Part shown: in pieces, positions 1-58,647 of the stretch
Position numbering within the stretch: the first letter of the stretch is position 1
How the letters are laid out: every line of letters starts with the position of its first letter
IMG/VR virus record: IMGVR_UViG_3300034012_002112
Coordinates: 1-58,647 of that record
DNA length: 58,647 nt
Strand: one strand, 5' to 3'
Source of the DNA: a virus
Lineage: Duplodnaviria; Caudoviricetes
The notes under the pieces: model-generated
Seen by the model: the letters and a program-made list of their open reading frames with translations, nothing else
Told to the model about the DNA's origin: nothing
Databases searched by the model: none
Program-made: the position numbers and the translations under genes

Positions 1-1
1 T

Positions 2-160
2 GGTTCAGGTGGTGACCGGGTTTTTGTTGAAACCAGTCAGACCGTCACTACGTCCTACACGCTCACCAGTGGCTACAACGCCATTACTGCCACCCCACTC
101 ACGGTGGCCTCAGGTGTCACAGTAACCGTGCCATCTGGTGCTGCATGGGTTCTTGTTTGA
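2..160 (+). CDS. 3' end of tail-fibre-associated protein (partial)
   Basis: Open frame GSGGDRVFVETSQTVTTSYTL...VASGVTVTVPSGAAWVLV* from window edge; C-terminal pattern typical of cyanophage tail proteins. Confidence 0.7.
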   Translation, partial: GSGGDRVFVETSQTVTTSYTLTSGYNAITATPLTVASGVTVTVPSGAAWVLV

Positions 161-171
161 GGAATTGAAAA

Positions 172-1212
172 ATGCCAGTCATTATTAACGGAAGTACAGG
201 TATCTCGGGCGTTGATGGTTCCGCTGGTACTCCTGCATTCCAAGGGTCTGATGCCAATACCGGTATCCGTTTTGGTACTGATATTGTTTCGTTGGTGACT
301 GGTGGTAGTGATCGTTTATATATCGATAGTTCTGGGAGGTTGGGTGTAGGGACCACCTCTTCTCCTGTTGGCGCCTCCATTCGTTTAACGCTTGATAACT
401 CAAACGGTGGTGGAATTGAGTTAGTTGCAGCTAATAATGGTGGCGCCGCACTTGTTCCATCTGCTGGTGGCGGTCTTCAATTTTATACACACACTGGCGC
501 AATTGGTTCTGAATCTTACTCCGAACGTGTTCGCATTGATAGCTCTGGCAGGCTAGGTATTGGCACCGGTTCTCCTGGCGCTGCAACGCATATTGTTCAA
601 GGAAGTGCGGGAGTTGATACTTTTTATGCACAAAATAGCGCAAGTAATAATGTTATTAGGCTTCAATCAGCAACTTCTACGGATAATTATGTTGATTTTT
701 ATGCAGGAGCAAGCAGTGGTAATCTAATCATCCGTGGAGCTGGAACTGAACGCGTTCGGATTGACAGCTCCGGCAGGTTGTTAATTGGCACGTCTTCGAC
801 TTCCACATCACATCTTCTTCAAGTAGCAGGACCAACTCTTACTAGCTGGTTTGCCTGTGATACCAAGGCTGACAACAATATACCAGCTTCAACAACAAAT
901 GTTTTAACAATTAGCGGCTCTAGCAGCGTAATGATAAAAGTCTATATTCAGGTTTATTTTTCCGCAAACGCTGCTTTGAACGCATTCTTTGATTACGATA
1001 TTCTCACCGCAGACACAGGTGGAGCTGGTGGAGGAGCAACAATTCGTCAAACCCTCAATGAATCAGTCGGTAGTTTCCAAGTTTCAACTGGAGACTTTGC
1101 TGTTACACGGTCAGCTAATACTGTGACAATTACATATACAAATCAAGCATCTGGCGAGAACGGTATCATTTGGCGAGTTGCCGGACTTTTCAACTCATTA
1201 TCTATTACCTAA
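172..1212 (+). CDS. tail fibre protein
   Basis: Gly/Ser/Thr-rich; three (E/D)RxxIDSSGRL(G/L)(V/I)GT repeats. Confidence 0.85.
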   Translation: MPVIINGSTGISGVDGSAGTPAFQGSDANTGIRFGTDIVSLVTGGSDRLYIDSSGRLGVGTTSSPVGASIRLTLDNSNGGGIELVAANNGGAALVPSAGGGLQFYTHTGAIGSESYSERVRIDSSGRLGIGTGSPGAATHIVQGSAGVDTFYAQNSASNNVIRLQSATSTDNYVDFYAGASSGNLIIRGAGTERVRIDSSGRLLIGTSSTSTSHLLQVAGPTLTSWFACDTKADNNIPASTTNVLTISGSSSVMIKVYIQVYFSANAALNAFFDYDILTADTGGAGGGATIRQTLNESVGSFQVSTGDFAVTRSANTVTITYTNQASGENGIIWRVAGLFNSLSIT

Positions 1213-1282
1213 GCCTCGTAGGTTTACTCACTTCCATGGCAAACACAAGCATTTTATACTGGCAATATAAAGGTAGGAACTA

Positions 1283-2623
1283 ATGGCTAAAGTTCGGATT
1301 AATGGGGATACCTCTGGTTACATTGAATTAGCTTCCCCTGCTGCTGCTGGATCTAACACCATTACCCTTCCGTCAAGTAACGGTAGTGCTAACCAGCTGC
1401 TTAAAAACAGTGGTACAGCTGGGACCCTAGCCTGGTCTACACTCACTGAAGATTCCAGTGGGAACTTAAGCGTTGACAGTGGGACGTTATATGTAGATGC
1501 AAGTAATAACAGGGTGGGTATCGGGACTACGAGTCCACGTAATGTTTTAGATGTAAACGGAACGATCTATGTTGCTGGTGGTAATCAAATTCAAATTACA
1601 GGTAGTGGTGGAACAACTGGTCTTCAATTAATTGGCCAAGATGCAGCTGAATCTGTAATTGGCACAATGAGTGCGCAAGCACTTGCCATAAGAACTAATT
1701 CTACGGAACGTCTTCGTATTGATAGTTCCGGCAGACTTTTAATAGGTACATCCAATAGTCCTACGCAACCTCAAGGTCAATATGGCCTTTTAGTTGTTCA
1801 AGGGTACGCAGGAAGTTCCACTGGAGAAGGTATTGTTTCTATTCAACGTGGATTAGGCGCCGCATCAATTGCTTCTGGTGGCGATATAGGCAGGCTTGTT
1901 TTTGGTGATAGTGCAGGTAATACCTTTGCAGGTATTTTTGTACTAGCTGATGCGACACCTGGTGCAGGTGATTATCCCGGACGGTTGATGTTTGCGACAA
2001 CTGGGGATGGAGCATCTACTCCGACAGAGCGGTTTAGGATTAATAATGGCGGCACGCTATACAGCGCAAATAACAGCGTTAGCCTTGGGACCGAAACAGC
2101 CGTAATGTCTGGTGGTGGACGCTTTACTGTCCACGGAGATTTCTTTAACTCCACTGCGGGCGCGGCTTTTAGCACCACTAATGACAGCACTGGTGCTATC
2201 TATATGCAATTTGGTAATTCGGCAGGAACCAGAATTGGAAGTATTACACGAGCGTCTTCAACATCTATTTCGTTTAGCTCAACCTCTGATTATCGTTTAA
2301 AAGAAAATGTCAAAGATGTAAAAAATGCGCTTGAAATAGTAAAGCAAATTCGTCCGGTAACTTTTAATTTTATTGGACACAAAGATGAACACAGTACAGG
2401 TTTTATTGCACATGAGTTACAGCAAATCATACCTGAAGCCGTAAGTGGTACAAAAGACGGTATCTATCCAGACGGAACTCCAAATTATCAAGGAATTGAC
2501 CAATCTAAATTGGTTCCTTTTCTCACTGCCGCATTGCAAGAATCAATCCAACGTATTGAACAATTAGAAACCTTGAACGCTTCGTTTGAAGCACGTCTTG
2601 CTGCCCTGGAGGTGAAGCCATGA
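1283..2623 (+). CDS. tail fibre with C-terminal intramolecular chaperone (peptidase S74)
   Basis: Fibre repeats, then SDYRLKENV...GFIAHELQ...coiled coil. Confidence 0.9.
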   Translation: MAKVRINGDTSGYIELASPAAAGSNTITLPSSNGSANQLLKNSGTAGTLAWSTLTEDSSGNLSVDSGTLYVDASNNRVGIGTTSPRNVLDVNGTIYVAGGNQIQITGSGGTTGLQLIGQDAAESVIGTMSAQALAIRTNSTERLRIDSSGRLLIGTSNSPTQPQGQYGLLVVQGYAGSSTGEGIVSIQRGLGAASIASGGDIGRLVFGDSAGNTFAGIFVLADATPGAGDYPGRLMFATTGDGASTPTERFRINNGGTLYSANNSVSLGTETAVMSGGGRFTVHGDFFNSTAGAAFSTTNDSTGAIYMQFGNSAGTRIGSITRASSTSISFSSTSDYRLKENVKDVKNALEIVKQIRPVTFNFIGHKDEHSTGFIAHELQQIIPEAVSGTKDGIYPDGTPNYQGIDQSKLVPFLTAALQESIQRIEQLETLNASFEARLAALEVKP

Positions 2624-3843
2624 GTACCCTTAAAGTCATCCAAATTCAGCACCCAAGTGCTGCCTCTGCTGCTCTCACCCTAGATGCCAGCGGTAACCTT
2701 AGTACCAGTGGTACCCTCACCTTCCCTGCAGGTTCAGCTTCCTCTCCCTCTATTCAAGCCACTGGTGACCCAAACACCGGACTCTTTTTTCCAGCAGCTG
2801 ATACCATCGCATTTGCAGAAGGTGGTACCGAAGTATTAAGGATTGACAGCTCTGGTCGGGTTGGTATTGGTACCAGCGCCCCATCAAACACTCTTCATGT
2901 ATCAGGCACAGCAGGAACTCCTGTTGTGTTTGAACGCACTAATACAACTGGAACTTTCCTTGCATTAAAAGACAGTACAAGCCAAACATTCATTGGTAAT
3001 ACCAATGGTGTGTTTTCTATTCAAACCCCAGGAAGTTCTTATTCAGATAAATTTGTTGTCACTTCTGGTGGTTTAGTTGGAATCGGGACCAGCAGTCCAA
3101 ATAAACCGTTGCAAATTTACAGCGGCTCTGTAGATTCTGAAATACGGTTACAAACAAACTCTGGAACTGAACAAAATGCATATATTACACTTCGCAATAG
3201 TGGAGGAAAATTAGATATTTATTCTGTTAATAGTGACATTGCTTTAAATCCTGGGAACAGTGTTGCAGCTACATTTAAAGCTGATGGAAAGGTCGGAATT
3301 GGAACTGCTAGTCCTAGTGTAAAACTTGAAATTTCAGGCGCAGCAAATCAAAATGAAATTCGCAGTGTAGATGGAACCATTAATTCTCAGTGGTATCAAG
3401 ACAATAATGGATACGCTATTTTTGGAACATTTAGCAATCACCCTCAAGTATTTAGAACTAATGGTTCAGAAAGATTAAGAATACCTGCGGCAGGAGGATT
3501 TTGTATTGGCAGTAGCACAAGTCCAAATTCGTTAACAGCGACTTCCGGCATCCGTTTAGGAGGAAGTACTATAGCTAGTTATGATTTTATCAATGTAACC
3601 ACAACACCTGTAACCATTGCTAATGGTGTAGGCATTGGCGGTTTTGGTTTTGTGCAAGCTTACAATACAAGCAGTGGAGCTCAATATACAGGAATCATTA
3701 TGTGGAGAGCTGGCGTTGTAGCTGTAATCTCTGAATCTAACGCTCTGGGATTTGGTTTAACTTATTCTGTATCAGGTTCTACTTTACGCCTGCAAACGGC
3801 AAGCGGTACAGTAACAGGTAGCATCATTAGCCTTGCTAGTTAA
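2620..3843 (+). CDS. tail fibre protein
   Basis: GDPNTGLFFPAADTIAF motif and repeated GxVGIGTxSP; ATGA overlap with previous gene. Confidence 0.85.
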   Translation: MSTLKVIQIQHPSAASAALTLDASGNLSTSGTLTFPAGSASSPSIQATGDPNTGLFFPAADTIAFAEGGTEVLRIDSSGRVGIGTSAPSNTLHVSGTAGTPVVFERTNTTGTFLALKDSTSQTFIGNTNGVFSIQTPGSSYSDKFVVTSGGLVGIGTSSPNKPLQIYSGSVDSEIRLQTNSGTEQNAYITLRNSGGKLDIYSVNSDIALNPGNSVAATFKADGKVGIGTASPSVKLEISGAANQNEIRSVDGTINSQWYQDNNGYAIFGTFSNHPQVFRTNGSERLRIPAAGGFCIGSSTSPNSLTATSGIRLGGSTIASYDFINVTTTPVTIANGVGIGGFGFVQAYNTSSGAQYTGIIMWRAGVVAVISESNALGFGLTYSVSGSTLRLQTASGTVTGSIISLAS

Positions 3844-3853
3844 TACATAAACA

Positions 3854-4966
3854 ATGACAATAAAACTTGCGGATGCTGCTGAGTTTTATAAGGGACTGCA
3901 ACATCAGGTAGATGCCTGGAACTGGTTGCAATCTCAGTTGACTCCTGAACAGCTCAGTGAGTTTGCAACTAAGTACCGTAATGCTCCAGATGATTTCCCT
4001 AATACCTGGGATGGGGTGATTGCTGCTGCTAAAAAAGCTGGTGCTAAATTCCCAGAATGCGTGGCAGCTCAGTGGTACGTTGAAAGTGCCCAAGGAAAAC
4101 ATGTATCGTGCACCCATAATTACTTCGGCATCAAATCAAAAGATGGCGAGGGGTGTTATGTCACCACCAAGGAATTTGTCGGTGGTAAAGAGATTGAGAT
4201 CAAGGATTGGTTCAAGCGTTTCGATAACTTGTATGCCTGCGTGGACTACCTGGTCAGCAGGTGGTACAAAGATTTCAACGGGTATCAAGGCGTTAACCGT
4301 GCCAAAACACGCAATGAGTGCGCCCAACTTCTGAAAGAAGAGGGTTACGCGACAGATCCTGTATATGTAACCAAACTAATCCAGGTAATGGATCGTCAGA
4401 CCCAGGTGCCGGATGCCAATGAACCTGATGTCATCAATCAAAAGATCCTGCCTGTTCCTTATGAGTACCAGCTGGATAACCAATCGGGTAAAGGGTATCG
4501 CGAATGCTTCTCGTCAACCTGTGCCATGATCGCACGTTATTACGGGAAGGTTAAAAACGATGATGAGTACAACAAGATCCGAGCTAAGTACGGTGACACC
4601 ACCAACAAGGATGCTCAGCTCGGAGCCCTGAGGGAGCTGGGACTCAACGCCAAGTTCATCACCAATGGGAATGCCGCCTTACTGGAAAATGAGATCCGCA
4701 ATGGCAGGCCTGTTGCCGTTGGTTGGCTGCATAAAGGAACCGTCTCCTACCCAACAGGTGGGGGTCACTGGACCTGCTGTATTGGGTTCACACCCGATGC
4801 GTTTGTCTTCCATGACCCCAACGGAGAAGCAGACATGGTGAATGGCGGTTACGTTAGCAATGACCGCAAAGCAGGAACTGCAGTTAAATACAGCAAGAAA
4901 AATTGGTTACGGCGATGGGAATGCGACGGAAAAAACACAGGTTGGGCCATCCTGGTAAGCAAGTGA
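3854..4966 (+). CDS. endolysin: glucosaminidase (GH73-like) fused to C39-like peptidase
   Basis: AAQWYVES...HNYFGIK...GYATDPVY (GH73); ECFSSTCAM...GGGHW...HDP (C39 Cys-His-Asp). Confidence 0.85.
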   Translation: MTIKLADAAEFYKGLQHQVDAWNWLQSQLTPEQLSEFATKYRNAPDDFPNTWDGVIAAAKKAGAKFPECVAAQWYVESAQGKHVSCTHNYFGIKSKDGEGCYVTTKEFVGGKEIEIKDWFKRFDNLYACVDYLVSRWYKDFNGYQGVNRAKTRNECAQLLKEEGYATDPVYVTKLIQVMDRQTQVPDANEPDVINQKILPVPYEYQLDNQSGKGYRECFSSTCAMIARYYGKVKNDDEYNKIRAKYGDTTNKDAQLGALRELGLNAKFITNGNAALLENEIRNGRPVAVGWLHKGTVSYPTGGGHWTCCIGFTPDAFVFHDPNGEADMVNGGYVSNDRKAGTAVKYSKKNWLRRWECDGKNTGWAILVSK

Positions 4967-5124
4967 AGAACTACAAGGAACCACACATCCGCGTCAACAT
5001 CTGCTGGGAGTTAGGAGAAGAAAGAAAATGCGTCACCCTCGACAAGAGCGACGCATATAAAACCCGTGAGTGGGTTGAAAATAATGATGGTGTGGTCTAT
5101 TGGTTTCAGGCGCTACCTAATTAG
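4963..5124 (+). CDS. small hypothetical protein
   Basis: GTG start overlapping the endolysin stop (GTGA); 53 aa. Confidence 0.55.
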   Translation: MKNYKEPHIRVNICWELGEERKCVTLDKSDAYKTREWVENNDGVVYWFQALPN

Positions 5125-5285
5125 CGTTGCTTAGCGCGGCCAATCACCAGGGCACCGATCTCGATCAGACGGTACAGCTTGCGAGCAAGCTGATCATCCT
5201 TGGGGGTCGGAGTCAGGGCGCAGATAGCAGAGCACGCCGCATGAACGGCTAGTGCTACTTCAAGATACTCATTAAGTTTGTGCAT
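5121..5285 (-). CDS. small membrane protein, possible holin
   Basis: Not in ORF track: MHKLNEYLEVALAVHAACSAICALTPTPKDDQLARKLYRLIEIGALVIGRAKQR; hydrophobic segment, TPTPKDD turn, basic tail; next to endolysin. Confidence 0.65.
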   Translation of the reverse strand: MHKLNEYLEVALAVHAACSAICALTPTPKDDQLARKLYRLIEIGALVIGRAKQR

Positions 5286-5303
5286 GGGAATCTCCCGTTT
5301 CTT

Positions 5304-5804
5304 TTATTCTATGATCCTTGGTTTATAGATATAGAAAGATTTCGTACTTGTATCAATATCAGATAACAGGTTTGGATCATGGCGATCAATCCACTTCTGC
5401 CATATCCTCATCTGCTTTTCTGCTTTAGCTGATTCACAACGGAAGCAAAGCATGTCACCAGCTGGTATCTGCTCCAGCCATACGTACAACTGACGCATTG
5501 CAATAGCATTGGCCCTGGTACCACCAAACCCACTCAGGTATTGATCAAATTGCTGAACACGTTTACGCCTGGTGCGCCGTGACAACCAATCGTTAATCTG
5601 TCGCCGGCTTTTGCCAGCGGCCAAACTGGCCATCCATACGTAATTTTTCCCAGTACACAGCCATGGAATCAGCCTCGTCACTATTAGATGACCTTGATCC
5701 GTCTTGGTTGTCGTTACGATTTTGTGACGAGTAATTCGCTTGCATTTTTTCTTTTTCTTTTTAAGTAAGGAAGAGAACGTGTTTAGATGTCGTAGATCCG
5801 ACAC
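5304..5804 (-). CDS. hypothetical protein
   Basis: 166-aa basic ORF in a minus-strand run. Confidence 0.6.
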   Translation of the reverse strand: MSDLRHLNTFSSLLKKKKKKCKRITRHKIVTTTKTDQGHLIVTRLIPWLCTGKNYVWMASLAAGKSRRQINDWLSRRTRRKRVQQFDQYLSGFGGTRANAIAMRQLYVWLEQIPAGDMLCFRCESAKAEKQMRIWQKWIDRHDPNLLSDIDTSTKSFYIYKPRIIE

Positions 5805-5910
5805 TGGCTGGCACCAGGATTTTCTTCACAATAGCGACGGAAATTTTCAGTCGGTGACATATAGATACACCGTTTGAAAAACTTGCAAACAAACCAGTTG
5901 TAGAAACGCA

Positions 5911-6636
5911 TCATGGTCGTGTTGCCAATGGGATAAATACATCTGGAAACTTGTCATCCGGTGGATGCTCACGGTTCCAGGCTGCCTCCCATTCCGAGAG
6001 GGAGTGCTCGTGTTCTTCAAAGCCAGTGAAAGTATCCGACAGGTCACACAAGATCAGGTCAGTGCCATCCTCCAGGAGAAAGAACGAGAAGTCCTCCAGG
6101 ATCAGGAACGGACTGATGTCAGCAACTTCAATCACAATGCCCAGGGAATAATCCAAGGGCTCGTTGCGCGTGGAGGATACACACAGGAGGTAACTACCGA
6201 TTTCCAGTGGGAAGTACAGGTCGTTACCAAGATCAACACGGTTGGGGTTGAAGTTGTTGTAGAAGTATGAGCCAGCATCCATCACGTGACCAACGTATGG
6301 GTAATACGTTTGACCATTGGTATTGACAGCTGAGATACTGTCTTGATCGAAAATCATCCTCCCCTGGATCGGGTTGAGGTTGAGATCGTACGCAGAAACC
6401 TGGATGTAGTTAGGGCGCGGACCACCTTTACGAGTAATAATCCACGCCGGGGTTGTTAAGTTGATCTGAAACCAATGGTTCATGGTGCCGCCACCATAAC
6501 CATTCAGACCAACAGTGTATTCTGGGCCTAATTTACCTGTCAGATAGCGCAACGAAGTTTGGTTGAAAGAACCAAGAACAAGCGGATTAGTTTTTGTTCT
6601 CTGTCGTTGACTAGCTTGATTCGAAAATCTAGCCAC
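5911..6636 (-). CDS. hypothetical protein (beta-rich, possibly virion)
   Basis: 241-aa ORF. Confidence 0.7.
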   Translation of the reverse strand: MARFSNQASQRQRTKTNPLVLGSFNQTSLRYLTGKLGPEYTVGLNGYGGGTMNHWFQINLTTPAWIITRKGGPRPNYIQVSAYDLNLNPIQGRMIFDQDSISAVNTNGQTYYPYVGHVMDAGSYFYNNFNPNRVDLGNDLYFPLEIGSYLLCVSSTRNEPLDYSLGIVIEVADISPFLILEDFSFFLLEDGTDLILCDLSDTFTGFEEHEHSLSEWEAAWNREHPPDDKFPDVFIPLATRP

Positions 6637-6656
6637 TTCTACACAACAATCTTTAT

Positions 6657-7325
6657 TTATTCATTGTACTCTGGTCGATCTTTTACGTATTGAGAATTGG
6701 TAATAGCATTCTTGAACTCACGTTCTATTACCGGTCTAATACCAGACTCACGTTGAGACTGCCGGTTGTAGAGCATCAGTTTCTCTGCCTTGAATTCTAC
6801 CTCTAGGGGATTGATCGTCTGTGGTGGATACGTACGGTTAAAGCTGGACACCATATGTAGTGGGTTGCCGCACCTTGGGTTGTTACACAGACGGGTCACC
6901 ACCAACGCACCAACATCACCCCAAGCGCACTGGTAAAGCGCCTTGTGGACATTGACGTTTTCAGACTTCTGCTTGCTGTAGTGCGAGCGGTAGGAAGGTA
7001 GGCACACTCTCTTGGGGGTAGCACCACCAGGGGATTCGATCTCCCAGCAGTCTTCCGGGAAACCAATCGCCACCTTTTTCCAGAGCTTGGCGTATTTGGT
7101 CTTGTATTCACCTGTGACGTAGTTGATGTCGAACCCACAGACGTTGCTCAGGATCTTCTTGGCGCACTCATAGCACCAGTGGTGGGTGGAGTCCCGGATC
7201 ACATGGCCGTGTAGGCATGGGTGCCCCCGGTAGTACCCAAGGAGATTCAACTGAGACTCAGTGAGATTCTCAATGCACTGGACGTGACGGAACTGAGGGT
7301 TCCCGCTTTCAATCAAATTTGCCAT
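6657..7325 (-). CDS. Zn-finger plus HNH-like protein, catalytic His apparently lost
   Basis: CLHGH...CYEC; DCWE...VHKALY...VVTRLCNNPRCGNPLHM. Confidence 0.75.
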   Translation of the reverse strand: MANLIESGNPQFRHVQCIENLTESQLNLLGYYRGHPCLHGHVIRDSTHHWCYECAKKILSNVCGFDINYVTGEYKTKYAKLWKKVAIGFPEDCWEIESPGGATPKRVCLPSYRSHYSKQKSENVNVHKALYQCAWGDVGALVVTRLCNNPRCGNPLHMVSSFNRTYPPQTINPLEVEFKAEKLMLYNRQSQRESGIRPVIEREFKNAITNSQYVKDRPEYNE

Positions 7326-7326
7326 C

Positions 7327-7686
7327 TCAATACCAGTCCGATTTACGACGATTGCGACGAGTTGGTGGTTTTACGGTTTTGCGCTGCTCAAGCCACATGT
7401 CAGCAGGCAGCGAATCCCTGGGACGGTCATCGGGACGTAGTACGTCCGCATTACCTGGGTCCTGGCCGGTACGCAGGTAGTACACAACGCGGTGAGCGTG
7501 GAACTTCTGCCCCCACAGCGATACCACGTAGTACCTCTTGTGGTGTTCCAGGTACCCAGCCATCTGCCCAGCTGCATGGCGGCCTGTGGTGTTAACCCAC
7601 TCCAGACCACTGGGGTAGTCATCGGTGAGCTTGACCTTTTGCCTGAGTTCCTCCAGGGGAGGAAGGGGTCTGTACTGCCTGGCCAT
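7327..7686 (-). CDS. degenerate HNH endonuclease-like protein
   Basis: PLPPLEELRQ...SGLEW...AGQMAG...HAHRVVYYLRTGQDPG; lacks VDH/N motif. Confidence 0.7.
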   Translation of the reverse strand: MARQYRPLPPLEELRQKVKLTDDYPSGLEWVNTTGRHAAGQMAGYLEHHKRYYVVSLWGQKFHAHRVVYYLRTGQDPGNADVLRPDDRPRDSLPADMWLEQRKTVKPPTRRNRRKSDWY

Positions 7687-7736
7687 GGCGGGAATGTGTG
7701 CAGAGTTAGGGACTTTACCATATGTTTTATCTTTCT

Positions 7737-7891
7737 ATAGAGTAAATAACAGTGTGATCAGAGTGTAATTTACTCTATGTAAGGGTGGGAAGGGGCCTAA
7801 AGTCCGAATCACTGCACATACACCTGAGTCTCACCCTGAGACCTTGATACACCTGTACTTTCATGCCTTCATGCCTTCGTGCCTTCGTGCC
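7737..7891. repeat. intergenic repeat cluster: 11-bp inverted repeat, 9-bp direct repeat, 4x8-bp tandem repeat
   Basis: ATAGAGTAAAT-N20-ATTTACTCTAT; ATACACCTG x2; TTCRTGCC x4 at 7860-7891. Confidence 0.8.
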
Positions 7892-7903
7892 GCACCAACG
7901 CAC

Positions 7904-7929
7904 AAAAAAGCCCCTGCCGAAGCAGAGGC
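7904..7929 (-). terminator. rho-independent terminator
   Basis: GCCTCTGC-TTCG-GCAGGGGC-TTTTTT downstream of GT4. Confidence 0.85.
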
Positions 7930-7959
7930 CATTCCCCACAGGTTTCGTCCCCATGCACC

Positions 7960-9213
7960 TTAGGCCGGAACCAGCTCCTTCTCCTTCTTCTTCGCTTTCT
8001 TTTTAGGAGTCACCAACGCCTCAGGCTCCAGCACAGGGTTCATCACCTCCTGGAACACCCCACTGAATTGAGCAGCGATGGTCTCCCAGTTGAACTGTTC
8101 GTCAGTGGCCCGCAGGTAACAGAGTTCGGCAACGGCATCGAGTTTCTCGCGGTCCTCGTACAGCTCGTTAAGGATCTCTGCAAGGTGTTCGGCGGAGGGG
8201 CAGGGCATCTCGCGAGCGAAGTTGGTGTCTACATCCACGTGGTCACAGCGGATGAGCTTTCCATATCCTTCGAAGATCTCCTTGCAGGACGTGTGGTTCG
8301 GCACCACCTGCGCCACACGGCAGGCCGCGTGCTCGAAGTTCACCAGACCCCAGCCTTCCCCTTTACAGGTATTGACACCCACATCGGCACACTGATAGAT
8401 GGTCTCAAGCATCTCAACTGGGACCGAAGGTGGGTTCTGGGTATTACCGGTCATGATGATGCGGCCATTGGGATCCAGACCTTGCTTGTGCATCTCACGC
8501 CCAAAAACCTGCATCACATCCCAACCCTGGTCCTTCAAGCCCATATGCAGGTAGAGCATGGCATCGGGCTTATCGACTGCAAAGCGAGCGAATGCGTCGA
8601 TGGTGATGTCGATCCGTTTGCGGAACTGGTTCCGGTTGGCGTTCATCACGATGAAGGCATCTTCCTTCAGACCCAGGTTCTTGCGTGCCTCAACCTTATC
8701 CCCAGGCTTGAACTGACCAGCCGTCACCCCATGGGGAATAACAGTGATGGGCTTCTGGATCCCACCTTTAATAAATTCGTGAGCCCCAAATTCCGTATAG
8801 GAAACGATGGCGTCCCAGTTGTTGGCGGTCTCATTGAGGCAACCAACCCAGTTATAGGAGTCCATGGGCATGTACCCCACGAACTTGAAGCCCATCTTCT
8901 GGTGCAAATCAGCAATACGTTTGTACTGCTCATTAATAATCCAGCAGTCGTTAATCGTAAATACGATGTCTGGCTTCTCAATCTCAACCACTTCCCGAAT
9001 CCGATCCTCACCAAAAGGAGCCTGCTGGAAGCGATTGGATGCTGGATAGATTTTAAATTCTTCCTGCATTGGGTCTGGATCACCGTGCCAGTTGCAGCCC
9101 AGTACAACGATTTCGTACTCGTCTTTCAGACGTTCAAGAACGTTGTGGGTGACACGTGCGAAACCAGTGGTGGCAATAATGTCACCTACCCAAAGCAGTT
9201 TAGATTTCGACAT
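7960..9213 (-). CDS. glycosyltransferase, GT4/GT-B fold
   Basis: TGFARV, IPHGV, NRNQFRKRID, GEGWGLVNFEHAAC (E-x7-E). Confidence 0.9.
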   Translation of the reverse strand: MSKSKLLWVGDIIATTGFARVTHNVLERLKDEYEIVVLGCNWHGDPDPMQEEFKIYPASNRFQQAPFGEDRIREVVEIEKPDIVFTINDCWIINEQYKRIADLHQKMGFKFVGYMPMDSYNWVGCLNETANNWDAIVSYTEFGAHEFIKGGIQKPITVIPHGVTAGQFKPGDKVEARKNLGLKEDAFIVMNANRNQFRKRIDITIDAFARFAVDKPDAMLYLHMGLKDQGWDVMQVFGREMHKQGLDPNGRIIMTGNTQNPPSVPVEMLETIYQCADVGVNTCKGEGWGLVNFEHAACRVAQVVPNHTSCKEIFEGYGKLIRCDHVDVDTNFAREMPCPSAEHLAEILNELYEDREKLDAVAELCYLRATDEQFNWETIAAQFSGVFQEVMNPVLEPEALVTPKKKAKKKEKELVPA

Positions 9214-9236
9214 TCAATCGAGTTATTCTCGATTAA

Positions 9237-9683
9237 CTATACAGAGTTTTTTACTTCTTCGAGCACATCGTCAATGTTACGGATTTCTCCAGCGCACATC
9301 TCCATTAGCGATTTCTGGAAGTTTGCAGCAACTGGAGTGATGGAACGTGTTAATTCCCGCTCCTCTGCAACTTGCGCCTTGAGTTTATATTTCAAAAACT
9401 CAGCTGCCTTATGGGTGTTGGTTGTATCCCCGCAGGTGTACAAATCAATGGCGGCATACCGCATCTCAGGCCAGGTATGAATCGATGCGTGGGATTCAGC
9501 CAGGAGTGCCAGTAGCGTCACACCTTGCGGCTCAAACTTCTCACCAAAGATCCGCAGAATCGTGGCCTTGGACATGAGGAGGGCAGCTTCCAGCCACTCC
9601 TCCAGCAGGTCGTAATTATCCAGGGCCTCTGCATCGCAGTCATACAGGTCCAGGATTAGGTGACGCCCATTAGACATCTGCAT
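9237..9683 (-). CDS. speD: S-adenosylmethionine decarboxylase proenzyme
   Basis: GRHLILDLY, FEPQGVT, LAESHASIHTWPE (E/S cleavage), DLYTCG. Confidence 0.95.
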   Translation of the reverse strand: MQMSNGRHLILDLYDCDAEALDNYDLLEEWLEAALLMSKATILRIFGEKFEPQGVTLLALLAESHASIHTWPEMRYAAIDLYTCGDTTNTHKAAEFLKYKLKAQVAEERELTRSITPVAANFQKSLMEMCAGEIRNIDDVLEEVKNSV

Positions 9684-12309
9684 TTTCTAGTTCATCTTCC
9701 ATTGTCGCATCAGCATTCACTTCTAGCGACATCCCATAGAACTCCTTGTACTTCTGTTTATCGGATGACACCTCCACAACGGACGGCCAATCCTCATATT
9801 TCGGGCTGGACTCCCGTACGGCAACGTTCACCATCCGCATGCCCCTGGTATTCCGCATGGGGAATGCGTTGATCTTGAGCTGATGCTTACAGACATCAAC
9901 AAACAGAGGTTCAAAGCGGTTCCGTGACATCACACCAACGTTGCACTGGCGGCAGAACTCGGCATAACTTGCGTACAACCACTTGTCCTGATTGGCATAG
10001 ATATGGGATGAACCCATCGGTGCATTCTTTGTGAAGCCCACAGCTGAACTCACACCTGGGTCATACACCACCTTGTGTTCCATCCAGTCCAACAGTGGGT
10101 TGGACCTGAGGTTCTGCATCTTCTCGTACTTCTGGAAGAACTTCACCCGCTTGGCGGTCTCCATCAGGTAGTTCCGCATCTCCTCCTCGCTCATGTCCAG
10201 GAGCCAGTTCACCAGCCCTGGCAGCAGAGGCGAGAACACACCCTGTGGTTCACCCTTGGAATTGAACTTAATCAGTTCCTTTTGTTCATTCGGGCCGCCC
10301 GTGAACGGACGGTCGAAAGGAATGGTGAGGCGACGACGGGCCAAACCAGAGGTGTAGTCGGTGGACTGAATAGCTTCGTTGGCCGTAATCATCACCATCC
10401 CGTGGTATTGGAATGGATCTAATGCTTCGCCCTGATACTTGCGTTCACTACGGATCCAGTCATTACCGGTGATGGCCTTCAGGCGAGAGACCGAACCACC
10501 CCAGCGGTCAGCATCCTGGAACAGCAACAGCTTCTTACCCATGTAAGCAGCTGCCTCAAAACGGTTCTTCTCCATGTTCTCGAAGTCCGTTGAGTAGGTA
10601 TTACTCTTACCCACCAGTGCGACAGCCAAGTTGGCGTAGGTGGATTTACCCGACTTACCCGGACCCACAATCTCAATGAACTTCTGGATCTCATAGCGAC
10701 CCAAGAGTGTGGCCCTAAGCCATGCCCGCAGAACTTGAGTGCGCTCCCAGCTGTCGTGCTGCGTATGCTTCAGCCACTTAACAATTTCTTCACATGTAGC
10801 AGATGGATCGTAGGGGTACGGCATCTGCTGGATCATGTGCTGCTCCTTAGTAAATGGAAGCAGCTCCCTGGTCTCGACATTCAGAACACCGTTGGTGAAC
10901 AGCAGGAATTCCGAGCCGTCATACCAGTCCTCAAAGGACAGGATCGACTGCAGCTGGCTGAACACATCGTTCATCAGGTTGGAGCTGAAGCCATTGGGGA
11001 GGAAGTCACCCAGCAGTTGCAGTTTGTGGCGGATGTCGCCCAAGATCTCAATCTTGGTCAGGGGTGACCAGAGACCACGGGCCTCCTTCTGGTACTGAAA
11101 AAACTGACCGTGGGGTTGACTGAAGAGCAGATCCCCCTTATACAGATCCAGAACAACGTCGGTAACTACGTTCGATGAAGGGTTTCGCGTCCGCTGGTCT
11201 TTGCCTGTTTTGTCTGCAGGCACCTGCTTTTGCCGTGAACTCCACAACGGTTGAGCAGCAGTGGGAGCCGTGGTTTGCTCCAGTACTTCAGGTGCCATCT
11301 GTAGATCCTCTTCTAGTTCAGCCAATAAATTTGAAACGTGTTCTAATGTCGCATCATCAACATTCATCGCACGGTGTTCCTGGGAAGGCTTCCAGCCATG
11401 CTCCTGGGCGATGTGAATAAGGGAGCCGACGCCACGGCCACCACCTTTCGAGAAGGAACGCCAACGCCTGTGGCACTCACCGTCCCTGTACTTTTCCGAC
11501 TGCTTGGACCATTCGTCCCATTGCTCCAGCAGTGATTCATCCAACGAGTGCAGCGACTGACCAATCGTGATCCAAATGTCGTAGTCATCCGTTGCTTCCG
11601 GCGGCAGTGCCCACATGGCTTCTGTCGCCAGCTTCATGTCCCGTTCAAGGGAAACCTCAGCGTTGATGGCAAAGCTGGGGCCAACGATCCGAGTACGTTC
11701 GCGAGCCGGTGTGCCTTGGCGAACATTCTTGTTGATGATGGCGTTCAGCAGCCAGTCCGGGAACTCAGGCAGCTCTGGCACCCACTCAAAACCTTGGCCT
11801 TCTGCCGTGTAGTAACCATCAGTCTCAGGGTGTAGACCCATGAGAACGCCCTGGTGCCGCTGCCACAGGATCTCCAGTTTTTCTTTATCTTCTTCTGCGT
11901 GCCAGGTGTATTTGTTCCGGACGAAGTGCTTGTGCTTCTCCCGGTCCAGGCGATACAGCTTCCGCTCACGACCGATCTTCCCGCTGAGGATGGTCAGGGT
12001 CGGAGGCAGTGCTTCCTGGAGGGGCAGGTCAGAGATGCCTTCGATGAGCGGATAAACGCTGGGGCCATCGACATCAACCCATACCAAGCCATAGGGATGG
12101 TTGTAGACCGGACCACCAAGCAGACCGATAGCCCTGCAGTTGCCAGCGACAATTTCTTCTTCGACTTCCCGTACGCTGAACGGTTTGTTCTGCCACCCGT
12201 TGACGTAGGGATCCTTCTTGGCACCCAAGGGCGTGAGGGGCCAGTCCAGAGGGATGTAGCTGAGATTGATCTCGCCTGGTCTGAGGGCTTGCTGGCTGCG
12301 GCTGGTCAT
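9670..12309 (-). CDS. Prim-Pol/PriCT-2 primase fused to D5-type SF3 helicase
   Basis: WVDVDG primpol motif; YDIWITIGQSLH...WDEWSKQSEKY (PriCT-2); GPGKSGKST Walker A; LKAITGND, ITANE. Confidence 0.92.
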   Translation of the reverse strand: MTSRSQQALRPGEINLSYIPLDWPLTPLGAKKDPYVNGWQNKPFSVREVEEEIVAGNCRAIGLLGGPVYNHPYGLVWVDVDGPSVYPLIEGISDLPLQEALPPTLTILSGKIGRERKLYRLDREKHKHFVRNKYTWHAEEDKEKLEILWQRHQGVLMGLHPETDGYYTAEGQGFEWVPELPEFPDWLLNAIINKNVRQGTPARERTRIVGPSFAINAEVSLERDMKLATEAMWALPPEATDDYDIWITIGQSLHSLDESLLEQWDEWSKQSEKYRDGECHRRWRSFSKGGGRGVGSLIHIAQEHGWKPSQEHRAMNVDDATLEHVSNLLAELEEDLQMAPEVLEQTTAPTAAQPLWSSRQKQVPADKTGKDQRTRNPSSNVVTDVVLDLYKGDLLFSQPHGQFFQYQKEARGLWSPLTKIEILGDIRHKLQLLGDFLPNGFSSNLMNDVFSQLQSILSFEDWYDGSEFLLFTNGVLNVETRELLPFTKEQHMIQQMPYPYDPSATCEEIVKWLKHTQHDSWERTQVLRAWLRATLLGRYEIQKFIEIVGPGKSGKSTYANLAVALVGKSNTYSTDFENMEKNRFEAAAYMGKKLLLFQDADRWGGSVSRLKAITGNDWIRSERKYQGEALDPFQYHGMVMITANEAIQSTDYTSGLARRRLTIPFDRPFTGGPNEQKELIKFNSKGEPQGVFSPLLPGLVNWLLDMSEEEMRNYLMETAKRVKFFQKYEKMQNLRSNPLLDWMEHKVVYDPGVSSAVGFTKNAPMGSSHIYANQDKWLYASYAEFCRQCNVGVMSRNRFEPLFVDVCKHQLKINAFPMRNTRGMRMVNVAVRESSPKYEDWPSVVEVSSDKQKYKEFYGMSLEVNADATMEDELENADV

Positions 12310-12491
12310 GCTCGGCTATCTTCCTTAAGTTCTACTTTAAAGTTCCGATCAGGGAACGAAGCATCTTTCACCAGATAAAACGCATGAAGATGCATGAGGG
12401 AGGGCAGATAAAAACAATCCCCATCCACCGCATTGCTCATGCGGCACTGAAGAGTATTTATCCACTCTCCCAGGGAAATATAAATTTCCAT
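12306..12491 (-). CDS. hypothetical protein
   Basis: 61 aa, stop overlaps primase start. Confidence 0.6.
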   Translation of the reverse strand: MEIYISLGEWINTLQCRMSNAVDGDCFYLPSLMHLHAFYLVKDASFPDRNFKVELKEDSRA

Positions 12492-12561
12492 CTGGGGTGG
12501 AGCTGAGTGTTTTCTTATCCTACGGCGACCAATCCGTGGGAACCCTTACAGCTTTCTGAAA

Positions 12562-12723
12562 TCACTTAGACTCATTGGACTCATCCATAGCCTTGAATTC
12601 ATCCAGTATCCGGCTGTAGATATCAACTGGATTCTCACCTGTCTTAACTGCGCATGAAGTTGCGACAGACCATGCTGTCCTCTTGCGCCGTTCCTCAGGG
12701 CTGTCTGGATTCCACTCAGGCAT
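12562..12723 (-). CDS. small hypothetical protein
   Basis: Not in track: MPEWNPDSPEERRKRTAWSVATSC..., 53 aa, TGATG-coupled to exonuclease. Confidence 0.6.
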   Translation of the reverse strand: MPEWNPDSPEERRKRTAWSVATSCAVKTGENPVDIYSRILDEFKAMDESNESK

Positions 12724-13598
12724 CAGATCAAGTCCGGATCGTAGACACCGCAGTTCTCAACCTGGGCGTAATACTCTGCAACAATCTTGTACCAGTCCTC
12801 ATGCAGAATATCGAGATACCGCCTGGAGATCTTGAACACCTGAGTGCGGACAGGAGTTGAAACCAAGATTGCCGCCTGCTGCACCTTGATACCTAAGGTC
12901 TGCTGGATGGCGATGTCATAGGCCGCCAGCTGCTTACAGGTCTTCTTGAACTTCATGTGACCGCCCAAGAGATCCCGCCATTCCGGCGACCCCTTATCCA
13001 GGTCCTTAGGCCACTTGCGACTATAAGGTTTGACGCTGGTTTTCAAGTCAGCCAGAGTGAGCTTGTTATTAGCCACAGCAATAATGTCGGGAGCACCAGC
13101 CCAACTTCGCCCGTCGTTATCGCAACCCCACACGCGAGCAACGTCATCAGCACCGATAGTAAAGTTAAACTTTTCAAGAACAGGAGATTCCGCCCACAGG
13201 ACCTCTTGAAATTGATCAAGGATCGAAGGCATGCCCGCCCAAAAGTCCTTGTAGTCATCAGCGATCTCCGGAGTTTTGTTTCCTTTTAGGTACTGCTCCA
13301 TCCCGTAGTGTATGGCAGTCCCCCGTTCAGCAGCTGCTTCTTTCACGCCAGGGTTAGCTTTCGACCACATCTCCAGCTTCCGCTTGTTTGCTTCGGAAGC
13401 AGTTTCGCTGATGATTGTAGTTACGGACGGCGCAGGTCCAGTGGGTAACGGAGTTGTATAGTGACGTTTTCCGTTAAGCGTAATTCTGGCTGCGGTCCTG
13501 TTTAGGTCCCGCATCTTCTCTGGTTGCTCATCCTTGGCCCGGATCCAAGGATCAGATGAATTAATTTTAGCAACCATCGACGGTTTTGTATATTGCAA
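12723..13598 (-). CDS. PD-(D/E)xK exonuclease
   Basis: PSVTTII, RGTAIH, AGAPD...LADLKTS, QLAAY. Confidence 0.88.
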   Translation of the reverse strand: MQYTKPSMVAKINSSDPWIRAKDEQPEKMRDLNRTAARITLNGKRHYTTPLPTGPAPSVTTIISETASEANKRKLEMWSKANPGVKEAAAERGTAIHYGMEQYLKGNKTPEIADDYKDFWAGMPSILDQFQEVLWAESPVLEKFNFTIGADDVARVWGCDNDGRSWAGAPDIIAVANNKLTLADLKTSVKPYSRKWPKDLDKGSPEWRDLLGGHMKFKKTCKQLAAYDIAIQQTLGIKVQQAAILVSTPVRTQVFKISRRYLDILHEDWYKIVAEYYAQVENCGVYDPDLI

Positions 13599-13629
13599 CT
13601 AAGCTATCGCATATAGCAACGGACTGCAC

Positions 13630-13734
13630 ATGAAGGACTTTACGTATGCAATCCTGACGATTTTGGGCGCTATTCTAGTAGTCGTAGGTATTGATGCCTA
13701 CGTCTTCTTCCATGAAGTAGCCTCCCGTCAATGA
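13630..13734 (+). CDS. single-TM peptide
   Basis: MKDFTYAILTILGAILVVVGIDAYVFFHEVASRQ; ATGA-coupled to hli. Confidence 0.55.
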   Translation: MKDFTYAILTILGAILVVVGIDAYVFFHEVASRQ

Positions 13735-14000
13735 ACAAGTTCATCCTCGGCGTTCAGGGATACATCTCCTGCTTCGGCTGGATCCTCCAAGCCATCTGCC
13801 AATACATCCTGGAAGAATGCCCTGACTTAAAATTCTGGAAGGGCCATACAAACTTTGACGATCACATCTGGTACGCCGAGCGGGTGAACGGACGTATTGC
13901 GATGGTGGTCCTAACGGTTGTATTGCTGTATGAATTCACAACGCATACCAGTATTTGGAGTCTGATCGATGGCATCCAACATCACACGGTTCTACCTTGA
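13731..14000 (+). CDS. hli: high-light inducible protein-like
   Basis: Chlorophyll-binding motif AERVNGRIAM followed by a TM helix. Confidence 0.8.
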   Translation: MNKFILGVQGYISCFGWILQAICQYILEECPDLKFWKGHTNFDDHIWYAERVNGRIAMVVLTVVLLYEFTTHTSIWSLIDGIQHHTVLP

Positions 14001-14130
14001 CTTTGATGAGGAGTGCAGGACCGGTTGCCTGAATGGCAAAGTGTTTGAAGATGTTGAAACAATAGAAGCCGACGAGTTTGAGAAGCGTTTACAAGCAGAA
14101 GAAATCTCTTATATTCGGGTAGATCTGTAA
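13969..14130 (+). CDS. small acidic hypothetical protein
   Basis: MASNITRFYLDFDEECRTGC..., 53 aa, GGAG upstream. Confidence 0.55.
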   Translation: MASNITRFYLDFDEECRTGCLNGKVFEDVETIEADEFEKRLQAEEISYIRVDL

Positions 14131-14137
14131 ACCATTC

Positions 14138-15694
14138 ATGACTGGCAAGCGCATCGCAGTGCTCACACTGTGGCGAGATAACAGTGACAACATTGGTCAC
14201 GCGCTTGCCCAGTACGAATGGATGGAAGACGAGCTGATCCCCAGGGGATACCGTTTCATCTACGCCTTCCTGGAGAACGATTCCAAAGATATGACGGCAG
14301 GAATCCTGCTGCGTTGGATGGAAGATCGCAAGGGATTTTTGACTTCCGAGAAGACTGGATCCCGTAAGTGGGGCAGTGTTCAGTCGACCGAACGTACCAA
14401 GTGGCTGGCCCGATACCGCAATATTTGCCTGAGTTCCCTTGACTTCTGGGCTTTTGATTACCTACTGGTTGTCGATAGTGACGTTCATTACCGTCCTGAT
14501 CTCGTTGAGACGATGGTCATGGAGATGGAGAACGATCCAGGCCTGGGGATGATCACACCTAATACGGTACAGGACGTTACGGATGCGATTGGTGACACCG
14601 GACTTCCCTCTTATTACGACAGCTGGGCACTGATCGACCTGGAAGGAAACCAGGGGATGACGTTTGCCGCCAACCCATTCCTCGATCCAGATGATCGGCG
14701 CAACTGGGAAGATAACTTTCCCATCGAAGTCAAGAGCGCCTTTGGTTCGATTGCCATGATCCGTGGCTCCATTCTGGAGGAGCATGACATTGCATGGGAT
14801 GGTGAAAAGGGTTGTGAGCACTGGGGCTTATGCCAAGGAATCCGTGATGCCGGTTACGCCATCATCGTGGAACCTGAGCTTCACGCTGAGATCAAACACA
14901 AGGAGGAAGTGGTCCCCCACCCAGATGTGGTTGCATTCCACAAGGATCGGCTCCGGCAATACACGGTTAACATCATCCGTGGCCCTGAAGTGCCTAAGGA
15001 TTTCACCATTACTTTTGGTATCTGCACCGGCTATACCAATGCCGAGCACCTGATCAAGTGCGTTGAATCCATCCGCAACCAAGCCAAGGATCTCGACGAC
15101 TACCAGATCTTGGTCATTGGCCCAGAAGCACCCGACGCCATTGTTGAGGAGCTGGACCACCCCGACATCGAGTTCATCACTTTCGATGAATCGGTGCGTC
15201 CAATGTGGATCACCAAGAAGAAAAACATCCTGGCGCAGAAGGCAGACTTTGATCGCCTGTGCCTGATGCATGATTACATGTGGCTGACCCCCAACTGGGC
15301 CAAGAAATTGTCGGAGTTTGAATACCACAACTACTGGAATGTACTTGCGTTCCCGCAACAACGGGCAGACGGCGGTAGGTTCTGGTACGACTGGAGTGGA
15401 TTCCGTGGTCCCCGTGAGTTGGATGATCGCCAGTTCTATGACTACAAAGATTGGGATCACAATGATGAGGTGTATATCTCAGGCAACATCCTTTGCGTGC
15501 ACCGTGGCCTGTTGATTGAGCACCCCTTCGACGAAAGCCTGGGGCACATGGATGAAGAAGATCTGGAATGGAGTCGTCGCGTTGCTCCTTACGCTCACTT
15601 CAAGTGTGTATATAACTCACTCGTGTGTCACCAAAAAGAACACCGCGATCAAGCATTCTTTGATACCGTGGATTCAACTAAGGGTGCGTCATGA
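14138..15694 (+). CDS. two-domain GT-A glycosyltransferase
   Basis: Domain 1 LENDSKD, LARYRN, VDSD, SAFG, CEH; domain 2 ITFGICT, WITKKKN, MHDY, EDLEW. Confidence 0.85.
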   Translation: MTGKRIAVLTLWRDNSDNIGHALAQYEWMEDELIPRGYRFIYAFLENDSKDMTAGILLRWMEDRKGFLTSEKTGSRKWGSVQSTERTKWLARYRNICLSSLDFWAFDYLLVVDSDVHYRPDLVETMVMEMENDPGLGMITPNTVQDVTDAIGDTGLPSYYDSWALIDLEGNQGMTFAANPFLDPDDRRNWEDNFPIEVKSAFGSIAMIRGSILEEHDIAWDGEKGCEHWGLCQGIRDAGYAIIVEPELHAEIKHKEEVVPHPDVVAFHKDRLRQYTVNIIRGPEVPKDFTITFGICTGYTNAEHLIKCVESIRNQAKDLDDYQILVIGPEAPDAIVEELDHPDIEFITFDESVRPMWITKKKNILAQKADFDRLCLMHDYMWLTPNWAKKLSEFEYHNYWNVLAFPQQRADGGRFWYDWSGFRGPRELDDRQFYDYKDWDHNDEVYISGNILCVHRGLLIEHPFDESLGHMDEEDLEWSRRVAPYAHFKCVYNSLVCHQKEHRDQAFFDTVDSTKGAS

Positions 15695-17061
15695 ATAAAC
15701 TCATCTGCTTTGATCTTGATGGAGTCCTGGTCGACAGTAAGGACATCCACTTTCAGGCATTGAATGAAGCCCTGGCTGAGATTGACCCGAAGTATGTGAT
15801 CACCCGTGAGGAACACCTCAAGACATACGACGGCCTATCTACCAGTGTGAAGCTGGACCTACTGACCAAGAACAAGGGACTGCCAACCCAGTACCACCAA
15901 AAGGTCTGGGACATCAAACAACGATTGACAACGGACTATTTCAACGAGTTTGAAATGGATCCGCAGTTGATTGAGCTGTTGGTTCACATCAAGTGCCAAG
16001 GCATCAAGGTGGCGGTGGCATCCAACTGCATTCGTAAATCTGTACAGAATGCGTTGTACTCCCTACACCTCTTCCCGTTCATCGATTATTTCGTCAGTGC
16101 AGATGAGGTGACACGCAAGAAGCCATCACCTGATTTGTATTGGGAGTGCATGATCCATTGCAATGCAACTCCTTCTAACACGGTGGTGTTTGAAGATTCA
16201 CATGTCGGCCAGCAAGCTGCCCTGGACTCTGGCGCCCATGTGATCTGCGTTAAGAACCGCCTGGATCTAACTGCCGAAAAGATTCAGAAAGGTATTAACA
16301 TTCTCACAGAAGAAGTCATCGTTAAACCTAAACCGCACATGGAAGATCTCAACGTACTGATCCCAATGGCAGGCCGTGGGTCTCGGTTTGCTGCAGCCGG
16401 TTATACGTTCCCCAAACCGTTGATTGATGTGCGTGGCAAACCCATGATCCAGTGGGTGGTTGAAAACGTAGGGATCAAAGCGAACTATACGTTCATTGCA
16501 CAGCAGGAACACATTGATCAATACAGTCTGCCCAGCCTTCTCAATCTGATCTCCCCTGGTTCTAATGTGGTTTCAGTCGATGGTGTTACCGAAGGTGCGG
16601 CGTGCACTGCACTACTGGCCCGCGATCTGATTGACAATGACAAGCCCCTGCTAATCCTTAACAGCGACCAATACCTGGAGTGGGATCCAATCCACAGCCT
16701 GTACCAGCTGGAAAACAGCAAGGCCGATGGTGCGATCTTCACTTTCTATAGCACCCACCCGAAGTGGAGCTACGTCAAGCGTGAGCCTGGTACAACCAAC
16801 ATCGTTGAGGTAGCGGAGAAGAAGCCAATCAGTCACGATGCCACCTGCGGTGTGTATTGGTGGCGCAAGGGATCTGACTTTGTCAAGTACGTAGATCAGA
16901 TGATTGCAGCTGACGATAGAACCCTTGGTGAGTTTTATATTTGCCCTGCTTACAACTATGCCATCAACGATGGTAAAAAAATTTCTGCAGTCCCAGTTCG
17001 GGCCATGCACGGGCTTGGTACCCCAGAAGATCTTGACATTTTTTTGAAGGAGTTTGCCTGA
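15691..17061 (+). CDS. HAD phosphatase fused to sugar nucleotidyltransferase
   Basis: FDLDGVLVD, KPSP, FEDS; then LIPMAGRGSRF...PKPLI...EKKPIS...LGTPEDL. Confidence 0.9.
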   Translation: MNKLICFDLDGVLVDSKDIHFQALNEALAEIDPKYVITREEHLKTYDGLSTSVKLDLLTKNKGLPTQYHQKVWDIKQRLTTDYFNEFEMDPQLIELLVHIKCQGIKVAVASNCIRKSVQNALYSLHLFPFIDYFVSADEVTRKKPSPDLYWECMIHCNATPSNTVVFEDSHVGQQAALDSGAHVICVKNRLDLTAEKIQKGINILTEEVIVKPKPHMEDLNVLIPMAGRGSRFAAAGYTFPKPLIDVRGKPMIQWVVENVGIKANYTFIAQQEHIDQYSLPSLLNLISPGSNVVSVDGVTEGAACTALLARDLIDNDKPLLILNSDQYLEWDPIHSLYQLENSKADGAIFTFYSTHPKWSYVKREPGTTNIVEVAEKKPISHDATCGVYWWRKGSDFVKYVDQMIAADDRTLGEFYICPAYNYAINDGKKISAVPVRAMHGLGTPEDLDIFLKEFA

Positions 17062-17546
17062 TGGTATTTATTAGCCCGATATCCCATCGCGGTAATTTAC
17101 GCGGCCCAGAGCCAGACAAAGAGAATAACCCGGACTACATCGATGCAGCTATCAATGAGCTGTATGAAGTAGAGGTTGACATTCGTTACATTGAAGGTAA
17201 CTTCTACCTCGGTCACGATAGTCCGGAGCACTTTGTTGATCTGCACTGGTTAAAGGAGCGGACTGAATACCTGATCCTCCACTGCAAGAACTTGCCGGCC
17301 CTTTACTTACTCAAGGACCAGCACCATTGCTTCTGGCACGAGAGCGATTGTTACACACTGACAAGCCGCAACAAGATCTGGACTTATCCCAATCAGAACG
17401 TCGGGCCTGACTGCATCATTGTCGACCTGGAACCTCCGACCAGAGAGAAGGTGGAAGGCTGGAAGGCTAAGGGATGCTATGCAGTTTGTAGTGATTACGC
17501 TGATATTATTAGCTATGGGTCGGAATCCATCCCTAAGATGGTTTAG
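17061..17546 (+). CDS. glycerophosphodiester phosphodiesterase-like protein
   Basis: ISHRGN, EVEVDI, LGHD, HCKN, VCSDY. Confidence 0.75.
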   Translation: MVFISPISHRGNLRGPEPDKENNPDYIDAAINELYEVEVDIRYIEGNFYLGHDSPEHFVDLHWLKERTEYLILHCKNLPALYLLKDQHHCFWHESDCYTLTSRNKIWTYPNQNVGPDCIIVDLEPPTREKVEGWKAKGCYAVCSDYADIISYGSESIPKMV

Positions 17547-17710
17547 TAAACCGAATACCTAATTCAAAATGGCACTGCAAGAATACGAAGATGCACTGGT
17601 GCAGGGTTATCAATTCTTAGATAATCACAACCAGTTACTCCACAGTCTCAAACTCTCGCGTCTCAATGCTGATCATAACTCCTATACTGAGAACACCCAA
17701 GGAATCGGAA

Positions 17711-17905
17711 ATGGCTCTGTCCAACCAGGTGAAGGAATCGGTGAAGCAGGCGACGGAAGCGTTGCGTGATGCACTGGCTTTTGCTGCACGAGCAGAGCAT
17801 CCCATCACGATTAACATGATTGCCGACATGCTGAGCAGGCTTGAATCCCTGGAGCATGTGGATGAAATCATGGAGCGTTTTGGTGGACAGCCCATCCAAA
17901 AGTAA
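17711..17905 (+). CDS. hypothetical helical protein
   Basis: MALSNQVKESVKQATEALRDALAFAAR..., 64 aa. Confidence 0.7.
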   Translation: MALSNQVKESVKQATEALRDALAFAARAEHPITINMIADMLSRLESLEHVDEIMERFGGQPIQK

Positions 17906-18086
17906 ATTCAGACAGCCAACTGAACAAGAACGGCTAGAAGATTACTTCTGGAAGCTGGAAAGCCTGATCCCTAATCCTCCAAGGGATTGGGCAAAGTCTG
18001 CTCGTCCGTGTAAGTGGGCTAAAATATTAGAAGAAAAGAAAAACAATCCTGATGCCCCAGGACGACAGCAAATATTCCAAGCCTGA
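17841..18086 (+). CDS. hypothetical protein (start uncertain)
   Basis: Fills the gap between neighbouring genes. Confidence 0.45.
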   Translation: MNPWSMWMKSWSVLVDSPSKSKFRQPTEQERLEDYFWKLESLIPNPPRDWAKSARPCKWAKILEEKKNNPDAPGRQQIFQA

Positions 18087-18336
18087 ATTACGCGAGAACA
18101 TCAAAGATCGTGTGATGTCTGGCTCTAAGGGCGGTAAGCCAGGGCAGTGGAGCGCACGCAAGGCACAACTTGTTGCTCAGGAATATGAGAAAGCAGGTGG
18201 TGGTTATAAGGGAGGCAAGGGAGAAAAACAGAAGTCTTTGGAGAAGTGGGGTAAAGAGAAGTGGATGACAAAGGATGAATATGAAAAGCGTAGTAAAGCT
18301 AAAGCTGCTGCTAAGAAATATAAGGATAACAAGTAA
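18052..18336 (+). CDS. basic protein, DUF5872-like N-half
   Basis: YSKPELRE...GGKPGQWSARKAQ...GGGYKG...SLEKW. Confidence 0.75.
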   Translation: MPQDDSKYSKPELRENIKDRVMSGSKGGKPGQWSARKAQLVAQEYEKAGGGYKGGKGEKQKSLEKWGKEKWMTKDEYEKRSKAKAAAKKYKDNK

Positions 18337-18360
18337 ACGGTAATTATTAGGAATCCTGTT

Positions 18361-18567
18361 ATGGCAGACAAAGCAATACAGAAGGGATACACCAAGCGGT
18401 ACCTACCGGAATCCGCCTGGGCGTCACTGTCCAAAGAAGAACGACAGGAGACAGACCAGAAGAAACGTGCTGCTAGCAGAGAAGGAAAACAATTTGTGAA
18501 GAATACGGAAGCAGCAGAGAAAGCAGGCCGTGCCGCTCGTGCAGCCAAGCGTTATAAGAATAAGTAA
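18361..18567 (+). CDS. basic protein, DUF5872-like C-half
   Basis: RYLPESAWASLS...KKRAASREGKQFVKN. Confidence 0.7.
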   Translation: MADKAIQKGYTKRYLPESAWASLSKEERQETDQKKRAASREGKQFVKNTEAAEKAGRAARAAKRYKNK

Positions 18568-18602
18568 TTTCTCGTATAATTAGTAAAGAAATATTTCTAA
18601 TC

Positions 18603-18770
18603 ATGGCTGAAGGCAAGAAGTTTGTCCCTGGCAAGGGCATGGTCCCCGCTGGCAAGGCAGCCCCCGCCAAGGGCGCCAAGAAGGAAGCCGTTCCCCCCAA
18701 GAAAGGTGCGGCTCCTGCCAAGAAAGGTGCGGCTCCTGCCAAGAAGGCTATGCCCCCTAAGAAAAAGTGA
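18603..18770 (+). CDS. Lys/Ala/Pro-rich histone H1-like peptide
   Basis: Not in track: MAEGKKFVPGKGMVPAGKAAPAKGAKKEAVPPKKGAAPAKKGAAPAKKAMPPKKK; 21-bp tandem repeat; TATAAT upstream. Confidence 0.7.
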   Translation: MAEGKKFVPGKGMVPAGKAAPAKGAKKEAVPPKKGAAPAKKGAAPAKKAMPPKKK

Positions 18771-18832
18771 TCTATCGTAACTTCTAATTTGTTCCTAATT
18801 TGAAATAGATTAGGAGTTCATTAGGAGTTTAG

Positions 18833-19498
18833 ATGACCACTCTTGTTGCGAACGTACCTCCCGTCAAGGTCTGGGTGCGGCGCGAGTATTTGCGTGACCT
18901 GCGCGATGGCCATGGGGAATACACCCCCGGCTATTGGGTTACATGTAAATCGCTCACTGGCCGCGCCCTGTACTTTGAGACGTACCTGATGGAGTACGGA
19001 GCGCTGTATGACAAGCTGCCCATCAGTGCATTCTTGTCCTGGGACCCTGACCATCCGGACAAACCCGTAGCGCCAACCCCAGATCTAGAGTTGACAGACC
19101 TTCAGTTCTGGAATGGGTTTGATCACGGGTTAGTTGTTGTTGAAAAGAATTTAATCTTCAATATGAGTTTTGAAGTCCTGACACGAAGTGCAGGTGTAAT
19201 GAAGGGCACATATCTATTTACGGTTGACAATTACCATCCTCATAGAAACGAACCCGACTTCTATTTTGCGGAGTTTCCAGATGAGCACAAATCCCATAAC
19301 ATCGTGGCTCTGGACAACGGTCAAATTGGTGCTTATCCCAATAACCGTTGTCGCATGTGCGATCCATCACTGACCAACCACGACCTCAAGACGCCTGACT
19401 TCAAGGTATCCACCCGTTACTTTGATGTAGAGCAGGCACCTAAGTGGGGCCGCCTTGGTGAACAAGATGATTACTTCTGGAAAACACCTAACGAATAA
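18833..19498 (+). CDS. conserved phage hypothetical protein
   Basis: 221 aa; ANVPPVKVWVRREYL, YGALYDKLPISAF, LDNGQIGAYPNNR. Confidence 0.8.
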   Translation: MTTLVANVPPVKVWVRREYLRDLRDGHGEYTPGYWVTCKSLTGRALYFETYLMEYGALYDKLPISAFLSWDPDHPDKPVAPTPDLELTDLQFWNGFDHGLVVVEKNLIFNMSFEVLTRSAGVMKGTYLFTVDNYHPHRNEPDFYFAEFPDEHKSHNIVALDNGQIGAYPNNRCRMCDPSLTNHDLKTPDFKVSTRYFDVEQAPKWGRLGEQDDYFWKTPNE

Positions 19499-19500
19499 TT

Positions 19501-19509
19501 TGGTATAGT
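19501..19509 (+). promoter_or_regulatory. extended -10 promoter for the ncRNA locus
   Basis: TGGTATAGT (TGn-TATAGT) just before the structured region. Confidence 0.55.
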
Positions 19510-19511
19510 AT

Positions 19512-19689
19512 CTTTGATAGAGGTCAGGTCCCTGCTTGCACACCTGATCCATTATCGAAGTCCTGGGCAACCAGGCCAGGGGGATGGCCTCCCCTGCCAA
19601 TAACACCCCCTATGCTTAGCTCCTATACATAGACCATTTTGTTGATATCACCAAAATGGTTTTTAGGATGATGCACAAACCTGGGGGTC
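19512..19689 (+). ncRNA. multi-helix structured RNA, unassigned
   Basis: Stems CTTTGATAG/TTATCGAAG, GGTCAGGT/ACCTGATC, CCTGG-GCAA-CCAGG, CAGGGG/CCCCTG, ACCCCC/GGGGGT, TCCTA/TAGGA, ACCATTTTG/CAAAATGGT. Confidence 0.6.
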
Positions 19690-19692
19690 ACT

Positions 19693-19769
19693 GGGTCGGT
19701 AGTCCATTGGCAAGGACAGGGCGACAAGCCACACTGCACTGACAGTCGGTTCGATTCCGGCACGACCCT
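19693..19769 (+). ncRNA. tRNA-like RNA without canonical anticodon arm
   Basis: Acceptor GGGTCG/CGACCC, D arm GTCC-ATTGGCAA-GGAC, T arm GTCGG-TTCGATT-CCGGC; 26-nt middle has only GGC-GACAA-GCC. Confidence 0.7.
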
Positions 19770-19770
19770 T

Positions 19771-19808
19771 GGGGTACTCGCCAGGCAGATAGCCTGGAAG
19801 GAGGCCCC
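19771..19808 (+). ncRNA. GC-rich hairpin between the tRNA-like elements
   Basis: GGGG..CTC..CCAGGC-AGATA-GCCTGG..GAG..CCCC. Confidence 0.45.
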
Positions 19809-19812
19809 GTTT

Positions 19813-19883
19813 CGGGATGTAGTAGAAAAGTATCACACTGCTTTTGGGAAGCAGAGGAGAAGGGGCGGTACCTTCCATCCCGA
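19813..19883 (+). tRNA. trnP: tRNA-Pro(TGG), atypical D and T loops
   Basis: CGGGATG/CATCCCG acceptor, A73, CTGCT-TTTGGGA-AGCAG anticodon arm, GAAGG-GGCGGTA-CCTTC T arm; CCA not encoded. Confidence 0.8.
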
Positions 19884-19928
19884 TTCCTAATAAATTACTT
19901 ATATTAAGCAGACAACTAAAAGTTATTT

Positions 19929-20189
19929 ATGCCCTGGGCCAAGGGTAAAGAACGCATCCACCAAAATAGACAGAAGCTCTTGGAGTACAAGAAAACTTTG
20001 AAATGCAAAGAGTGTGGGATAGATGATCATCGTGTCCTGGAGTTCCACCACGTTGGGGATAAGGACAAGAATGTTTCAGACATGGTAAATCATGGTTACG
20101 GCTGGAGCCGCATCCAAGAAGAGATTGATAAGTGTATTCCGTTATGCTGCAACTGCCACAGGCTCATCCATTGCGAAGCGTCGCCTTGA
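19929..20189 (+). CDS. HNH endonuclease (small Zn-binding type)
   Basis: CKECG...LEFHH...KCIPLCCNCHRLIH. Confidence 0.85.
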   Translation: MPWAKGKERIHQNRQKLLEYKKTLKCKECGIDDHRVLEFHHVGDKDKNVSDMVNHGYGWSRIQEEIDKCIPLCCNCHRLIHCEASP

Positions 20190-20715
20190 TTTGCCAAGCA
20201 GCCTTGAATGCTTCACCGGTTAGTTCTGCCATGTAGTTCTGAATATCAATGGCACCAACCTTGGCGGCAATGGGTTCCAGCTTCTTGCACTTCATGCCCA
20301 GTTCTTCCAGGTTCTTGTAGTACACAGCAAGCATATCGTTACCCTTGTAGCTGGTAACGTTCTGGATACCAGGGCCTGCGTCTGCCAGCCCACGGGCACA
20401 CATTGGCAGAAGGTAGTCCATGGACCTGATGAACTCACTTAACGTATCGAACTGTTCAAGATGAGCCTCGTACTGGTCTTTAAGGAACCCATGCACACCG
20501 AGGAAGTTCGACCCCTCGTAGTTCAGGTGAATGAGATGGGACTGTGTTTGAAGTTCCTTGAGATAGGAACAGAGGGAGATGCACTGCTGAATGAAGGCCC
20601 CGACATCACCATTCTTTGATTTACCAGGAGCCTTGGGTTTGTCCTGGGGCTGGGGAGTGGCTTGAGTTGGGGCAGTTTGCGGAGCAGGAGCCGCTTGAGG
20701 ACCAGGGGTATACAT
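20164..20715 (-). CDS. dps: Dps/ferritin-like protein
   Basis: HLIHLNYEGSNFLGVHGFLKDQYE...DTLSEFIRS...KAAWQI. Confidence 0.8.
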   Translation of the reverse strand: MYTPGPQAAPAPQTAPTQATPQPQDKPKAPGKSKNGDVGAFIQQCISLCSYLKELQTQSHLIHLNYEGSNFLGVHGFLKDQYEAHLEQFDTLSEFIRSMDYLLPMCARGLADAGPGIQNVTSYKGNDMLAVYYKNLEELGMKCKKLEPIAAKVGAIDIQNYMAELTGEAFKAAWQIKATLRNG

Positions 20716-20785
20716 AATTCTTAAGCTGTATTTACAGTTTAAACTAAACTAACAATGGGTTTAGAATAAAAAAAACAGAAAAACA

Positions 20786-21124
20786 ATGCACAATACACAA
20801 GGGTTTTTTACTACTTACGAATCTCTTGCCGCCCCTGCATCTGGACAAAGCACACTGGTCCAGCTGGGTGGAGATATTGTGACACAAAATTACACTTTAT
20901 TTACAACTGTCAGCAATATTAATACTAACGTTGTTATTGCTTTAAACGGTTCAATTGATGGTGAAAATTGGTCTAAAATTATTGGAAATACTACTATCTC
21001 AACAAACGGAACCTCCCATATAAACGTTGCAAACCACCCAGTTAAATACGTTCAGCCAATTTTTGTTTCTGAGTCAGGCGGAACAGCTGCAACAGTTTTA
21101 TTTTCTCTTGGAGCAAGTGCTTGA
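20786..21124 (+). CDS. hypothetical beta-sandwich protein, likely virion
   Basis: LNGSIDGENW motif; TAGAAT upstream. Confidence 0.7.
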   Translation: MHNTQGFFTTYESLAAPASGQSTLVQLGGDIVTQNYTLFTTVSNINTNVVIALNGSIDGENWSKIIGNTTISTNGTSHINVANHPVKYVQPIFVSESGGTAATVLFSLGASA

Positions 21125-21279
21125 TTTATAATGTGACCAGCGGAACCTTTACTGCTTCTGGTGCAACCTTTATTACTACGTTAATCAATGCAGCTGATGA
21201 CACTGCAGCTCAGGCAAGTGGTGTAGCCGTTGGTCAGCTTTATCGCACTAGCTCTGCTATTAAAGTCCGGGTCTCCTGA
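21121..21279 (+). CDS. small fibre-tip-like peptide
   Basis: TTG start (TTGA overlap, GGAG 7 nt upstream); ...AADDTAAQASGVAVGQLYRTSSAIKVRVS. Confidence 0.55.
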   Translation: MIYNVTSGTFTASGATFITTLINAADDTAAQASGVAVGQLYRTSSAIKVRVS

Positions 21280-21482
21280 TCCCAACCGTCAATCAAATGA
21301 CCATAGTCCCGTGGCTCAGTCACAGGAATATGTGTTGATTTGCAGACATCACAATTCCCGTAATGATAGGTGGCATAGTGTTGCTTAGGTGCTTCTACAT
21401 CGCACTGATACCACCTGCCGTACTTGGTACCGCAGCTGTCGCAGATCCAGACGGGATAGTCAGGCTTCTTCTTTCTTGCCAC
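21240..21482 (-). CDS. Zn-finger hypothetical protein
   Basis: WICDSCG...CDVC...VTEPRDYG. Confidence 0.7.
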   Translation of the reverse strand: MARKKKPDYPVWICDSCGTKYGRWYQCDVEAPKQHYATYHYGNCDVCKSTHIPVTEPRDYGHLIDGWDQETRTLIAELVR

Positions 21483-21816
21483 TGATCAAGTCCAAAAATA
21501 CCTTGGCCTTATCGTACTCATGTTTTGTGTAGTTGTAGTTGTCAGTTGCAGCCGTTAACAATGCACTGAACAACTGTTCACCAGAGAGATCACAACTGAA
21601 CTCAGCCAATGTATCAGCAAAATACTCAGTTGCTTTCTTTAAGGACAACTGCTCAGCATCACTGACAAGTTGAGCAACAGCATTGGTGGTGTCGTGCAGG
21701 TTCTCACGACTGTCCTTGGTTTCCATGGGGGTATCAATCTCAGCTATTAGCCTATGGTTTCGATACCACTTTTGCCATTCCTTAATGGAATCAATAGGTT
21801 CGTTGGTGGTGTCCAT
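21460..21816 (-). CDS. hypothetical protein
   Basis: 118-aa ORF. Confidence 0.7.
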   Translation of the reverse strand: MDTTNEPIDSIKEWQKWYRNHRLIAEIDTPMETKDSRENLHDTTNAVAQLVSDAEQLSLKKATEYFADTLAEFSCDLSGEQLFSALLTAATDNYNYTKHEYDKAKVFLDLISGKKEEA

Positions 21817-21820
21817 AAGT

Positions 21821-21853
21821 AAAAGGGACGCACCACTAGCGTGGCACGTCCTT
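21821..21853 (-). terminator. probable rho-independent terminator
   Basis: GGACGTG...CGTCCC-TTTT hairpin. Confidence 0.5.
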
Positions 21854-21880
21854 AAGTAATGTTCAGTTCAGTGTAGACAT

Positions 21881-22174
21881 TTATGCAGGTTGAAGTTGTC
21901 CTTCTTCATAAAGACGGACAGCTTCCATCATTTCGAAGTAACGGTTACGCATAACAGGGCCTGCTTCCCGAATACAGAAGTCAGCCCAGAGTCCGGTATA
22001 CAAACCATGCATTGGATGGCTGGGATCCTGGCGACCAGAACACTGATACATGTGTTCCATAAAGTCGGACTTCCGTTGTTCTGCCGGAACACTCCAGTTG
22101 CGGAGTTGTTCCTTTAACCAAGGGGTATCAAAAGCACCAGCAGTGTTGAGTTTTTTAGCCAGATCTTCAGTCAT
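21881..22174 (-). CDS. hypothetical protein
   Basis: MTEDLAKK...FMEHMYQCSGR...LYTGLW. Confidence 0.7.
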   Translation of the reverse strand: MTEDLAKKLNTAGAFDTPWLKEQLRNWSVPAEQRKSDFMEHMYQCSGRQDPSHPMHGLYTGLWADFCIREAGPVMRNRYFEMMEAVRLYEEGQLQPA

Positions 22175-22364
22175 TGTTAACAATTGCTGTGATGGAAGTG
22201 TAGACGCCGACCACGTCAGGGCTGGATTCAAACAGGAGATTGTCTAGCTCATCCTGGAGAGCAGCAGCCACTTGATCAGGTGTTCGCCCAGTGAACGGGT
22301 CGTAGTCTACCTCAAGATCAACCGCAAATGATACGGTTAACTTTGGCACAGTAATTGGTTCCAT
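22167..22364 (-). CDS. hypothetical protein
   Basis: 65 aa, overlaps the downstream start. Confidence 0.65.
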   Translation of the reverse strand: MEPITVPKLTVSFAVDLEVDYDPFTGRTPDQVAAALQDELDNLLFESSPDVVGVYTSITAIVNND

Positions 22365-22423
22365 TCCTTGATGAAAGGTTCCAATTACTGTAGCAGTAAA
22401 TTAAAAACAATTAGTGAGTAGGA

Positions 22424-24121
22424 CTACGCGCCCTTGAGAGCTGCTACTTCAGCTTCCAAGGTTTCGATGCGCAGTTGTGCCTCCTGCAGTGCTTTGATGG
22501 CCATCCACATCATCTGTTGGTCCTTGACGCCGAGGCGTTCTTCTTGGGCAGGCTCGGTCTCGGTGGCTTCTTTAGCTTCCTGGAAGACCGTGATCACTTC
22601 CGGGCAGCTTTCAGCCACCTGCTGGGCAATGACGCCCATGTTCAGGTCAGCGTCGTCAGGCTGGTCCTTGTAGCGGAAGTTAACGATCTCCCATTCCTTC
22701 AGGCAGTCCCAAGTGTCATTGGCTGGGGTGATGTCCTTCTTGGTATTTATGTCAGATAGGTTGACATTGTTAGCACTATAATTAGCAACGCCACCGTTTG
22801 AACGGACCGCAAATCTGGTAGTCGATGTATCCCCGCAAGCAATAAAAGCATTTGAAGTATCGTTTGGCGCTTGCCCAGTGTAATTAATAGATATGCCGCC
22901 AAGACCACCCGAAGTAGCTGTGTGGTCTATCCATAAAGCATTGTCTCCCCCAGTACTTTGTCTAAACTCGTGATACAAACCAGTTGCGTTTCTGTAACCA
23001 CCAGTATTCGATGCCTTAAGGAAGCCGCTTGATGTAATCCTCATCCGCTCCGTAGGACTAGACGCGCCGTCTGCGGTAGTGGAGAACACTAAACGCGACG
23101 GGTAGTCATTCGTAGTGTTCCAGTTGGCATCGGCTACAGCTTCAATAACTGCAGAAACCGTTGACTCGGAGTTGCTGAACTGGATGCTGCCTAGGGATTC
23201 TCCGCTAAGGATGCTGGCGTTATTTTCGCCACGACGCAGTTGAATAATCGCATCTCCAGCAGAGCTGCTTGAATTACCTTGGACTTGAAGTAGTGCAGTG
23301 CTAGAAGTCGAAGACGTGCCAACTAACAGGCGTTTTGAACTATCAATGCGAAGCGCCTCGTCTCCACCAATTTGAAACTGGTAGTTATTAAGGTCTGAGC
23401 CGACATTAAATCGAACACCTACAGAAGCAACGTTCCTTTTAATTGTGAAGTCAGCACCATCACCCAACTGGATACCAGATTCCGCGCTTGTATCGCCAAG
23501 ATTGAGAGCTGTGGCAGGTGCAGTAGTGCCAATCCCTACACGGTTATTAACAGCATCAACATATAAAGTTGTTAAGTCAATTGCAACATTACCATTTTCG
23601 TCAACAGTAAGTTTGTCATCGTTACCAGCTTTGCTGATTGTAAATGTATTATTGTTAATGCCACTAATACCTACACGCCATCTTACTGTTTGACTTGAAG
23701 CAATATTAAAACAGACAGATGGTGCAGCATTTCCATTAATAAAAATACCTTCATAATTAGTTGAGTTACTTACGTGTAAAGATTGTTGAGGATCTGCCAT
23801 GTTAATACCAACACGACCAGTTGCGCCAATATACAAGCGTTGAGTACCACCTGTTGCAAGAGCTAGTTGATCTGCCCCTGGTGAGTACATCCCAGTGTCT
23901 GGGTCTGTGGTCCAGCTATAAGTTGGAGCGGAAGCACTACCTAATGAAACAGCTTCTAATTGACCTGCGGAATCAATCCGTAAGCGTTCAGTTGTATTGG
24001 TTGCAAACGACAGTTGATTTGTCGCAGACAGGTACACACCATTTGCAGGTGCACTACTTGTTCCAGTAAAAGAAAGTGCCTGAACTAAATTATCAATTAG
24101 CTGGGCTTTTGTCTGCGACAT
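22424..24121 (-). CDS. tail fibre with S74 chaperone, outside the tail module
   Basis: DPDTGMYSPGADQLAL, RVGIGT repeats, SDINTKKDI...GVIAQQV...coiled coil. Confidence 0.9.
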   Translation of the reverse strand: MSQTKAQLIDNLVQALSFTGTSSAPANGVYLSATNQLSFATNTTERLRIDSAGQLEAVSLGSASAPTYSWTTDPDTGMYSPGADQLALATGGTQRLYIGATGRVGINMADPQQSLHVSNSTNYEGIFINGNAAPSVCFNIASSQTVRWRVGISGINNNTFTISKAGNDDKLTVDENGNVAIDLTTLYVDAVNNRVGIGTTAPATALNLGDTSAESGIQLGDGADFTIKRNVASVGVRFNVGSDLNNYQFQIGGDEALRIDSSKRLLVGTSSTSSTALLQVQGNSSSSAGDAIIQLRRGENNASILSGESLGSIQFSNSESTVSAVIEAVADANWNTTNDYPSRLVFSTTADGASSPTERMRITSSGFLKASNTGGYRNATGLYHEFRQSTGGDNALWIDHTATSGGLGGISINYTGQAPNDTSNAFIACGDTSTTRFAVRSNGGVANYSANNVNLSDINTKKDITPANDTWDCLKEWEIVNFRYKDQPDDADLNMGVIAQQVAESCPEVITVFQEAKEATETEPAQEERLGVKDQQMMWMAIKALQEAQLRIETLEAEVAALKGA

Positions 24122-24156
24122 CTTAAAGAACGGTTTCCAGTTCCTTCATTTTAATG

Positions 24157-24417
24157 TCAGTTGCCCAATAACTTTTCAAGGGAATGTGCTTGGTGTTGTT
24201 GGTAAAAACCAAGCCGTTCTTGAATTACATTGTAATAGTTGATAGCACCATCAACCATTTCTTCTGCTGTCATCTGAGAAGCCAGTGCTTCATTCGATAA
24301 CATGGCTGCCACCAACATGGTAACACCCCACTCTTGCTTACTGCCAACCAGTGCAGAAAGGGGAGTCCCATCTTGCGTGAACCCAGCCAGTAGTTTGGAA
24401 ACGTTCCCGTCAATCAT
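24157..24417 (-). CDS. hypothetical protein
   Basis: 86 aa. Confidence 0.7.
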   Translation of the reverse strand: MIDGNVSKLLAGFTQDGTPLSALVGSKQEWGVTMLVAAMLSNEALASQMTAEEMVDGAINYYNVIQERLGFYQQHQAHSLEKLLGN

Positions 24418-24452
24418 GGGACCCCTTGCATATTTATTTATTGTATTGCCAT

Positions 24453-24860
24453 TTATTTCTCAGCCCGTGCCAGGTAATACCAATAAGCACGTGCTGCATT
24501 CTGATTGAACCGTTTGCCTTGTAGAAGCTTGAGCTTTTTGTGTTCAAGATCTTCTACATGGTTGCTCTGGTAAGGAGGCACATCATCACCGTCATAGAGC
24601 ATGGATGTCTCCAGTTCATTCATTTGCAACTGCAGATTGAAATCATCAACAGCATGGTTGTGGCAGCTCATACGGATATGAGCATCCTCCAGATCAGTCG
24701 GAGGTTCCAGCTTCAGATAGAAGCTCTCCGAAATGTTGGGATGCATCCAAATCCAAGTCTGATCCTGTGACGATTCGTTTGGTGCGGACACTGTATTCTT
24801 GGACGACTTTGACTCCATGGGGCAGGGGTTGACCGGTTTTGTAGGCGTTGCGGAGGGCAT
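24453..24860 (-). CDS. hypothetical protein (start uncertain)
   Basis: Overlaps the 3' end of the upstream gene. Confidence 0.6.
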   Translation of the reverse strand: MPSATPTKPVNPCPMESKSSKNTVSAPNESSQDQTWIWMHPNISESFYLKLEPPTDLEDAHIRMSCHNHAVDDFNLQLQMNELETSMLYDGDDVPPYQSNHVEDLEHKKLKLLQGKRFNQNAARAYWYYLARAEK

Positions 24861-25407
24861 CTGAATTAGGAAGGATTTCAGTTTTTGTTTTAGGTTCGAT
24901 CTTCTCTTCGAGGATCGAACCGTCCATAGAACGTACCACGGTTTGCTTGGTTGTGGTGACTTCTTGTTCTATACAGAATTGCTGGCGCTCCTCTGCAGTC
25001 CAATACTCATGGTCAGATGAGATCTCAACAGTCAGATCTTTCTTCTTGACCAGGACAAACTGGTAGTTCCGTCCTGTGATCTTGTTTTCATCCTTAGGCA
25101 GCGACCGACGCAGCCAGCTCAGTAAACTCTTGAGCCCCCGCAGCTGGGATTCGTGGTGACGTTTGGCTTGACCCAGAAGCTCTGATTCTTTCTTGATGCG
25201 CTCCAGTGCTTCCTCATGGGACGCCAACGCGTAATGAATACGATCCACCTTTTCAGACCGTAGCTTGGCGCAAGCTTCCAGCTCAGCTCGTGCCATGTCC
25301 TGGGATTCAGGAGTGAGGAGAGGAAGAGAGCGTTCCAGGGCACCATAGTGCTCGTACAGCTGGAGGACATTGAGTTCTTTTAGTTTAGTTTGAGTGACTT
25401 GCGTCAT
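24694..25407 (-). CDS. Siphovirus Gp157/Gam-like coiled-coil protein
   Basis: EKVDRI...RIKKESELL...LKSLL...PHGVKVVQ pattern. Confidence 0.65.
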   Translation of the reverse strand: MTQVTQTKLKELNVLQLYEHYGALERSLPLLTPESQDMARAELEACAKLRSEKVDRIHYALASHEEALERIKKESELLGQAKRHHESQLRGLKSLLSWLRRSLPKDENKITGRNYQFVLVKKKDLTVEISSDHEYWTAEERQQFCIEQEVTTTKQTVVRSMDGSILEEKIEPKTKTEILPNSDALRNAYKTGQPLPHGVKVVQEYSVRTKRIVTGSDLDLDASQHFGELLSEAGTSD

Positions 25408-25409
25408 GA

Positions 25410-25529
25410 TCAGATGGTGTTGAAGTGGGATTGAATTTTGTTGAGTGTGTAGGCCAGCAGCGCTGCGGCTGCTGTCCAAAGAAGATCTTTTAATACAGGA
25501 AGTAAAGTTCCAATCAAAGATTCAAACAT
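25410..25529 (-). CDS. small TM peptide
   Basis: MFESLIGTLLPVLKDLLWTAAAALLAYTLNKIQSHFNTI. Confidence 0.6.
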   Translation of the reverse strand: MFESLIGTLLPVLKDLLWTAAAALLAYTLNKIQSHFNTI

Positions 25530-25552
25530 GAGATTGAACTGTGTTGTGTTGG

Positions 25553-25580
25553 TGGGTAGTTTTACGTCGTGCCCAGGACG
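25553..25580 (-). promoter_or_regulatory. leader pseudoknot motif, copy 1
   Basis: CGTC-CTGGGCAC-GACG-TAAAAC-TACCCA. Confidence 0.75.
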
Positions 25581-25598
25581 GCTCCACTGCAAGCGGAG

Positions 25599-25841
25599 TT
25601 AGTCTACCAGCTCTGTCAAGTCCTGATACCAGTCGGGAATTTCTTCCCCCAAGACTTCAGCACAGGCAGCATGGAGGGCAGACATAACAAAAGCCTTCTG
25701 CCCTTCTTCACCCCAGCTGGTCCAGAGTGCTAGATCAGGATCAGTATCATCCCATTCGATATGAATGGTGCAGCTACCGTCTTCCTCATCAATCACCTCG
25801 ATCTTTAGCTTTTCTGTCCAGTTCGTGTTCGACATGGCCAA
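25599..25841 (-). CDS. acidic hypothetical protein
   Basis: EEDGSCTIHIEWDDTDP. Confidence 0.7.
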   Translation of the reverse strand: MAMSNTNWTEKLKIEVIDEEDGSCTIHIEWDDTDPDLALWTSWGEEGQKAFVMSALHAACAEVLGEEIPDWYQDLTELVD

Positions 25842-26100
25842 TTAGTACGTTTTGTGCGTAATCCTCATGATGCATCTTAAGGTCAGCTGCTAACTTAACC
25901 AGCTCCCAGTGAGTATCCTCTGGGACTTCAAGGTCATAACGTGTGTTGGGTTTCATGCGAGGTTGAGTTGCAAGTTGACGGGCGTAATCAAAAATGTCAT
26001 CGTCATCGGTTGGCGTGACATGCAGTTGTGTTGATGGGCACGTTGTACCCAAACGAAACTTCTCAATTCTTGCTGTGGAAAAGATTAAATCATTTGTCAT
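25789..26100 (-). CDS. possible ribbon-helix-helix DNA-binding protein
   Basis: RYDLEVPEDTHWELVKLAADLKM..EDYAQNVL. Confidence 0.55.
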   Translation of the reverse strand: MTNDLIFSTARIEKFRLGTTCPSTQLHVTPTDDDDIFDYARQLATQPRMKPNTRYDLEVPEDTHWELVKLAADLKMHHEDYAQNVLIGHVEHELDRKAKDRGD

Positions 26101-27041
26101 TTCTTAATAACAGATTGGAGTTGAGGTAGTGCAATGCCAGGGAATGGAACGTAGCCAGCCTCCAGCATATTGAAGAACAAATCCCAGGCATCGTTCTGTG
26201 TGAACACTTCTTTGGGTTTGTAGGTACGCCAGTGGGTCAGTGGAGCCTGTGCTCCTGACTTGGTGTGCAGCAGAACAAAACGTCCATCACTGTGGGCATC
26301 AGAAGGTGGCGCATACCACCAGGCCACACACTTATCAGGCACACCACTGGGGCTAGCATTCCGTGCTTCTGTGCGTTTGCACAGCAACTCACGGTATTTG
26401 TGGAACCAGGTCAGATGGATACACCAGGGTCGGAAGCCTTGGATCTCCTTCTGGAATTCCGAAACATTAAGAAGCTGACGCTGAAAGGACCCACATGAGC
26501 AATAAGGTTCAAGAGCGACGGGCGGTACACCTGCGACTTCCTCCTCCATGTTAGACTCCAAGTCCACGGGCCGATTCGGAAGCCGCATCCCATCCGGCGC
26601 CACCAGATGTCCAAGGTCCGCCTGGTCCGACTGCAGGAGGGCAGTGAGTTTGGCAGGATCTGATAGGTGTATAAATTTGTCTGCCCAATGCGCCTGTAAT
26701 TGGGCGTTGGCTGTGATGTGTCCGAGTGCATGGGAATAGTGCCAGCCTTTAAACATAATGTAGGCATTGTGATGCCAGATGCTTGGACCCCTGTAGTTCG
26801 GTCCTAAGTAAGCAAAGAAATCCTTCAGCCGATTGCTGTAATCCATGAAGGCATGTTGGATCAGCGGCCTGTTGTAAGTCTGCTCACTACCATCCCTACG
26901 CACCACAAGGCAAGAATCATCTCGCAGATAAATGCCGGAGATGTCGCTGTCATCAAAATCCTTGAACGCACGCCGGAGGTTCGTCCGCGTGTAGATGCAC
27001 GCCTGCGCTGCGTTGAGTTCCTGGAGCGTTTCCGTTGACAT
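26097..27041 (-). CDS. SWIM Zn-finger protein
   Basis: YCSCGSF...WCIHL (CxC-xn-CxH). Confidence 0.75.
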   Translation of the reverse strand: MSTETLQELNAAQACIYTRTNLRRAFKDFDDSDISGIYLRDDSCLVVRRDGSEQTYNRPLIQHAFMDYSNRLKDFFAYLGPNYRGPSIWHHNAYIMFKGWHYSHALGHITANAQLQAHWADKFIHLSDPAKLTALLQSDQADLGHLVAPDGMRLPNRPVDLESNMEEEVAGVPPVALEPYCSCGSFQRQLLNVSEFQKEIQGFRPWCIHLTWFHKYRELLCKRTEARNASPSGVPDKCVAWWYAPPSDAHSDGRFVLLHTKSGAQAPLTHWRTYKPKEVFTQNDAWDLFFNMLEAGYVPFPGIALPQLQSVIKK

Positions 27042-27065
27042 GATTTGAATTGAGTTGAGGTTGAA

Positions 27066-27272
27066 TCAGATGAAGAGGTCCGTGTCCTGGTCCTCTTGCC
27101 CTTTGAGTTTAGACGACGGTTGGGCGTTTGCATAAGCGCTTTTAGCAATCCGATAGGTTGCGTAGGCCAGTGCACCCCAGGCAACGGGGTTACCAACGAC
27201 TGCAAGAATACCGGCACCTACAACACCAAAGGTACCGGCTGTAACAATTGCAGCTTTTTCTTTAGGTTTCAT
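27066..27272 (-). CDS. small membrane protein
   Basis: MKPKEKAAIVTAGTFGVVGAGILAVVGNPVAWGALAY. Confidence 0.65.
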   Translation of the reverse strand: MKPKEKAAIVTAGTFGVVGAGILAVVGNPVAWGALAYATYRIAKSAYANAQPSSKLKGQEDQDTDLFI

Positions 27273-27314
27273 GTGTTTGAGTAGAATTAAAATGAAGTGT
27301 TCGGTGGTGTACAC

Positions 27315-27581
27315 ATGGAAATCAAGTACGTCCCGCTTAATAAATTCCAGATTGAACCTTCAATGGAAGATAAGTTCTGGGAAGAAAAGATCAAACGTTC
27401 CATAGAAGAATGTAATTCGGTAAGTACCTTGAAAGAAATGGCGACCCTCTTGGCGAGGATCGCCACTCAACGTCAAGGTGTAATCCGTGGATTAGTTCAA
27501 GACATGTTCATCTTCAACAATGTTGCAGTTGAACAGGATGACCTGACTAATCCAGATATCCCGAACGGGAATAAACCTTAG
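27315..27581 (+). CDS. nblA: NblA-like phycobilisome degradation protein
   Basis: PSMEDKFWEEKIKRSIEEC.SVSTLKEMATLLARIATQRQGVIRGLV resembles the NblA two-helix pattern; TAGAAT upstream. Confidence 0.55.
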   Translation: MEIKYVPLNKFQIEPSMEDKFWEEKIKRSIEECNSVSTLKEMATLLARIATQRQGVIRGLVQDMFIFNNVAVEQDDLTNPDIPNGNKP

Positions 27582-28684
27582 AGAGAAGCATCCTCTCCGG
27601 TCATTTCATCCCGAGCGGGAAGAGCTTTGACATCTACAGGATCTGTGGTGCGAGAGACAGGAAGAATCTCGACGCCGTCCTTGATGCCATAAGCACCACC
27701 CAGTTTGTCAGCATCCTGCTTGGCATGGATGTTGATGTAATCATTGAACAGTTCCTGGAACTTCCAGGTTGATTCCCGATCTTCATCAGGAATTGACATG
27801 CGGCTCAACGATTCGATGGCATCTTCCTGAGTGCTGTAATCAGGGATGTCAAAAGATTCGATTGCGCAGATCTCAACGTTGTTGGCTCCACGCATCTCAT
27901 TGGCAAGTACCGGAGCAAATACGGTAGTGGCGTAGAACTTTTCATTGAAGCTCAGGGGGACTTCAGCATCCAGTGCTTTGCTCAGGCACTTGGACATTTC
28001 CTTTTCATACAGACGCACCTTCTCAGATACATCAGTACCATTCAATCCCTTCAGGGTTAACACCATCGGGATCTTGTGGGCACGCTTGTTGTCCTGAGTC
28101 AGGATGTACACAAGGTATTTGGTACGCACGCTATAGCGGCGCTTGTACATTTCACCTTTGCTGTTGGCAAGGTCAGATGCAACCTTGTCATCATCAAACA
28201 GTGCTTTGACCTCAGGGTTCTCAAAGGTACCAATGGTCTGGCGCATACCACTGGTCTCTTCCACCATCAGGGGAGAACGCAGCAGGATCTGGAGGCGAGG
28301 CTCAGTAAAGTTCAGGCCTTCCTCAACGGAGGTGTTAGGCGCCATGCCAAAGGTCTGCTTGTAGTTCCAGATCACAGAACCCTTGGCAAAGTCAGATTCC
28401 TCTGCAGTCCAGCCGCAGGTGTCCAAATCGGACTTACGGACAAACCAACCACGAACCTTGGACTTGTTCAAAGGTTGGATGGTTACCAGGTTCTGGTAGC
28501 CAGAGACAAACTCTTTGGACTGGAACATCTTGAAAGATTCCAGACCACGGGTAGCGAGTGCCGAGGTTTTCTTCACGGTCATTTTGTTGGAGGTTTTCAA
28601 AGAAGGGGCAGAGTTAGGGGCAGAGTCAAGGGAAGACTCGAGTTCATCCATCCAGGATTCACTCATCATGTCAGTTGGAGTCAT
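27578..28684 (-). CDS. conserved hypothetical protein (DUF5895-like)
   Basis: GWFVRKSDL..CGW...PRLQILLRSPL...YLVYIL...HKIPMVLTLKG. Confidence 0.7.
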   Translation of the reverse strand: MTPTDMMSESWMDELESSLDSAPNSAPSLKTSNKMTVKKTSALATRGLESFKMFQSKEFVSGYQNLVTIQPLNKSKVRGWFVRKSDLDTCGWTAEESDFAKGSVIWNYKQTFGMAPNTSVEEGLNFTEPRLQILLRSPLMVEETSGMRQTIGTFENPEVKALFDDDKVASDLANSKGEMYKRRYSVRTKYLVYILTQDNKRAHKIPMVLTLKGLNGTDVSEKVRLYEKEMSKCLSKALDAEVPLSFNEKFYATTVFAPVLANEMRGANNVEICAIESFDIPDYSTQEDAIESLSRMSIPDEDRESTWKFQELFNDYINIHAKQDADKLGGAYGIKDGVEILPVSRTTDPVDVKALPARDEMTGEDASL

Positions 28685-28706
28685 GGTCAGGTCTGAGTTT
28701 GGGTAG

Positions 28707-28733
28707 TGGTGCTTTTAACGTCATCCCAGGACG
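28707..28733 (-). promoter_or_regulatory. leader pseudoknot motif, copy 2
   Basis: CGTC-CTGGGAT-GACG-TTAAAAGC-ACCA; weakest second stem. Confidence 0.65.
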
Positions 28734-29023
28734 GGGTCAGAGTCTACCTCCTCTGGATCAGGGTTCTGTTCCATTTGCTTCTTTTCTTCATATTGGAAGT
28801 ATTCGTCAGCAATCTCTCGCATGCAGCTGTAGATCACTGAATCGTAGTGACCGCAACCACGCAAGAAATCAACAACATGACGAACAATGTTGTCACAAAA
28901 TACTTCCTGAAATGTTGTCAGGTTCTGGCTATTGCCATCCTGATGCAACAGATAGAAGGTGTCATGAGGAAGCTCCTCATTAACTGGAAGAATAAAATCA
29001 AATCCAACCTTTTCTTTTTCCAT
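28721..29023 (-). CDS. hypothetical protein
   Basis: 100 aa; VDFLRGCG motif. Confidence 0.7.
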   Translation of the reverse strand: MEKEKVGFDFILPVNEELPHDTFYLLHQDGNSQNLTTFQEVFCDNIVRHVVDFLRGCGHYDSVIYSCMREIADEYFQYEEKKQMEQNPDPEEVDSDPVLG

Positions 29024-29826
29024 TAGAAAGGCGCCTCCTCCAGCTCAGGTGCTGCACCATATTGACCAGGCAAATCAGGCAGACCAGTGTTGACAGACCA
29101 TGGATCAGTCTCTTCCTCTGCTTGACGCCCGCCCCACAGAGGAGTGACGTTATCCGATGCAACCGTGGTAGATGGCTGAATGGTTTGCGTTGATGGGGTT
29201 GTGCTTCCTTTGGGTGCAAGAGTCATGGAAACCAATTGAATCTTGGTTTGCGACTTCTTATCTCCATTAGCATCCTTCCATGCATCAGTCACCAGCCTGC
29301 CCTGGATAGTTAACCCAGTTCCTTTCTTGGTAAAGTTCACCAGAAGTTCAGCGTTATTAAGCTTATCTTCTGCTGTATTGATGGCATAGAAATTGAAAAG
29401 ATCTGCCTGATTCCTACCTGTATTTACAGACAGGGTTTGATTGCAAATCATCAACCCACTTTCCGTAGTTTTAAACGCCCTGGCATCGTCAGTAGCAATG
29501 TCTTTAACGCAACGGCCGCCGAGGATGACGGTGTTAAGCATCGGAAACTGATCATTGACCTGTACAACAGTGCCGCCATGGAGCGAGTGCGTTCTGCTTT
29601 CAAGGTCGAAGCGTAGCTTTGCGCCGTGAACGTAGATGTAGTTTCCCTTCTTGAGTCTTGAGAAACGCTCAGAGTTCTTTCCATAGATGTTGAGATCGAG
29701 TTGGGTTTGAGCTTTGTTACCAACAGGCGGCAGGATGACCGTGCAACGCATGGCGGTAGATGATGCTGAAGTAAAAACCTCACGCGGATCCTCGGACAGA
29801 TACGCGTAGACGCAAGCAAAGTTCAT
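29023..29826 (-). CDS. ssb: single-stranded DNA-binding protein, two OB folds
   Basis: NFACVYAYLSEDP...RLKKGNYIYV; NTVILGGR...KKGTGLTIQGRLVTDAWKD; acidic EEAPF tail. Confidence 0.85.
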   Translation of the reverse strand: MNFACVYAYLSEDPREVFTSASSTAMRCTVILPPVGNKAQTQLDLNIYGKNSERFSRLKKGNYIYVHGAKLRFDLESRTHSLHGGTVVQVNDQFPMLNTVILGGRCVKDIATDDARAFKTTESGLMICNQTLSVNTGRNQADLFNFYAINTAEDKLNNAELLVNFTKKGTGLTIQGRLVTDAWKDANGDKKSQTKIQLVSMTLAPKGSTTPSTQTIQPSTTVASDNVTPLWGGRQAEEETDPWSVNTGLPDLPGQYGAAPELEEAPF

Positions 29827-29846
29827 GAGTTCAGAAGGTAGGGGTA

Positions 29847-29873
29847 AGGCAGTTTAACGTCATACCTGGGACG
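29847..29873 (-). promoter_or_regulatory. leader pseudoknot motif, copy 3 (ssb leader)
   Basis: CGTC-CCAGGTAT-GACG-TTAAAC-TGCCT. Confidence 0.8.
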
Positions 29874-29879
29874 AAACGC

Positions 29880-30131
29880 CTATTTAATTGTTTCTATTTC
29901 TTCGGTTTTAGCAACATGTTCCACTTCATAATTAATACGTCCGGCAAAAGTGTTTCGTGTTGTAATTCGATAAACAGTACCGTCGTGAACAATTAATTCA
30001 GTGCCAGGCTCTGTTTTATTAGCAAGATTATCAAGATTCCATTTCAATCTCAATACCTCATTGTTTTTCTCTCGATGTTTAAGCCATGCTTTGAATAACT
30101 GTTTAAGAGTTGGTTTGCGTTTGGTTGTCAT
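29880..30131 (-). CDS. hypothetical protein
   Basis: MTTKRKPTLKQLF..., 83 aa, AT-rich. Confidence 0.6.
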   Translation of the reverse strand: MTTKRKPTLKQLFKAWLKHREKNNEVLRLKWNLDNLANKTEPGTELIVHDGTVYRITTRNTFAGRINYEVEHVAKTEEIETIK

Positions 30132-30135
30132 GGCT

Positions 30136-31956
30136 TTAGTGCGTTTGAGCCCAGGTGCTGCCGACCCGTGAGTCGCCATCAATCTTACAGCGAAATCCAA
30201 AGAATTCCTGCGCTTGTGGGAATGCACGCATGGCTTGTTCTCTGATGGTCTCAGTCAGGTCCTTAGGGCAAGACACCTGGATCTCATCGTGAATCATGGC
30301 GTGTTGAATCCAATGGCGCTCGTGTACTAAACCAAGCTCTGACAAATTGTCATGTAAATTAATAACAACTTGTTTCATGATGAGTGCGCCTGCTGCTTGC
30401 AATAGAAGATTCAATCCTTTGAATTCAGATCGACAAAACAATGCACGTTGATCTAATCCACGTAGATAACCACGGGATTGGATTGTAGATGCAATGTTTT
30501 CTTTCAATGATTTAAGAGCTGGCACACCTTTCATGAATGAATTAATTGCAGAACTTCCTAGTTGACGCAGAACTTCTGGATCTTTTTCATTCGGATTAAT
30601 GATAGTACCTGCCTTCATAGCGCCACATCCATAGAGCATTCCATACAAGAGACGTTTGCTTACGTCCCTGTTATCCACACCAAACTGTTGTTGGTTGTAG
30701 GTATGGATGTCAATGGATTCATCTGTTACCAGACGGGCGTATTCTCCGTCATCCCAGATGGCTAAGTATCCGGCCAAGCAACGTAACTCAAGAGCCTTAG
30801 CATCGACCCCAATAAGGTCCCAACTATGAGGAGCGTGGAAAAGGTTTCGGCATTCTTTTCCATAGGGGGAGTAAGCTGCTGGGACCTGACCCATGTTTGG
30901 ATTGCGGTGTGCGCAGCGCCCGCTAATGCAACCGTTAGTAACCAAATCCCCATGCATACATAGGTCATCGTTGTTAACGAGCTTGAGCCAAGCATTGTTT
31001 CCATCTGCGATTTGTCCCAGACGTTTTTTAACAAGCATGTATTCAGCTAAGGGCTGTGCTTCGGGGTAGGGCAAAGCCGCGAGTATATCGTCGTCAAGTA
31101 TTGGATTTCCTTTTTCCGTTGTTTTTTCAGGCGTCCATCCGTACTTCTGTCGTAGTCGGTCTGCAATTTGAGTACGAGATCCCGGATTGAATTCCTCAAA
31201 GCGAACCTTCGTGAAGGGCTGACCTTTGACATAGCCACGGCTTTTGTTATTCACCTTAGGGATGAACGTTTCCTCATGCCGTATCGGCGGAAACAATTCC
31301 TTTAGGTGGACCTCAAGTTCCGCTTGCTTTGCTCTAAGGACATCCACAAGATCAAGGCATGCATCAATATCAAAAGGAAAGCCTGCTCGAATTTGTCGGT
31401 TAATTGCCAGAGCAAAGTCATGTTCGAGCTTGAGTGCCGGACCTGGGTATTGCTGGGACGCAATGAAGCGCCAGAGTTTGAGGGTGACTTGAACATCCTG
31501 GACGCAGTAGTCCAGCATCTCTTGAGAATATTTGGAGAAGTCTTTGAACTCGATCTTATGATCGGCCAAGCGCCATCCCCATGCCTTAAGAGAAGCGGTT
31601 CCTCGGTTCTTCTTTGGAACCTGCGGATATTGTTCATTGTCCAGTTCCTCCAGAACTTCCTTTGGCCAGATCAATCTGGTGCAAATAAGCGTGTCGATGA
31701 TGCGGCATTTGAGGTTAAATGAATGCAGCTTTTGTAGAACCGGTACGTCATAGAAGATCACATTGTGACCAATGAGTACATCAGCGGTTGCCAGATGAGC
31801 AAGAGCATCATCAATGCGATCAGGCCCATAAGTAAAAGTTTCTGCTCTCGTAATGTCATAGATGACAATGCAGAAAATTTGCGTGACCTTGTCATACAAA
31901 CCATCAGATTCCAGGTCAAAGATCAGCCATGTTTCACTTTCTGAAACGGGCTTCAT
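30136..31956 (-). CDS. polA: DNA polymerase family A (T7-like) with 3'-5' exonuclease
   Basis: FDLESDG, GHNVIFYD, YCVQD; DAKALELR, KRLLYGMLYG, IHDE; start uncertain (track ORF extends to 32028). Confidence 0.95.
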   Translation of the reverse strand: MKPVSESETWLIFDLESDGLYDKVTQIFCIVIYDITRAETFTYGPDRIDDALAHLATADVLIGHNVIFYDVPVLQKLHSFNLKCRIIDTLICTRLIWPKEVLEELDNEQYPQVPKKNRGTASLKAWGWRLADHKIEFKDFSKYSQEMLDYCVQDVQVTLKLWRFIASQQYPGPALKLEHDFALAINRQIRAGFPFDIDACLDLVDVLRAKQAELEVHLKELFPPIRHEETFIPKVNNKSRGYVKGQPFTKVRFEEFNPGSRTQIADRLRQKYGWTPEKTTEKGNPILDDDILAALPYPEAQPLAEYMLVKKRLGQIADGNNAWLKLVNNDDLCMHGDLVTNGCISGRCAHRNPNMGQVPAAYSPYGKECRNLFHAPHSWDLIGVDAKALELRCLAGYLAIWDDGEYARLVTDESIDIHTYNQQQFGVDNRDVSKRLLYGMLYGCGAMKAGTIINPNEKDPEVLRQLGSSAINSFMKGVPALKSLKENIASTIQSRGYLRGLDQRALFCRSEFKGLNLLLQAAGALIMKQVVINLHDNLSELGLVHERHWIQHAMIHDEIQVSCPKDLTETIREQAMRAFPQAQEFFGFRCKIDGDSRVGSTWAQTH

Positions 31957-32167
31957 CTTGAATTGAGAAGTTTTCACTGGGGAGAGTTTGGTCATTTTCG
32001 TTAATCCACGCCAAGATTTGCTGTGCACCAGCCCTATATGGGTGGGAGTAAATCTTGTTCAGAGCTACTTCTGAATCTAACGGAATTAACTGAAATGCAT
32101 TGGTTTGAGAGCAGGCTGTAATGGCGTACGGCCTGCCCTCCTTCCAAGTAGCGATAACGTAAGACAT
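31934..32167 (-). CDS. hypothetical protein
   Basis: 77 aa. Confidence 0.65.
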   Translation of the reverse strand: MSYVIATWKEGRPYAITACSQTNAFQLIPLDSEVALNKIYSHPYRAGAQQILAWINENDQTLPSENFSIQDEARFRK

Positions 32168-32223
32168 GCAAAAGAAGTAAGACGGACAGATGATATCTGA
32201 TCCGTCAACCCTTGCAAGTGTCT

Positions 32224-32994
32224 TCAGGATTTATGTGGATTTAATTTGCCGTATCCCACAAATCCCCCTTCCTTCTTACGTTGAGTCAGGGCTTTCATCG
32301 CATCAGACCCAGCCCTCTGGCTGCCATGCACCAGGAGTGCAAACGGTTTGTCACCCAGGCAGTGGCTGTCGTCATGATCGATCTCCAGTCCTTGCTCAGC
32401 TGCGTCTGCCTCGGTGTAGACCACATGTGCTACACGGGTAAAGACCTTGGGATACTTGGGGATTAGGTAATCGAGAGTACCGCCAAAGGATGCAGTGAGA
32501 TAGAAGTTGGATGGTATGGAATCTTGAAGAGCCAGCCACATGCCTAGTGATTTGGTGTAGGCATAGAACTTCTGTTGTGGCCGCTCTTGTGCCACCATCA
32601 TCCAAGCCTTCATGTAGTTCTCAGTCCAGAAGTCACCTGACTCATGGATACGAACCAGTTGCTTTGGTGGGTGCATCAATAGCGAAAGATCAATTAGATC
32701 ACGCAACAGCTTGGCCTGGTTCCCATTCATGTGAATGGTTTCACGTAGCAGATCCCAGTTGTGCCAACGGGCATCACGTACGTTTGGCCTGACTTCTGCC
32801 ATGGCAGCAAAGCAACGGTAGTCATCAGTTGCTTCGACGCCTGTGTACTGAGGCAGATCAGTGATGGCACCAGTGGTGCGGTCTGCAAATGTCTTGCACA
32901 CACCAGCATGCGGACATGAGTAACCAGCTGGCAGCGAGAAGATCAAACGGTTCTTAAGCTTGCCGTTACCAGTGGAGAACTTAAGGAGTTTCAT
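32224..32994 (-). CDS. phage GP88-like protein
   Basis: GNGKL, FSLPAGYSCPHAGVC...CFA, RIHESGDF, FYAYTK. Confidence 0.8.
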   Translation of the reverse strand: MKLLKFSTGNGKLKNRLIFSLPAGYSCPHAGVCKTFADRTTGAITDLPQYTGVEATDDYRCFAAMAEVRPNVRDARWHNWDLLRETIHMNGNQAKLLRDLIDLSLLMHPPKQLVRIHESGDFWTENYMKAWMMVAQERPQQKFYAYTKSLGMWLALQDSIPSNFYLTASFGGTLDYLIPKYPKVFTRVAHVVYTEADAAEQGLEIDHDDSHCLGDKPFALLVHGSQRAGSDAMKALTQRKKEGGFVGYGKLNPHKS

Positions 32995-32996
32995 GA

Positions 32997-33221
32997 TCAG
33001 TAGATTTCAGTTGTGTTGAATTGAATTGACCAGTTACTGGCAGCAGTAAACGGAATAGTTCCGTAATACATGCCATCAGAATCCACAAGATCAATCATGA
33101 CCTCATGGGTATCCAGGGAGAATCCAATCCCTGAACACATGTACTGAGCATCGTTCTCATTGATAAGCATTGCCCCCTTAAGGCAATTGATATCAATGGT
33201 ACTAAGACCAAGGATTTCCAT
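32997..33221 (-). CDS. hypothetical protein
   Basis: 74 aa with CAATTCAATTCA leader. Confidence 0.65.
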   Translation of the reverse strand: MEILGLSTIDINCLKGAMLINENDAQYMCSGIGFSLDTHEVMIDLVDSDGMYYGTIPFTAASNWSIQFNTTEIY

Positions 33222-33257
33222 TGAATTGAATTGAGTTGAGTTAATAAGCTGAGCTTA

Positions 33258-33285
33258 TGAATGAGTTTAGGGACATCTCAGGTCC
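33258..33285 (-). promoter_or_regulatory. leader pseudoknot motif, copy 4
   Basis: GGAC-CTGAGAT-GTCC-CTAAAC-TCATTCA; compensatory stem 1. Confidence 0.75.
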
Positions 33286-33299
33286 ATCAATAATTTAAA

Positions 33300-33464
33300 G
33301 CAGACCAGGGATTCTGTACACAGATTTTAAGTAAGGGTCGGCCCTTACTCCCCGGCTTGCTTCATCGTTGGTTCAAAGCACAGCTTCCACCCTGTGCATT
33401 GACGGAATCCGCAACTGAGCCTGAAATCAGTTGCTTAACAAACTCGTGGCCACGAGTGGTCTGC
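33300..33464 (-). ncRNA. closed multi-branch structured RNA, unassigned (strand not certain)
   Basis: Plus-strand spelling: GCAGACCA/TGGTCTGC closing stem; GGATTCTGT/ACGGAATCC, AGTAAGGG/CCCTTACT, GCACAG/CTGTGC, GCAACTGA/TCAGTTGC, CTCGT/ACGAG. Confidence 0.7.
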
Positions 33465-33476
33465 AGAACCAAAAGA

Positions 33477-33482
33477 ATTATA
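33477..33482 (-). promoter_or_regulatory. -10 box TATAAT
   Basis: Perfect TATAAT 12 nt upstream of the structured RNA's closing stem. Confidence 0.6.
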
Positions 33483-33488
33483 AGGGTA

Positions 33489-33833
33489 TCAAGACAGTGT
33501 CGTGGATCCACGGAATTTTTCTCGGCTCATCCGTAATGTGATCTGATCCCCATGGTCTGGAACCTCGTTAGGTCCCTGGTGGACCAGCAGCTCCCAGATT
33601 GTTCTGTTGGTTTTCATAAGGTCTTGACAATACTTGACAATCAATTTGTCCTTATCTTGACCGGGTTTATACTTCAGGATTTTCTTGGAAATCCCAAACG
33701 GAACGTCTTCATTGTCCTGTGTGTAGCAAGCAATCCAGTAATGGGCTGTGCGTTGAGGTTGCGTTGAGTTAATAAAACCTTTCATTGTGTTAAGGTCTTT
33801 GAGTCCTATGTAATCATGGGGCGTTACCCGCAT
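33489..33833 (-). CDS. hypothetical protein
   Basis: 114 aa; start may be 33785. Confidence 0.65.
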   Translation of the reverse strand: MRVTPHDYIGLKDLNTMKGFINSTQPQRTAHYWIACYTQDNEDVPFGISKKILKYKPGQDKDKLIVKYCQDLMKTNRTIWELLVHQGPNEVPDHGDQITLRMSREKFRGSTTLS

Positions 33834-33998
33834 AGAAGATTGCGATTAGAGCTTGGTTGCGTGAGACCAAGTTTGAATCTTCCTAATCTCCAGTGCATCA
33901 CTCCACCTGGTGCATTGAAGATTTGTTTTGTGTAACGGAGTGAACGACATCATATACATCAATCGTCATATACTTTCCGTATTAATAGATACAGAACA

Positions 33999-34151
33999 AT
34001 GACCCTGACGTATCGGGGTTGCAAGTACGAACAAGCAACCCAAGCTCAAACGGATCGTGAGTGGTGGAACTTAGCACACCGCCCCTGGCTGGTGCTGGTG
34101 TACCGTAGCATCTGCTACTTCCCCTTTGTCACTGGAGGTCAGATCAAATGA
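33999..34151 (+). CDS. DUF4278-like small protein
   Basis: MTLTYRGCKY...LVYRSICY: two LxYRG/S-x-xY units. Confidence 0.65.
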   Translation: MTLTYRGCKYEQATQAQTDREWWNLAHRPWLVLVYRSICYFPFVTGGQIK

Positions 34152-34264
34152 AACCAGCACTGATTGTTTACTTGGTTAATACCAAAAAGAAGTTGGCACG
34201 CAAAGATGTGGAGTCCAAGCATGCCATCAGGGAATTAAAAAAACAATACGCCGCGACCTTCTGA
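34148..34264 (+). CDS. small basic peptide
   Basis: MKPALIVYLVNTKKKLARKD..., ATGA-coupled. Confidence 0.5.
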   Translation: MKPALIVYLVNTKKKLARKDVESKHAIRELKKQYAATF

Positions 34265-34513
34265 TCTCCACTCAGCCAATGGACCCTCAGATTCCTCTGG
34301 GGGTTTTTGGTATGGAGGCATCAGGTCTCCGTTCTCATCAATGATTCCAGCATTGATTAAGAACTGACGGGCTTGTTCTGGTTCCTTGTACTTCTCAATC
34401 AAGTCATTGATCTGCTGTGAACACAGCTTCTCCAATGATTGGGAATTCTCTGCAGAAGAGTCCTTTGATTCCTTCTGCGATTTCTCGATGTTCGAGTTGG
34501 GTTCCTGGGTCAC
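34235..34513 (-). CDS. hypothetical protein
   Basis: EQARQFLINAGIIDENGDLMPPY; start overlaps thyX. Confidence 0.55.
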   Translation of the reverse strand: MTQEPNSNIEKSQKESKDSSAENSQSLEKLCSQQINDLIEKYKEPEQARQFLINAGIIDENGDLMPPYQKPPEESEGPLAEWRSEGRGVLFF

Positions 34514-35063
34514 AGCGAAGTTGGAGGTAGTGGATCCATGAACGCAGTGTACCGTTCATGTACAAACGAGTTGGTGTCGCAAGAGGCAGAATGAATCGAG
34601 CTGATTCCTTTGCTACGCCTTCACTGATCATCTCCTGGTAGAGATGCTTGGAATCCTCCAGGATGTTGGACATACGCCGGTAGTAGTGAGCAAGCTTGTC
34701 ACCACCAAGGCGTTCCTTTAGATCATCGTTGGAGTTCTGCCTGTTCTTGTAGTCCTGGCTACGCAGGTGCGGCATGGTAATGCTGCCTACATCAGTGATG
34801 TCTGCGTAACGCTGACTGAATTCCTGGAAGCTGAATGAACGATGCCTCAGGATCTGTGGTGAGATAGCACGTGTTGTGTTGATTTCAACACACATGTTTC
34901 CCATTTCGAATGGGGACCAGTGCTTGTGTTTGATGAGGTATTGCAACAGCCGTGGGGCTGTATCCATATTGTCTTGATTCTTCGGGGCTGATACCCGAGC
35001 CATCTTGACAATCATTTCTTCTGCATTGGGTGTTGACCAGATTAAGTTGACGTTCATTGTCAT
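34404..35063 (-). CDS. thyX: flavin-dependent thymidylate synthase
   Basis: HWSPFE, QILRHRSFSFQEFSQRY, KESARFILP, TQLEHR. Confidence 0.97.
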   Translation of the reverse strand: MTMNVNLIWSTPNAEEMIVKMARVSAPKNQDNMDTAPRLLQYLIKHKHWSPFEMGNMCVEINTTRAISPQILRHRSFSFQEFSQRYADITDVGSITMPHLRSQDYKNRQNSNDDLKERLGGDKLAHYYRRMSNILEDSKHLYQEMISEGVAKESARFILPLATPTRLYMNGTLRSWIHYLQLRCDPGTQLEHREIAEGIKGLFCREFPIIGEAVFTADQ

Positions 35064-35269
35064 TTGCAATGCAGTAGGTAATGGTACTTGGCACCCCAAG
35101 GGTCTGTATATCTAACAACATCACATCCTTGATACTGATCAATGACCTTGAACTTCTCCTCCTGCGTATCAGGAGATTGAAAGATCATGGCAATGATGAC
35201 AAGGATGAAAGCACTGATAGTAAGTCCCCAAAGGGTTCCTTGCAGGATCATGCGTGCACGTGTATCCAT
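35060..35269 (-). CDS. small membrane protein
   Basis: TM helix then FKVIDQYQGCDVVRY. Confidence 0.7.
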   Translation of the reverse strand: MDTRARMILQGTLWGLTISAFILVIIAMIFQSPDTQEEKFKVIDQYQGCDVVRYTDPWGAKYHYLLHCK

Positions 35270-35562
35270 TACTCCCCTGGTACTAGTGTGTTCTTCATCA
35301 TGAATAGTAGATCACGCTCATGACAGATGCGCATCTGTGCGTGCTCTGTTGGAGTTTGCAGGTGGTCCCACAAGATGCGTAACATCTTCTGTTTGGAACC
35401 ACGTGCAGTGATCTTCTCACTAAAGCCAACGACCGTACCGTAGCGTTGGCTGCGGTACTGAGCAATGCGTTCTTTGACCTCTGCTCGTACGGTGAATAGG
35501 GCGTGCGTCTTGGGACGCTCTGCCACACGATCACCAACTTGGTAGGTTGATTTGGTTTTCAT
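35269..35562 (-). CDS. SH3/KOW-like hypothetical protein
   Basis: YQVGDRV...GTVVG...ILWD. Confidence 0.65.
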   Translation of the reverse strand: MKTKSTYQVGDRVAERPKTHALFTVRAEVKERIAQYRSQRYGTVVGFSEKITARGSKQKMLRILWDHLQTPTEHAQMRICHERDLLFMMKNTLVPGE

Positions 35563-35909
35563 GATTCGTACCAGGTGCAATCAGAAGATTCAGGAGTGTC
35601 GTATTCAGGGAAGTCATAGGTGCATTGCTTGCCATTGTTATGGATGCAATCAGTACACAATGATTCTTCTGTTTTGATTTCAGTTGGTTGTGTGTTAAGC
35701 AGTTTATAAAACTGGCTAACCAAAAGCAGATTCTGTTTTGCTTCCTCAAAGAAATCAGCGGTGACTTCATGAGTAGTAAAACGTGCTTCGCAATAATCAC
35801 ATTGTTTACGCCGACGCGTAGACAAATGTGTTTGTCTGCTTTCGATAACACGCAAACCAGGTTGTTTGCAGTTGGGACATTCAGGAAGAAGCGTCTTCTG
35901 AAAGGCCAT
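35559..35909 (-). CDS. NrdR-type Zn-ribbon protein without ATP cone
   Basis: CPNC...RVIESR...RRRKQCDYCEARFTTHE; second C-terminal Cys cluster. Confidence 0.75.
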   Translation of the reverse strand: MAFQKTLLPECPNCKQPGLRVIESRQTHLSTRRRKQCDYCEARFTTHEVTADFFEEAKQNLLLVSQFYKLLNTQPTEIKTEESLCTDCIHNNGKQCTYDFPEYDTPESSDCTWYES

Positions 35910-36331
35910 TACTCCGGATCAATGGATGAAGGTGCACTATTGGTACGTGCTTGTTCTTCTGCTTCTCGTTTAGCTTTTGGTACAGGCAACTTGTCCAGCT
36001 GCAATGAATCCAGGATGTACAAGGTTGCTTCTTCTCCCTTGATACGGAACATATCAGGGATGATCTCCATAGGATTCTGGAGATAGTAATCAGTTAAATA
36101 CATCTCACACATACGAAACATTGTTTCGACAGGGAGTTCATCAACGATATTGGAAACTGCTGCATCAAGGACAGCAGGCCACGTATGACGAGGGACTAAC
36201 TCAATTACTTTGAGTACCAGATCCATATCCACTTCTGCAGGAGTAGGGATATCTTTCTGTAACTCTTCTTGATATGGTTCAGGTAGTTGATCTTGTTCTT
36301 GAGCTAGTGATGGGTCAGGGTTGAGTTTCAT
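35909..36331 (-). CDS. hypothetical protein
   Basis: 140 aa, acidic. Confidence 0.7.
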   Translation of the reverse strand: MKLNPDPSLAQEQDQLPEPYQEELQKDIPTPAEVDMDLVLKVIELVPRHTWPAVLDAAVSNIVDELPVETMFRMCEMYLTDYYLQNPMEIIPDMFRIKGEEATLYILDSLQLDKLPVPKAKREAEEQARTNSAPSSIDPE

Positions 36332-36359
36332 AAGAAAGAGCCCCCGCTTGCGCAGGGGC
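36332..36359 (-). terminator. rho-independent terminator
   Basis: GCCCCTGC-GCAA-GCGGGGGC-TCTTTCTT. Confidence 0.75.
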
Positions 36360-36379
36360 CTGAACATTCCGGACTGATA

Positions 36380-36742
36380 TTAGGCAGGTTGGGCACTGGT
36401 GTCCACTACCTGGTCCATCAAACCTGCGTCTTTGAGGCGATCCAGCATGCCGCACATGATGGTGGCATGGGCATGGGTTTGTTCCATGAACATCTGTGCT
36501 CGCTCTGCGGACATGGTGTGGACACGACCGCAGGGCTCCACATATTTCCAGCTGCCATCAGGCTGGGGATCACCTTGGAGGGCAAGACGCTCTGAGTTTC
36601 GAACGTACCGTAGTTCGAGGTTGTGATAATCCTTAAGGCCGTCAGCGGCTGTCCAGGTTGCACCAATGTTGTACCTCTGATCTTCGTCAGAGTAAGCATG
36701 GAACTCAGGGATGAGGTTGCGAAAAGCGGAAAGGAATTGCAT
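36380..36742 (-). CDS. hypothetical protein
   Basis: 120 aa; starts 18 nt after tRNA-Leu. Confidence 0.7.
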   Translation of the reverse strand: MQFLSAFRNLIPEFHAYSDEDQRYNIGATWTAADGLKDYHNLELRYVRNSERLALQGDPQPDGSWKYVEPCGRVHTMSAERAQMFMEQTHAHATIMCGMLDRLKDAGLMDQVVDTSAQPA

Positions 36743-36760
36743 TGTTGTAATGAATTGAGT

Positions 36761-36836
36761 TGGTACCCGAGGTGGGATTCGAACCCACGCTGGAACGATT
36801 TTAAGTCGTTTGCCTCTTCCGCTGGGCTACTCGGGC
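36761..36836 (-). tRNA. trnL: tRNA-Leu(TAA), short variable loop
   Basis: GCCCGAG/CTCGGGT, AACGA-CTTAAAA-TCGTT, GTGGG-TTCGAAT-CCCAC, ACCA end; 76 nt. Confidence 0.92.
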
Positions 36837-37045
36837 GCACCTGGGCTTACCTCTACATCAATCGATGTTGAGTGCCAGGTGTGGTCTTGGGGTAATGGCT
36901 CAGTGCCATACTCCCATGTATCGTAATCTTCCTCATTGCGTGGGTCTTCTTCGACCAGAACGTAATGAGGTGAGTTGTCATGGATGAATTCTCCGATGTT
37001 GGCCATGGCCATAGCTAGGAGTTGATCATCGGTGTAGTCAGTCAT
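36827..37045 (-). CDS. acidic hypothetical protein
   Basis: MTDYTDDQLLAM...DYDTWEYGTEPLP; stop lies inside the tRNA. Confidence 0.65.
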   Translation of the reverse strand: MTDYTDDQLLAMAMANIGEFIHDNSPHYVLVEEDPRNEEDYDTWEYGTEPLPQDHTWHSTSIDVEVSPGAPE

Positions 37046-37101
37046 GAGGTAAGGACCAGCCCTAGTATCGAGGCTAAGGCTGGTCAACTTGGGCTCGGCC
37101 G

Positions 37102-38814
37102 TCAGGACTGTAGCGCAGATTCACGCTCTTGCAATGCAAGCCGGAATGCTGCGGTGTACTGATCCTTCTGGTCGTCTGTCAACCGTTGGTTGGCGATACC
37201 AGCGATCTGTTTGACTGACATCATGCCCATATCAACAGTAAGTTGAATGGTGAATTGAGGTTTGCCATCAAGCATACAAAGCACAATGAAGTGCTTCTTC
37301 TTCTTGCAATCCTCAGCGTAGTGGGAAGCAGAGCCAACGCAATTGCGTACGGCCTGACCCCACATAGCTAGTTGATGAGTGTCAACAGGCTGGAAGAATG
37401 ACCATGATTGATCATCAAGAGTGACACGAACGGGCTGAGGGAATAAATCCTGGGGCAACCCTTCGTTTGGATTCTTGATCTTCCAAGCTTCTGCCTGGAT
37501 GTGATCATGGAATTCTTCAATGCGCCAACGTTTGGGTGGTTCGACAGTGACGCCAGCATCTAAGATGCGAGAAAGCATGGACAAAGTATCTGTCCAATCA
37601 CTGAATGTGAACTGATAACACTTAAGGTCACTGTCAAAGATATAACCATACTTACGTTCTTCTGCTTCTTTTAGTGCAGCTCGATAGTATTTATCAAGCA
37701 TATTGAAGTAAGAAGCTACATGCATGTGTTGCTTTAGCCATGCGACTGCCAATTCGTTAGCACCCTGGCGCAAACGAATGTTAAGCATGGCATCTAAGTT
37801 GGTTTGATAGTAGTCAAGAGGTGCGTCAGGCCACAGTGCATTCACAGAGTTAATGCTGTAGCACAGGTGTGCAATCTGTTTCCATGGCGCACGAATGTTA
37901 CTGGCATGCGTATTGTCTGGATCGTTGTATTGTTTAATGGCTTCATCGCAACGCTCTTGAATCCACCGACGGAAAAACGGTTTGTCAATAATGTGACGGA
38001 TGCGTTGTACATCTTTGTACTCACATCCTTCATAACCAGATTGGTTAAAGTAATAATCAACGATACGGAAGAAGTTATCTGCAGAAGGCAGCCACTCTTC
38101 CTTGTTAACAGCGCCGCTGTTGAAGTAAGCAGGCAAGCGTAGTTCCAATGCATCTACAATGCATGTGGTACGAATACGATCAAACATATTCCTGGTATCT
38201 TGCCAGGTTGGAATTGTGACACGCAATTGATCTTCGAATTGACCAATTGCTTCAGAGATACTACGTGCTTTCTGGTAATAGCTAGCCACACCAGGTGCAC
38301 GCCAGTGGCGTTCTTCATTGCCATTGCGAACGTCATACTTATTGATGAGGCGTGAATGATAATAGATCTGACTGCGACCTACGGTGCGGCAATCAAATTC
38401 ATGGCGTTGATTCCAGAAACGATTAGGAACAACTTTGGCTGAGGCCTCAGTATCTTTAAATGCAACGGCATAGCCATAAAGATAATTATCTTCTTGTCCT
38501 TTGGGAGGCAACCAAGCTGCATACCAGCACTGTTCAAAGTGATACAGAATGGCGTAGGGTACTAGTGTCTGATCCTTGAAACGAGTGAACAGTTGGTAGC
38601 GATCTGCTACACCAACGGAGTTGATGTGGTTGGTTGCATCCTGATGAATAGATTCAGGCATTATCTCCCTGGGAATCAAGTCATTGATATTGCCCAGGGG
38701 ATACTTAGCCTTCTTGGTTTGTGTCTTGGGTTTGTTCTGCTGTGCCAGCTTTTTCAGCGTGGGATCATAGGCCAGCAGTTCGGTCTGAAGGTTGGAGGGG
38801 AGTTGGAAATGCAT
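37102..38814 (-). CDS. PcfJ-like domain protein
   Basis: DTLSM...FHD...LAMWGQAVRNCVGS..YAE...FTIQL...QIAGIAN. Confidence 0.75.
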   Translation of the reverse strand: MHFQLPSNLQTELLAYDPTLKKLAQQNKPKTQTKKAKYPLGNINDLIPREIMPESIHQDATNHINSVGVADRYQLFTRFKDQTLVPYAILYHFEQCWYAAWLPPKGQEDNYLYGYAVAFKDTEASAKVVPNRFWNQRHEFDCRTVGRSQIYYHSRLINKYDVRNGNEERHWRAPGVASYYQKARSISEAIGQFEDQLRVTIPTWQDTRNMFDRIRTTCIVDALELRLPAYFNSGAVNKEEWLPSADNFFRIVDYYFNQSGYEGCEYKDVQRIRHIIDKPFFRRWIQERCDEAIKQYNDPDNTHASNIRAPWKQIAHLCYSINSVNALWPDAPLDYYQTNLDAMLNIRLRQGANELAVAWLKQHMHVASYFNMLDKYYRAALKEAEERKYGYIFDSDLKCYQFTFSDWTDTLSMLSRILDAGVTVEPPKRWRIEEFHDHIQAEAWKIKNPNEGLPQDLFPQPVRVTLDDQSWSFFQPVDTHQLAMWGQAVRNCVGSASHYAEDCKKKKHFIVLCMLDGKPQFTIQLTVDMGMMSVKQIAGIANQRLTDDQKDQYTAAFRLALQERESALQS

Positions 38815-38842
38815 GGTGAGTTCGGAGTGAGTTCGTAGTTGG

Positions 38843-38870
38843 TGAGCAGTTTAATGTCATGCTCAGGACA
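38843..38870 (-). promoter_or_regulatory. leader pseudoknot motif, copy 5
   Basis: TGTC-CTGAGCAT-GACA-TTAAAC-TGCTCA; perfect 6-bp second stem. Confidence 0.85.
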
Positions 38871-38879
38871 ATTGGTTAA

Positions 38880-39059
38880 TCAGTCATCTTCACGCCACTC
38901 ATCCGCAAGTATTGCAGAGTAAGTGTCGTCGATGTTGTATGTATCAACGGGTGTCATAACTGGCATCCGTTTTGCAAATCCAGTGGCAAGATAAACTCTG
39001 CCCCTGGGGCCACGCAGTACAAAGTACCAGCGTTTAAATTCAATTGAGAAACCAATCAT
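38880..39059 (-). CDS. hypothetical protein
   Basis: ATGA-coupled, 59 aa. Confidence 0.55.
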   Translation of the reverse strand: MIGFSIEFKRWYFVLRGPRGRVYLATGFAKRMPVMTPVDTYNIDDTYSAILADEWREDD

Positions 39060-39316
39060 GAATCTAAATCCCAATCGGAGGTGTCGATGAGTTGCCAGTT
39101 AAGATCGAGTGAATCAAGATAGCTACAGAAGCCATCTTCGTCAGTAGGGATCTGTTCTCCTTCATCCAGCTCGAAAGAAGCTGTGCATAATGCAGGAGCC
39201 CATTCCTCAGGGTCGAGATGAGTTGCTTTGTAGAGCAGACGCATGTCGTCCACAACTGCTGTAACTGTGACATCAGATCCATTGATTGTTGTGTCCTCGA
39301 TTGCAAGTACAGTCAT
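39056..39316 (-). CDS. acidic hypothetical protein
   Basis: ATHLDPEEWAPALC. Confidence 0.7.
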   Translation of the reverse strand: MTVLAIEDTTINGSDVTVTAVVDDMRLLYKATHLDPEEWAPALCTASFELDEGEQIPTDEDGFCSYLDSLDLNWQLIDTSDWDLDS

Positions 39317-39501
39317 TAGTTTGGTTCAATGAATTGACATGCAGGTGTGATGTAACACCGATACTTAGACCAGGTGCGTACTGTGGTGTACTCACCGTGA
39401 AATCGATCAGTGTCACATACGTACATCTCCGCCCTGCGCACAGCGCAGTTGGCGATGTGAATACGATCAAACAATGTGAGGCAATCGGTTGCAGTTGACA
39501 T
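39316..39501 (-). CDS. hypothetical protein
   Basis: 61 aa, TAATG coupling. Confidence 0.6.
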   Translation of the reverse strand: MSTATDCLTLFDRIHIANCAVRRAEMYVCDTDRFHGEYTTVRTWSKYRCYITPACQFIEPN

Positions 39502-39509
39502 GAGTTGAA

Positions 39510-39716
39510 TTAGAAATCAAAGAGTTTGATGTTGCGCTTGGACAAGCCGGTGCCTGGAATCGAAATCGATCCCAATACACCAGACTTACGGGCGTTCAGC
39601 GTTAGCTGAAACGGTCCAAGCTGAATGGATTTAGTGTAACTTTTGACGCCATGTTCGGTGATGTTGACACCGTGTATTGTGCGATCAAAGTTAAATCCAG
39701 ACTTGGGTTCTGACAT
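39510..39716 (-). CDS. DUF4236-like hypothetical protein
   Basis: KSIQLGPFQLTLNARKSGV..SISIPGTGLS. Confidence 0.65.
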   Translation of the reverse strand: MSEPKSGFNFDRTIHGVNITEHGVKSYTKSIQLGPFQLTLNARKSGVLGSISIPGTGLSKRNIKLFDF

Positions 39717-39738
39717 AGTGTTGAGCTGAGTTGAGTGA

Positions 39739-39776
39739 GGACTTGAAGTCTACCAGCGATGTCAAGTCCCTGGTAG
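39739..39776 (-). promoter_or_regulatory. interleaved 7-bp and 8-bp stems (pseudoknot or switch) in leader
   Basis: CTACCAG-GGACTTGA-CATCG-CTGGTAG-ACT-TCAAGTCC. Confidence 0.7.
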
Positions 39777-39805
39777 GTTTAAAGATTCTCTTAATGTTTC
39801 GTAAA

Positions 39806-40042
39806 TCAAATTCCAGCAAGGCTGGGTTCGTACTCAGGGCTGGGATCGTAATCAATCCGTTCTTCTAACATTGCAATCGCTTCTTCTATTACTTCGTCAT
39901 CACCTGGGACCAGATGCTGACAAGTACATGAGCGCTTGCTTTCACGTTCGAGAACAGCTTTGAGTAGATCCACTGCTTCTTTCAGTTTGACATACTCATT
40001 TGATTTCCAGTCAATGGTTGGGTATGTAGTTGGGGTAGTCAT
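39806..40042 (-). CDS. hypothetical protein
   Basis: 78 aa. Confidence 0.65.
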   Translation of the reverse strand: MTTPTTYPTIDWKSNEYVKLKEAVDLLKAVLERESKRSCTCQHLVPGDDEVIEEAIAMLEERIDYDPSPEYEPSLAGI

Positions 40043-40188
40043 GGTGATGTGATGGGAATGAGAGGGTAGGTAGATGGGAGGTTATCTACTAATAAAAGGA
40101 TTATTCCTGGTACTCCCCTTCGGGGGTCTGGGGGGGGGAATGCTTGGTAGCTATCCAAGAGATTCCTCCTTCGGGATATAAGTAAAAC

Positions 40189-40440
40189 TTATGTGTTGGT
40201 TGGTTCTTTGATGATCCAACCTGTGTAGTGATTAGTGGTTCGATCAACGGATATCAACTTGTATTGTTCAAGCTTCTCCAATGCCTTGAGGTATTGTTCA
40301 AGCCTGGTAGCTTGCATGTTTATCCTTGGTACGAAACATGGATTGAGACCATGCTTCTTCTTGTGTACCAAGTAGTAATTGTACAAATTGCGTTGATTGA
40401 TAGTCAGTGCTGGCATCTGATTCTGTAGTTGCGTTGACAT
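40189..40440 (-). CDS. winged-helix-like (LexA-DBD-like) protein
   Basis: LTINQRNLYNY...YLKALEKLEQYKLISV. Confidence 0.55.
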   Translation of the reverse strand: MSTQLQNQMPALTINQRNLYNYYLVHKKKHGLNPCFVPRINMQATRLEQYLKALEKLEQYKLISVDRTTNHYTGWIIKEPTNT

Positions 40441-40779
40441 TTAGATCAAGCCGAGAATCCTAAGCCAGCTGTCGGGATGGTCCGGTTCGACTTCGTCTTC
40501 ACCTGGCGTGAAGCAGACGCTGTCGAACGCCCACTCCTCAATCTCTTCGTTGGTTGGGATGTCGTACCAACCTTCGAGTTCTTTGTCTCCATAGACGGGG
40601 ATCCAGTAACATCTGAGGATTCCCTGCTTGTTTCTGTAGACGTTGCCAGTGCAGGCGATGGCGCCTTTCGGTGCGTTCTGGAAGTCGCACTCTGCCTGGT
40701 ACTGTTGCTGCCCTTCTTCTTGGTCGAAGGGTTCGTACCCGAAGGTGGCAGCGATTTCTTCAGTGATGGGGTGAAGCAT
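40441..40779 (-). CDS. acidic hypothetical protein
   Basis: PTNEEIEEW..DSVCFTPGEDEVEPDHPDSWLRILGLI. Confidence 0.7.
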   Translation of the reverse strand: MLHPITEEIAATFGYEPFDQEEGQQQYQAECDFQNAPKGAIACTGNVYRNKQGILRCYWIPVYGDKELEGWYDIPTNEEIEEWAFDSVCFTPGEDEVEPDHPDSWLRILGLI

Positions 40780-40851
40780 GAGATGAATTCTGTAATGAAA
40801 ATTGAAATGAGTGTGATGATGACAATGATGATGTCATCCTGTGGGCGTTGA

Positions 40852-40995
40852 TCAGCCGTCTTCGTCGTCATGAATAACGCCCTCCCATTCGTATTGGTTT
40901 GATTCCATCATTGCTTGATATTGTTCTGCTGCCATGTCAGCCATGGCATCAAGAGCATCAGATGGAATATCATTCTCAAATTGATTGTTGTCCAT
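40852..40995 (-). CDS. small acidic protein
   Basis: MDNNQFENDIPSDALDAMADMAAEQYQAMMESNQYEWEGVIHDDEDG; CAACTCAATTCA leader. Confidence 0.6.
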   Translation of the reverse strand: MDNNQFENDIPSDALDAMADMAAEQYQAMMESNQYEWEGVIHDDEDG

Positions 40996-41021
40996 GGTTT
41001 GAATTGAGTTGATAAAAGGAT

Positions 41022-41049
41022 TGAGAAGTTTAACGTCATACTCAGGACG
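41022..41049 (-). promoter_or_regulatory. leader pseudoknot motif, copy 6
   Basis: CGTC-CTGAGTAT-GACG-TTAAAC-TTCTCA. Confidence 0.8.
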
Positions 41050-41087
41050 GGGGTGATACCACCCCAGATTTGAGTGAATTCAATAAA

Positions 41088-41540
41088 TTAATTCACATCT
41101 CTCCATGCAATGCCACGGGCAATGTTGGAGATACTGCAGCCTGTAACACCAAACTTCTTACCGATAACGTTGTAGAAGTTGGTGACAGTACCGCAGGATC
41201 GACGTAGGTTCTGATCTTTGAGAAGCAGTTTGATCTCACGGACTGAATCAGGGTTGAGCTTAGAAGGTCCATCCCAAGCCCTAAAGTTACGCTTGGGATA
41301 ACGCTTAGTAGCGTCCTGGACTTCTATAGATTCAGTCCTGGTCCCTATAACAGCCATCATCTGTGGTGCCGGCTGTTGGAGCGGGGGCCTGGGGGTTGTA
41401 TCGAATACTGCATTCTTAATAGGGAAACCAAGGGTTACGCTTGTACCGTCTTTGATGACTGATACGGTAACCTTGCCATCCCTGGTGATCACAGAGACGT
41501 GATCCGGGTTCTGAACATCGAGTTGGCTGAGAGCTTCCAT
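41088..41540 (-). CDS. protein with C-terminal HTH
   Basis: SKLNPDSVREIK...IGKKFGVTGCSISNIARGIAW. Confidence 0.7.
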   Translation of the reverse strand: MEALSQLDVQNPDHVSVITRDGKVTVSVIKDGTSVTLGFPIKNAVFDTTPRPPLQQPAPQMMAVIGTRTESIEVQDATKRYPKRNFRAWDGPSKLNPDSVREIKLLLKDQNLRRSCGTVTNFYNVIGKKFGVTGCSISNIARGIAWRDVN

Positions 41541-41690
41541 GAGTTACGCAGTGGTGTGATTCAGTTAAACACCAATGGGATTCCATTGGTTGAGCTTTGG
41601 TTTGCCCCTGCTGCGCAGGATGCAGGTAAAGGATAGCTGGTACATAGCAGAGTGCAAGTGCCAGCTGTAGCGGTGAAACGTTAGTAGACA

Positions 41691-42038
41691 CTACATGTAG
41701 AGGTAGCCGCCTGCCCAGTCAGCTCGCTTGAGGCAAGACTCAAACGAGACATCGTCAAGCAAGTTGTACCTGACGTGTTTGGCAGGGGCTTTCCAGCTGG
41801 CTGGTTTGTAGACAGCACCTGATTGCTTGTTGATAAATGCATGGACAGAAGTACCGCTATCTTTGAGGATGAGCTTGTAGTACTTCACGCCTGGCACGAT
41901 GTCAAAAGCAATCTTTCGTATATCAGTAGTGCCGAAATTACGTTTGTGGTAGTTGAAGTGATTGTCAATGAGTGTATCAATGAGACGGTGAATGCGTGCA
42001 AGCAGCATCTCATCGTGTTCACGAAGTTCGGTGCTCAT
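41691..42038 (-). CDS. conserved cyanophage early protein
   Basis: KYYKL...SVHAFINKQSGAVYKPASWKAPAKHVRYNL...ADWAGGYLY. Confidence 0.8.
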   Translation of the reverse strand: MSTELREHDEMLLARIHRLIDTLIDNHFNYHKRNFGTTDIRKIAFDIVPGVKYYKLILKDSGTSVHAFINKQSGAVYKPASWKAPAKHVRYNLLDDVSFESCLKRADWAGGYLYM

Positions 42039-42238
42039 TTGGATTGCTGAGTTGAAGTGGGTTGGATGTTGGTGATATCAACGCCTACCAGTGCACCTGC
42101 GGTAAAGGTAGCAATGGCAATTACGATGGCTGCCATGATGGCGTTAGCAATGATATCACCAGGGCGAGTCTCATGATTCTCAGGGTAAGAATCCATTTGG
42201 ACGTAGCCCTTGTCTCCGAATCTGTAGATGTGTTTCAT
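42035..42238 (-). CDS. small membrane protein
   Basis: MKHIYRFG... then TM helix; ATGA coupling. Confidence 0.6.
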   Translation of the reverse strand: MKHIYRFGDKGYVQMDSYPENHETRPGDIIANAIMAAIVIAIATFTAGALVGVDITNIQPTSTQQSK

Positions 42239-42341
42239 GTGAGTTGAGATGTTGGGTAGCAGGATGATGAGTCCTGCAGAAAACCTACTGCCGATACGAA
42301 TTCGTATCAACAGAAGGGTTAAGTGCAGGAGTCGGATGAAC

Positions 42342-42770
42342 TCAGAATGCAACCTCTTCCAGCGTGGGCTGGGCACCTGCGGTCTGAGTTTCCTGCTTGG
42401 GTGCAGGCTTACGACCAAACTCGTAATCCTTCACGATCAGCTGGATCTCAGGCCGCTTAAGTACCTGGAGATTGTTCTGGTCATCCATATAGGTAGTACG
42501 AATACCATTGATCCGTCCGTAGACACGAAGCTCTTGACCAACAACAAGATTGCCGTTGCCAAAAGCTGTGTTGAGGCCGTTGTTATTCGTGAATGTGAGT
42601 GTGACGCTGACCATGGAGTTCAGGTTGTGAATCATCTTCACAGCAATGAACTCACTGTTGTCTTCCTCGTTGACGAACTGCTTGATGAAAGCAACTCGTC
42701 CTTGGAATTGAACGTGAGATGAGTCAGCGTATTGCTTGAGACCAGTGGTGTCAGCGATAGAAGTAGTCAT
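42342..42770 (-). CDS. OB-fold, SSB-like protein
   Basis: VQFQGRV...LVVGQELRVYGRI; acidic LEEVAF tail. Confidence 0.65.
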   Translation of the reverse strand: MTTSIADTTGLKQYADSSHVQFQGRVAFIKQFVNEEDNSEFIAVKMIHNLNSMVSVTLTFTNNNGLNTAFGNGNLVVGQELRVYGRINGIRTTYMDDQNNLQVLKRPEIQLIVKDYEFGRKPAPKQETQTAGAQPTLEEVAF

Positions 42771-42794
42771 TGAATTGAACTGAGTTGAATGTGA

Positions 42795-42853
42795 GCAGGA
42801 TGTTGAATCCTGCAGTAACCCATCACTGATGATCTAATGATGGGAAAGTGCAG
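42795..42853 (-). promoter_or_regulatory. structured leader with competing stems
   Basis: CTGCA..CCCATCATT/AGTGATGGG..TGCAG overlapping GCAGGAT-TCAAC-ATCCTGC. Confidence 0.55.
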
Positions 42854-42856
42854 AAA

Positions 42857-43063
42857 TCAAATCTTCACAAGGTCTGGTTTGATGCAGTAATACGCATCTC
42901 CGAGGAAACCTCTCACCAGGATCAAATTATGTCCTGGTTGCGATGGGCATGTTGCTTTGTAGTGCTGGTTGAGAAGCTTCTGCCCGAATACGGACAGAAT
43001 CATACCGATACCGGTACCCAGCACAATTGCAACTGTTGCATCAACCATGTAGTGTTTAGTCAT
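42857..43063 (-). CDS. small membrane protein
   Basis: TM helix; C...FLGDAYYCI. Confidence 0.6.
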   Translation of the reverse strand: MTKHYMVDATVAIVLGTGIGMILSVFGQKLLNQHYKATCPSQPGHNLILVRGFLGDAYYCIKPDLVKI

Positions 43064-43292
43064 CGTAGTTGGGAATGTCAATGTGGTTACAGCCGTAGCA
43101 GTATGAATAGAACTCCTGCATTTCTGCATACAGTTCTTTCACACCGCTGGGGATACCGTGGCCGAGAGTACGTGTCTCGATATCGATCCACTTCTCTGTA
43201 ATGCCACGGTGTTGGAAGTGGAGTTGATCTGATGTGCCGCCGTACCACACGATGCGGGTACGGTCGTCGCACTCAGGTTGGTAAGTAAGCAT
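43056..43292 (-). CDS. hypothetical protein
   Basis: 78 aa. Confidence 0.6.
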   Translation of the reverse strand: MLTYQPECDDRTRIVWYGGTSDQLHFQHRGITEKWIDIETRTLGHGIPSGVKELYAEMQEFYSYCYGCNHIDIPNYDD

Positions 43293-43309
43293 AGGCTGAA
43301 CTGATGTAA

Positions 43310-43377
43310 GCCACCCTCAATGGGTGGCAATTGCTGGAGGGAGGTTTGCACTCCCTCTCCCGCTTTAACGGATCAGC
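43310..43377 (-). ncRNA. mini tRNA-like three-way junction plus hairpin in leader
   Basis: GCTG-AT-CCG-TTAAAG-CGG-GA-GAGGGAG-TGCAAAC-CTCCCTC-CAGC; GCCACCC-ATTGA-GGGTGGC. Confidence 0.55.
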
Positions 43378-43525
43378 TGTGAACCTGTTCCTCACTAATG
43401 AGGAGACGTTCACCTTCCTCTAGTTCCTGGGCTTGAACGTATTTGTCAGCCGCTTCACGGCTACCAAACACACCCATGAAGTGATCCTGGTACAGATCAC
43501 AGAGGATAACGACGTAAACCGACAT
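43373..43525 (-). CDS. small hypothetical protein
   Basis: MSVYVVIL...MGVFGSREAADKY; GGAG RBS. Confidence 0.65.
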   Translation of the reverse strand: MSVYVVILCDLYQDHFMGVFGSREAADKYVQAQELEEGERLLISEEQVHS

Positions 43526-43605
43526 GGTCTACTCCAATAGTGCGGTGCCCATCTCCGCTGGGGGCTAGGAGTTGTTTGGCAGGCCTAAAGCCTGTTGGAG
43601 GATCA

Positions 43606-43761
43606 TCACTGTTTGACGGGATGAATCTTAGGCATGATTACGTTGGCCAGCTTGATGCGACCAACTGTGATCATTGCTCCAATCTTCTCCTTGCTCTTGT
43701 CATTGTCCAACGCCTTGGCGGCGTTGTTGAGTTGTTTGGAAAGTTGCTTACGAATTCCCAT
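43606..43761 (-). CDS. small basic protein, first gene of the leftward arm
   Basis: MGIRKQLSKQLNNAAKALD...; GGAG RBS. Confidence 0.6.
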   Translation of the reverse strand: MGIRKQLSKQLNNAAKALDNDKSKEKIGAMITVGRIKLANVIMPKIHPVKQ

Positions 43762-44159
43762 GAGTAACTCCAAGAAAAAGAATCAATGATTGATTCGTGA
43801 GAATCAAGGCTGTTCAGTGTAACTCCTGTTAACTTCCAAGAAGTAACTGTGAGCCACTGTTCTATACCGCGTACTCGCCGCGGGGGAGCGAAACCTAATT
43901 TCAGGCGCGATATGGATTCGTATCACGGCTAAAATCAGGGGAAAATGTCGGGATTCGCTAACATTTATGTGGAAATAAAATGTACACGACCCCGCAGTTC
44001 TTTTTTTTCTCCCCGTATAACGCGTCGCGTAGCGGGTGGGAGAAGAGTCAGGTAATTTTGCACCCTATTGGGGCTCTATAGGAGGCCCCCTTTGCACAAA
44101 AATAAGTTTTTATGCGTAATTTTGTAATTATTTTCCCCAATTAGCCCAAAAATTTGCAC

Positions 44160-44186
44160 AAAAAAGCCGAGGGGTTTAGCCTCGGC
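44160..44186 (-). terminator. rho-independent terminator
   Basis: GCCGAGG-CTAAACC-CCTCGGC-TTTTTT. Confidence 0.85.
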
Positions 44187-44210
44187 GTGTGCGTTGGATC
44201 AGGTTAAGTT

Positions 44211-44435
44211 CTATTCCTGGGTCGGTTCACCTTTTTTGCGTTTATAAGCCAACGTTGCACGCGCTGCTTTGGTAAATGCTTCCTCATCTGGAAGCTCATA
44301 GGCCAGATTTATCTTTGCATCAGATACAAAACTGCGTACGTCATCCGAACTGGCGCCGTCTGCAGCCATCTTCATCGCCTTATTCTTGATCGCCTCTAAC
44401 GCTTCGACCCGTTTTTGGCGCGTGCCAGCGTCCAT
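44211..44435 (-). CDS. hypothetical protein
   Basis: 74 aa followed by a terminator. Confidence 0.7.
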   Translation of the reverse strand: MDAGTRQKRVEALEAIKNKAMKMAADGASSDDVRSFVSDAKINLAYELPDEEAFTKAARATLAYKRKKGEPTQE

Positions 44436-44535
44436 ATGGAACTAAAACCTGATCAATTACAAATATACAACCAGTAGTCCTTGAGTTACACGCAATAGAA
44501 TATGAAGAGGTAAAAAATACGGGCAATAAACGTAA

Positions 44536-46641
44536 ATGGCGATCTCTCAAGCCGATTTTTACGCCTTCAGCCAAGCCACTGGTTCCCCAGTACCTGAAGA
44601 TCCGGAATCCAGGGCCAGGATTGCGCCTCAAGTCATGGAGTGGCGGCGGAATCAGCTAAAGCAAACCCAAAATCAGAGCGAAGGCCCCAATCTTCTGCAG
44701 ACCGCTGGTGGTTTGTTGACCGCAGCCGGCGTTGGAACCCTGGCATTCCTGGGAGCCCGTGCATTAGCTCGTGGTCGTGGCGTGCAGCCCGTCAATGTGG
44801 CGGTCCAGGAGGAGGCAGTGAGGCGTGCAGCCCAGCCGGTGCCGCAGCTCAGGGGGGTCACCAAGCAGTCCGGAGCCCCTATCGCGCGGCCGCCCATTCC
44901 CCGGCCTCCCACCCAACCTCAACCTGCAGCAGCACCGCCTCTTGGTGAACGTAATCTGACCGGTGGGAGTGTATTTGGTTACTTGCCGTCTGTAGAAGAG
45001 GAATTTTCGGCGTATCGCCCGGATCCTAAGGAAATGTTAACGCGTCAAGTGGCAGATGCCCGGCGTCAGGCGGCAACTGAAGGTTTATTGCGTGCAGCAG
45101 AGGTTCGTCGCGGCACATTCCAGCCTGAACTCCCTGGTGTCAAGGCAACTTTGATGGAATTGCGTGCACCTGCCGCAGTTTCAGCAGAAGAAGCTGGTGA
45201 ATTGGTGGCACAGGCGGAATCTCGGCCTTTATCTGCGGCACCTGCACAAACAAACCTGTTTAAGTACGTCAAACAGGCAGCAGAACCAGAAGGTGACGCC
45301 GTTGATCGGTTACTGACTGAATACAACCAACTTGTGGAGCGGCAAACACGAGCAGATCAGCGTGTTCGCTCGTCAGTGCGTGAATATCAAATGGAATTGC
45401 AGGGCAAAGCTTTGCGCATCATGGATGAACTCCGTGGTGACTCCCTTGTTGAAGCACAGCAGGTCAAACGTCCGTTCAACGTTGATCAAGCAATCAATGC
45501 TTTGGATTCAGGCGAAGATCAAGCCACTGGCCGCGTACGGCAACAGCTTCAGCGCAACGAAGACATCAACCTTGGCGCCATTGATCAATTAGAAGATCAA
45601 ACCAACAATATTGATGTTGCAGCATCATTAACACCCGACGGCATTCCCGTTGATCAGGCTGAATCTGGCGGGCGCATCAACCAACTTGTCGAGCAAGGCA
45701 AACGCTATTTGCGTGCACAGGAAGTTGATCTTGGTTACGACTACGGCCCTGAGAACCGCGCCCAGGCTGCTCAAGTTAATCAACGTATTGCCCGCGCACT
45801 TGAGCTTAAGAACACGGCAGAGGAGATCATCCGTCAAGAACGTGGTGAACTCAACCCAATTGATGTAGCACGTACCCGCAGTTCCGATGAACGCCGCCGT
45901 CTTGCCGCCCAAGGATTTGCTGGTGAGAAGCTAGAGCAGCAACTGCTGGAGAACATGCGGGCAAACTTCCCAGAAGGCAGGGAAGTGATGGCACCTCTGC
46001 AGGAAGAAACTCGTCGCATTGAGCGAGTGGGCATGCCCAGTGCTCTTTCAGTTGTGGAAAATGTTGGTTCTGTAGCACCCCTCAAACAGGGCGAAGAACG
46101 CATTGGAAAGCCTGCTTCTCAACAAGCTGGGTATGAAGGTGGCATTCGTGGCATGGGCCGCGTTACCCGTGAAGATCTAGAAGAAAGTTCAAAAACAATT
46201 TTTCCTGAACCCGTTATCCCACTAAGGCAAACACAACAATATGTACGCACCCCTCGTGCAGGTGGCATGGGCGTCTATGGTTTTGAGTCTGCATTCGCTC
46301 CTGGTGCTATCCGCAAGCTAGGTCAGTTTGGCGAATCTGAATATGGGGAAGTTGGCTACGAATATTCTCCAGCTGCACAACGTCGCCCAACGCAAACAGC
46401 AGCTGAAGCAGAAGGTAAAATTGCTTTAGAAGATCTGCCTAATCCTTATTCCAAACTTTCGGATGAGCAACTGGGCGAGTTGACCATGTACGGCAGCGAA
46501 GAAGATAAGTACAATGCCCAACAACAACTTCAACGACGTGCGTCGGCAGATGTGTCAACTAGATTGCGGACGCTACAATTATCAAATGAGCCTGGTGCCG
46601 CAGAAAATTTCCTCACTCGTTTTAAACAAGGTTTGATCTGA
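44536..46641 (+). CDS. large Q/E/A-rich protein, probable internal virion/ejection protein
   Basis: 701 aa, helical, first gene of the rightward late block. Confidence 0.7.
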   Translation: MAISQADFYAFSQATGSPVPEDPESRARIAPQVMEWRRNQLKQTQNQSEGPNLLQTAGGLLTAAGVGTLAFLGARALARGRGVQPVNVAVQEEAVRRAAQPVPQLRGVTKQSGAPIARPPIPRPPTQPQPAAAPPLGERNLTGGSVFGYLPSVEEEFSAYRPDPKEMLTRQVADARRQAATEGLLRAAEVRRGTFQPELPGVKATLMELRAPAAVSAEEAGELVAQAESRPLSAAPAQTNLFKYVKQAAEPEGDAVDRLLTEYNQLVERQTRADQRVRSSVREYQMELQGKALRIMDELRGDSLVEAQQVKRPFNVDQAINALDSGEDQATGRVRQQLQRNEDINLGAIDQLEDQTNNIDVAASLTPDGIPVDQAESGGRINQLVEQGKRYLRAQEVDLGYDYGPENRAQAAQVNQRIARALELKNTAEEIIRQERGELNPIDVARTRSSDERRRLAAQGFAGEKLEQQLLENMRANFPEGREVMAPLQEETRRIERVGMPSALSVVENVGSVAPLKQGEERIGKPASQQAGYEGGIRGMGRVTREDLEESSKTIFPEPVIPLRQTQQYVRTPRAGGMGVYGFESAFAPGAIRKLGQFGESEYGEVGYEYSPAAQRRPTQTAAEAEGKIALEDLPNPYSKLSDEQLGELTMYGSEEDKYNAQQQLQRRASADVSTRLRTLQLSNEPGAAENFLTRFKQGLI

Positions 46642-46871
46642 TGGCTGAAGAAAAAAAGAAAAAAGAAAAGAAGTGGATTCAAGGCATGGAGATGAAGGAA
46701 GGCGCCTTCACTGCCAAAGCCAAACGCAAAGGGATTAGCTCTGCTCAACTTCAAGAGAACGTACTTTCTAACCCAGAAAAGTACGATGAGAAAACGGTGA
46801 AGCAGGCAAACCTCCGCAAGACGCTGGTAGGATTACACAAGAAGAAAAAAGAAAGTAAGGCTGAGGGTTAA
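46641..46871 (+). CDS. small basic protein
   Basis: KWIQG...KEGAFTAKAKRKG...ANLRKTL. Confidence 0.75.
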   Translation: MAEEKKKKEKKWIQGMEMKEGAFTAKAKRKGISSAQLQENVLSNPEKYDEKTVKQANLRKTLVGLHKKKKESKAEG

Positions 46872-47515
46872 TGGCTAAAGACCACCGGCTTGATCTTGGT
46901 CGTTACGTTACGAACCCGTTTAACAATCAAGGTCAAATTCGCAAGAATTTAGATTTTGATACACTGTTTCGGGCCAAACCTGATACAGGTGAATACCCCT
47001 GGAACCCTTCACGCTTTACTGAAGGCGACCTCCTAAAGCGCATGATGACGCGCAAAAGGAATCTGAACCCTAGCCTCAACTTTGTTTCAAACTCACCTTT
47101 CTTTGACGACAACGCCGAAGTCAATCCTCAGTATGAGTTGTTTGAAGGCCTGGGACGCTTTAACCGTCCGGTTGATTATGACTTTAACGAAGGGAGGGCG
47201 GTAACACCTCAGCGCCCTCAAGATCAACCCGACTTTAATCCAGTGTGGGTTGAGGCATATCGTTTGAGCCCAACGGTAAAACCGGATAAGGCGGCAAAGA
47301 ATCCAATGCCACGCATGAAGAACCCAGATCCCAATGGTTATCTGATGGCGGTGGCGGAGAATCGTGTGGACAATGAAATGGAAGGGAAGATGTCAATCGC
47401 GCAGCTTCTTGATCGGAAGGGGGTAATGAAACCGATGGAGGTCAAGAAGGAAGAAAAAGTGGGAGAAGAAGAAGCGGCAACAGAAGCACAGCAACCTCCA
47501 AGCCCACAAAAATAA
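46871..47515 (+). CDS. hypothetical protein
   Basis: 214 aa, TAATG coupling. Confidence 0.75.
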   Translation: MAKDHRLDLGRYVTNPFNNQGQIRKNLDFDTLFRAKPDTGEYPWNPSRFTEGDLLKRMMTRKRNLNPSLNFVSNSPFFDDNAEVNPQYELFEGLGRFNRPVDYDFNEGRAVTPQRPQDQPDFNPVWVEAYRLSPTVKPDKAAKNPMPRMKNPDPNGYLMAVAENRVDNEMEGKMSIAQLLDRKGVMKPMEVKKEEKVGEEEAATEAQQPPSPQK

Positions 47516-47548
47516 CCGCAATATAATAATTAAAAGGGCGCCAATACA

Positions 47549-48172
47549 ATGGTTAAACTTGCGGGCCAAGCACTTCAACGAATCCTTGGTTCTCGCATGG
47601 GCCAGGCCATGATGGCTCCTGCAACCAAAGAAGTTGCAAAAGCTTCTGTACCAGGGGCCGTCCTTGGCGGGGGCTTCACACTGATGGCTGGTGGCGGGAT
47701 GCCAGCAGCATTGGCAACCGGTGCTTTGGATATGGGCCTTTCAACTGCCGCTGGTCGATTGGCAGGCAAAGTAACACCTCAAGCTTTATCTAAAGTTACG
47801 GGCCAACGTGCCGCTAATTTTCTTGCTGGCTCTAAACCAGGTGAGCTTTCAACCTTGCAGCATATTGCCATGGGCGGCGGCAGCGTTGGGGCTGCAATAT
47901 TAACTCACCCTCTGTATGCGGGTGCACAGATTGCAAACCTATCTCAACAAGAACTTCAACAGTTGATGGCAGAGCCTGTTGTCATGGATCAAACGGCTAC
48001 TGCTGAGCAACAACTATTACAACGTGATTTGATCAATAAACTTCAAGGCGAGGCACTATCCCCTGGAACCATGTTCCAGATGCAGGGGATTGAATCAACG
48101 CTTGGTCGCAGTACCATGGGCGATCAAAGCTTGGATCCCTACGGCATTATGCGTGGGGGTGCGCTGCGATGA
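47549..48172 (+). CDS. Gly/Ala-rich probable ejection protein
   Basis: Hydrophobic Gly-zipper segments. Confidence 0.7.
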   Translation: MVKLAGQALQRILGSRMGQAMMAPATKEVAKASVPGAVLGGGFTLMAGGGMPAALATGALDMGLSTAAGRLAGKVTPQALSKVTGQRAANFLAGSKPGELSTLQHIAMGGGSVGAAILTHPLYAGAQIANLSQQELQQLMAEPVVMDQTATAEQQLLQRDLINKLQGEALSPGTMFQMQGIESTLGRSTMGDQSLDPYGIMRGGALR

Positions 48173-49089
48173 ATTTCCAAATCAAAAATATTTTAGAAGA
48201 TATCAAAACCGGTGCTCGTAAAGCAGATATTGCACAGGCCACCAATCAACTTAACCTTGAGGGTGGTCTTGGTTACGGCCAAAGCATCTTAGATCCGCGC
48301 TTTAAAAAAGCTGTTGCAGGCCAAGGTGTTTCTTTAAAAGAAACTCCGGCTCAGTTTTTGGGTGCTTATGCATCACGTTTGATTGTTGATGCGGCAAACG
48401 ACGGCACCCGTACATATTGGTGGCGTTATAACCATCCGCTTGCTGTAGCTCAGAAGGGTGTGGAGGCAGGAGTTAAGGGAATTGAATCTCCAACGGGACG
48501 AGCTGCTGCTGCATTGGCTGTTGCTGCTCCAGCCATCTCTGCCGCTGGTACTTACAACATTTTGAATCCTGGTCAACTGTTTAGACCGACTGGTTATGCC
48601 CAGACTTATTCAGAGACGGGATCGGAAGATCGCCGTGAAACATCTCAGCCTGCGCAAGAATTAGTTGAACGCTTCTTCATGGGACGCACTGGCGAACCTC
48701 TGAAGTACGAGACAGCAAAACAAGATATTCCTACACTCACGCCACAAAGGTACGCTAACTATCAAAACTTCTTGTACAACGAACGTGGTTTGTTGAATCT
48801 AGGTATTGTTAAAGCAACCTCTGAAAATCTTCAAGGGTATCCAGAAGCAAGGATGTTGGGTTTCCCTGTTACCATTCCAATGGTGGGTGGCTTTGCGGCA
48901 GGTTCGATTGCGGCATCTAAAGCGGTTGCTTCTGCTAGTAACCCACGTCAACGCGCTATTCGTGGCGTACTTGGCGGCCTTGCTGGTTCTACCGCTGGCG
49001 TTACCGCTGGTAACTTAATTAACGAAGTTATCGCAACAGCAAATCGTCCTAAACTCGAAGAGTTAGGGAATTATCAGCAAGGTATGTAG
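48169..49089 (+). CDS. probable ejection/membrane protein
   Basis: 306 aa; C-terminal Gly-zipper helices. Confidence 0.7.
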   Translation: MNFQIKNILEDIKTGARKADIAQATNQLNLEGGLGYGQSILDPRFKKAVAGQGVSLKETPAQFLGAYASRLIVDAANDGTRTYWWRYNHPLAVAQKGVEAGVKGIESPTGRAAAALAVAAPAISAAGTYNILNPGQLFRPTGYAQTYSETGSEDRRETSQPAQELVERFFMGRTGEPLKYETAKQDIPTLTPQRYANYQNFLYNERGLLNLGIVKATSENLQGYPEARMLGFPVTIPMVGGFAAGSIAASKAVASASNPRQRAIRGVLGGLAGSTAGVTAGNLINEVIATANRPKLEELGNYQQGM

Positions 49090-49133
49090 GCTGATAAAAT
49101 TAAAACATCTAGAAACATAAGCTGCTTTTAAAT

Positions 49134-49976
49134 ATGGCTTACGTCGGTTACCCAGCTGGGTCCAGCCAAGCGCCTCAGTCGGGTATGCCCGGCGGTGCCT
49201 TAGTTCCTTCCAGCACCGGCCCTCTGACCTCTGGTCTTGGTGCCCCAGGTTCTGGTCAAGAAGATCCTCGTTTCTTCCAAGAACTTCTCAACAAACTCAA
49301 AGGTGCTGGTGCGGCTGTAGCCCCGGCACTCGGTGCGGTGGGAAAGTACGGCGCGGCAACTGCACCCGGTGTGCAGAGCATGCTCGGTGGTGATGTTCTT
49401 GGTGGCGCCGCTCAAGTTGCCGCTGGTGCTGGCGTAACCCGTGCCGCTGCTCCTGTTGGTGCTGCAGTCACCCGTGGTGCCGCTGCCGCTCTCCCTGGTC
49501 CTCTTAAGGCCGCTGCTCCTTTCATCGGTGGTGCAACCCAAGCTCTGGCCGGTACGCTCGCTAGCGCTGGTGTTGGTGCTGGTATCGGCGCTGCTAAGGC
49601 TGCTGTCGGTAACATTCCTTCCGCCCAACGTGAAGCTGGTCAAACCCCTGGCGCCATCCCTGGCACTTCCGCTGGTGGCGTGGGCCTCAGCAACCTGACC
49701 GGTGAGCAAAAACAAATTGCTGAGCTGATGCGCCTCTCTGGTGTGGACATTCCTGTTCAGCAGGCTGCTGCTCTGATGCCGTATGCCAACCAGATGAAGA
49801 ACGCTGACATGCAGCGTCAAATGCAGCTGAACCAACAACTCGGTCAACTGACTGGTGCTCTGAACCGTCAGCAGTACGCCTTCCAGCTTGCTGGTGGTTC
49901 CCAAGCCCAGGCTGGTGAGAACCTGCGGACCATGATGACCAGCAACCCCTACGCATCTTCTACCTTCCGGTATTGA
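49134..49976 (+). CDS. Gly/Ala-rich pilot-like protein
   Basis: A/G-rich core, Q-rich C-terminus; strongly biased codons. Confidence 0.75.
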   Translation: MAYVGYPAGSSQAPQSGMPGGALVPSSTGPLTSGLGAPGSGQEDPRFFQELLNKLKGAGAAVAPALGAVGKYGAATAPGVQSMLGGDVLGGAAQVAAGAGVTRAAAPVGAAVTRGAAAALPGPLKAAAPFIGGATQALAGTLASAGVGAGIGAAKAAVGNIPSAQREAGQTPGAIPGTSAGGVGLSNLTGEQKQIAELMRLSGVDIPVQQAAALMPYANQMKNADMQRQMQLNQQLGQLTGALNRQQYAFQLAGGSQAQAGENLRTMMTSNPYASSTFRY

Positions 49977-49979
49977 TTC

Positions 49980-50513
49980 ATGGCATCCACCTTTGATACC
50001 TCCAAACTGCAAGGCCGTTTTCCAGGTATGGCCTTGGCGGGTCAGCAGGGCTTTGGCTCGACTGACGGGGATCTCTTCGGTGGATTCCTGCAGGGCTATC
50101 AGTCATTAAAAGATCAGATCAAAAATTTCACTCCTGACGAACAGAAGGAAATCTTGAAGGGTTACATGACGGGTATGCCGTCAGCATCTGACAAGTTGGT
50201 ACAAGGTATTGTTGAGCAACAACGTTATCAAAGCTCAATTCCTTATCAACAGGAGATGCTTGAATTAGCGGATAAATATCAAACGCGTAAGGGATGGAAG
50301 GGGGCAATGTTTAACACCCTGAGCAGTGGCATTGAGAACCTGACTAAAGGTATCGCAATGTCCATGAATCCTTATGGCACGCCAGAAGCTGCACAGTATG
50401 CAGCTAACATGACGGCAGCAATGCCTGAGTTAGCTGGCCGTGCTTATCAAGCCTTCCGTACTCCTTACGCCATCCCTGCAGTTAATCCTCCGGGCGCAGC
50501 AACATATTTCTGA
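49980..50513 (+). CDS. hypothetical virion protein
   Basis: 177 aa. Confidence 0.7.
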   Translation: MASTFDTSKLQGRFPGMALAGQQGFGSTDGDLFGGFLQGYQSLKDQIKNFTPDEQKEILKGYMTGMPSASDKLVQGIVEQQRYQSSIPYQQEMLELADKYQTRKGWKGAMFNTLSSGIENLTKGIAMSMNPYGTPEAAQYAANMTAAMPELAGRAYQAFRTPYAIPAVNPPGAATYF

Positions 50514-50542
50514 TCTAAAATAAATGAAAGGTCTTCATATCC

Positions 50543-51313
50543 ATGGGTCTATTTGATCAAGTATATGGAGCAGGCGCTCTTGATAAAGTTGCCAACAGTG
50601 GTTTAAACGCAGTTTCTAAAACAGCAGGCGGTGGCGGTATGGCCTTTGATTGGGGTACTTTCGGAGGTTTTGGTTTAGGTGCTATCGGCAATGTGGTCGG
50701 TGGTATCTTCCAAGGGCAGGCCATGCGGGCTGCTGCTCAAACCCAAGCCAATGCCGCTAACAACGCTGCTTTAGCCGGTTTGATGGGCCAGTCGATGGCC
50801 ATGTCACAAAACCGCCTGGATCGCGGTTACCGGCAGATTGCAGACCTGCAAAACATCAAGGCTGCTCAAGACGCACGTACTGATAATTACGTTTACGGCA
50901 TGAATGCTTTCCTGGTCAAGAACCAGGGGGATCTTCAGAATCGTGCCGTACAACAAGCAGGCGAAATGCGCAACATGCTTGCCGGCAAGTCCATGGATGC
51001 GTTGAACTCTGTTATCGATACCAGCAATCAATTCCGCATGGCAGACAATCAATTTGCCTTAGGTAGCCTGGGCCGCACACAAGAGCAACAACTTCAAGAA
51101 CGCGCCGGTAAATTTCGTGCACTCTTTGAGCGCCCCATGGAAACGGCTGAAGAAGGTTATCGTCAACGTCAAGCCCTTGGTATCGCGCTGTCTCCAGAAG
51201 CACGTCAGGTATCGCAACGGGAACGCAAAGGTCGCATCGAAGAAGCTGTCGCAATTCAACGTGGTGTTATGGATAAAATGTTCGGCAACTACACCCCGAC
51301 TTTCTACGGGTAA
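50543..51313 (+). CDS. DNA pilot/ejection-like protein
   Basis: GGFGLGAIGNVVGGIF...AAAQTQANAAN then Q-rich coil. Confidence 0.7.
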   Translation: MGLFDQVYGAGALDKVANSGLNAVSKTAGGGGMAFDWGTFGGFGLGAIGNVVGGIFQGQAMRAAAQTQANAANNAALAGLMGQSMAMSQNRLDRGYRQIADLQNIKAAQDARTDNYVYGMNAFLVKNQGDLQNRAVQQAGEMRNMLAGKSMDALNSVIDTSNQFRMADNQFALGSLGRTQEQQLQERAGKFRALFERPMETAEEGYRQRQALGIALSPEARQVSQRERKGRIEEAVAIQRGVMDKMFGNYTPTFYG

Positions 51314-51354
51314 TAAGCAAGTTAGAATGTAACTAATATTGAGGAACAAATCAG

Positions 51355-52485
51355 ATGGGTGGAGGCGCTCCTAGGGATAACTCAGCTGAAGTTGCACGGG
51401 AGCAACGTCGCATCCGTGAAGAAGAACTGAAGTTCGAAGAAAAAGAAGCTCTTCGAAATCAAGATTATCGCAATCAAATGCTGGGTCTTGAAACCACAGC
51501 AAATGATCGCCGGTATCAATTAGATCTCAAAGCAGATGCACGGGCAGATTCTGCCCAGGCATTTAACCAAGATTTCTCAAATCGTCAGATTGCGTATCAA
51601 ACGCAACGTGATGCTCAGCTTTACGGCCTGCAGCAAACTCAGCTGCAACAGGCGGAAGCAGATCGTGTGTTCTACCGTGAGCGTGCAACACGGGAAGAAC
51701 AACGTATTCTTCAAAAAGAAGAAGCAGCTGCTGCTAAAGAAGCCGCACGTTCGGCGTCTGCTCAAGCTGGGTATGAACCCTTCAAACAATCTATTGAATC
51801 TCAGTTGCGCGGCGGTTTAATCAGCTTCCCGCAAGCTCAAGATTATCTTCGTGATTACACCACGAAGTATGAAATGACCGGCAAGGAAGGAGATGTCGGT
51901 CAGTTTGCTCAGCTCTACCAGAGTGAGATTGCGCCCCAGCGTTTTGGTACTGGCCTGGAAGCCGCCTACGAAGAAATTCTGGGACGCAAGGCATCCGAAG
52001 AAGAGAAAACTGCCGGCCTGGAGCGCTTTAAGGGCGGCTACTACCAAACGGTTACCGACCTTAAGGAATCGCTGTACAAGGGCAGGGAATATCAAGATAA
52101 GTTCAATCGCAGCTATCTTGATTCCTATTACGACACCATGTTCGGCAAGGAGAAAACCGATGCCGAAGGCAAGAAGACTGGCAAACGTACCTTCACGTTT
52201 GATAAGAGTTTACTTCCTACCTACGCAGGTGATCTTAAGGGTGGTACCAAGGTTGAGCTTCCTGCGTTTGGCGAGGGCTTCACTGGAACCCCTGCTGAAA
52301 TTGAGCAGCAACTTCAGAACATTCGTGACTCCCGCCAGTTCCTTTACAGCGCTGGTTTAACCAACCTCCAGGGTGAGATTGATAAAGAAACCCAGAAACT
52401 GAAGAACGAGGGTGCCAAGGAAGTTCAGAAGATTGCTGCCCAGGGTGATATTTACAAATCCCTTGTGGGAGCGTTCAGCTTCTAG
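51355..52485 (+). CDS. coiled-coil virion protein
   Basis: MGGG start; E/Q/R-rich; 376 aa. Confidence 0.75.
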   Translation: MGGGAPRDNSAEVAREQRRIREEELKFEEKEALRNQDYRNQMLGLETTANDRRYQLDLKADARADSAQAFNQDFSNRQIAYQTQRDAQLYGLQQTQLQQAEADRVFYRERATREEQRILQKEEAAAAKEAARSASAQAGYEPFKQSIESQLRGGLISFPQAQDYLRDYTTKYEMTGKEGDVGQFAQLYQSEIAPQRFGTGLEAAYEEILGRKASEEEKTAGLERFKGGYYQTVTDLKESLYKGREYQDKFNRSYLDSYYDTMFGKEKTDAEGKKTGKRTFTFDKSLLPTYAGDLKGGTKVELPAFGEGFTGTPAEIEQQLQNIRDSRQFLYSAGLTNLQGEIDKETQKLKNEGAKEVQKIAAQGDIYKSLVGAFSF

Positions 52486-52527
52486 AAACACATCCCCTAT
52501 AATTAATTTATTGGTTATTGAATAATC

Positions 52528-52695
52528 ATGACTGTTGCAGGCAACACCCAAGACGACTATTTTGATATAACCAAGTTCGAGCAACTACTCAATCGCTTGG
52601 AGTCGTCTAAGCAACGCCAACAACGCCAAAAGAGCGTTGAAGGTCGTCGCGATATCTTTACTACCGGTTTAGCCGGTATGATGAGCAACTTCTGA
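52528..52695 (+). CDS. small protein, tandem paralogue A
   Basis: MTVAGNTQDDYFDITKFEQLLNRLESSKQRQQRQKSVEGRRDIFTTGLAGMMSNF. Confidence 0.85.
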   Translation: MTVAGNTQDDYFDITKFEQLLNRLESSKQRQQRQKSVEGRRDIFTTGLAGMMSNF

Positions 52696-52705
52696 TAATA
52701 GAACA

Positions 52706-52873
52706 ATGACTGTCGCAGGAAACACCAACGACGACTATTTTGATATCAGCAAGTTTGAGCAACTGCTTGAGCGTCTGGAATCATCCAAGCAACGCCAGCA
52801 GCGCCAAAAGAGCGTTGAAGGCCGTCGCGACATTTTTGCTACCGGCCTGGCCGGCATGATGAGCAACTTCTGA
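52706..52873 (+). CDS. small protein, tandem paralogue B
   Basis: MTVAGNTNDDYFDISKFEQLLERLESSKQRQQRQKSVEGRRDIFATGLAGMMSNF. Confidence 0.85.
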   Translation: MTVAGNTNDDYFDISKFEQLLERLESSKQRQQRQKSVEGRRDIFATGLAGMMSNF

Positions 52874-52887
52874 TCTGAGCTGGTAGT

Positions 52888-53136
52888 ATGGCTACTACGG
52901 ATATCACGGATACTTACAACACAGACGACTGGTTTGATATTGACAAATATCGCCAGGCGGCTGGAGTAGCCTACGAATTCTCAAAGAAGAAGATGGAGGA
53001 AACCGGTGCTCAAGAACGAGAAACCATCGGTAAAGGTGCAACAGAACAGCGAACCTCAGCTGAACAGCAGCAGCAGTTCAAGCAAAAGGACGAAGAGCGA
53101 GACTACGGTCAGGCCCAACGAGCTTATCGATATTGA
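52888..53136 (+). CDS. small protein, distant relative of A/B
   Basis: DDWFDIDKY...SKKK. Confidence 0.75.
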   Translation: MATTDITDTYNTDDWFDIDKYRQAAGVAYEFSKKKMEETGAQERETIGKGATEQRTSAEQQQQFKQKDEERDYGQAQRAYRY

Positions 53137-53623
53137 GGTTTTCGACCAGTGGGTCGATAATCTTGATTCTTCTGTTCAAGAATCCTTCTGCTCTTTTGCT
53201 AAGGACAATAATTCGGTGATCGAATGTTTCCTGTATGCCCGATTCCTTGGGTATACGGGGAGCATCGTTGCATGTGATCTTTGGGTCAATCAAAACTACA
53301 AGAAGGCGGACCACCGCAAAACACTCTTGTATGAGATTGAAGAAATGCAAGAGGACATCCGCAAGTTGCGTGATGCTGTTGAGATGGAGGTCGTCAAGCG
53401 CGATGCTGGTGTTGCACGTATTGCCAGCATGCAAAAAGAACTCCGTGGCGCTATTGCTCAGATCGAGCAGTTCACTGCGAGCCGTGATCGAAAGGGCTTG
53501 TTAATGGCTGGTGCTGACCGCGCCATTCGTGAGTTGATGTTTATTTTTAAAGATGATCCAATTGAAGGTCCTCTTCAAGAAGCATCCATGAGTGTGTGGG
53601 CTAGAATGCAACTAGAAGAATAG
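53006..53623 (+). CDS. hypothetical protein, possible small terminase (true start probably later)
   Basis: Helical/coiled-coil, upstream of terL; function from position only. Confidence 0.55.
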   Translation: MLKNEKPSVKVQQNSEPQLNSSSSSSKRTKSETTVRPNELIDIEVFDQWVDNLDSSVQESFCSFAKDNNSVIECFLYARFLGYTGSIVACDLWVNQNYKKADHRKTLLYEIEEMQEDIRKLRDAVEMEVVKRDAGVARIASMQKELRGAIAQIEQFTASRDRKGLLMAGADRAIRELMFIFKDDPIEGPLQEASMSVWARMQLEE

Positions 53624-53663
53624 GGTTACCCCACCTAAAATATTGATTAACAAGTAGAAAACC

Positions 53664-54203
53664 ATGGGCGCTCAAACACAGAACCAAGCTTTAGCCGGTG
53701 GCGCAGCTGCCCGCATGAAAGCAGCCAGTGCTTCTCGCGAAGGTATTCAGCAACGTCGTGCTGCCCTTCGTGGCGCAGAAGGTGGTGAGGAGTCGGCTCC
53801 GGAAGGTATTGCAGAAGCTCTGCAAGCTCGCCGTTCTGGTGGCCCACAAACTGGTCGCGCTTCGATGTTCCCAGGTGAAGCTCCTGGCGCAGTTCCTCCC
53901 GGCTTTGAAGAAGCAACGTATCGCCGTGGTGAAGTGACCCGTGAGCGTGATCGCACTGGTCGTCGGGAAGAAATGTTCCGTCAGTTCCAGGAAGCTGCTG
54001 CTCAGCGTGGCGAAGGTGCTCCTGTTGCTCCTGGTGGTGCTGTAGAGCGTGGCGCTGGCGTGTTTGGTGCAGCCTTTGGTGGTGCAGGTCAAGGCCCCCG
54101 TTCTGGCATTGCTTTTGGCCCTGGCCGCGCGAACCGGATGCCAGATGCTGGTACCCCTGAATATCAACAGTTAGTTGAGCGTATGCGGAGCTTGGGGCGC
54201 TGA
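53664..54203 (+). CDS. R/G/A-rich low-complexity protein
   Basis: 179 aa, biased codons. Confidence 0.7.
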   Translation: MGAQTQNQALAGGAAARMKAASASREGIQQRRAALRGAEGGEESAPEGIAEALQARRSGGPQTGRASMFPGEAPGAVPPGFEEATYRRGEVTRERDRTGRREEMFRQFQEAAAQRGEGAPVAPGGAVERGAGVFGAAFGGAGQGPRSGIAFGPGRANRMPDAGTPEYQQLVERMRSLGR

Positions 54204-54204
54204 T

Positions 54205-54360
54205 ATGGCTAAAGGGAAAATGCCGCCTCAACTTCTTGAGCACTTCAAGAAGAAAGAAGCAAAAAATGAAGACGGGTCCGAAATGTCGGACAAAGAAAAA
54301 CGTCGTGCTGCTTTAGATAAAGCACGCAAGTATCAAGAGCAGAAACGCAGCAAAAGTTAA
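54205..54360 (+). CDS. small basic protein
   Basis: MAKGKMPPQLLEHFKKK... Confidence 0.7.
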   Translation: MAKGKMPPQLLEHFKKKEAKNEDGSEMSDKEKRRAALDKARKYQEQKRSKS

Positions 54361-54394
54361 TCATGTAGGATTCAGATAACTCTGAATTACTACT

Positions 54395-55924
54395 GTGCCT
54401 TCCTACGTACATCTTGCGTATCGCCGCAACGCAAAAGCTGCTGCGCAGAAGTACAACGTTAAGCCACAGAAAAACTTAGAAGCTATTGAGCGTGCTCGCG
54501 AAGACTTTAGTTACTTTTGCGAGTTCATGGATGAAAAGAAAAAACCCGCCAGGCACCACCTGGATTGGCATCGGCATTTTATTACGAACGAAGATAGTAA
54601 TTGCCTGATCAAGATTGCTGGACCCAATATTGATCTTCTTGCTCCCCGTGGTTCTGCTAAAAGTACAGTTCTTGGCTTGTTGACGGCATGGGCTATTGGT
54701 ATTCACGCCCAAGCAAAACTTCCACTGCAGATTCTTTATCTGTCCTACACGGTTGATATTGCTCGCTCCAAGTCGGCAACCATCAAAAGAATTATTGAAA
54801 GTAAACGGTACCAAGAAGTTTTTCCTACCGTCCGCCTTCTGAAGAACGTCACCAGTAACGAGTACTGGTCCATTGATCACAAGTTTGCCGGCATTGACGT
54901 AACCGGTGATGAACAGTTCACGCTCTGTGCTGCTGGTCTAAAGGGTTCGGTGACCTCCAAGCGTTCTCATCTTGTGATGATTGATGACGCTATCAAGTCA
55001 GCCGCTGATATCTCTAACCCTGACATCCGAAAGATGATGCAGGATAACTGGAACGCGGTGATTGCTCCCACCATGTTTGAGGGCGCAAGGGCGATCTGTC
55101 TTGGGACGCGCTTCCGTCATGACGACATTCACTCCACAACTTTTAACGAGCAAAACAACTGGACGCAAATTGTTCTTTCTGCCATCCAGACAGATCCCAA
55201 AACAGGGGATGAAGAATCCTACTGGCCAGAAATGTGGTCCCTGGATTACCTAAAGGAAAAGAAACGGCAGGCACCTATTGCCTTCTCTTTCCAGTACATG
55301 AATCAGGTCGTCAGACAGAACGAACTGTCCCTGGCGCCAGAGCTGATTGTTAAGGCTGAGATTGCAACTGAGTTTGATGCGCTTGGGATTGGTGTTGACC
55401 TTTCAGCGGGTGTGAAGGAAAAGAATGACTACACGGTAATGGTCCTGGGAGGACGCATTGGAGATCGCATCCATATCATCGATTACCGGCGCATTCGCGT
55501 CATGGGCAACCTTGAAAAGCTGGATGCCATGAAAGAATTGCTCAATGACTGGTCAGTACTTGGCCGTGACGACAACGGAAATTACTTCCCAACTTACTCA
55601 ACGTGTGATATCTGGTCAGAAGCTGTCCAGTATCAGGCCTCCCTGGAGGCTGACTTCAAACGGGTTTGCTTGAATAATGAAGGTCTGTACAACCTCATCT
55701 GGCATCCAGTCAAAGGTTTCCGTGCAGACAAGTTGGCACGGTTTAGGGGCATCATCGGTATGTTTGAAGATCGCAAGATCATCTTCAACCGTTTCCGGAA
55801 CTTCACAAATCTCTTCGAGGAACTCACAAATTTCGGCGTCAGTAGTCATGACGACTGTGTTGATGCGCTTGTATGGTTGGTAACTGGTTTGGCCAGGAAG
55901 GGGCAATTGCATCTTGATTTCTAA
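54395..55924 (+). CDS. terL: terminase large subunit
   Basis: APRGSAKST Walker A, LVMIDD Walker B, GTR, GIGVDL, HDDCVDA. Confidence 0.93.
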   Translation: MPSYVHLAYRRNAKAAAQKYNVKPQKNLEAIERAREDFSYFCEFMDEKKKPARHHLDWHRHFITNEDSNCLIKIAGPNIDLLAPRGSAKSTVLGLLTAWAIGIHAQAKLPLQILYLSYTVDIARSKSATIKRIIESKRYQEVFPTVRLLKNVTSNEYWSIDHKFAGIDVTGDEQFTLCAAGLKGSVTSKRSHLVMIDDAIKSAADISNPDIRKMMQDNWNAVIAPTMFEGARAICLGTRFRHDDIHSTTFNEQNNWTQIVLSAIQTDPKTGDEESYWPEMWSLDYLKEKKRQAPIAFSFQYMNQVVRQNELSLAPELIVKAEIATEFDALGIGVDLSAGVKEKNDYTVMVLGGRIGDRIHIIDYRRIRVMGNLEKLDAMKELLNDWSVLGRDDNGNYFPTYSTCDIWSEAVQYQASLEADFKRVCLNNEGLYNLIWHPVKGFRADKLARFRGIIGMFEDRKIIFNRFRNFTNLFEELTNFGVSSHDDCVDALVWLVTGLARKGQLHLDF

Positions 55925-55958
55925 TTCTAGAATTGAAAGAAAGCAAATCGAAAAAATC

Positions 55959-56252
55959 GTGGGTCCCGAATACATCGCTCTGGCTTTAACAGCTATTGCT
56001 TCCGCCGTGAGCGGTGGCACCTGGGTAGCCAACAAAATTTTAAACCGTCAAACGCAGGATATCCAGCAGGCCTTTAACTACACCAATTCACAGAAACGAA
56101 GGATTGATCTCTTGGAAGACCAAATCAATCGCATGCCGCTGGACTACGTTCTCAAGGTTGATTTTTTAAGAGAAATCAAAGAAATGCATGATAACTTTCG
56201 CGAAATTAATAATAAGCTTGATAAGCTTATGGAAAAGCTTTTGACAAAATGA
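55959..56252 (+). CDS. TM plus coiled-coil protein
   Basis: N-terminal TM; MPLDYVLKVDF...KLDKL. Confidence 0.7.
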   Translation: MGPEYIALALTAIASAVSGGTWVANKILNRQTQDIQQAFNYTNSQKRRIDLLEDQINRMPLDYVLKVDFLREIKEMHDNFREINNKLDKLMEKLLTK

Positions 56253-56434
56253 CCTACATCCTCGAAGTGGAAGAAGACGAGAACGGCGAACAGTTCCTCA
56301 CCTTCCCTGAAGAATTGATGGAGGAGATGGGCTGGAGAGAAGGCGATATTCTTAATTGGGACATTCAAGGAGATGGCATTCATATCTCCAAGGTTGCGGA
56401 CCCTTCTTTGTATGAACTAGAAGAAGACGAGTAA
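56249..56434 (+). CDS. AbrB/MazE-type DNA-binding protein
   Basis: LTFPEELMEEMGWREGDILNW. Confidence 0.75.
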   Translation: MTYILEVEEDENGEQFLTFPEELMEEMGWREGDILNWDIQGDGIHISKVADPSLYELEEDE

Positions 56435-56459
56435 AATAGAAAAATCGACGTAAACGTAA

Positions 56460-56819
56460 ATGTTTTATACAACGCAACCAGGAGGATTCTACGGCGGTGG
56501 CATGGGCAACGAAGGTGCCATGCGCCCAGGTGGACTTCAAAATCTTGCTGGTAACCCATTCGGTGCGGATTTTGTTATCCAAAACCAACAGCGTCGTCCC
56601 GCTGGTGGCCCGCAGCTGAATCCTTTACAGCAACCCCCGGCTCGTATCTTCCCTAAAGATCAGCCTGGCCGCGAAGGCGCCATTGATATTCAGTTTCGTC
56701 AAGCCATGAATATCCCTGGTGCTCCAGGAAATATGGCTGGGATGGCAAACCCACAGTTCTTTTATGGCCCTCAGTACGGACAGGTTCCGGCTGGATTCCA
56801 GAACAAGATGGTGTCCTGA
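56460..56819 (+). CDS. G/P/Q-rich hypothetical protein
   Basis: 119 aa, TAAAAT upstream. Confidence 0.65.
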   Translation: MFYTTQPGGFYGGGMGNEGAMRPGGLQNLAGNPFGADFVIQNQQRRPAGGPQLNPLQQPPARIFPKDQPGREGAIDIQFRQAMNIPGAPGNMAGMANPQFFYGPQYGQVPAGFQNKMVS

Positions 56820-56977
56820 TGAAAACAAAGAAGCTGGTCAAGCGTGCGTTAAAGCATCCAGAGTTATACACTCCGGCTGAAATGACGTTCTTCAGTATCT
56901 GGCTTCGGAAAAAGAAAGAAGAAAAGAAAACTGCTAAGATCAAAAAAGCCAGGGAGCAACAAGTGAATGGCAACTGA
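56819..56977 (+). CDS. small basic protein
   Basis: MKTKKLVKRALKHPELYTPAEMTFF...; TGATG coupling. Confidence 0.65.
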   Translation: MKTKKLVKRALKHPELYTPAEMTFFSIWLRKKKEEKKTAKIKKAREQQVNGN

Positions 56978-58647
56978 CGCTAAGGCCAGACTCCAAGAGA
57001 TCATCAACGCCTACATCGAAAAAGAAGGAGGGGCTGTTGTTGATACCAGCGTCGTTGCCTCCCACCTGGCACAGATGAAATTGTTTGGCATCCGTCAGGG
57101 TGTCGAGTTTTTTCCTGGACAAGATAATTTTGGTAATCAACGGAAGGATTTTATCGACCGTGTGATCAAGTACAACCAGCTTGATACACGTCTGGATTCC
57201 ATTTGGGATTACTTCTTGTGTGACGGCAAAGGTATTTTTTACATTCGTCCCACAAAACAAAACTATCGTCTTTACTATTTCCGCGAGCACGAATACCGCA
57301 GCTTCTACAACGTAGACGGTGAGCTGGAAGAAGTCATTATTATCTACAGCTACAAGGTGCGGCGTGGCTTTGGTTTTGGTGACAACATCAATGTCACCAA
57401 TTTAAGCGGCAGTCCGATCACTGCTGACCAGGGCGCCAAGCGATATATCAAACTTTCGATCAAAGCTAAAGAGATTGAGGAGACCCATTCAGAGGGCGAA
57501 ATGTCCTTTGACCTCCCATCCTTTACGACTCCTGGTCGCACCAAGAAATTTAAAAATTCCCTTGGTTTTATTCCTTGCGTTGAGATCTTCAACAACCCCA
57601 AGGGATTTGCAATGGAAGGCTATGGCGAATTTGATGCCCTAGCAAATCACATTGTGACGCACGATGAGTTGGTGCGCACCATGCGGAAGAACGTTCAGTT
57701 CTTTGGTAACCCAACACTTCTGTCGTCTCGTCCTAAGACGGACCTGATGGAATCAGGTACTGATGGTACGGTGCAGCGTCCGTCCATTGCGGCGAACTCT
57801 GGCTTCGGCAGCATGAGTGCCTACAGTCGCTCTACCTTTAAACAAGATCCAATCACTCGCGGGGTTGACGGACAGATCCGCGTCCCACGCGTGATTGCAA
57901 ACCTGGAGCCAAACGACCGAGTTGGTTACATCGTTCCAGATGCTATTACTGGTGACCAAAACGCATTTGCCCGTCAGTACCGAGAAGAAATTCGTACTGC
58001 ACTTGGTGGCGTAGATGAGCTGTCAATTTCAGCAGGCGTTACCGCAACTGAATACAAATCACTGTTTGGTCGCGTTGCTGCAACATCGAAGAAAAAGGCA
58101 AATTCAATCTATACCCATGGATTGTGCCGCTGCTTAGAACTGATTATTTTCCAGGAAGAAAAGCTTTTCCGCGAATCTCTGGCAGCTGCTGCAGGTATTG
58201 AGAAGCCGGTGGAGCCAGCAGAAGGCGCTTCTGCAGATGAGCTGGATTTATATGAAGCTGCTTTAGATGGCTTCAACACTCAGCTGAAACAGCTGATGAT
58301 GGCTTCAGTGCAAACGCAACAGATTCCCCCTGGTGTCACCGGCCTGATTCCAGACGGTGATATCACCATTCTTTGGAGATGGTTAGGCCCCGTCTACGAA
58401 GATTCGACGCAAGATATTCTGAACAACTCCATTGTTGTTCGAAATCTGCAAGAATTAGGTGTTGATAGCATTGAAGCACTGAAATACCTCTTCCCGTCAA
58501 AAACGGATGAGGAACGGGCCGAGATGTTATCTGGGTTCCCGTTCAGGATGGTGAACGAATTACAGGGTGCATACTCTCAATTCGCTCGCTTAGTGGGGGG
58601 CATGATGCAGACCCCTCACCCGCAATCACCGGATTTACCGATGGCTG
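56967..58647 (+). CDS. probable portal protein (partial, runs off the window)
   Basis: Long frame MATDAKARLQEII...LGFIPCVEIFN...; follows terL; absent from track because it has no stop. Confidence 0.7.
   Translation, partial: MATDAKARLQEIINAYIEKEGGAVVDTSVVASHLAQMKLFGIRQGVEFFPGQDNFGNQRKDFIDRVIKYNQLDTRLDSIWDYFLCDGKGIFYIRPTKQNYRLYYFREHEYRSFYNVDGELEEVIIIYSYKVRRGFGFGDNINVTNLSGSPITADQGAKRYIKLSIKAKEIEETHSEGEMSFDLPSFTTPGRTKKFKNSLGFIPCVEIFNNPKGFAMEGYGEFDALANHIVTHDELVRTMRKNVQFFGNPTLLSSRPKTDLMESGTDGTVQRPSIAANSGFGSMSAYSRSTFKQDPITRGVDGQIRVPRVIANLEPNDRVGYIVPDAITGDQNAFARQYREEIRTALGGVDELSISAGVTATEYKSLFGRVAATSKKKANSIYTHGLCRCLELIIFQEEKLFRESLAAAAGIEKPVEPAEGASADELDLYEAALDGFNTQLKQLMMASVQTQQIPPGVTGLIPDGDITILWRWLGPVYEDSTQDILNNSIVVRNLQELGVDSIEALKYLFPSKTDEERAEMLSGFPFRMVNELQGAYSQFARLVGGMMQTPHPQSPDLPMA

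Follow-up and report, generated by a model that had tools for sequence, protein, structure and literature searches.

What is encoded in the 430-nt gap that lies between a purM-like gene and a small HNH open reading frame of IMG/VR virus record IMGVR_UViG_3300034012_002112, and what could it do for the phage that carries it? The 58,647-nt stretch analyzed here, called the window throughout, is a viral record of 74% estimated completeness. An earlier note, made from the letters alone, had placed in this gap a structured RNA of ~180 nt that heads a non-coding transcription unit and ends just before a tRNA-like element. The non-coding character assigned to the unit agrees with the reading frames, given that the plus strand of the gap carries no open reading frame of at least 30 aa before position 19844 (none was found between 19499 and 19843). 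The features that we find there and at its borders are collected in Table 1.

Table 1. Features of the non-coding unit and its flanking genes (positions are those of the window)
Feature	Position	Strand	Description
purM-like gene (phrog_3704)	18833-19498	+	directly 5' of the unit
Extended -10 promoter, TG-n-TATAGT	19501-19509	+	TG 19501-19502, TATAGT 19504-19509; read from sequence
Module A stem-loop	19516-19556	+	GAUAGAGG, 5-bp stem, YCNCUG, variable insert, CAC, stem, UCCAU
Module B, two hairpins	19558-19597	+	conserved; fold and alignment A4
Module B hairpin 1, AAGUCCUGG-GCAA-CCAGGCC	19558-19577	+	alignment A4
Module B hairpin 2, CAGGGGG-AUGGCC-UCCCCUG	19577-19596	+	covaries by eye
Module C	19600-19692	+	abiF-type motif with inserted hairpin; model R1, 79.4 bits
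Module C P1, 6 bp	19605-19610 with 19683-19688	+	outer helix
Module C P2, 3 bp, UGC/GCA	19613-19615 with 19673-19675	+	inner helix; RF03085 consensus AGC/GCU
Module C inserted hairpin	19621-19668	+	48 nt
Module C 3' bulge, CAAACCU	19676-19682	+	RF03085 counterpart CAAAUC
Module C linker, CACU	19689-19692	+	precedes the tRNA-like element
tRNA-like element 1	19693-19769	+	acceptor stem, D arm, canonical T arm; 3-bp stem and GACAA loop replace the anticodon arm
Spacer hairpin, loop CAGAUAG	19771-19808	+	z = -3.82; 0 of 200 shuffles fold as well
tRNA-like element 2, degenerate tRNA-Pro(UGG)-like	19813-19883	+	Rfam tRNA, 41.5 bits (local), cut-off 29
HNH open reading frame	19929-20189		86 aa; matches positions 97-170 of a 211-position homing-endonuclease profile

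We assign the source of the window to an S-EIV1-like freshwater cyanophage. Its purM-like protein is 85.5% identical to the homologue of Synechococcus phage S-EIVl, a 79-kb phage that originates from a high-arctic lake, and the gene is common to 80 IMG/VR contigs (67-95% identity). The runs that contain the stretch are DNA runs from lake-water metagenomes, with no RNA run among the 24, and DNA queries 19450-19950 and 14000-26000 retrieved no match among isolated phages. The purM-like gene itself has no Pfam match, and its phage homologues are named variously PurM, ferredoxin or transcriptional regulator. At the other border of the gap, the HNH reading frame overlaps the end of a minus-strand ferritin-like gene (20164-20715) and is probably what is left of a homing endonuclease next to the tRNA region.

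Promoter and modular layout of the RNA

The unit opens with the extended -10 box described in the earlier note, a reading borne out by its relatives, in which boxes of the TGnTATAAT type (TGTGTATAAT, TTGTATAAT, TGTTATAAT or TGTTATGAT) stand 6-9 nt 5' of the same first stem, that of module A. Because no -35 element accompanies it, the box is missed by a simple -35/-10 scan; transcription likely starts at ~19515-19517. A second promoter candidate inside module C (TTGATA-16-TAGGAT, 19642-19669) was rejected, since such matches occur at chance level (2 found, 1.4 expected) and this one is absent from the short and plain forms of the module described below. The box as a promoter for a single-subunit RNA polymerase of the phage was also considered and dropped; our search for PF00940 came up empty, a result that is little informative given that the control also matched nowhere.

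Beyond the box, ~177 nt of stems extend up to the tRNA-like fold. As the note had claimed, the minimum-free-energy fold of 19501-19689 consists of seven helices, among them the hairpin with the GCAA loop (19562-19575) and the long-range ACCCCC/GGGGGU closure, which corresponds to P1 of module C. At -67.5 kcal/mol (z = -2.86) this fold is matched by 2 of 200 shuffles, and the minus strand folds at -66.2 (z = -1.84), such that folding energy barely separates the strands. The preference for the plus strand proposed earlier emerges instead from the closure helix: all six one-sided changes seen among 33 distinct copies turn C to U on the 5' strand, and thus produce G·U on the plus strand and C·A on the minus strand. 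The RNA was also placed correctly next to the tRNA-like element, the fold of which starts 3 bases past 19689 and 4 nt after the closure helix.

What the note had missed is the modular build of the RNA. The region is structured, conserved and non-coding, but it is a chain of three modules that also occur separately and, elsewhere, in other orders, and we therefore describe A, B and C as three separately conserved modules and not as one new fold. When 19499-19930 was compared by BLAST with the 80 loci, 21 were matched, and these only piecewise (19516-19552, 19558-19598, 19599-19695, the two tRNA-likes and the spacer hairpin); in relatives, the pieces appear in differing orders and beside different tRNAs. 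The order seen in the window recurs in several relatives as terminator, extended -10 box, A, B, an optional extra module, C and a tRNA-like with a GACAA loop, and S-EIVl displays the same layout within an unannotated gap (16114-16545), its unit being placed at 16190-16560 of the record. We consider the best explanation of 19501-19692 to be a promoter followed by the 5' part of a predicted non-coding multi-unit transcript. A further structured module, beginning GGGUGCAACAAGGAACGUUGCA, sometimes stands 3' of module C in the place of the tRNA (loci L002, L041, L082, L085 and L114), and is also present in S-CREM1 (L357, ~1020-1100).

Neither module A nor module B has a match in Rfam. The window carries the shortest form of module A, whose tip insert ranges from 0 to 43 nt across 26 sequences; its fold (19514-19557) has a z of -2.72, and the 26-sequence alignment A3 contains 17 invariant positions together with a 5-bp stem that, by eye, varies on both sides among lineages. 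In two loci (L095 and L108) module A lies immediately 5' of the abiF motif, to which we turn below. The fold of module B (19558-19599) is unremarkable (z = -0.43); in alignment A4 (25 sequences), two of the six pairs of its hairpin 1 are changed on both sides, this covariation being located at the tip, and the base is invariant. Module B immediately precedes the abiF motif in several viral contigs that are unrelated to one another and lies, among the matches listed, no more than 120 nt upstream of 15 of 143 distinct abiF motifs; its exact 37-nt pattern found no match in viral contigs. We regard modules A and B as two unnamed additions to the structured RNAs of phage tRNA regions.

Self-cleavage, which the note had also raised, finds no support here, in that no ribozyme family matches 19300-20100 or 19595-19700 at E up to 10; the covariance models for hammerhead, twister, pistol, hatchet and HDV-like ribozymes all failed to match at that limit. 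Two other candidate identities were likewise rejected. The GAAGUCC of module B resembles the P4 strand of RNase P RNA, but its partner strand is missing and none of the RNase P families matches; a Y RNA acting with Ro would call for the TROVE family, which is absent from the window.

Module C and its relation to the abiF motif

An Rfam covariance search gives a divided answer. No abiF match is obtained for the window copy, either at the gathering threshold of RF03085 (37 bits) or at E up to 10, whereas its sister phages carry, at the same position, a plain form that matches the 37-nt abiF motif RF03085 at 46.6-52.2 bits (cut-off 37). The plain-form loci match without exception (6 of 6; 46.6 bits for L084, 52.2 bits for each of the others), five of them lying on viral contigs and one, L221, on a MAG contig; none of nine hairpin-form loci reaches the cut-off. 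Rfam misses the window copy because a 48-nt hairpin replaces seven loop bases. The 11-nt terminal loop of RF03085, CUCUCAACGAU, is thus not kept in the window, where the loop reads U, UAGC, the 48-nt hairpin, U and GAU; the bases replaced are UCUCAAC, and only the last three of the original loop (GAU) are retained. In the short forms the hairpin measures 12 nt. Comparison of a plain locus (L084) with a long-hairpin locus (L102) shows the two to be collinear over the whole unit (388 aligned columns, 75% identity), and the plain and long forms therefore occupy the same position. On these alignments we classify module C as a hairpin-expanded variant of the abiF motif, and regard its plain and hairpin forms as orthologous.

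A model built to cover all three forms recovered 55 copies in the 55 loci given to it, 33 of which are distinct: five plain (47 nt), 12 with a short hairpin (59 nt) and 16 with a long one (92-109 nt). The copy of S-EIVl (16275-16383, 50.5 bits) differs from that of the window by compensatory changes in both P1 and P2, its P2 being AGC/GCU. Across the 33 distinct copies, 96.6% of the cells are paired as against 35-51% with slid partners, the cells of P1 are all paired, and six pairs are changed on both sides, including four of the five at the base of the inserted hairpin and one in P1, although the alignment was fitted to the model and these counts partly reflect shared descent because the sequences are closely related. 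Further compensatory variants of P1 occur in L349-L356. The fold of module C has a z of -3.61, and its 23-nt 3' half occurs once in the window as against 0 expected. Among the matches listed, the base that follows CAAA in the bulge is C in 49 of the 50 phage copies linked to a tRNA. A search with a 14-nt pattern returned mostly chance matches. What the Rfam model misses, then, is a whole inserted-hairpin subgroup of abiF-type motifs.

The unit starts 3 nt past the stop codon of the purM-like gene, five U directly follow the long hairpin, and minus-strand reading frames of 79, 46 and 71 aa overlap the region, all of which could perceivably be explained if we were dealing with the 3' UTR or terminator of that gene, or with a small coding gene on the minus strand. 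We hold this to be highly improbable. The terminator scan found none, module C included, and the U run is not conserved, being missing in L099 and in all short and plain forms; relatives have a terminator and a promoter before module A, and there the unit stands beside other genes; and the lengths of the forms (47, 59, 92-94 and 109 nt) differ by amounts that are not all multiples of three.

Similarly, the inverted repeat could act as DNA, marking a recombination or homing boundary at which tRNA cassettes are shuffled with the help of the HNH endonuclease, whose reading frame lies nearby. Mosaic breakpoints do fall at module edges, and different tRNAs follow the same module C. However, the changes in P1 are compatible with G·U pairing on the plus strand only, inserts of 0-62 nt between the two halves are tolerated only with an RNA hairpin, the base of which covaries, and the plain form is an established RNA family, all of which makes a signal at the DNA level very unlikely.

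The tRNA junction, copy number and absence of a toxin gene

tRNA-like element 1, which directly follows module C, has a cloverleaf-like fold with a 5-nt loop, matches tRNA-Sec weakly (21.9 bits), scores below the tRNA cut-off of 29 bits and is missed by ARAGORN; its orthologues are called as tRNA by ARAGORN in L016, L019 and L014, and by Rfam in L084 (32 bits). We presume that RNase P cuts at this element and thereby sets the 3' end of the RNA that precedes it. Elements with this GACAA loop, whose stem covaries, are found in S-EIV1-like contigs, in S-EIVl and, unannotated, in S-CREM1; besides that of the window, examples lie at ~945-1015 of L357 and ~1610-1680 of L229. tRNA-like element 2 has an odd T loop and is likewise missed by ARAGORN; copies with 93% identity occur in L040, L041 and L045-L047, and other relatives have a canonical tRNA-Pro in its place. 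The spacer hairpin between the two elements is shared by L019 and other loci, and its stem covaries. Its CAGAUAG loop, or CACAUAG, recurs (in the window, L098, L316, L341 and L349-L354) either in a free spacer or in the anticodon arm of tRNAs and tRNA-likes, with an A at position 33, which is usually U; it is conceivable that loops lacking U33 might resist anticodon nucleases.

The junction is not peculiar to the window, given that in other phages the abiF-type 3' module lies 3-9 nt upstream of genuine tRNA genes. At least 120 viral contigs carry the core of the motif, and 100 distinct copies have enough downstream sequence to be evaluated. Among the matches listed, 50 of these 100 have an ARAGORN tRNA that begins 12-18 nt past the CAAA of the bulge (Arg in 33 cases, Leu in 5, Ile in 4, then others); a U tract follows in 9 and other sequence in 41, the last group including tRNA-likes and tRNAs with long anticodon-loop insertions. 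Scored by a detector of an acceptor plus a T arm, 52 of the 100 motifs among the matches listed are positive, compared with 60 of 1929 random positions. A promoter, a non-coding unit and a tRNA-like element at its 3' junction make up the layout that would be expected if RNase P frees the upstream RNA. In five loci (L249, L250, L253, L275 and L315), the tRNA next to the abiF motif on its 3' side is interrupted past the anticodon by a long insertion, which may be an intron.

This arrangement, however, could also be that of a cis-acting pre-tRNA leader, in which A, B and C would stabilise the transcript, prevent termination or present the tRNA-likes to RNase P; they would then neither act in trans nor be connected with AbiF, whose systems would merely use a similar hairpin. 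In many phages no more than 0-9 nt separate the end of the abiF motif, or of module A, from a tRNA gene. Module A stands at the predicted 5' end of the transcript; a phage group unrelated to this one has it just past a promoter, with its end at the first base of tRNA-Asn, and the manA RNA of S-CREM1 likewise runs up to the first base of its tRNA-Asn. Since both module A and the abiF motif are found next to tRNAs in other phages, the two could share a leader role. Nevertheless, several copies would be expected of a general tRNA leader, and the motif is present in one copy per genome despite the several tRNAs and tRNA-likes of each cluster, which speaks against such a role: it is single in five of five records (one MAG and four genomes of 98% completeness or more) and in S-EIVl, and S-CREM1 has one abiF amid seven tRNAs in 3 kb. 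Moreover, in its loop and bulge bases the motif agrees with a copy linked to an Abi_2 gene (L332) and with the Rfam consensus, which speaks more for a shared protein partner than for a generic leader, and a search of 151 genomes of Actinomycetota, the one phylum sampled, and of 14 control genomes did not detect the motif at cellular tRNA genes. We thus regard the leader as a possible but rather unlikely explanation.

Within those 151 genomes the motif appears on one contig alone, which looks like a mis-binned cyanophage; six of the seven pattern matches on genome contigs are due to chance, the 5' half being missing. The contig in question belongs to an 'Acidimicrobiaceae' MAG (L221, L226 and L227) and reproduces the succession of tRNA-Asn, hairpin, abiF and tRNA-Gly of S-CREM1 letter for letter, and it is probably a mis-binned cyanomyovirus. 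An actinobacterial host for the phage of the window was rejected on the grounds that WhiB is absent and that the sole contig of such a label with the motif is this match to S-CREM1. In addition, 32 mycobacteriophage records show weak partial matches to the 47-nt plain motif (84-90% identity, E 0.07-0.9), which may be chance or diverged abiF motifs.

The toxin gene that would be expected beside an abiF motif is lacking. Abi_2 (PF07751) was found neither in the window nor in any of 13 other records searched, namely nine related viral records, one MAG, the complete S-EIVl, S-CREM1 and S-SRM01, with four of the viral records at least 98% complete. The classical arrangement was met once in the ten cases without a tRNA that were tested, in L332, where the Abi_2 gene lies 33 nt downstream of the motif (126.9 bits); in the protein-cluster atlas, its product matched Abi_2 clusters only and gave no cyanobacterial lead. 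In S-CREM1, a T4-like cyanomyovirus, an annotated abiF lies between tRNA-Asn and tRNA-Gly, and over 46 nt its identity with the plain form of an S-EIV1-like contig is 100%, even though the two phages are unrelated. The modules, their structure and strand, the homology to abiF, the orphan status, the single copy and the tRNA junction are established computationally, and together they describe an orphan abiF-type RNA that is single-copy, identical across unrelated cyanophage families and fused to a tRNA in half of the distinct phage copies among the matches listed. As a separate observation, wcaG, manA and abiF of S-CREM1 all lie between tRNA genes (L357, 720-1620; record 9745-10643), and manA and wcaG may be tRNA-processed RNAs rather than cis-regulators.

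A putative AbiF decoy and its known counterparts

The abiF RNA is also described as AbiFr; AbiF is thought to be the protein from which Cas13 descends, and its antitoxin RNA was characterised only in 2025. AbiF/Abi_2, a HEPN ribonuclease, together with its RNA, is classed as a type III toxin-antitoxin and abortive-infection system. [quoted passage not shown] ToxIN, another such system, is escaped by phages via mimics of the antitoxin RNA, as cited in PMC13064643. Toxin-antitoxin systems are described, in PMC9964418, as abundant in estuarine and freshwater Synechococcus, and S-CREM1 as carrying orphan protein antitoxins.

A phage that possesses an antitoxin-type RNA and no toxin could thus employ it as a decoy against AbiF defence. 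The reading that we tentatively favor, with somewhat less than even confidence, is that the A-B-C RNA is an orphan mimic of the AbiF antitoxin, released by RNase P at the tRNA-like element. The phage would transcribe the unit from the extended -10 promoter into an RNA of ~19516 to 19692, and host RNase P would cut at 19693, the 5' end of the tRNA-like, to leave an A-B-C RNA with a defined 3' end. The abiF-like domain would then bind an AbiF-type toxin of the host, keeping it neutralised while the host's own antitoxin RNA decays during infection, and the phage would thereby escape abortive infection. In this chain, we infer the transcription, the release by RNase P, the binding of AbiF and the existence of a host AbiF. 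The proposal rests on the RNA being toxin-free, single-copy, conserved base by base across phage families that share a host group, and placed for tRNA processing; the 46-nt identity across unrelated cyanophages, which would reflect a host-directed constraint, is counted in its favor. Counted against it are the failure of the window copy to match RF03085 at every threshold tried and the fact that modules A and B, two thirds of the RNA, are not known to have a partner. The main reason for caution is the rebuilt loop of the window copy; if AbiF contacts the terminal loop, this copy may bind a different partner or none.

That loop is also where a trans-acting RNA with another target comes in, for example a sponge or regulator of another HEPN protein or of an anticodon nuclease, for which the insertion would have retargeted an abiF-derived scaffold. 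The terminal loop is invariant in plain forms and rebuilt in the window copy, the hairpin forms make up a coherent subgroup (28 of the 33 distinct copies in the lineage), and the neighbouring tRNA-likes with unusual loops lacking U33 hint at a conflict with tRNA-cutting nucleases. Yet no candidate partner has been identified, and P1, P2, the loop GAU and the 3' bulge show no departure from those of abiF motifs. On balance, another target seems improbable to us. A broader and speculative extension of the mimic proposal, which we offer at low confidence, is that tRNA clusters double as a platform for RNA counter-defence, on which decoys interspersed between tRNAs and tRNA-likes would be cut out by host RNase P and RNase Z; the form of the window would then be a retargeted mimic that tracks a diverged AbiF-type nuclease of freshwater picocyanobacteria. 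The abiF mimic would be one such decoy; others might be the two modules A and B, the tRNA-like with its GACAA loop and the tRNAs lacking U33. Both S-EIV1 and S-CREM1 exist as cultured phage-host pairs.

How does this RNA compare with what is already known? Among the papers that our searches covered, we found none on abiF-tRNA fusions in phages, on a hairpin-bearing abiF form or on counter-defence, such as escape from AbiF, by such an RNA; abiF goes unmentioned in the main text of the 2017 motif paper. With RF03085 the window copy shares the 6-bp outer helix, the 3-bp inner helix, the loop GAU, a bulge of the CAAAYC type and the trailing U, and it differs in having a hairpin in place of seven loop bases, no Rfam match and no adjacent Abi_2 gene. 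Whereas a terminator and the toxin gene follow the RF03085 motif, the window has a tRNA-like element instead, in addition to modules A and B.

A close counterpart in print is the abiF sRNA of S-CREM1 (PMC9964418), which shares with S-EIV1-like phages the motif, its position between tRNA genes and the kind of host, and which, unlike the hairpin form of the window, is of the plain 37-nt form and resides in a T4-like myovirus. The accessible text of that paper presents it without a function, a link to the AbiF toxin or a remark on the tRNAs (PMC9964418). The window RNA would parallel the orphan protein antitoxins that the same paper ascribes to S-CREM1.

In terms of the proposed role, a close analogue is pseudo-ToxI, likewise a type III antitoxin RNA borne by a phage without its toxin, the role of mimic being, for the window RNA, our proposal. 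The pseudo-ToxI of phage phiTE is reportedly an antitoxin-RNA mimic against ToxIN whose function is proven. Pseudo-ToxI involves a different toxin family and a different RNA. ToxI consists of tandem repeats that its own toxin processes, whereas the window carries a single copy, the release of which is predicted to depend on tRNA-processing enzymes.

Finally, GOLLD, ROOL and the stable RNAs of the T4 tRNA region are tRNA-associated ncRNAs of phages, and these, together with manA and wcaG, are likewise structured and interleaved with phage tRNA genes. The window RNA has no sequence or model match to manA, wcaG, GOLLD or ROOL. Neither these four nor the T4 stable RNAs are known to have a protein partner, in contrast to the abiF motif.

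Follow-up and report, generated by a model that had tools for sequence, protein, structure and literature searches.

We analysed a window of 58,647 nucleotides, positions 1 to 58,647 of the IMG/VR record IMGVR_UViG_3300034012_002112 (Duplodnaviria; Caudoviricetes), which is a relative of Synechococcus phage S-EIVl. The window carries exactly six copies of a motif of 27-28 nt, all on the minus strand, and the ORFs that follow include those of a DUF5895 protein, SSB and a PcfJ-like protein (Table 1). The initial annotation had described these six repeats in 5' leaders as copies of a covarying pseudoknot of about 28 nt, and this observation is confirmed. A degenerate pattern found 6 occurrences on the minus strand, 0 on the plus strand and 0 for the reversed-pattern control. 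We then built a covariance model from 150 sequences, i.e. the six copies of the window and 144 from other phage contigs. The six copies scored 24.9-49.1 bits (E 1e-12 to 2.7e-5), partly by construction since they were included in the model, while the next hit in the window had E = 0.77. The distance from the end of the motif to the next ATG is 20-36 nt.

Table 1. Copies of the motif in the window. Sequences are given as stem 1, loop, stem 1', linker and 3' tail; CM, covariance model.
Copy	Position	Strand	Sequence	Upstream context	Downstream context	CM score	Remarks
1	25553..25580	-	CGTC-CTGGGCAC-GACG-TAAAAC-TACCCA	18 nt after the stop of the upstream ORF (25599)	23 nt before ATG 25529 (39-aa ORF, then a Gp157-like 237-aa ORF)	37.6 bits, E 3.5e-9	Orthologous copy in S-EIVl with GGG/CCC changed to GAG/CUC
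2	28707..28733	-	CGTC-CTGGGAT-GACG-TTAAAAGCACCA	Stop codon TGA of the upstream 100-aa ORF (28723-28721) lies inside the motif	22 nt before ATG 28684 (DUF5895, 368 aa)	37.5 bits, E 3.7e-9	Short-loop type; in-register helix 2 is only TGG/CCA (3 bp)
3	29847..29873	-	CGTC-CCAGGTAT-GACG-TTAAAC-TGCCT	6 nt after stop TAG (29880)	20 nt before ATG 29826 (SSB, 267 aa)	42 bits, E 1.6e-10	The S-EIVl orthologue before its SSB gene has AAGCA/UGCUU
4	33258..33285	-	GGAC-CTGAGAT-GTCC-CTAAAC-TCA		36 nt before ATG 33221 (74-aa ORF, then a GP88-like ORF)	24.9 bits, E 2.7e-5	Stem 1 doubly compensated; the only copy followed by a small hairpin (ATAAGCTCAGCTTAT, -3.0 kcal/mol)
5	38843..38870	-	TGTC-CTGAGCAT-GACA-TTAAAC-TGCTCA	9 nt after stop TGA (38880)	28 nt before ATG 38814 (PcfJ-like, 570 aa)	49.1 bits, E 1.1e-12	Closest to consensus
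6	41022..41049	-	CGTC-CTGAGTAT-GACG-TTAAAC-TTCTCA	38 nt after stop TAA (41088)	26 nt before ATG 40995 (47-aa ORF)	46.4 bits, E 7.5e-12	

The stem 1 variants CGTC/GACG, TGTC/GACA and GGAC/GTCC are as initially described, and so is the pairing between loop and tail in five copies, the exception being copy 2. A megablast of the 17-kb arm against GenBank phages and a tblastn with the 518-aa ORF at 14138-15691 returned no match.

Covariation, distribution and placement of the motif

We first tested if the motif is restricted to this phage. A search of IMG/VR with a pattern that left the 3' tail free returned at least 117 loci, and almost every hit had a tail complementary to its own loop: 151 of 156 distinct copies had at least 4 contiguous loop-tail pairs. 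We used 150 of these 156 copies (6 from the window, 144 from IMG/VR) to test for covariation. In this set 90.1% of the cells pair, against 84.3% in shuffles (0 of 500 shuffles reach the observed value), while slid controls give 24.8-45.6%. Both helices covary, and helix 2 is 85.7% paired with 3 covarying pairs. Pair 11-30 is AU in 90 sequences, GC in 41 and GU in 11; pair 3-20 is CG in 74, UA in 25, UG in 21 and GC in 8; pair 5-18 is UA in 139 and AU in 11, with none broken. A relaxed scan found the stem 1 cores CAC/GTG, GCC/GGC, ATC/GAT, GAC/GTC and CTC/GAG, always with the closing C-G pair, and 226 GTC/GAC hits against 1 in the reversed control. Orthologous sites in S-EIVl carry compensatory changes. 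It is important to highlight that many instances are orthologous, and the counts given here and below are not independent.

The motif also occurs in more than 120 bacterial contigs, in cultured phages of cyanobacteria, Actinobacteria, Firmicutes, Paracoccus and Vibrio, and in a microvirus. Its carriers range from a 6-kb microvirus to 230-kb myophages, and no phage protein is shared by all of them. Copies are co-oriented with the neighbouring genes: the left neighbour is on the same strand in 195 cases and on the opposite strand in 44, and the right neighbour in 215 and 36 cases, respectively. The motif is tied more tightly to the upstream stop codon than to the downstream start. Of 159 copies, 55 start 5-8 nt after the stop of a frame of at least 60 codons and only 3 start closer than 4 nt, whereas the distance to the next start varies from about 10 to more than 100 nt. 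Some copies are far from any ORF end, and the upstream (tiny) ORF ends at or inside the motif in 77 of 136 bacterial copies, as in copy 2 of the window. The tiny AHCxxGC peptides had no match in Pfam or NCBIfam.

The genes downstream of the motif are often scaffold/capsid or SSB genes. In 5 of 5 Firmicutes siphophages inspected, the motif lies in the gap before the scaffold-like gene and the major capsid gene, and in a microvirus it lies before the capsid gene. Of 97 downstream ORFs, 8, 7 and 3 match three scaffold PHROGs and 5 match SSB. In contrast, no scaffold family is among the 25 listed of the 62 families for 86 upstream ORFs. The motif also precedes structured RNAs: some copies lie 1-5 nt before tRNAs or between tRNAs, others just before hammerhead and pistol ribozymes or near twister ribozymes. 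A T-rich run follows 17 of 159 copies, and some copies are followed at once by a sigma-70-like promoter, a U-run or a terminator, in part as judged by eye. A search for sequencing runs listed only lake and freshwater DNA metagenomes and no RNA data.

Comparison with known RNA elements

No Rfam family matches the motif. Searches of Rfam 15 at gathering score on the window and on 19 loci, and at E <= 10 on one copy, returned nothing over it, and the initial annotation had not recognised it as a named family either. The main text of a survey of 224 motifs (PMC5737381), whose consensus diagrams are in the supplements, mentions nothing like it, and those motifs are in Rfam. Literature searches with the linker and loop sequences returned the coremin paper and otherwise unrelated papers, and searches for xrRNA or coremin together with phage or RNase J gave no paper on a phage or bacterial xrRNA among those listed.

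The interpretation in the initial annotation was partly supported. The motif is a two-helix, strand-specific, RNA-level pseudoknot, and of the proposed analogues (the T4 gene 32 pseudoknot, preQ1-I, exonuclease-resistant RNAs and HK022 put) the exonuclease-resistant RNAs are the closest by far, the similarity to the other three being architectural only. The proposal of a regulon of this phage was not supported, because the same module occurs in phages of at least five host phyla, in a microvirus and in bacterial chromosomes. The suggestion of a translational operator or a riboswitch was not supported either, since the occurrence before tRNAs, ribozymes and other structured RNAs argues against both.

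The closest known system is the coremin Xrn1-resistant RNA of plant and fungal RNA viruses (xrRNA_C), and especially its Watson-Crick variant (xrRNA_WCC) (Dilweg, Olsthoorn et al.; PMC6546385, PMC10520033, PMC10321173). Coremin is GUCCGAAGACGUUAAACUAC. Its hp1 of 3-5 bp has a sequence-specific closing C-G pair, pairs 2 and 3 can be swapped with compensation, and the AAACU of its linker GUUAAACUAC is essential. The phage motif is nearly identical in stem (GUC/GAC) and linker (GUUAAAC): the GC and CG columns are invariant, pairs 3-20 and 5-18 covary, the stem variants all keep C-G, AAA is invariant, TT is at least 90% conserved and C and T at least 70% conserved in the alignment, and some copies read GTTAAACTAC exactly. 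These values are partly imposed by the search patterns, which fixed TAAA and part of the stem. In both, the loop starts with a pyrimidine, and coremin is also found in intergenic regions and near stop codons. The Watson-Crick variant pairs loop GGAG with CUCA directly after GUUAAA, and the phage motif shows the same canonical antiparallel pairing. However, its loops (CUGAGCAU, CUGGGUAU, CCAGGUAU or CUGGGAU) do not fit the coremin consensus YGAD or YGNNAD: they have 7-10 nt instead of 4-6 and their second base is U or C instead of the required G. Helix 2 has 4-7 bp instead of 3, and the carriers are DNA phages and bacteria, which have no Xrn1. Furthermore, both coremin types strictly need a second hairpin (hp2) right after the linker for Xrn1 resistance. 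We did not find this hairpin: the 26 nt after the motif are no more structured than shuffles (mean -1.71 against -1.58 kcal/mol, n = 294), and 5 of the 6 copies in the window give 0.0 kcal/mol.

Other systems are more distant. The pistol ribozyme (RF02679) has a P1 hairpin whose loop forms a pseudoknot of roughly 6 bp followed by an A-rich linker, and it is common near phage genes in Firmicutes. One copy of the motif lies immediately 5' of a pistol ribozyme whose own P1 region looks alike. Yet the motif lacks P2, P3 and the G-U cleavage junction, its pseudoknot 3' strand follows the linker directly, and the Rfam Pistol model does not hit it, even at E <= 10 on one copy. In the class 3 xrRNAs of Tombusviridae and Luteoviridae (PMC11702639) the apical loop also pairs with the 3' flank to close a ring, and these RNAs are used upstream of coding regions as well as in 3' UTRs, but they have two stacked helices with conserved L2B and J1/2 motifs, are 44-54 nt long and show no sequence likeness. 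Luteovirus-type H-type frameshift pseudoknots and preQ1-I riboswitches are of the same size class, with an A-rich loop 3 expected to lie in the stem 1 minor groove, a comparison also drawn in PMC10321173. The motif has no ligand-related gene context and no Rfam match, and slippery heptamers, which a -1 frameshift stimulator has 5-9 nt upstream, are not enriched 4-10 nt upstream of it (4 of 294 against 11 and 9 in shifted controls). Finally, the 5' mRNA stabilisers of Firmicutes (ermC, SP82, cryIIIA STAB-SD) protect downstream RNA from RNase J, but act through bound ribosomes or 5'-terminal hairpins and not through an internal autonomous knot.

A possible roadblock and alternative readings

Our analysis shows that the fold is under selection and that the family is spread through many phage lineages and some bacterial chromosomes; what follows on its structural kinship and function, including any resistance to nucleases, is inferred from sequence and by analogy. 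We interpret each copy as an H-type pseudoknot in the mRNA, with a stem 1 of 3-4 bp (usually GUC/GAC, closed by an invariant C-G pair) and a loop whose 5' part pairs with the 4-7 nt that follow the A-rich linker (G/A)UUAAAC. This would be the same structural solution as coremin, its Watson-Crick variant and the P1-pseudoknot core of pistol ribozymes. Our preferred reading, which remains tentative, is that the knot acts without a dedicated protein as a directional mechanical roadblock at the 5' edge of an intergenic region. A 5'-to-3' decay activity that has consumed the upstream cistron would stop at the base of stem 1. This activity would be the RNase J exonuclease in cyanobacteria, Firmicutes and Actinobacteria, and perhaps 5'-end-dependent scanning by RNase E elsewhere. 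The leader, any tRNA or ribozyme, and the next gene would then outlive the upstream RNA, which would raise the yield of high-demand products such as SSB, scaffold and capsid proteins. In this view, the 5-nt minimum gap after the upstream stop codon would keep a terminating ribosome from unwinding the knot. A flaviviral xrRNA also stops bacterial RNase J1. Yet, beyond the lack of hp2, several observations fit poorly with this reading. A BWYV-type pseudoknot of similar size does not stop Xrn1. RNase J (TIGR00649) is over cut-off in only 11 of 20 motif-bearing bacterial genomes and is not over cut-off in the Omnitrophota, Planctomycetales or Bacteroidetes genomes tested, although these are incomplete MAGs. 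A Vibrio phage cluster also carries the motif. The copies followed at once by promoter-like sites, U-runs or terminators suit a 3'-end element better, and the ORFs ending at or inside the motif also count against the roadblock.

Several alternatives are less likely. The knot could be a 3'-end element of the upstream cistron, blocking 3'-to-5' exonucleases after downstream cleavage (by RNase P at a tRNA, by a ribozyme, or by RNase E in the A/C-rich leader) or acting as part of an unusual terminator. The tight spacing to the upstream stop, the vicinity of tRNAs and ribozymes, and the T-rich runs, terminators or promoter-like sites after some copies are consistent with this. However, the gene bias is downstream and not upstream, the nearest characterised relatives block enzymes coming from the 5' side, and a knot of 4 bp plus 6 bp is presumably a weak obstacle from the 3' side compared with ordinary terminator hairpins. 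An equally unlikely possibility is a barrier met by the ribosome that finishes the upstream ORF, controlling termination, post-termination sliding or re-initiation and thereby uncoupling or tuning translation of neighbouring cistrons. The sharp minimum gap of about 5 nt after stop codons and the tiny ORFs ending inside the motif in bacteria favour it, and the ribosome is the only 5'-to-3' machine common to all hosts seen. Moreover, coremin stalls scanning ribosomes and stimulates -1 frameshifting, and Watson-Crick variants were selected in an E. coli frameshift reporter. The lack of slippery sites, the copies between tRNAs or far from ORF ends and the variable distance to the next start argue against it.

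The idea of a processing signal, where the stacked helices mimic a tRNA acceptor/T minihelix or another endonuclease substrate cut by RNase P or another universal RNase, is somewhat more doubtful. It would account for the association with tRNAs and self-cleaving ribozymes, which are other processing sites, and for the broad host range, but there is no conserved CCA-like tail (CCA follows helix 2 in 9 of 150 copies) and coremin transcripts are stable without nuclease in the published assays. Binding of a conserved host protein or a small ligand is improbable. The compact architecture with an A-rich linker resembles that of the smallest riboswitches and several single-stranded positions are invariant, but the downstream genes have no common metabolic theme, the motif occurs before tRNAs and ribozymes, and there is no expression platform, as the tail is not SD-like and only a minority of copies have terminators. 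A minimal self-cleaving or otherwise catalytic RNA related to pistol would fit the shared P1-like hairpin, loop-tail pseudoknot and A-rich linker and the nearby pistol, hammerhead and twister ribozymes, but is very unlikely given the differences listed above, and because the leaders after the knot in the window are G-poor and unstructured. A DNA-level promoter or operator is the least likely. TAAACT resembles a -10 hexamer and GTC-N8-GAC is palindromic, but the loop and tail covary, the same sequence occurs in hosts with unrelated promoters, the motif is strand-locked to the genes, and it sits inside late operons before scaffold genes. An integron attC (GTTRRRY core) was rejected because there is no inverse core and the carriers are phages.

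The xrRNAs are so far known only from eukaryotic RNA viruses, and the 2018 study showing that RNase J1 is blocked called it an enzyme that they 'never naturally encounter'. It is possible, although less likely than not, that the motif is the first natural exoribonuclease-resistant RNA class of the prokaryotic world. DNA phages, from microviruses to jumbo phages, and some bacteria would then use this protein-independent knot to halt RNase J or scanning RNase E at cistron boundaries. This would set the relative abundance of scaffold, capsid and SSB mRNAs and, in bacteria, generate stable 3'-UTR-derived RNAs from tiny-ORF genes. An element of 28 nt with the stem and linker of coremin, under clear structural selection in phages of hosts that do have RNase J, would make testable the concrete question of whether bacteria and their viruses also program exonuclease stops. 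It would also provide a natural series of loop and helix 2 variants for understanding the unsolved coremin fold, a compact mRNA-stabilising part for engineering, and a useful annotation mark for cistron boundaries before high-demand phage genes. We also considered GGTAGACT as a shared promoter box in the window: it has 4 matches, all on the minus strand, against 1.05 expected, but 3 of 100 shuffles reach 4 and the signal is too weak.

Copies of the motif in the window and in phage S-EIVl

The six stretches read as they had been written in the initial annotation, and the observation thus holds. A degenerate pattern found six matches on the minus strand of the window, none on the plus strand and none when the pattern was reversed. 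We then built a covariance model from 150 sequences and scanned both strands with the filters off. The six copies scored between 24.9 and 49.1 bits (E 1e-12 to 2.7e-5) and the next hit had E = 0.77. The six copies were among the sequences used to build the model and match it partly by construction, so the informative result is the gap to the next hit. The motif ends 20-36 nt before an ATG, and the leaders that follow it are A/C-rich, almost G-free and lack a Shine-Dalgarno sequence. Many other leftward genes have similar leaders, with repeated (C)AACTCA(A) words just before the ATG. The ORFs that follow the six copies are three small ORFs and those of a DUF5895 protein, an SSB and a PcfJ-like protein.

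The window is an IMG/VR virus record with an estimated completeness of 74%, and the metagenomes that hold its DNA are from lakes and freshwater. Its family-A DNA polymerase is 70.4% identical over its full length to that of Synechococcus phage S-EIVl, from a high-arctic lake. S-EIVl carries seven copies of the motif in its 32-kb leftward arm, all on the gene strand. They lie before its SSB gene, before the apparent counterparts (by size and gene order) of the DUF5895, PcfJ-like and GP88-like genes, and before a 41-aa ORF. Orthologous sites differ by compensatory changes. Before the small ORF, GGG/CCC in the window is GAG/CUC in S-EIVl and the outer stem-1 pair C-G is A-U. Before SSB, AGGUA/UGCCU is AAGCA/UGCUU.

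The other features recorded in the window are listed in the table. No phage RNA polymerase was found among the ten ORFs scanned. All occurrences of the sequence GGTAGACT are on the minus strand and two of them are just upstream of motif copies 1 and 2. It is a possible -10-like box, but the evidence is weak because 3 of 100 shuffles reach the same number of matches.

Further features of the window, with their positions
Feature	Position	Strand
Primase-polymerase/D5-type helicase fusion (879 aa)	9670-12309	-
Family-A DNA polymerase with an RNase H-like exonuclease domain	30136-31995	-
Tail fibre with a Peptidase_S74 chaperone domain	22424-24121	-
tRNA gene inside the leftward arm (59 bits)	36764-36836	-
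GGTAGACT, four occurrences	22304, 25601, 28741, 39747	-
Leaders of many leftward genes, without a Shine-Dalgarno sequence	22000-43000	-

Structural conservation, genomic placement and carriers

We searched IMG/VR with a pattern that fixed only stem 1, part of the loop and TTAAA, and retrieved at least 117 loci. Nearly every hit carried a tail, left unspecified in the pattern, that is complementary to its own loop (e.g. TGAGCA with TGCTCA, TGGGTA with TACCCA and TAAGCA with TGCTTA). Among 156 distinct copies, 151 had at least 4 contiguous loop-tail pairs. We counted the pairs of both helices in 150 of these 156 copies (the last six in sort order were left out). This revealed that 90.1% of the cells were paired, against 84.3% in shuffles (0 of 500 reached the observed value), with 105 doubly changed cells against 40.8 in shuffles (0 of 500), whereas slid controls gave only 24.8-45.6% of paired cells. 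Helix 2 has three covarying pairs (for example AU 90, GC 41, GU 11) and stem 1 has two (CG 74, UA 25, UG 21, GC 8; and UA 139, AU 11, with none broken). The search pattern constrained stem 1 and the first loop base, and these columns are therefore partly ascertained. A relaxed structural scan found further stem cores (CAC/GTG, GCC/GGC, ATC/GAT, GAC/GTC, CTC/GAG), all of which kept the closing C-G pair, and 226 GTC/GAC hits against 1 in reversed sequence.

The motif acts in RNA. Among 296 distinct copies, the nearest long ORF on either side is on the strand of the motif about five times as often as on the other strand (195 against 44, and 215 against 36), and neighbouring tRNAs are always on the same strand. 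Together with the loop-tail covariation and the use of the motif in hosts with unrelated promoters, this excludes a DNA operator or promoter for practical purposes.

The tightest positional constraint is to the upstream stop codon. Among 159 viral copies, 83 lie within 20 nt of a same-strand stop. At single-base resolution, stem 1 starts 5, 6, 7 or 8 nt after the stop in 28, 11, 7 and 9 cases, respectively, and only 3 cases are closer than 4 nt. The distance to the next start is broad. What follows the motif varies. It can be a leader, with or without a Shine-Dalgarno sequence, and a gene, or a tRNA 1-5 nt away (Nostoc phage NMeng1, Arthrobacter phage Molivia and several IMG/VR loci). It can also be another structured RNA. 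In one of the loci retrieved by our scans (L235), motif copies are followed within about 25 nt by type III hammerhead ribozymes (two Rfam matches, and four repeat units by eye). In locus L182 a pistol ribozyme starts at the next base, with a twister-P5 nearby, and in loci L193 and L212 the DUF2800 RNA starts right after the motif. In several Firmicutes loci (L144, L149, L165, L203, L214, L228, L059, L086 and L051) the motif is followed by a second conserved leader resembling ...GCGTGTYYGGKYNNNAGRGTCRRATGKGC...AAAGGAG, for which Rfam named nothing in the loci scanned. In a minority of cases there is a promoter-like site, a U-run or a terminator.

We searched for cultured carriers with three 33-nt BLAST queries. 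These retrieved phages of Synechococcus, Nostoc and Microcystis; phages of Mycobacterium, Arthrobacter and Microbacterium; phages of Streptococcus, Lactobacillus, Bacillus and Moorella, a deep-sea thermophile phage, and Christensenellales and Acutalibacteraceae phages; Paracoccus phages; two crAss-like phages; a microvirus; and one cluster of 27 Vibrio phage records, whose copy has stem CUC/GAG. One query found nothing in 5,426 complete E. coli genomes. A stricter pattern, used on bacterial contigs with one genome per species, retrieved at least 120 loci (L127-L246), mainly from Omnitrophota, Desulfobacterales, Planctomycetes, Saccharibacteria and Firmicutes. This pattern included part of the tail, and these hits are not independent evidence for helix 2. 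Some of these loci look like phage DNA, with several copies plus tRNAs or ribozymes. However, 77 of 136 bacterial copies (for example in L140, L131 and L171) follow a conserved tiny ORF of about 17-30 aa, carried by Omnitrophota, Desulfobacterales and Planctomycetes, whose stop lies at or inside the motif. It ends in ...(W/Y)M(L/F)xP(V/T)AHC(K/T/S)(E/G/A)GC... or ...HCSACGS, and gave no match in Pfam or NCBIfam. Of these copies, 21 precede a gene, putatively Rrf2-like, starting MK(L)(I/V)T, a start that resembles those of Rrf2-family regulators, and others are followed by a terminator.

Comparison with known RNAs

No Rfam 15 family matches the motif, even at E <= 10. A literature search with the linker sequence led to the coremin motif of plant viruses, GUCCGAAGACGUUAAACUAC. 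Its dissection (PMC6546385) shows a 3-bp stem GUC/GAC, a closing C-G pair that cannot be flipped, second and third pairs that tolerate compensated swaps, and a linker in which A16-A20 are essential. The phage family shows the first three of these constraints and has AAA invariant in the linker. A later study (PMC10321173) describes a Watson-Crick variant in which the loop pairs canonically with the bases after GUUAAA, for example GGAG with CUCA in a picorna-like virus, and notes its likeness to luteoviral frameshift knots. These authors searched RNA viruses only. The phage motif differs from coremin in three ways: its loop is longer and does not fit YGAD or YGNNAD, its helix 2 is longer, and it lacks hp2, which both coremin types strictly need for Xrn1 resistance. 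Indeed, the 26 nt after the knot are no more structured than shuffles. The motif also resembles the P1-pseudoknot core of pistol ribozymes, but lacks the catalytic half. Hence, we do not classify it as a member of coremin or pistol, but as a distinct RNA of this structural type.

The initial annotation had proposed a phage-wide RNA regulon without a named family. This interpretation is partly supported: the element is an RNA pseudoknot without a match in Rfam, but it is larger in extent than had been thought, since it is an undescribed cross-phylum family whose nearest relatives are the xrRNAs of eukaryotic viruses. While the existence of this family is shown by our analysis, its function, including any resistance to nucleases, is inferred.

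Inferred function

The shared constraints suggest that the motif and coremin have the same fold. The only tested property of that fold is resistance to machines that thread RNA from the 5' side, i.e. Xrn1, scanning and elongating ribosomes and, for other xrRNAs, also bacterial RNase J1. Our preferred reading, which remains tentative, is that the knot is a roadblock. This reading has several difficulties. The motif lacks hp2, and carriers exist without a clear RNase J: 9 of 20 genomes were not over the cut-off, including the Omnitrophota and Planctomycetales MAGs, to which the Vibrio phages must be added. Furthermore, some copies are followed by terminators or promoters, and some ORFs end inside the knot. 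The rival readings are a 3'-end protector, a ribosome barrier, a processing signal of the RNase P type, a site for a factor or a ligand, a ribozyme and a DNA site. The data disfavour a role in frameshifting and a CCA-like tRNA mimic.

Two lines of evidence favour an effect on the downstream RNA. In all five Firmicutes siphophages that we inspected, the motif lies in the gap before the scaffold-type gene that precedes the major capsid gene. The next gene is annotated as scaffold in Javan271, phiEF-1.1 and D6E, whereas in Javan119 and MissE2 it is annotated as hypothetical or minor structural and the capsid gene follows. In the microvirus the motif precedes the capsid gene. The other line of evidence comes from 97 downstream ORFs of IMG/VR loci, of which 8, 7 and 3 match three scaffold PHROGs (the overlap between them being unresolved), 5 match SSB and 10 match the GP88-like family. 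In contrast, the 86 upstream ORFs show no scaffold family among the 25 families listed out of 62. Scaffold, capsid and SSB are needed in bulk, and a block to 5'-to-3' decay at the start of their segment would raise their mRNA relative to that of upstream genes. In this view, the 5-nt floor after stop codons would fit a knot that must not be unwound by the terminating ribosome, as inferred from the ribosome footprint.

Follow-up and report, generated by a model that had tools for sequence, protein, structure and literature searches.

The window, a 58,647-base IMG/VR virus record with an estimated completeness of 74%, carries on its minus strand a conserved structured RNA of ~175 nt, in which compensatory base changes go beyond those found in controls. 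The element is non-coding, as no reading frame is kept open family-wide, and it forms an accessory, single-copy and patchily distributed discrete module, carried by a minority of the freshwater cyanophages related to Synechococcus phage S-EIVl. Sequence comparison is best read as placing it in a new RNA family with no filed relative in Rfam, and the interval is probably a stand-alone phage small RNA (sRNA) gene of this new family that would be transcribed early by the host polymerase.

S-EIVl is the nearest isolate of the window (69.9% DNA identity over the GP88 gene). Judging from the annotation of its neighbours, the RNA sits within the replication module, in a gap flagged by a first-pass annotation of the window. 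The genes that flank this gap are all on the minus strand:

34404-35099, minus: thyX
33489-33833, minus: unknown ORF of 114 aa, upstream of the RNA
33222-33488: flagged gap between two minus-strand ORFs
33296..33470, minus: conserved structured RNA, ~175 nt (covariance-model match 33295-33472, 165.3 bits)
32997-33221, minus: 74-aa ORF
32224-32994, minus: GP88-family gene
30136-32028, minus: polA
29023-29826, minus: SSB

The ends of the RNA in the window were placed from the -10 box (5' end) and from the last conserved helix together with a module boundary (3' end). The upstream ORF probably encodes 98 aa, counted from a conserved MKGF start. It has no sequence match in Pfam, PHROG, NCBIfam or the PDB and no Atlas lead, and its predicted model (pLDDT 79.5) has no Foldseek match at E-values up to 0.001. 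It is present in 16 of 58 full-flank loci, and only two of those records have the RNA. The 74-aa ORF between the RNA and the GP88 gene has no homologue among the 58 full-flank related loci and no family match; a duplicated copy of a CA-rich leader is present there. This leader (CAACTCAATTCAA..ATG) has seven copies on the minus strand of the window (27038, 33009, 33219, 36743, 39714, 40992 and 42768), which stand immediately 5' of start codons and contain no Shine-Dalgarno sequence. Elsewhere in the window, positions 52528-52874 hold a 169-nt direct repeat in two adjacent copies that are 85% identical.

Homologues, covariation and strand

Eighty related loci were fetched via the GP88 protein, and blastn found the element body in two of them (L007 and L028). 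Further homologues came from sequence-pattern scans built on conserved stretches, which returned 3, 5, 13, 15 and 5 stretches from viral contigs and 27 from metagenome contigs; all pattern-found stretches were scored with a covariance model built on six sequences. The main set comprises 41 covariance-model matches, equal to 26 distinct sequences, and six more distinct sequences lie beyond it, five of them with a divergent 3' domain. The total is thus 32 distinct homologues from contigs of uncultured phages or of metagenomes; in some cases, a viral and a metagenome locus are the identical contig. Because homologues were found by pattern, the constancy of two features described below, the P3 loop and the P5 apex, is partly a matter of ascertainment. 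The 5' and 3' patterns nevertheless cross-validate each other: sequences found with the 3' pattern keep the 5' hairpins unchanged, and vice versa.

Searches beyond this set were negative. Blastn of the window and L088 elements against 50,697 phage records found no match in isolate phages, and the covariance model finds no element in the whole S-EIVl genome. Among cellular genomes (185,579 species), the 3' pattern returned 0 stretches and the 5' pattern returned two, both in Actinomycetota MAGs. We regard these two as chance matches because the model gives them only 18.2 and 12.1 bits and their agreement is limited to the 25 pattern bases; by our own estimate, about one or two matches to the 5' pattern are expected by chance in the cellular collection.

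The element also has no counterpart among filed RNA families. With Rfam 15 at gathering scores, the only match in the whole window is a tRNA at 36764-36836. At E-values up to 10, the region 33100-33650 matches three snoRNA models only, all at chance level (E 0.46-7.1; 14.8-18.4 bits against gathering scores of 36-50), and five homologous loci searched at E-values up to 0.05 have nothing at the element. ARAGORN reports no tRNA or tmRNA in 32900-33900. The Rfam motifs of cyanophages and cyanobacteria (i.e. manA, wcaG, PhotoRC-I/II, the glutamine riboswitch and the Yfr RNAs) resemble the element in host range, habitat and conserved intergenic structure, but none scores on the interval at E-values up to 10; this includes manA, wcaG and PhotoRC-II, which the first-pass annotation had named for checking. 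Full-text literature searches on S-EIVl and cyanophages and on cyanophage noncoding intergenic RNA brought up no account of such an element among the papers listed.

We then analysed base pairing in the homologues. RNAalifold, run on six sequences aligned with plain MAFFT and not fitted to any model, gives 40 pairs, 15 of them with compensatory changes. Across the 26 distinct sequences, whose alignment was fitted to the covariance model and so favours pairing, standard pairs occupy 97.3% of 1006 cells, a cell count inflated by kinship among the sequences; the more robust measure is that 23 of the 40 pairs have changed on both sides. None of 500 shuffles scored as high on any of five measures, and pairing reached only 36-51% in a slid control, in which partners were moved by 1-3 columns. 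A homologue alignment of the kind suggested in the first-pass annotation thus bears out a conserved pairing.

That annotation had held that wobble pairs leave the strand open. Across the family, G-U pairs number 75 against five A-C cells, and pairing would drop from 97.3% to 90.4% on the complementary strand. The excess of G-U over A-C, together with the promoter described below, settles the RNA on the minus strand of the window, in the sense of the surrounding genes. Folding against shuffled sequence, another check suggested there, also came out in favour of structure, with z-scores for 33300-33482 of -3.26 (minus strand) and -5.58 (plus strand). Among 25 distinct homologues, the mean is -4.19 for the sense strand and -2.91 for the antisense strand, and the sense value is the lower one in 22 of the 25 sequences. 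The window belongs to the three that deviate, and we attribute its antisense-favouring value to a closing stem that is private to it.

The interval had also been described as free of ORFs. This holds in that no conserved ORF is present; it does not hold literally, because mechanical ORF calling places frames of 36-59 aa across parts of the interval. Only 6 of 25 homologues have a frame that is open throughout in sense, and only 7 of 25 in antisense, and element lengths vary across homologues without a period of three.

Architecture of the RNA

The conserved architecture opens with two invariant 5' hairpins. An optional hairpin comes next, then one whose loop reads GU-N-GAAG, and the 3' domain is Y-shaped. 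In the window, the parts are placed as follows:

33458..33470, minus: P1, 4-bp hairpin with a self-complementary CUGCAG in the loop region
33442..33457, minus: P2, 6-bp hairpin with loop GGCC, a perfect 16-bp palindrome as DNA
33411..33434, minus: P2a, optional variable hairpin carrying a GGCT loop, absent or replaced in many homologues
33374..33401, minus: P3, hairpin with a conserved 8-nt loop RGU-N-GAAG at 33384-33391
33356..33369, minus: conserved joiner, core GAUGAAGCA
33298..33355, minus: Y-shaped 3' domain, made of P4, P5, joiner UAAAAU, P6 and the Pa 3' strand
33350-33355 with 33305-33310, minus: P4, changes on both sides at 6 of 7 pairs
33330-33349, minus: P5, loop CCGA, changes on both sides at 3 of 8 pairs
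33313-33324, minus: P6, changes on both sides at 2 of 5 pairs
33298-33302, minus: Pa 3' strand
33300..33307 with 33457-33464: window-specific 8-bp 'closing' stem, competing with P1, P4 and Pa

The two 5' hairpins are under the strictest constraint of the whole element and remain unchanged even in the subfamily with a diverged 3' domain. P1 is invariant in sequence apart from a 2-nt central insertion in two distinct homologues. Its centre accordingly reads CTGCAG in 29 of 31 sequences and CTGATCAG in the other two at the DNA level, which as RNA gives a loop of CUGCAG (29/31) or CUGAUCAG (2/31). In P2, 10 of 25 sequences show double-sided changes at two stem pairs, and U-G wobbles occur; the loop is GGCC in 29 of 31 sequences and GCGC in two, where it sits on two different stems. 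In their variants, the loops of both hairpins stay self-complementary.

Downstream of the optional hairpin, P3 has changes on both sides at 9 of 10 pairs. The centre of the conserved joiner (33358-33362) can pair with the 3' tail (33298-33302) to form a basal helix, Pa. According to RNAduplex, this helix is found in most of 25 distinct sequences with a shifting register, and loci L083, L119 and L104, which have divergent joiners, have tails that match them. The divergent subfamily (L125, L126, L127, L131 and L132) differs in sequence and keeps the same architecture.

Two structural proposals of the first-pass annotation are not supported by this family-wide view. It had described a closed multi-branch RNA on the basis of a perfect 8-bp stem, which is indeed present in the window at 33300-33307 and 33457-33464; among 29 testable distinct sequences, however, the stem is perfect in one, has one mismatch in another and has two or more mismatches in 27. 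A proposed tertiary contact between GGCT and AGCC loops fares no better, since the GGCT loop sits on the optional hairpin, an insert that many homologues lack.

Promoter, ends and neighbourhood

The 5' end of the element is marked by a predicted promoter:

33477..33482, minus: -10 box TATAAT, 6 nt ahead of the opening GG of helix P1

The first-pass annotation had noted this TATAAT (33482-33477) 12 nt from the 8-bp stem and had taken it as the RNA's own promoter, a view that conservation of the box upholds. Among the 31 distinct homologues that have the 5' end, a box at this fixed offset fits nAnnnT in 31 and TAnnnT in 29, and the box reads TATAAT in 13, TATATT in 7 and TATACT in 5. A consensus promoter scan of the window finds no -35 partner for the box. 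In two homologues the same scan places a sigma-70-like promoter at the -10 position of the element, i.e. TCGACA-17-TATAAT in L088 (score 11/12) and TTGACG-16-GATAAT in L086 (score 10/12). On this sequence pattern, the RNA is predicted to have its own promoter at its 5' end.

The 3' end is less sharply marked. A terminator scan after the RNA finds no terminator-like or canonical intrinsic site in the window, L086 or L088; in L127, a U-run directly follows the basal helix of the 3' domain. A comparison of two loci is informative here: L083, which has the RNA, and L013, which does not, are near-identical from 3 nt past the last helix and unrelated before it, so that the end of the RNA coincides with the edge of the inserted module. 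Read-through from the RNA into the next gene may occur.

The element is rare. The covariance model finds it in two of 50 whole related GP88-bearing records (one copy each) and in one of 14 records that are at least 90% complete; four carrier records have a single match each. Where present, the RNA always lies between thyX and polA in the same sense as the replication genes. The genes next to it differ between loci: of 30 distinct ones, 14 have the unknown ORF directly upstream. On the downstream side, the GP88 gene follows within 400 nt in 12 loci, a convergent small ORF abuts the 3' end in 13, with its stop overlapping the RNA tail, and the remaining loci have other or truncated downstream contexts. 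This variable downstream neighbour argues against a leader of the riboswitch type.

In 26 of the 30 distinct loci, the small ORF has a homologue no more than 1.6 kb from the RNA, and such a homologue is near GP88 generally in 30 of 58 full-flank loci, a comparison that ignores relatedness. The protein encoded by the small ORF has a charged and aromatic character, unlike a membrane peptide, and matches DUF4278 at 21.3 bits, under the Pfam cut-off of 25.3. In the window, the corresponding 50-aa ORF is on the opposite strand (33999-34151, plus), ~530 nt upstream of the RNA and without overlap; the small ORF does not overlap the RNA in L007, L028, L083 or L087 either. A further conserved site that resembles a promoter, TTGAGT-16-TACAAT in the sense direction, is found in L086 (6472-6499) and L088 (5013-4986); it falls inside the beginning of the convergent small ORF, ~330 nt away from the RNA on its downstream side.

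Beyond its 3' end, the RNA of the window is followed by a repeated motif, which starts at 33285 and whose presence had been correctly noted in the first-pass annotation as the next of a series of 'pseudoknot copies':

33264..33285, minus: hairpin + TAAACT motif, outside the RNA; the motif precedes several minus-strand genes
25558-25580, 29851-29873, 33264-33285, 38848-38870 and 41027-41049, minus: all five copies of hairpin + (T)TAAACT in the window

The motif has a covarying 4-bp stem and a conserved loop and stands 25-45 nt before start codons, one copy lying right after a terminator-like hairpin. Complementarity between its loop and that of a following AUAAGC hairpin is not kept in L028 or L115. 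We regard the motif as a candidate for a phage-specific promoter or a site of RNA processing. Where GP88 follows the RNA, the motif stands between the two; in relatives that have no RNA, it precedes GP88 directly, and in L013 it comes directly after the upstream ORF.

The related loci also contain another conserved and structured intergenic motif, which is ~110-125 nt long and has stems that covary; its places include the following:

L052 2834-2947
L087 11662-11773, minus
L125 1755-1873
L127 410-529, minus

nhmmer finds this motif at 55 places in the fetched loci, in most cases 60-170 nt ahead of the start of GP88 in relatives without the main RNA; in L087, L125 and L127 it is directly 3' of the main RNA. 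It does not occur in the window and has no Rfam match.

Possible roles of the RNA

A conserved and strand-specific structure, a promoter element, the absence of coding capacity, an optional single-copy module and a variable neighbour together lead us to infer a stand-alone sRNA gene, which we consider the probable nature of the interval. The unassigned phage sRNA envisaged by the first-pass annotation is in this respect supported, given the conserved compensated pairing, the conserved -10 box and the lack of an Rfam match. In such a gene, a host sigma-70-type polymerase would transcribe the minus strand from the element's own -10 box, with a start at about 33470 and an end near 33296, and would yield a separate RNA some 140-200 nt long. 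The two invariant 5' hairpins with their self-complementary loops would form its working surface, a placement suggested by the strictest constraint and the self-complementary loops both falling on P1 and P2; these loops may be the binding site of a protein partner or of another molecule of the same RNA. In this scheme, stability and a defined 3' end would come from the Y-shaped 3' domain as an end module. When the window is scanned for targets, neither the P3 loop nor the full 11-nt joiner has a complement outside the element; a shorter 8-nt joiner complement also occurs at 31950 and 37940.

Phage sRNA genes of the 'moron' type are the closest parallel in several respects: like them, the element has its own -10 box, is a sharp-edged insert, occurs in single copy and is patchy. 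It differs from them in that it has no similarity to filed RNAs, no usual terminator and no known target. Phage-borne RNA of similar size is known from phi29 (pRNA), and ROOL and GOLLD are self-assembling noncoding RNAs. The element is of similar size, and its two loops could pair between molecules, but these loops are self-complementary and do not match a second loop; it also lies in the replication module, apparently without a link to a phi29-type packaging module. Self-complementary loops (CUGCAG or CUGAUCAG in P1; GGCC or GCGC in P2) fit pairing between copies and fit DNA palindromes equally well. We think it quite unlikely, though conceivable, that the RNA works as a homo-oligomer, its copies pairing loop to loop into dimers or longer assemblies. 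If it did, it would in principle be akin to the self-assembling RNAs, as a small version encoded by a phage, and the GGCC to GCGC double change on two stems would represent covariation between molecules.

Instead of acting as a free sRNA, the element could be a cis-acting 5' element, i.e. an attenuator, a riboswitch-like sensor or a put-like antiterminator that sets read-through into the replication genes. The HK022 put RNAs are twin hairpins near a promoter, and the element resembles them in its two adjacent promoter-proximal hairpins and in having the sense of the downstream genes; it is, however, much larger, has an extra conserved hairpin and a three-way junction, and has a variable downstream context. 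A cis role would agree with an orientation that is always sense, a position always between thyX and polA, a structure that begins at the predicted +1 and the lack of a clear terminator after the RNA in most members, and read-through would be useful where sense genes resume beyond the convergent ORF. Yet the immediate downstream gene is not constant and is on the opposite strand in 13 of 30 loci, and where GP88 does follow, the promoter-like hairpin + TAAACT motif intervenes, which serves GP88 alone in relatives without the RNA. The more specific idea of the first-pass annotation, a riboswitch-like leader for an operon leading to GP88 and polA, is not supported either, as GP88 is downstream in only 12 of 30 loci and 48 of 50 related GP88-bearing records express these genes without the element. 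Moreover, no conserved alternative pairing was seen, the sole alternative stem being the 8-bp closure private to the window, and neither the homologue alignment nor the window scan revealed a conserved terminator or a helix that sequesters a start codon. On balance, a cis-acting role appears rather unlikely.

Two further readings have still lower probability in our assessment. That the RNA is an antisense or 3'-overlapping regulator of the DUF4278-like small ORF, comparable to a type I antitoxin, is suggested by the overlap of the convergent stop with the RNA tail and by the frequent proximity of small-ORF homologues (26/30 against 30/58 GP88 loci generally, an enrichment figure that ignores relatedness). 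We judge it very unlikely, as there is no overlap in the window, L007, L028, L083 or L087, the overlap covers few bases where it does exist, the protein is charged and aromatic rather than a membrane peptide, and the DUF4278 match is sub-threshold. Highly improbable, too, is an element that works purely at the DNA level, whether as operators formed by palindromes at +1 to +30 or as a signal of the replication module for single-strand initiation or for an origin. As DNA, both P1 and P2 come close to or reach a perfect palindrome, and their centres stay palindromic when they change; they also lie inside the replication module, and folded single-stranded DNA tolerates G-T wobbles. However, covariation extends over four more helices with non-palindromic loops, wobbles break the P2 palindrome in three distinct sequences, and neither palindrome recurs in the window beyond chance. 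There is also no GC-skew feature or change near 33.4 kb, and an origin would not be absent from 48 of 50 relatives.

A role is known for only a few of the structured RNAs found in phages, and hardly any come from freshwater cyanophages. The RNA described here is compact, and its covariation support is unusually good for a small family. It is a defined and synthesisable object, and RNA family libraries would gain a new entry with it. Its two invariant hairpins point to a specific partner, and as an optional, self-contained module the putative sRNA gene resembles a gene carried for an advantage in some hosts rather than for the core cycle. Candidate advantages are host takeover or counter-defence.
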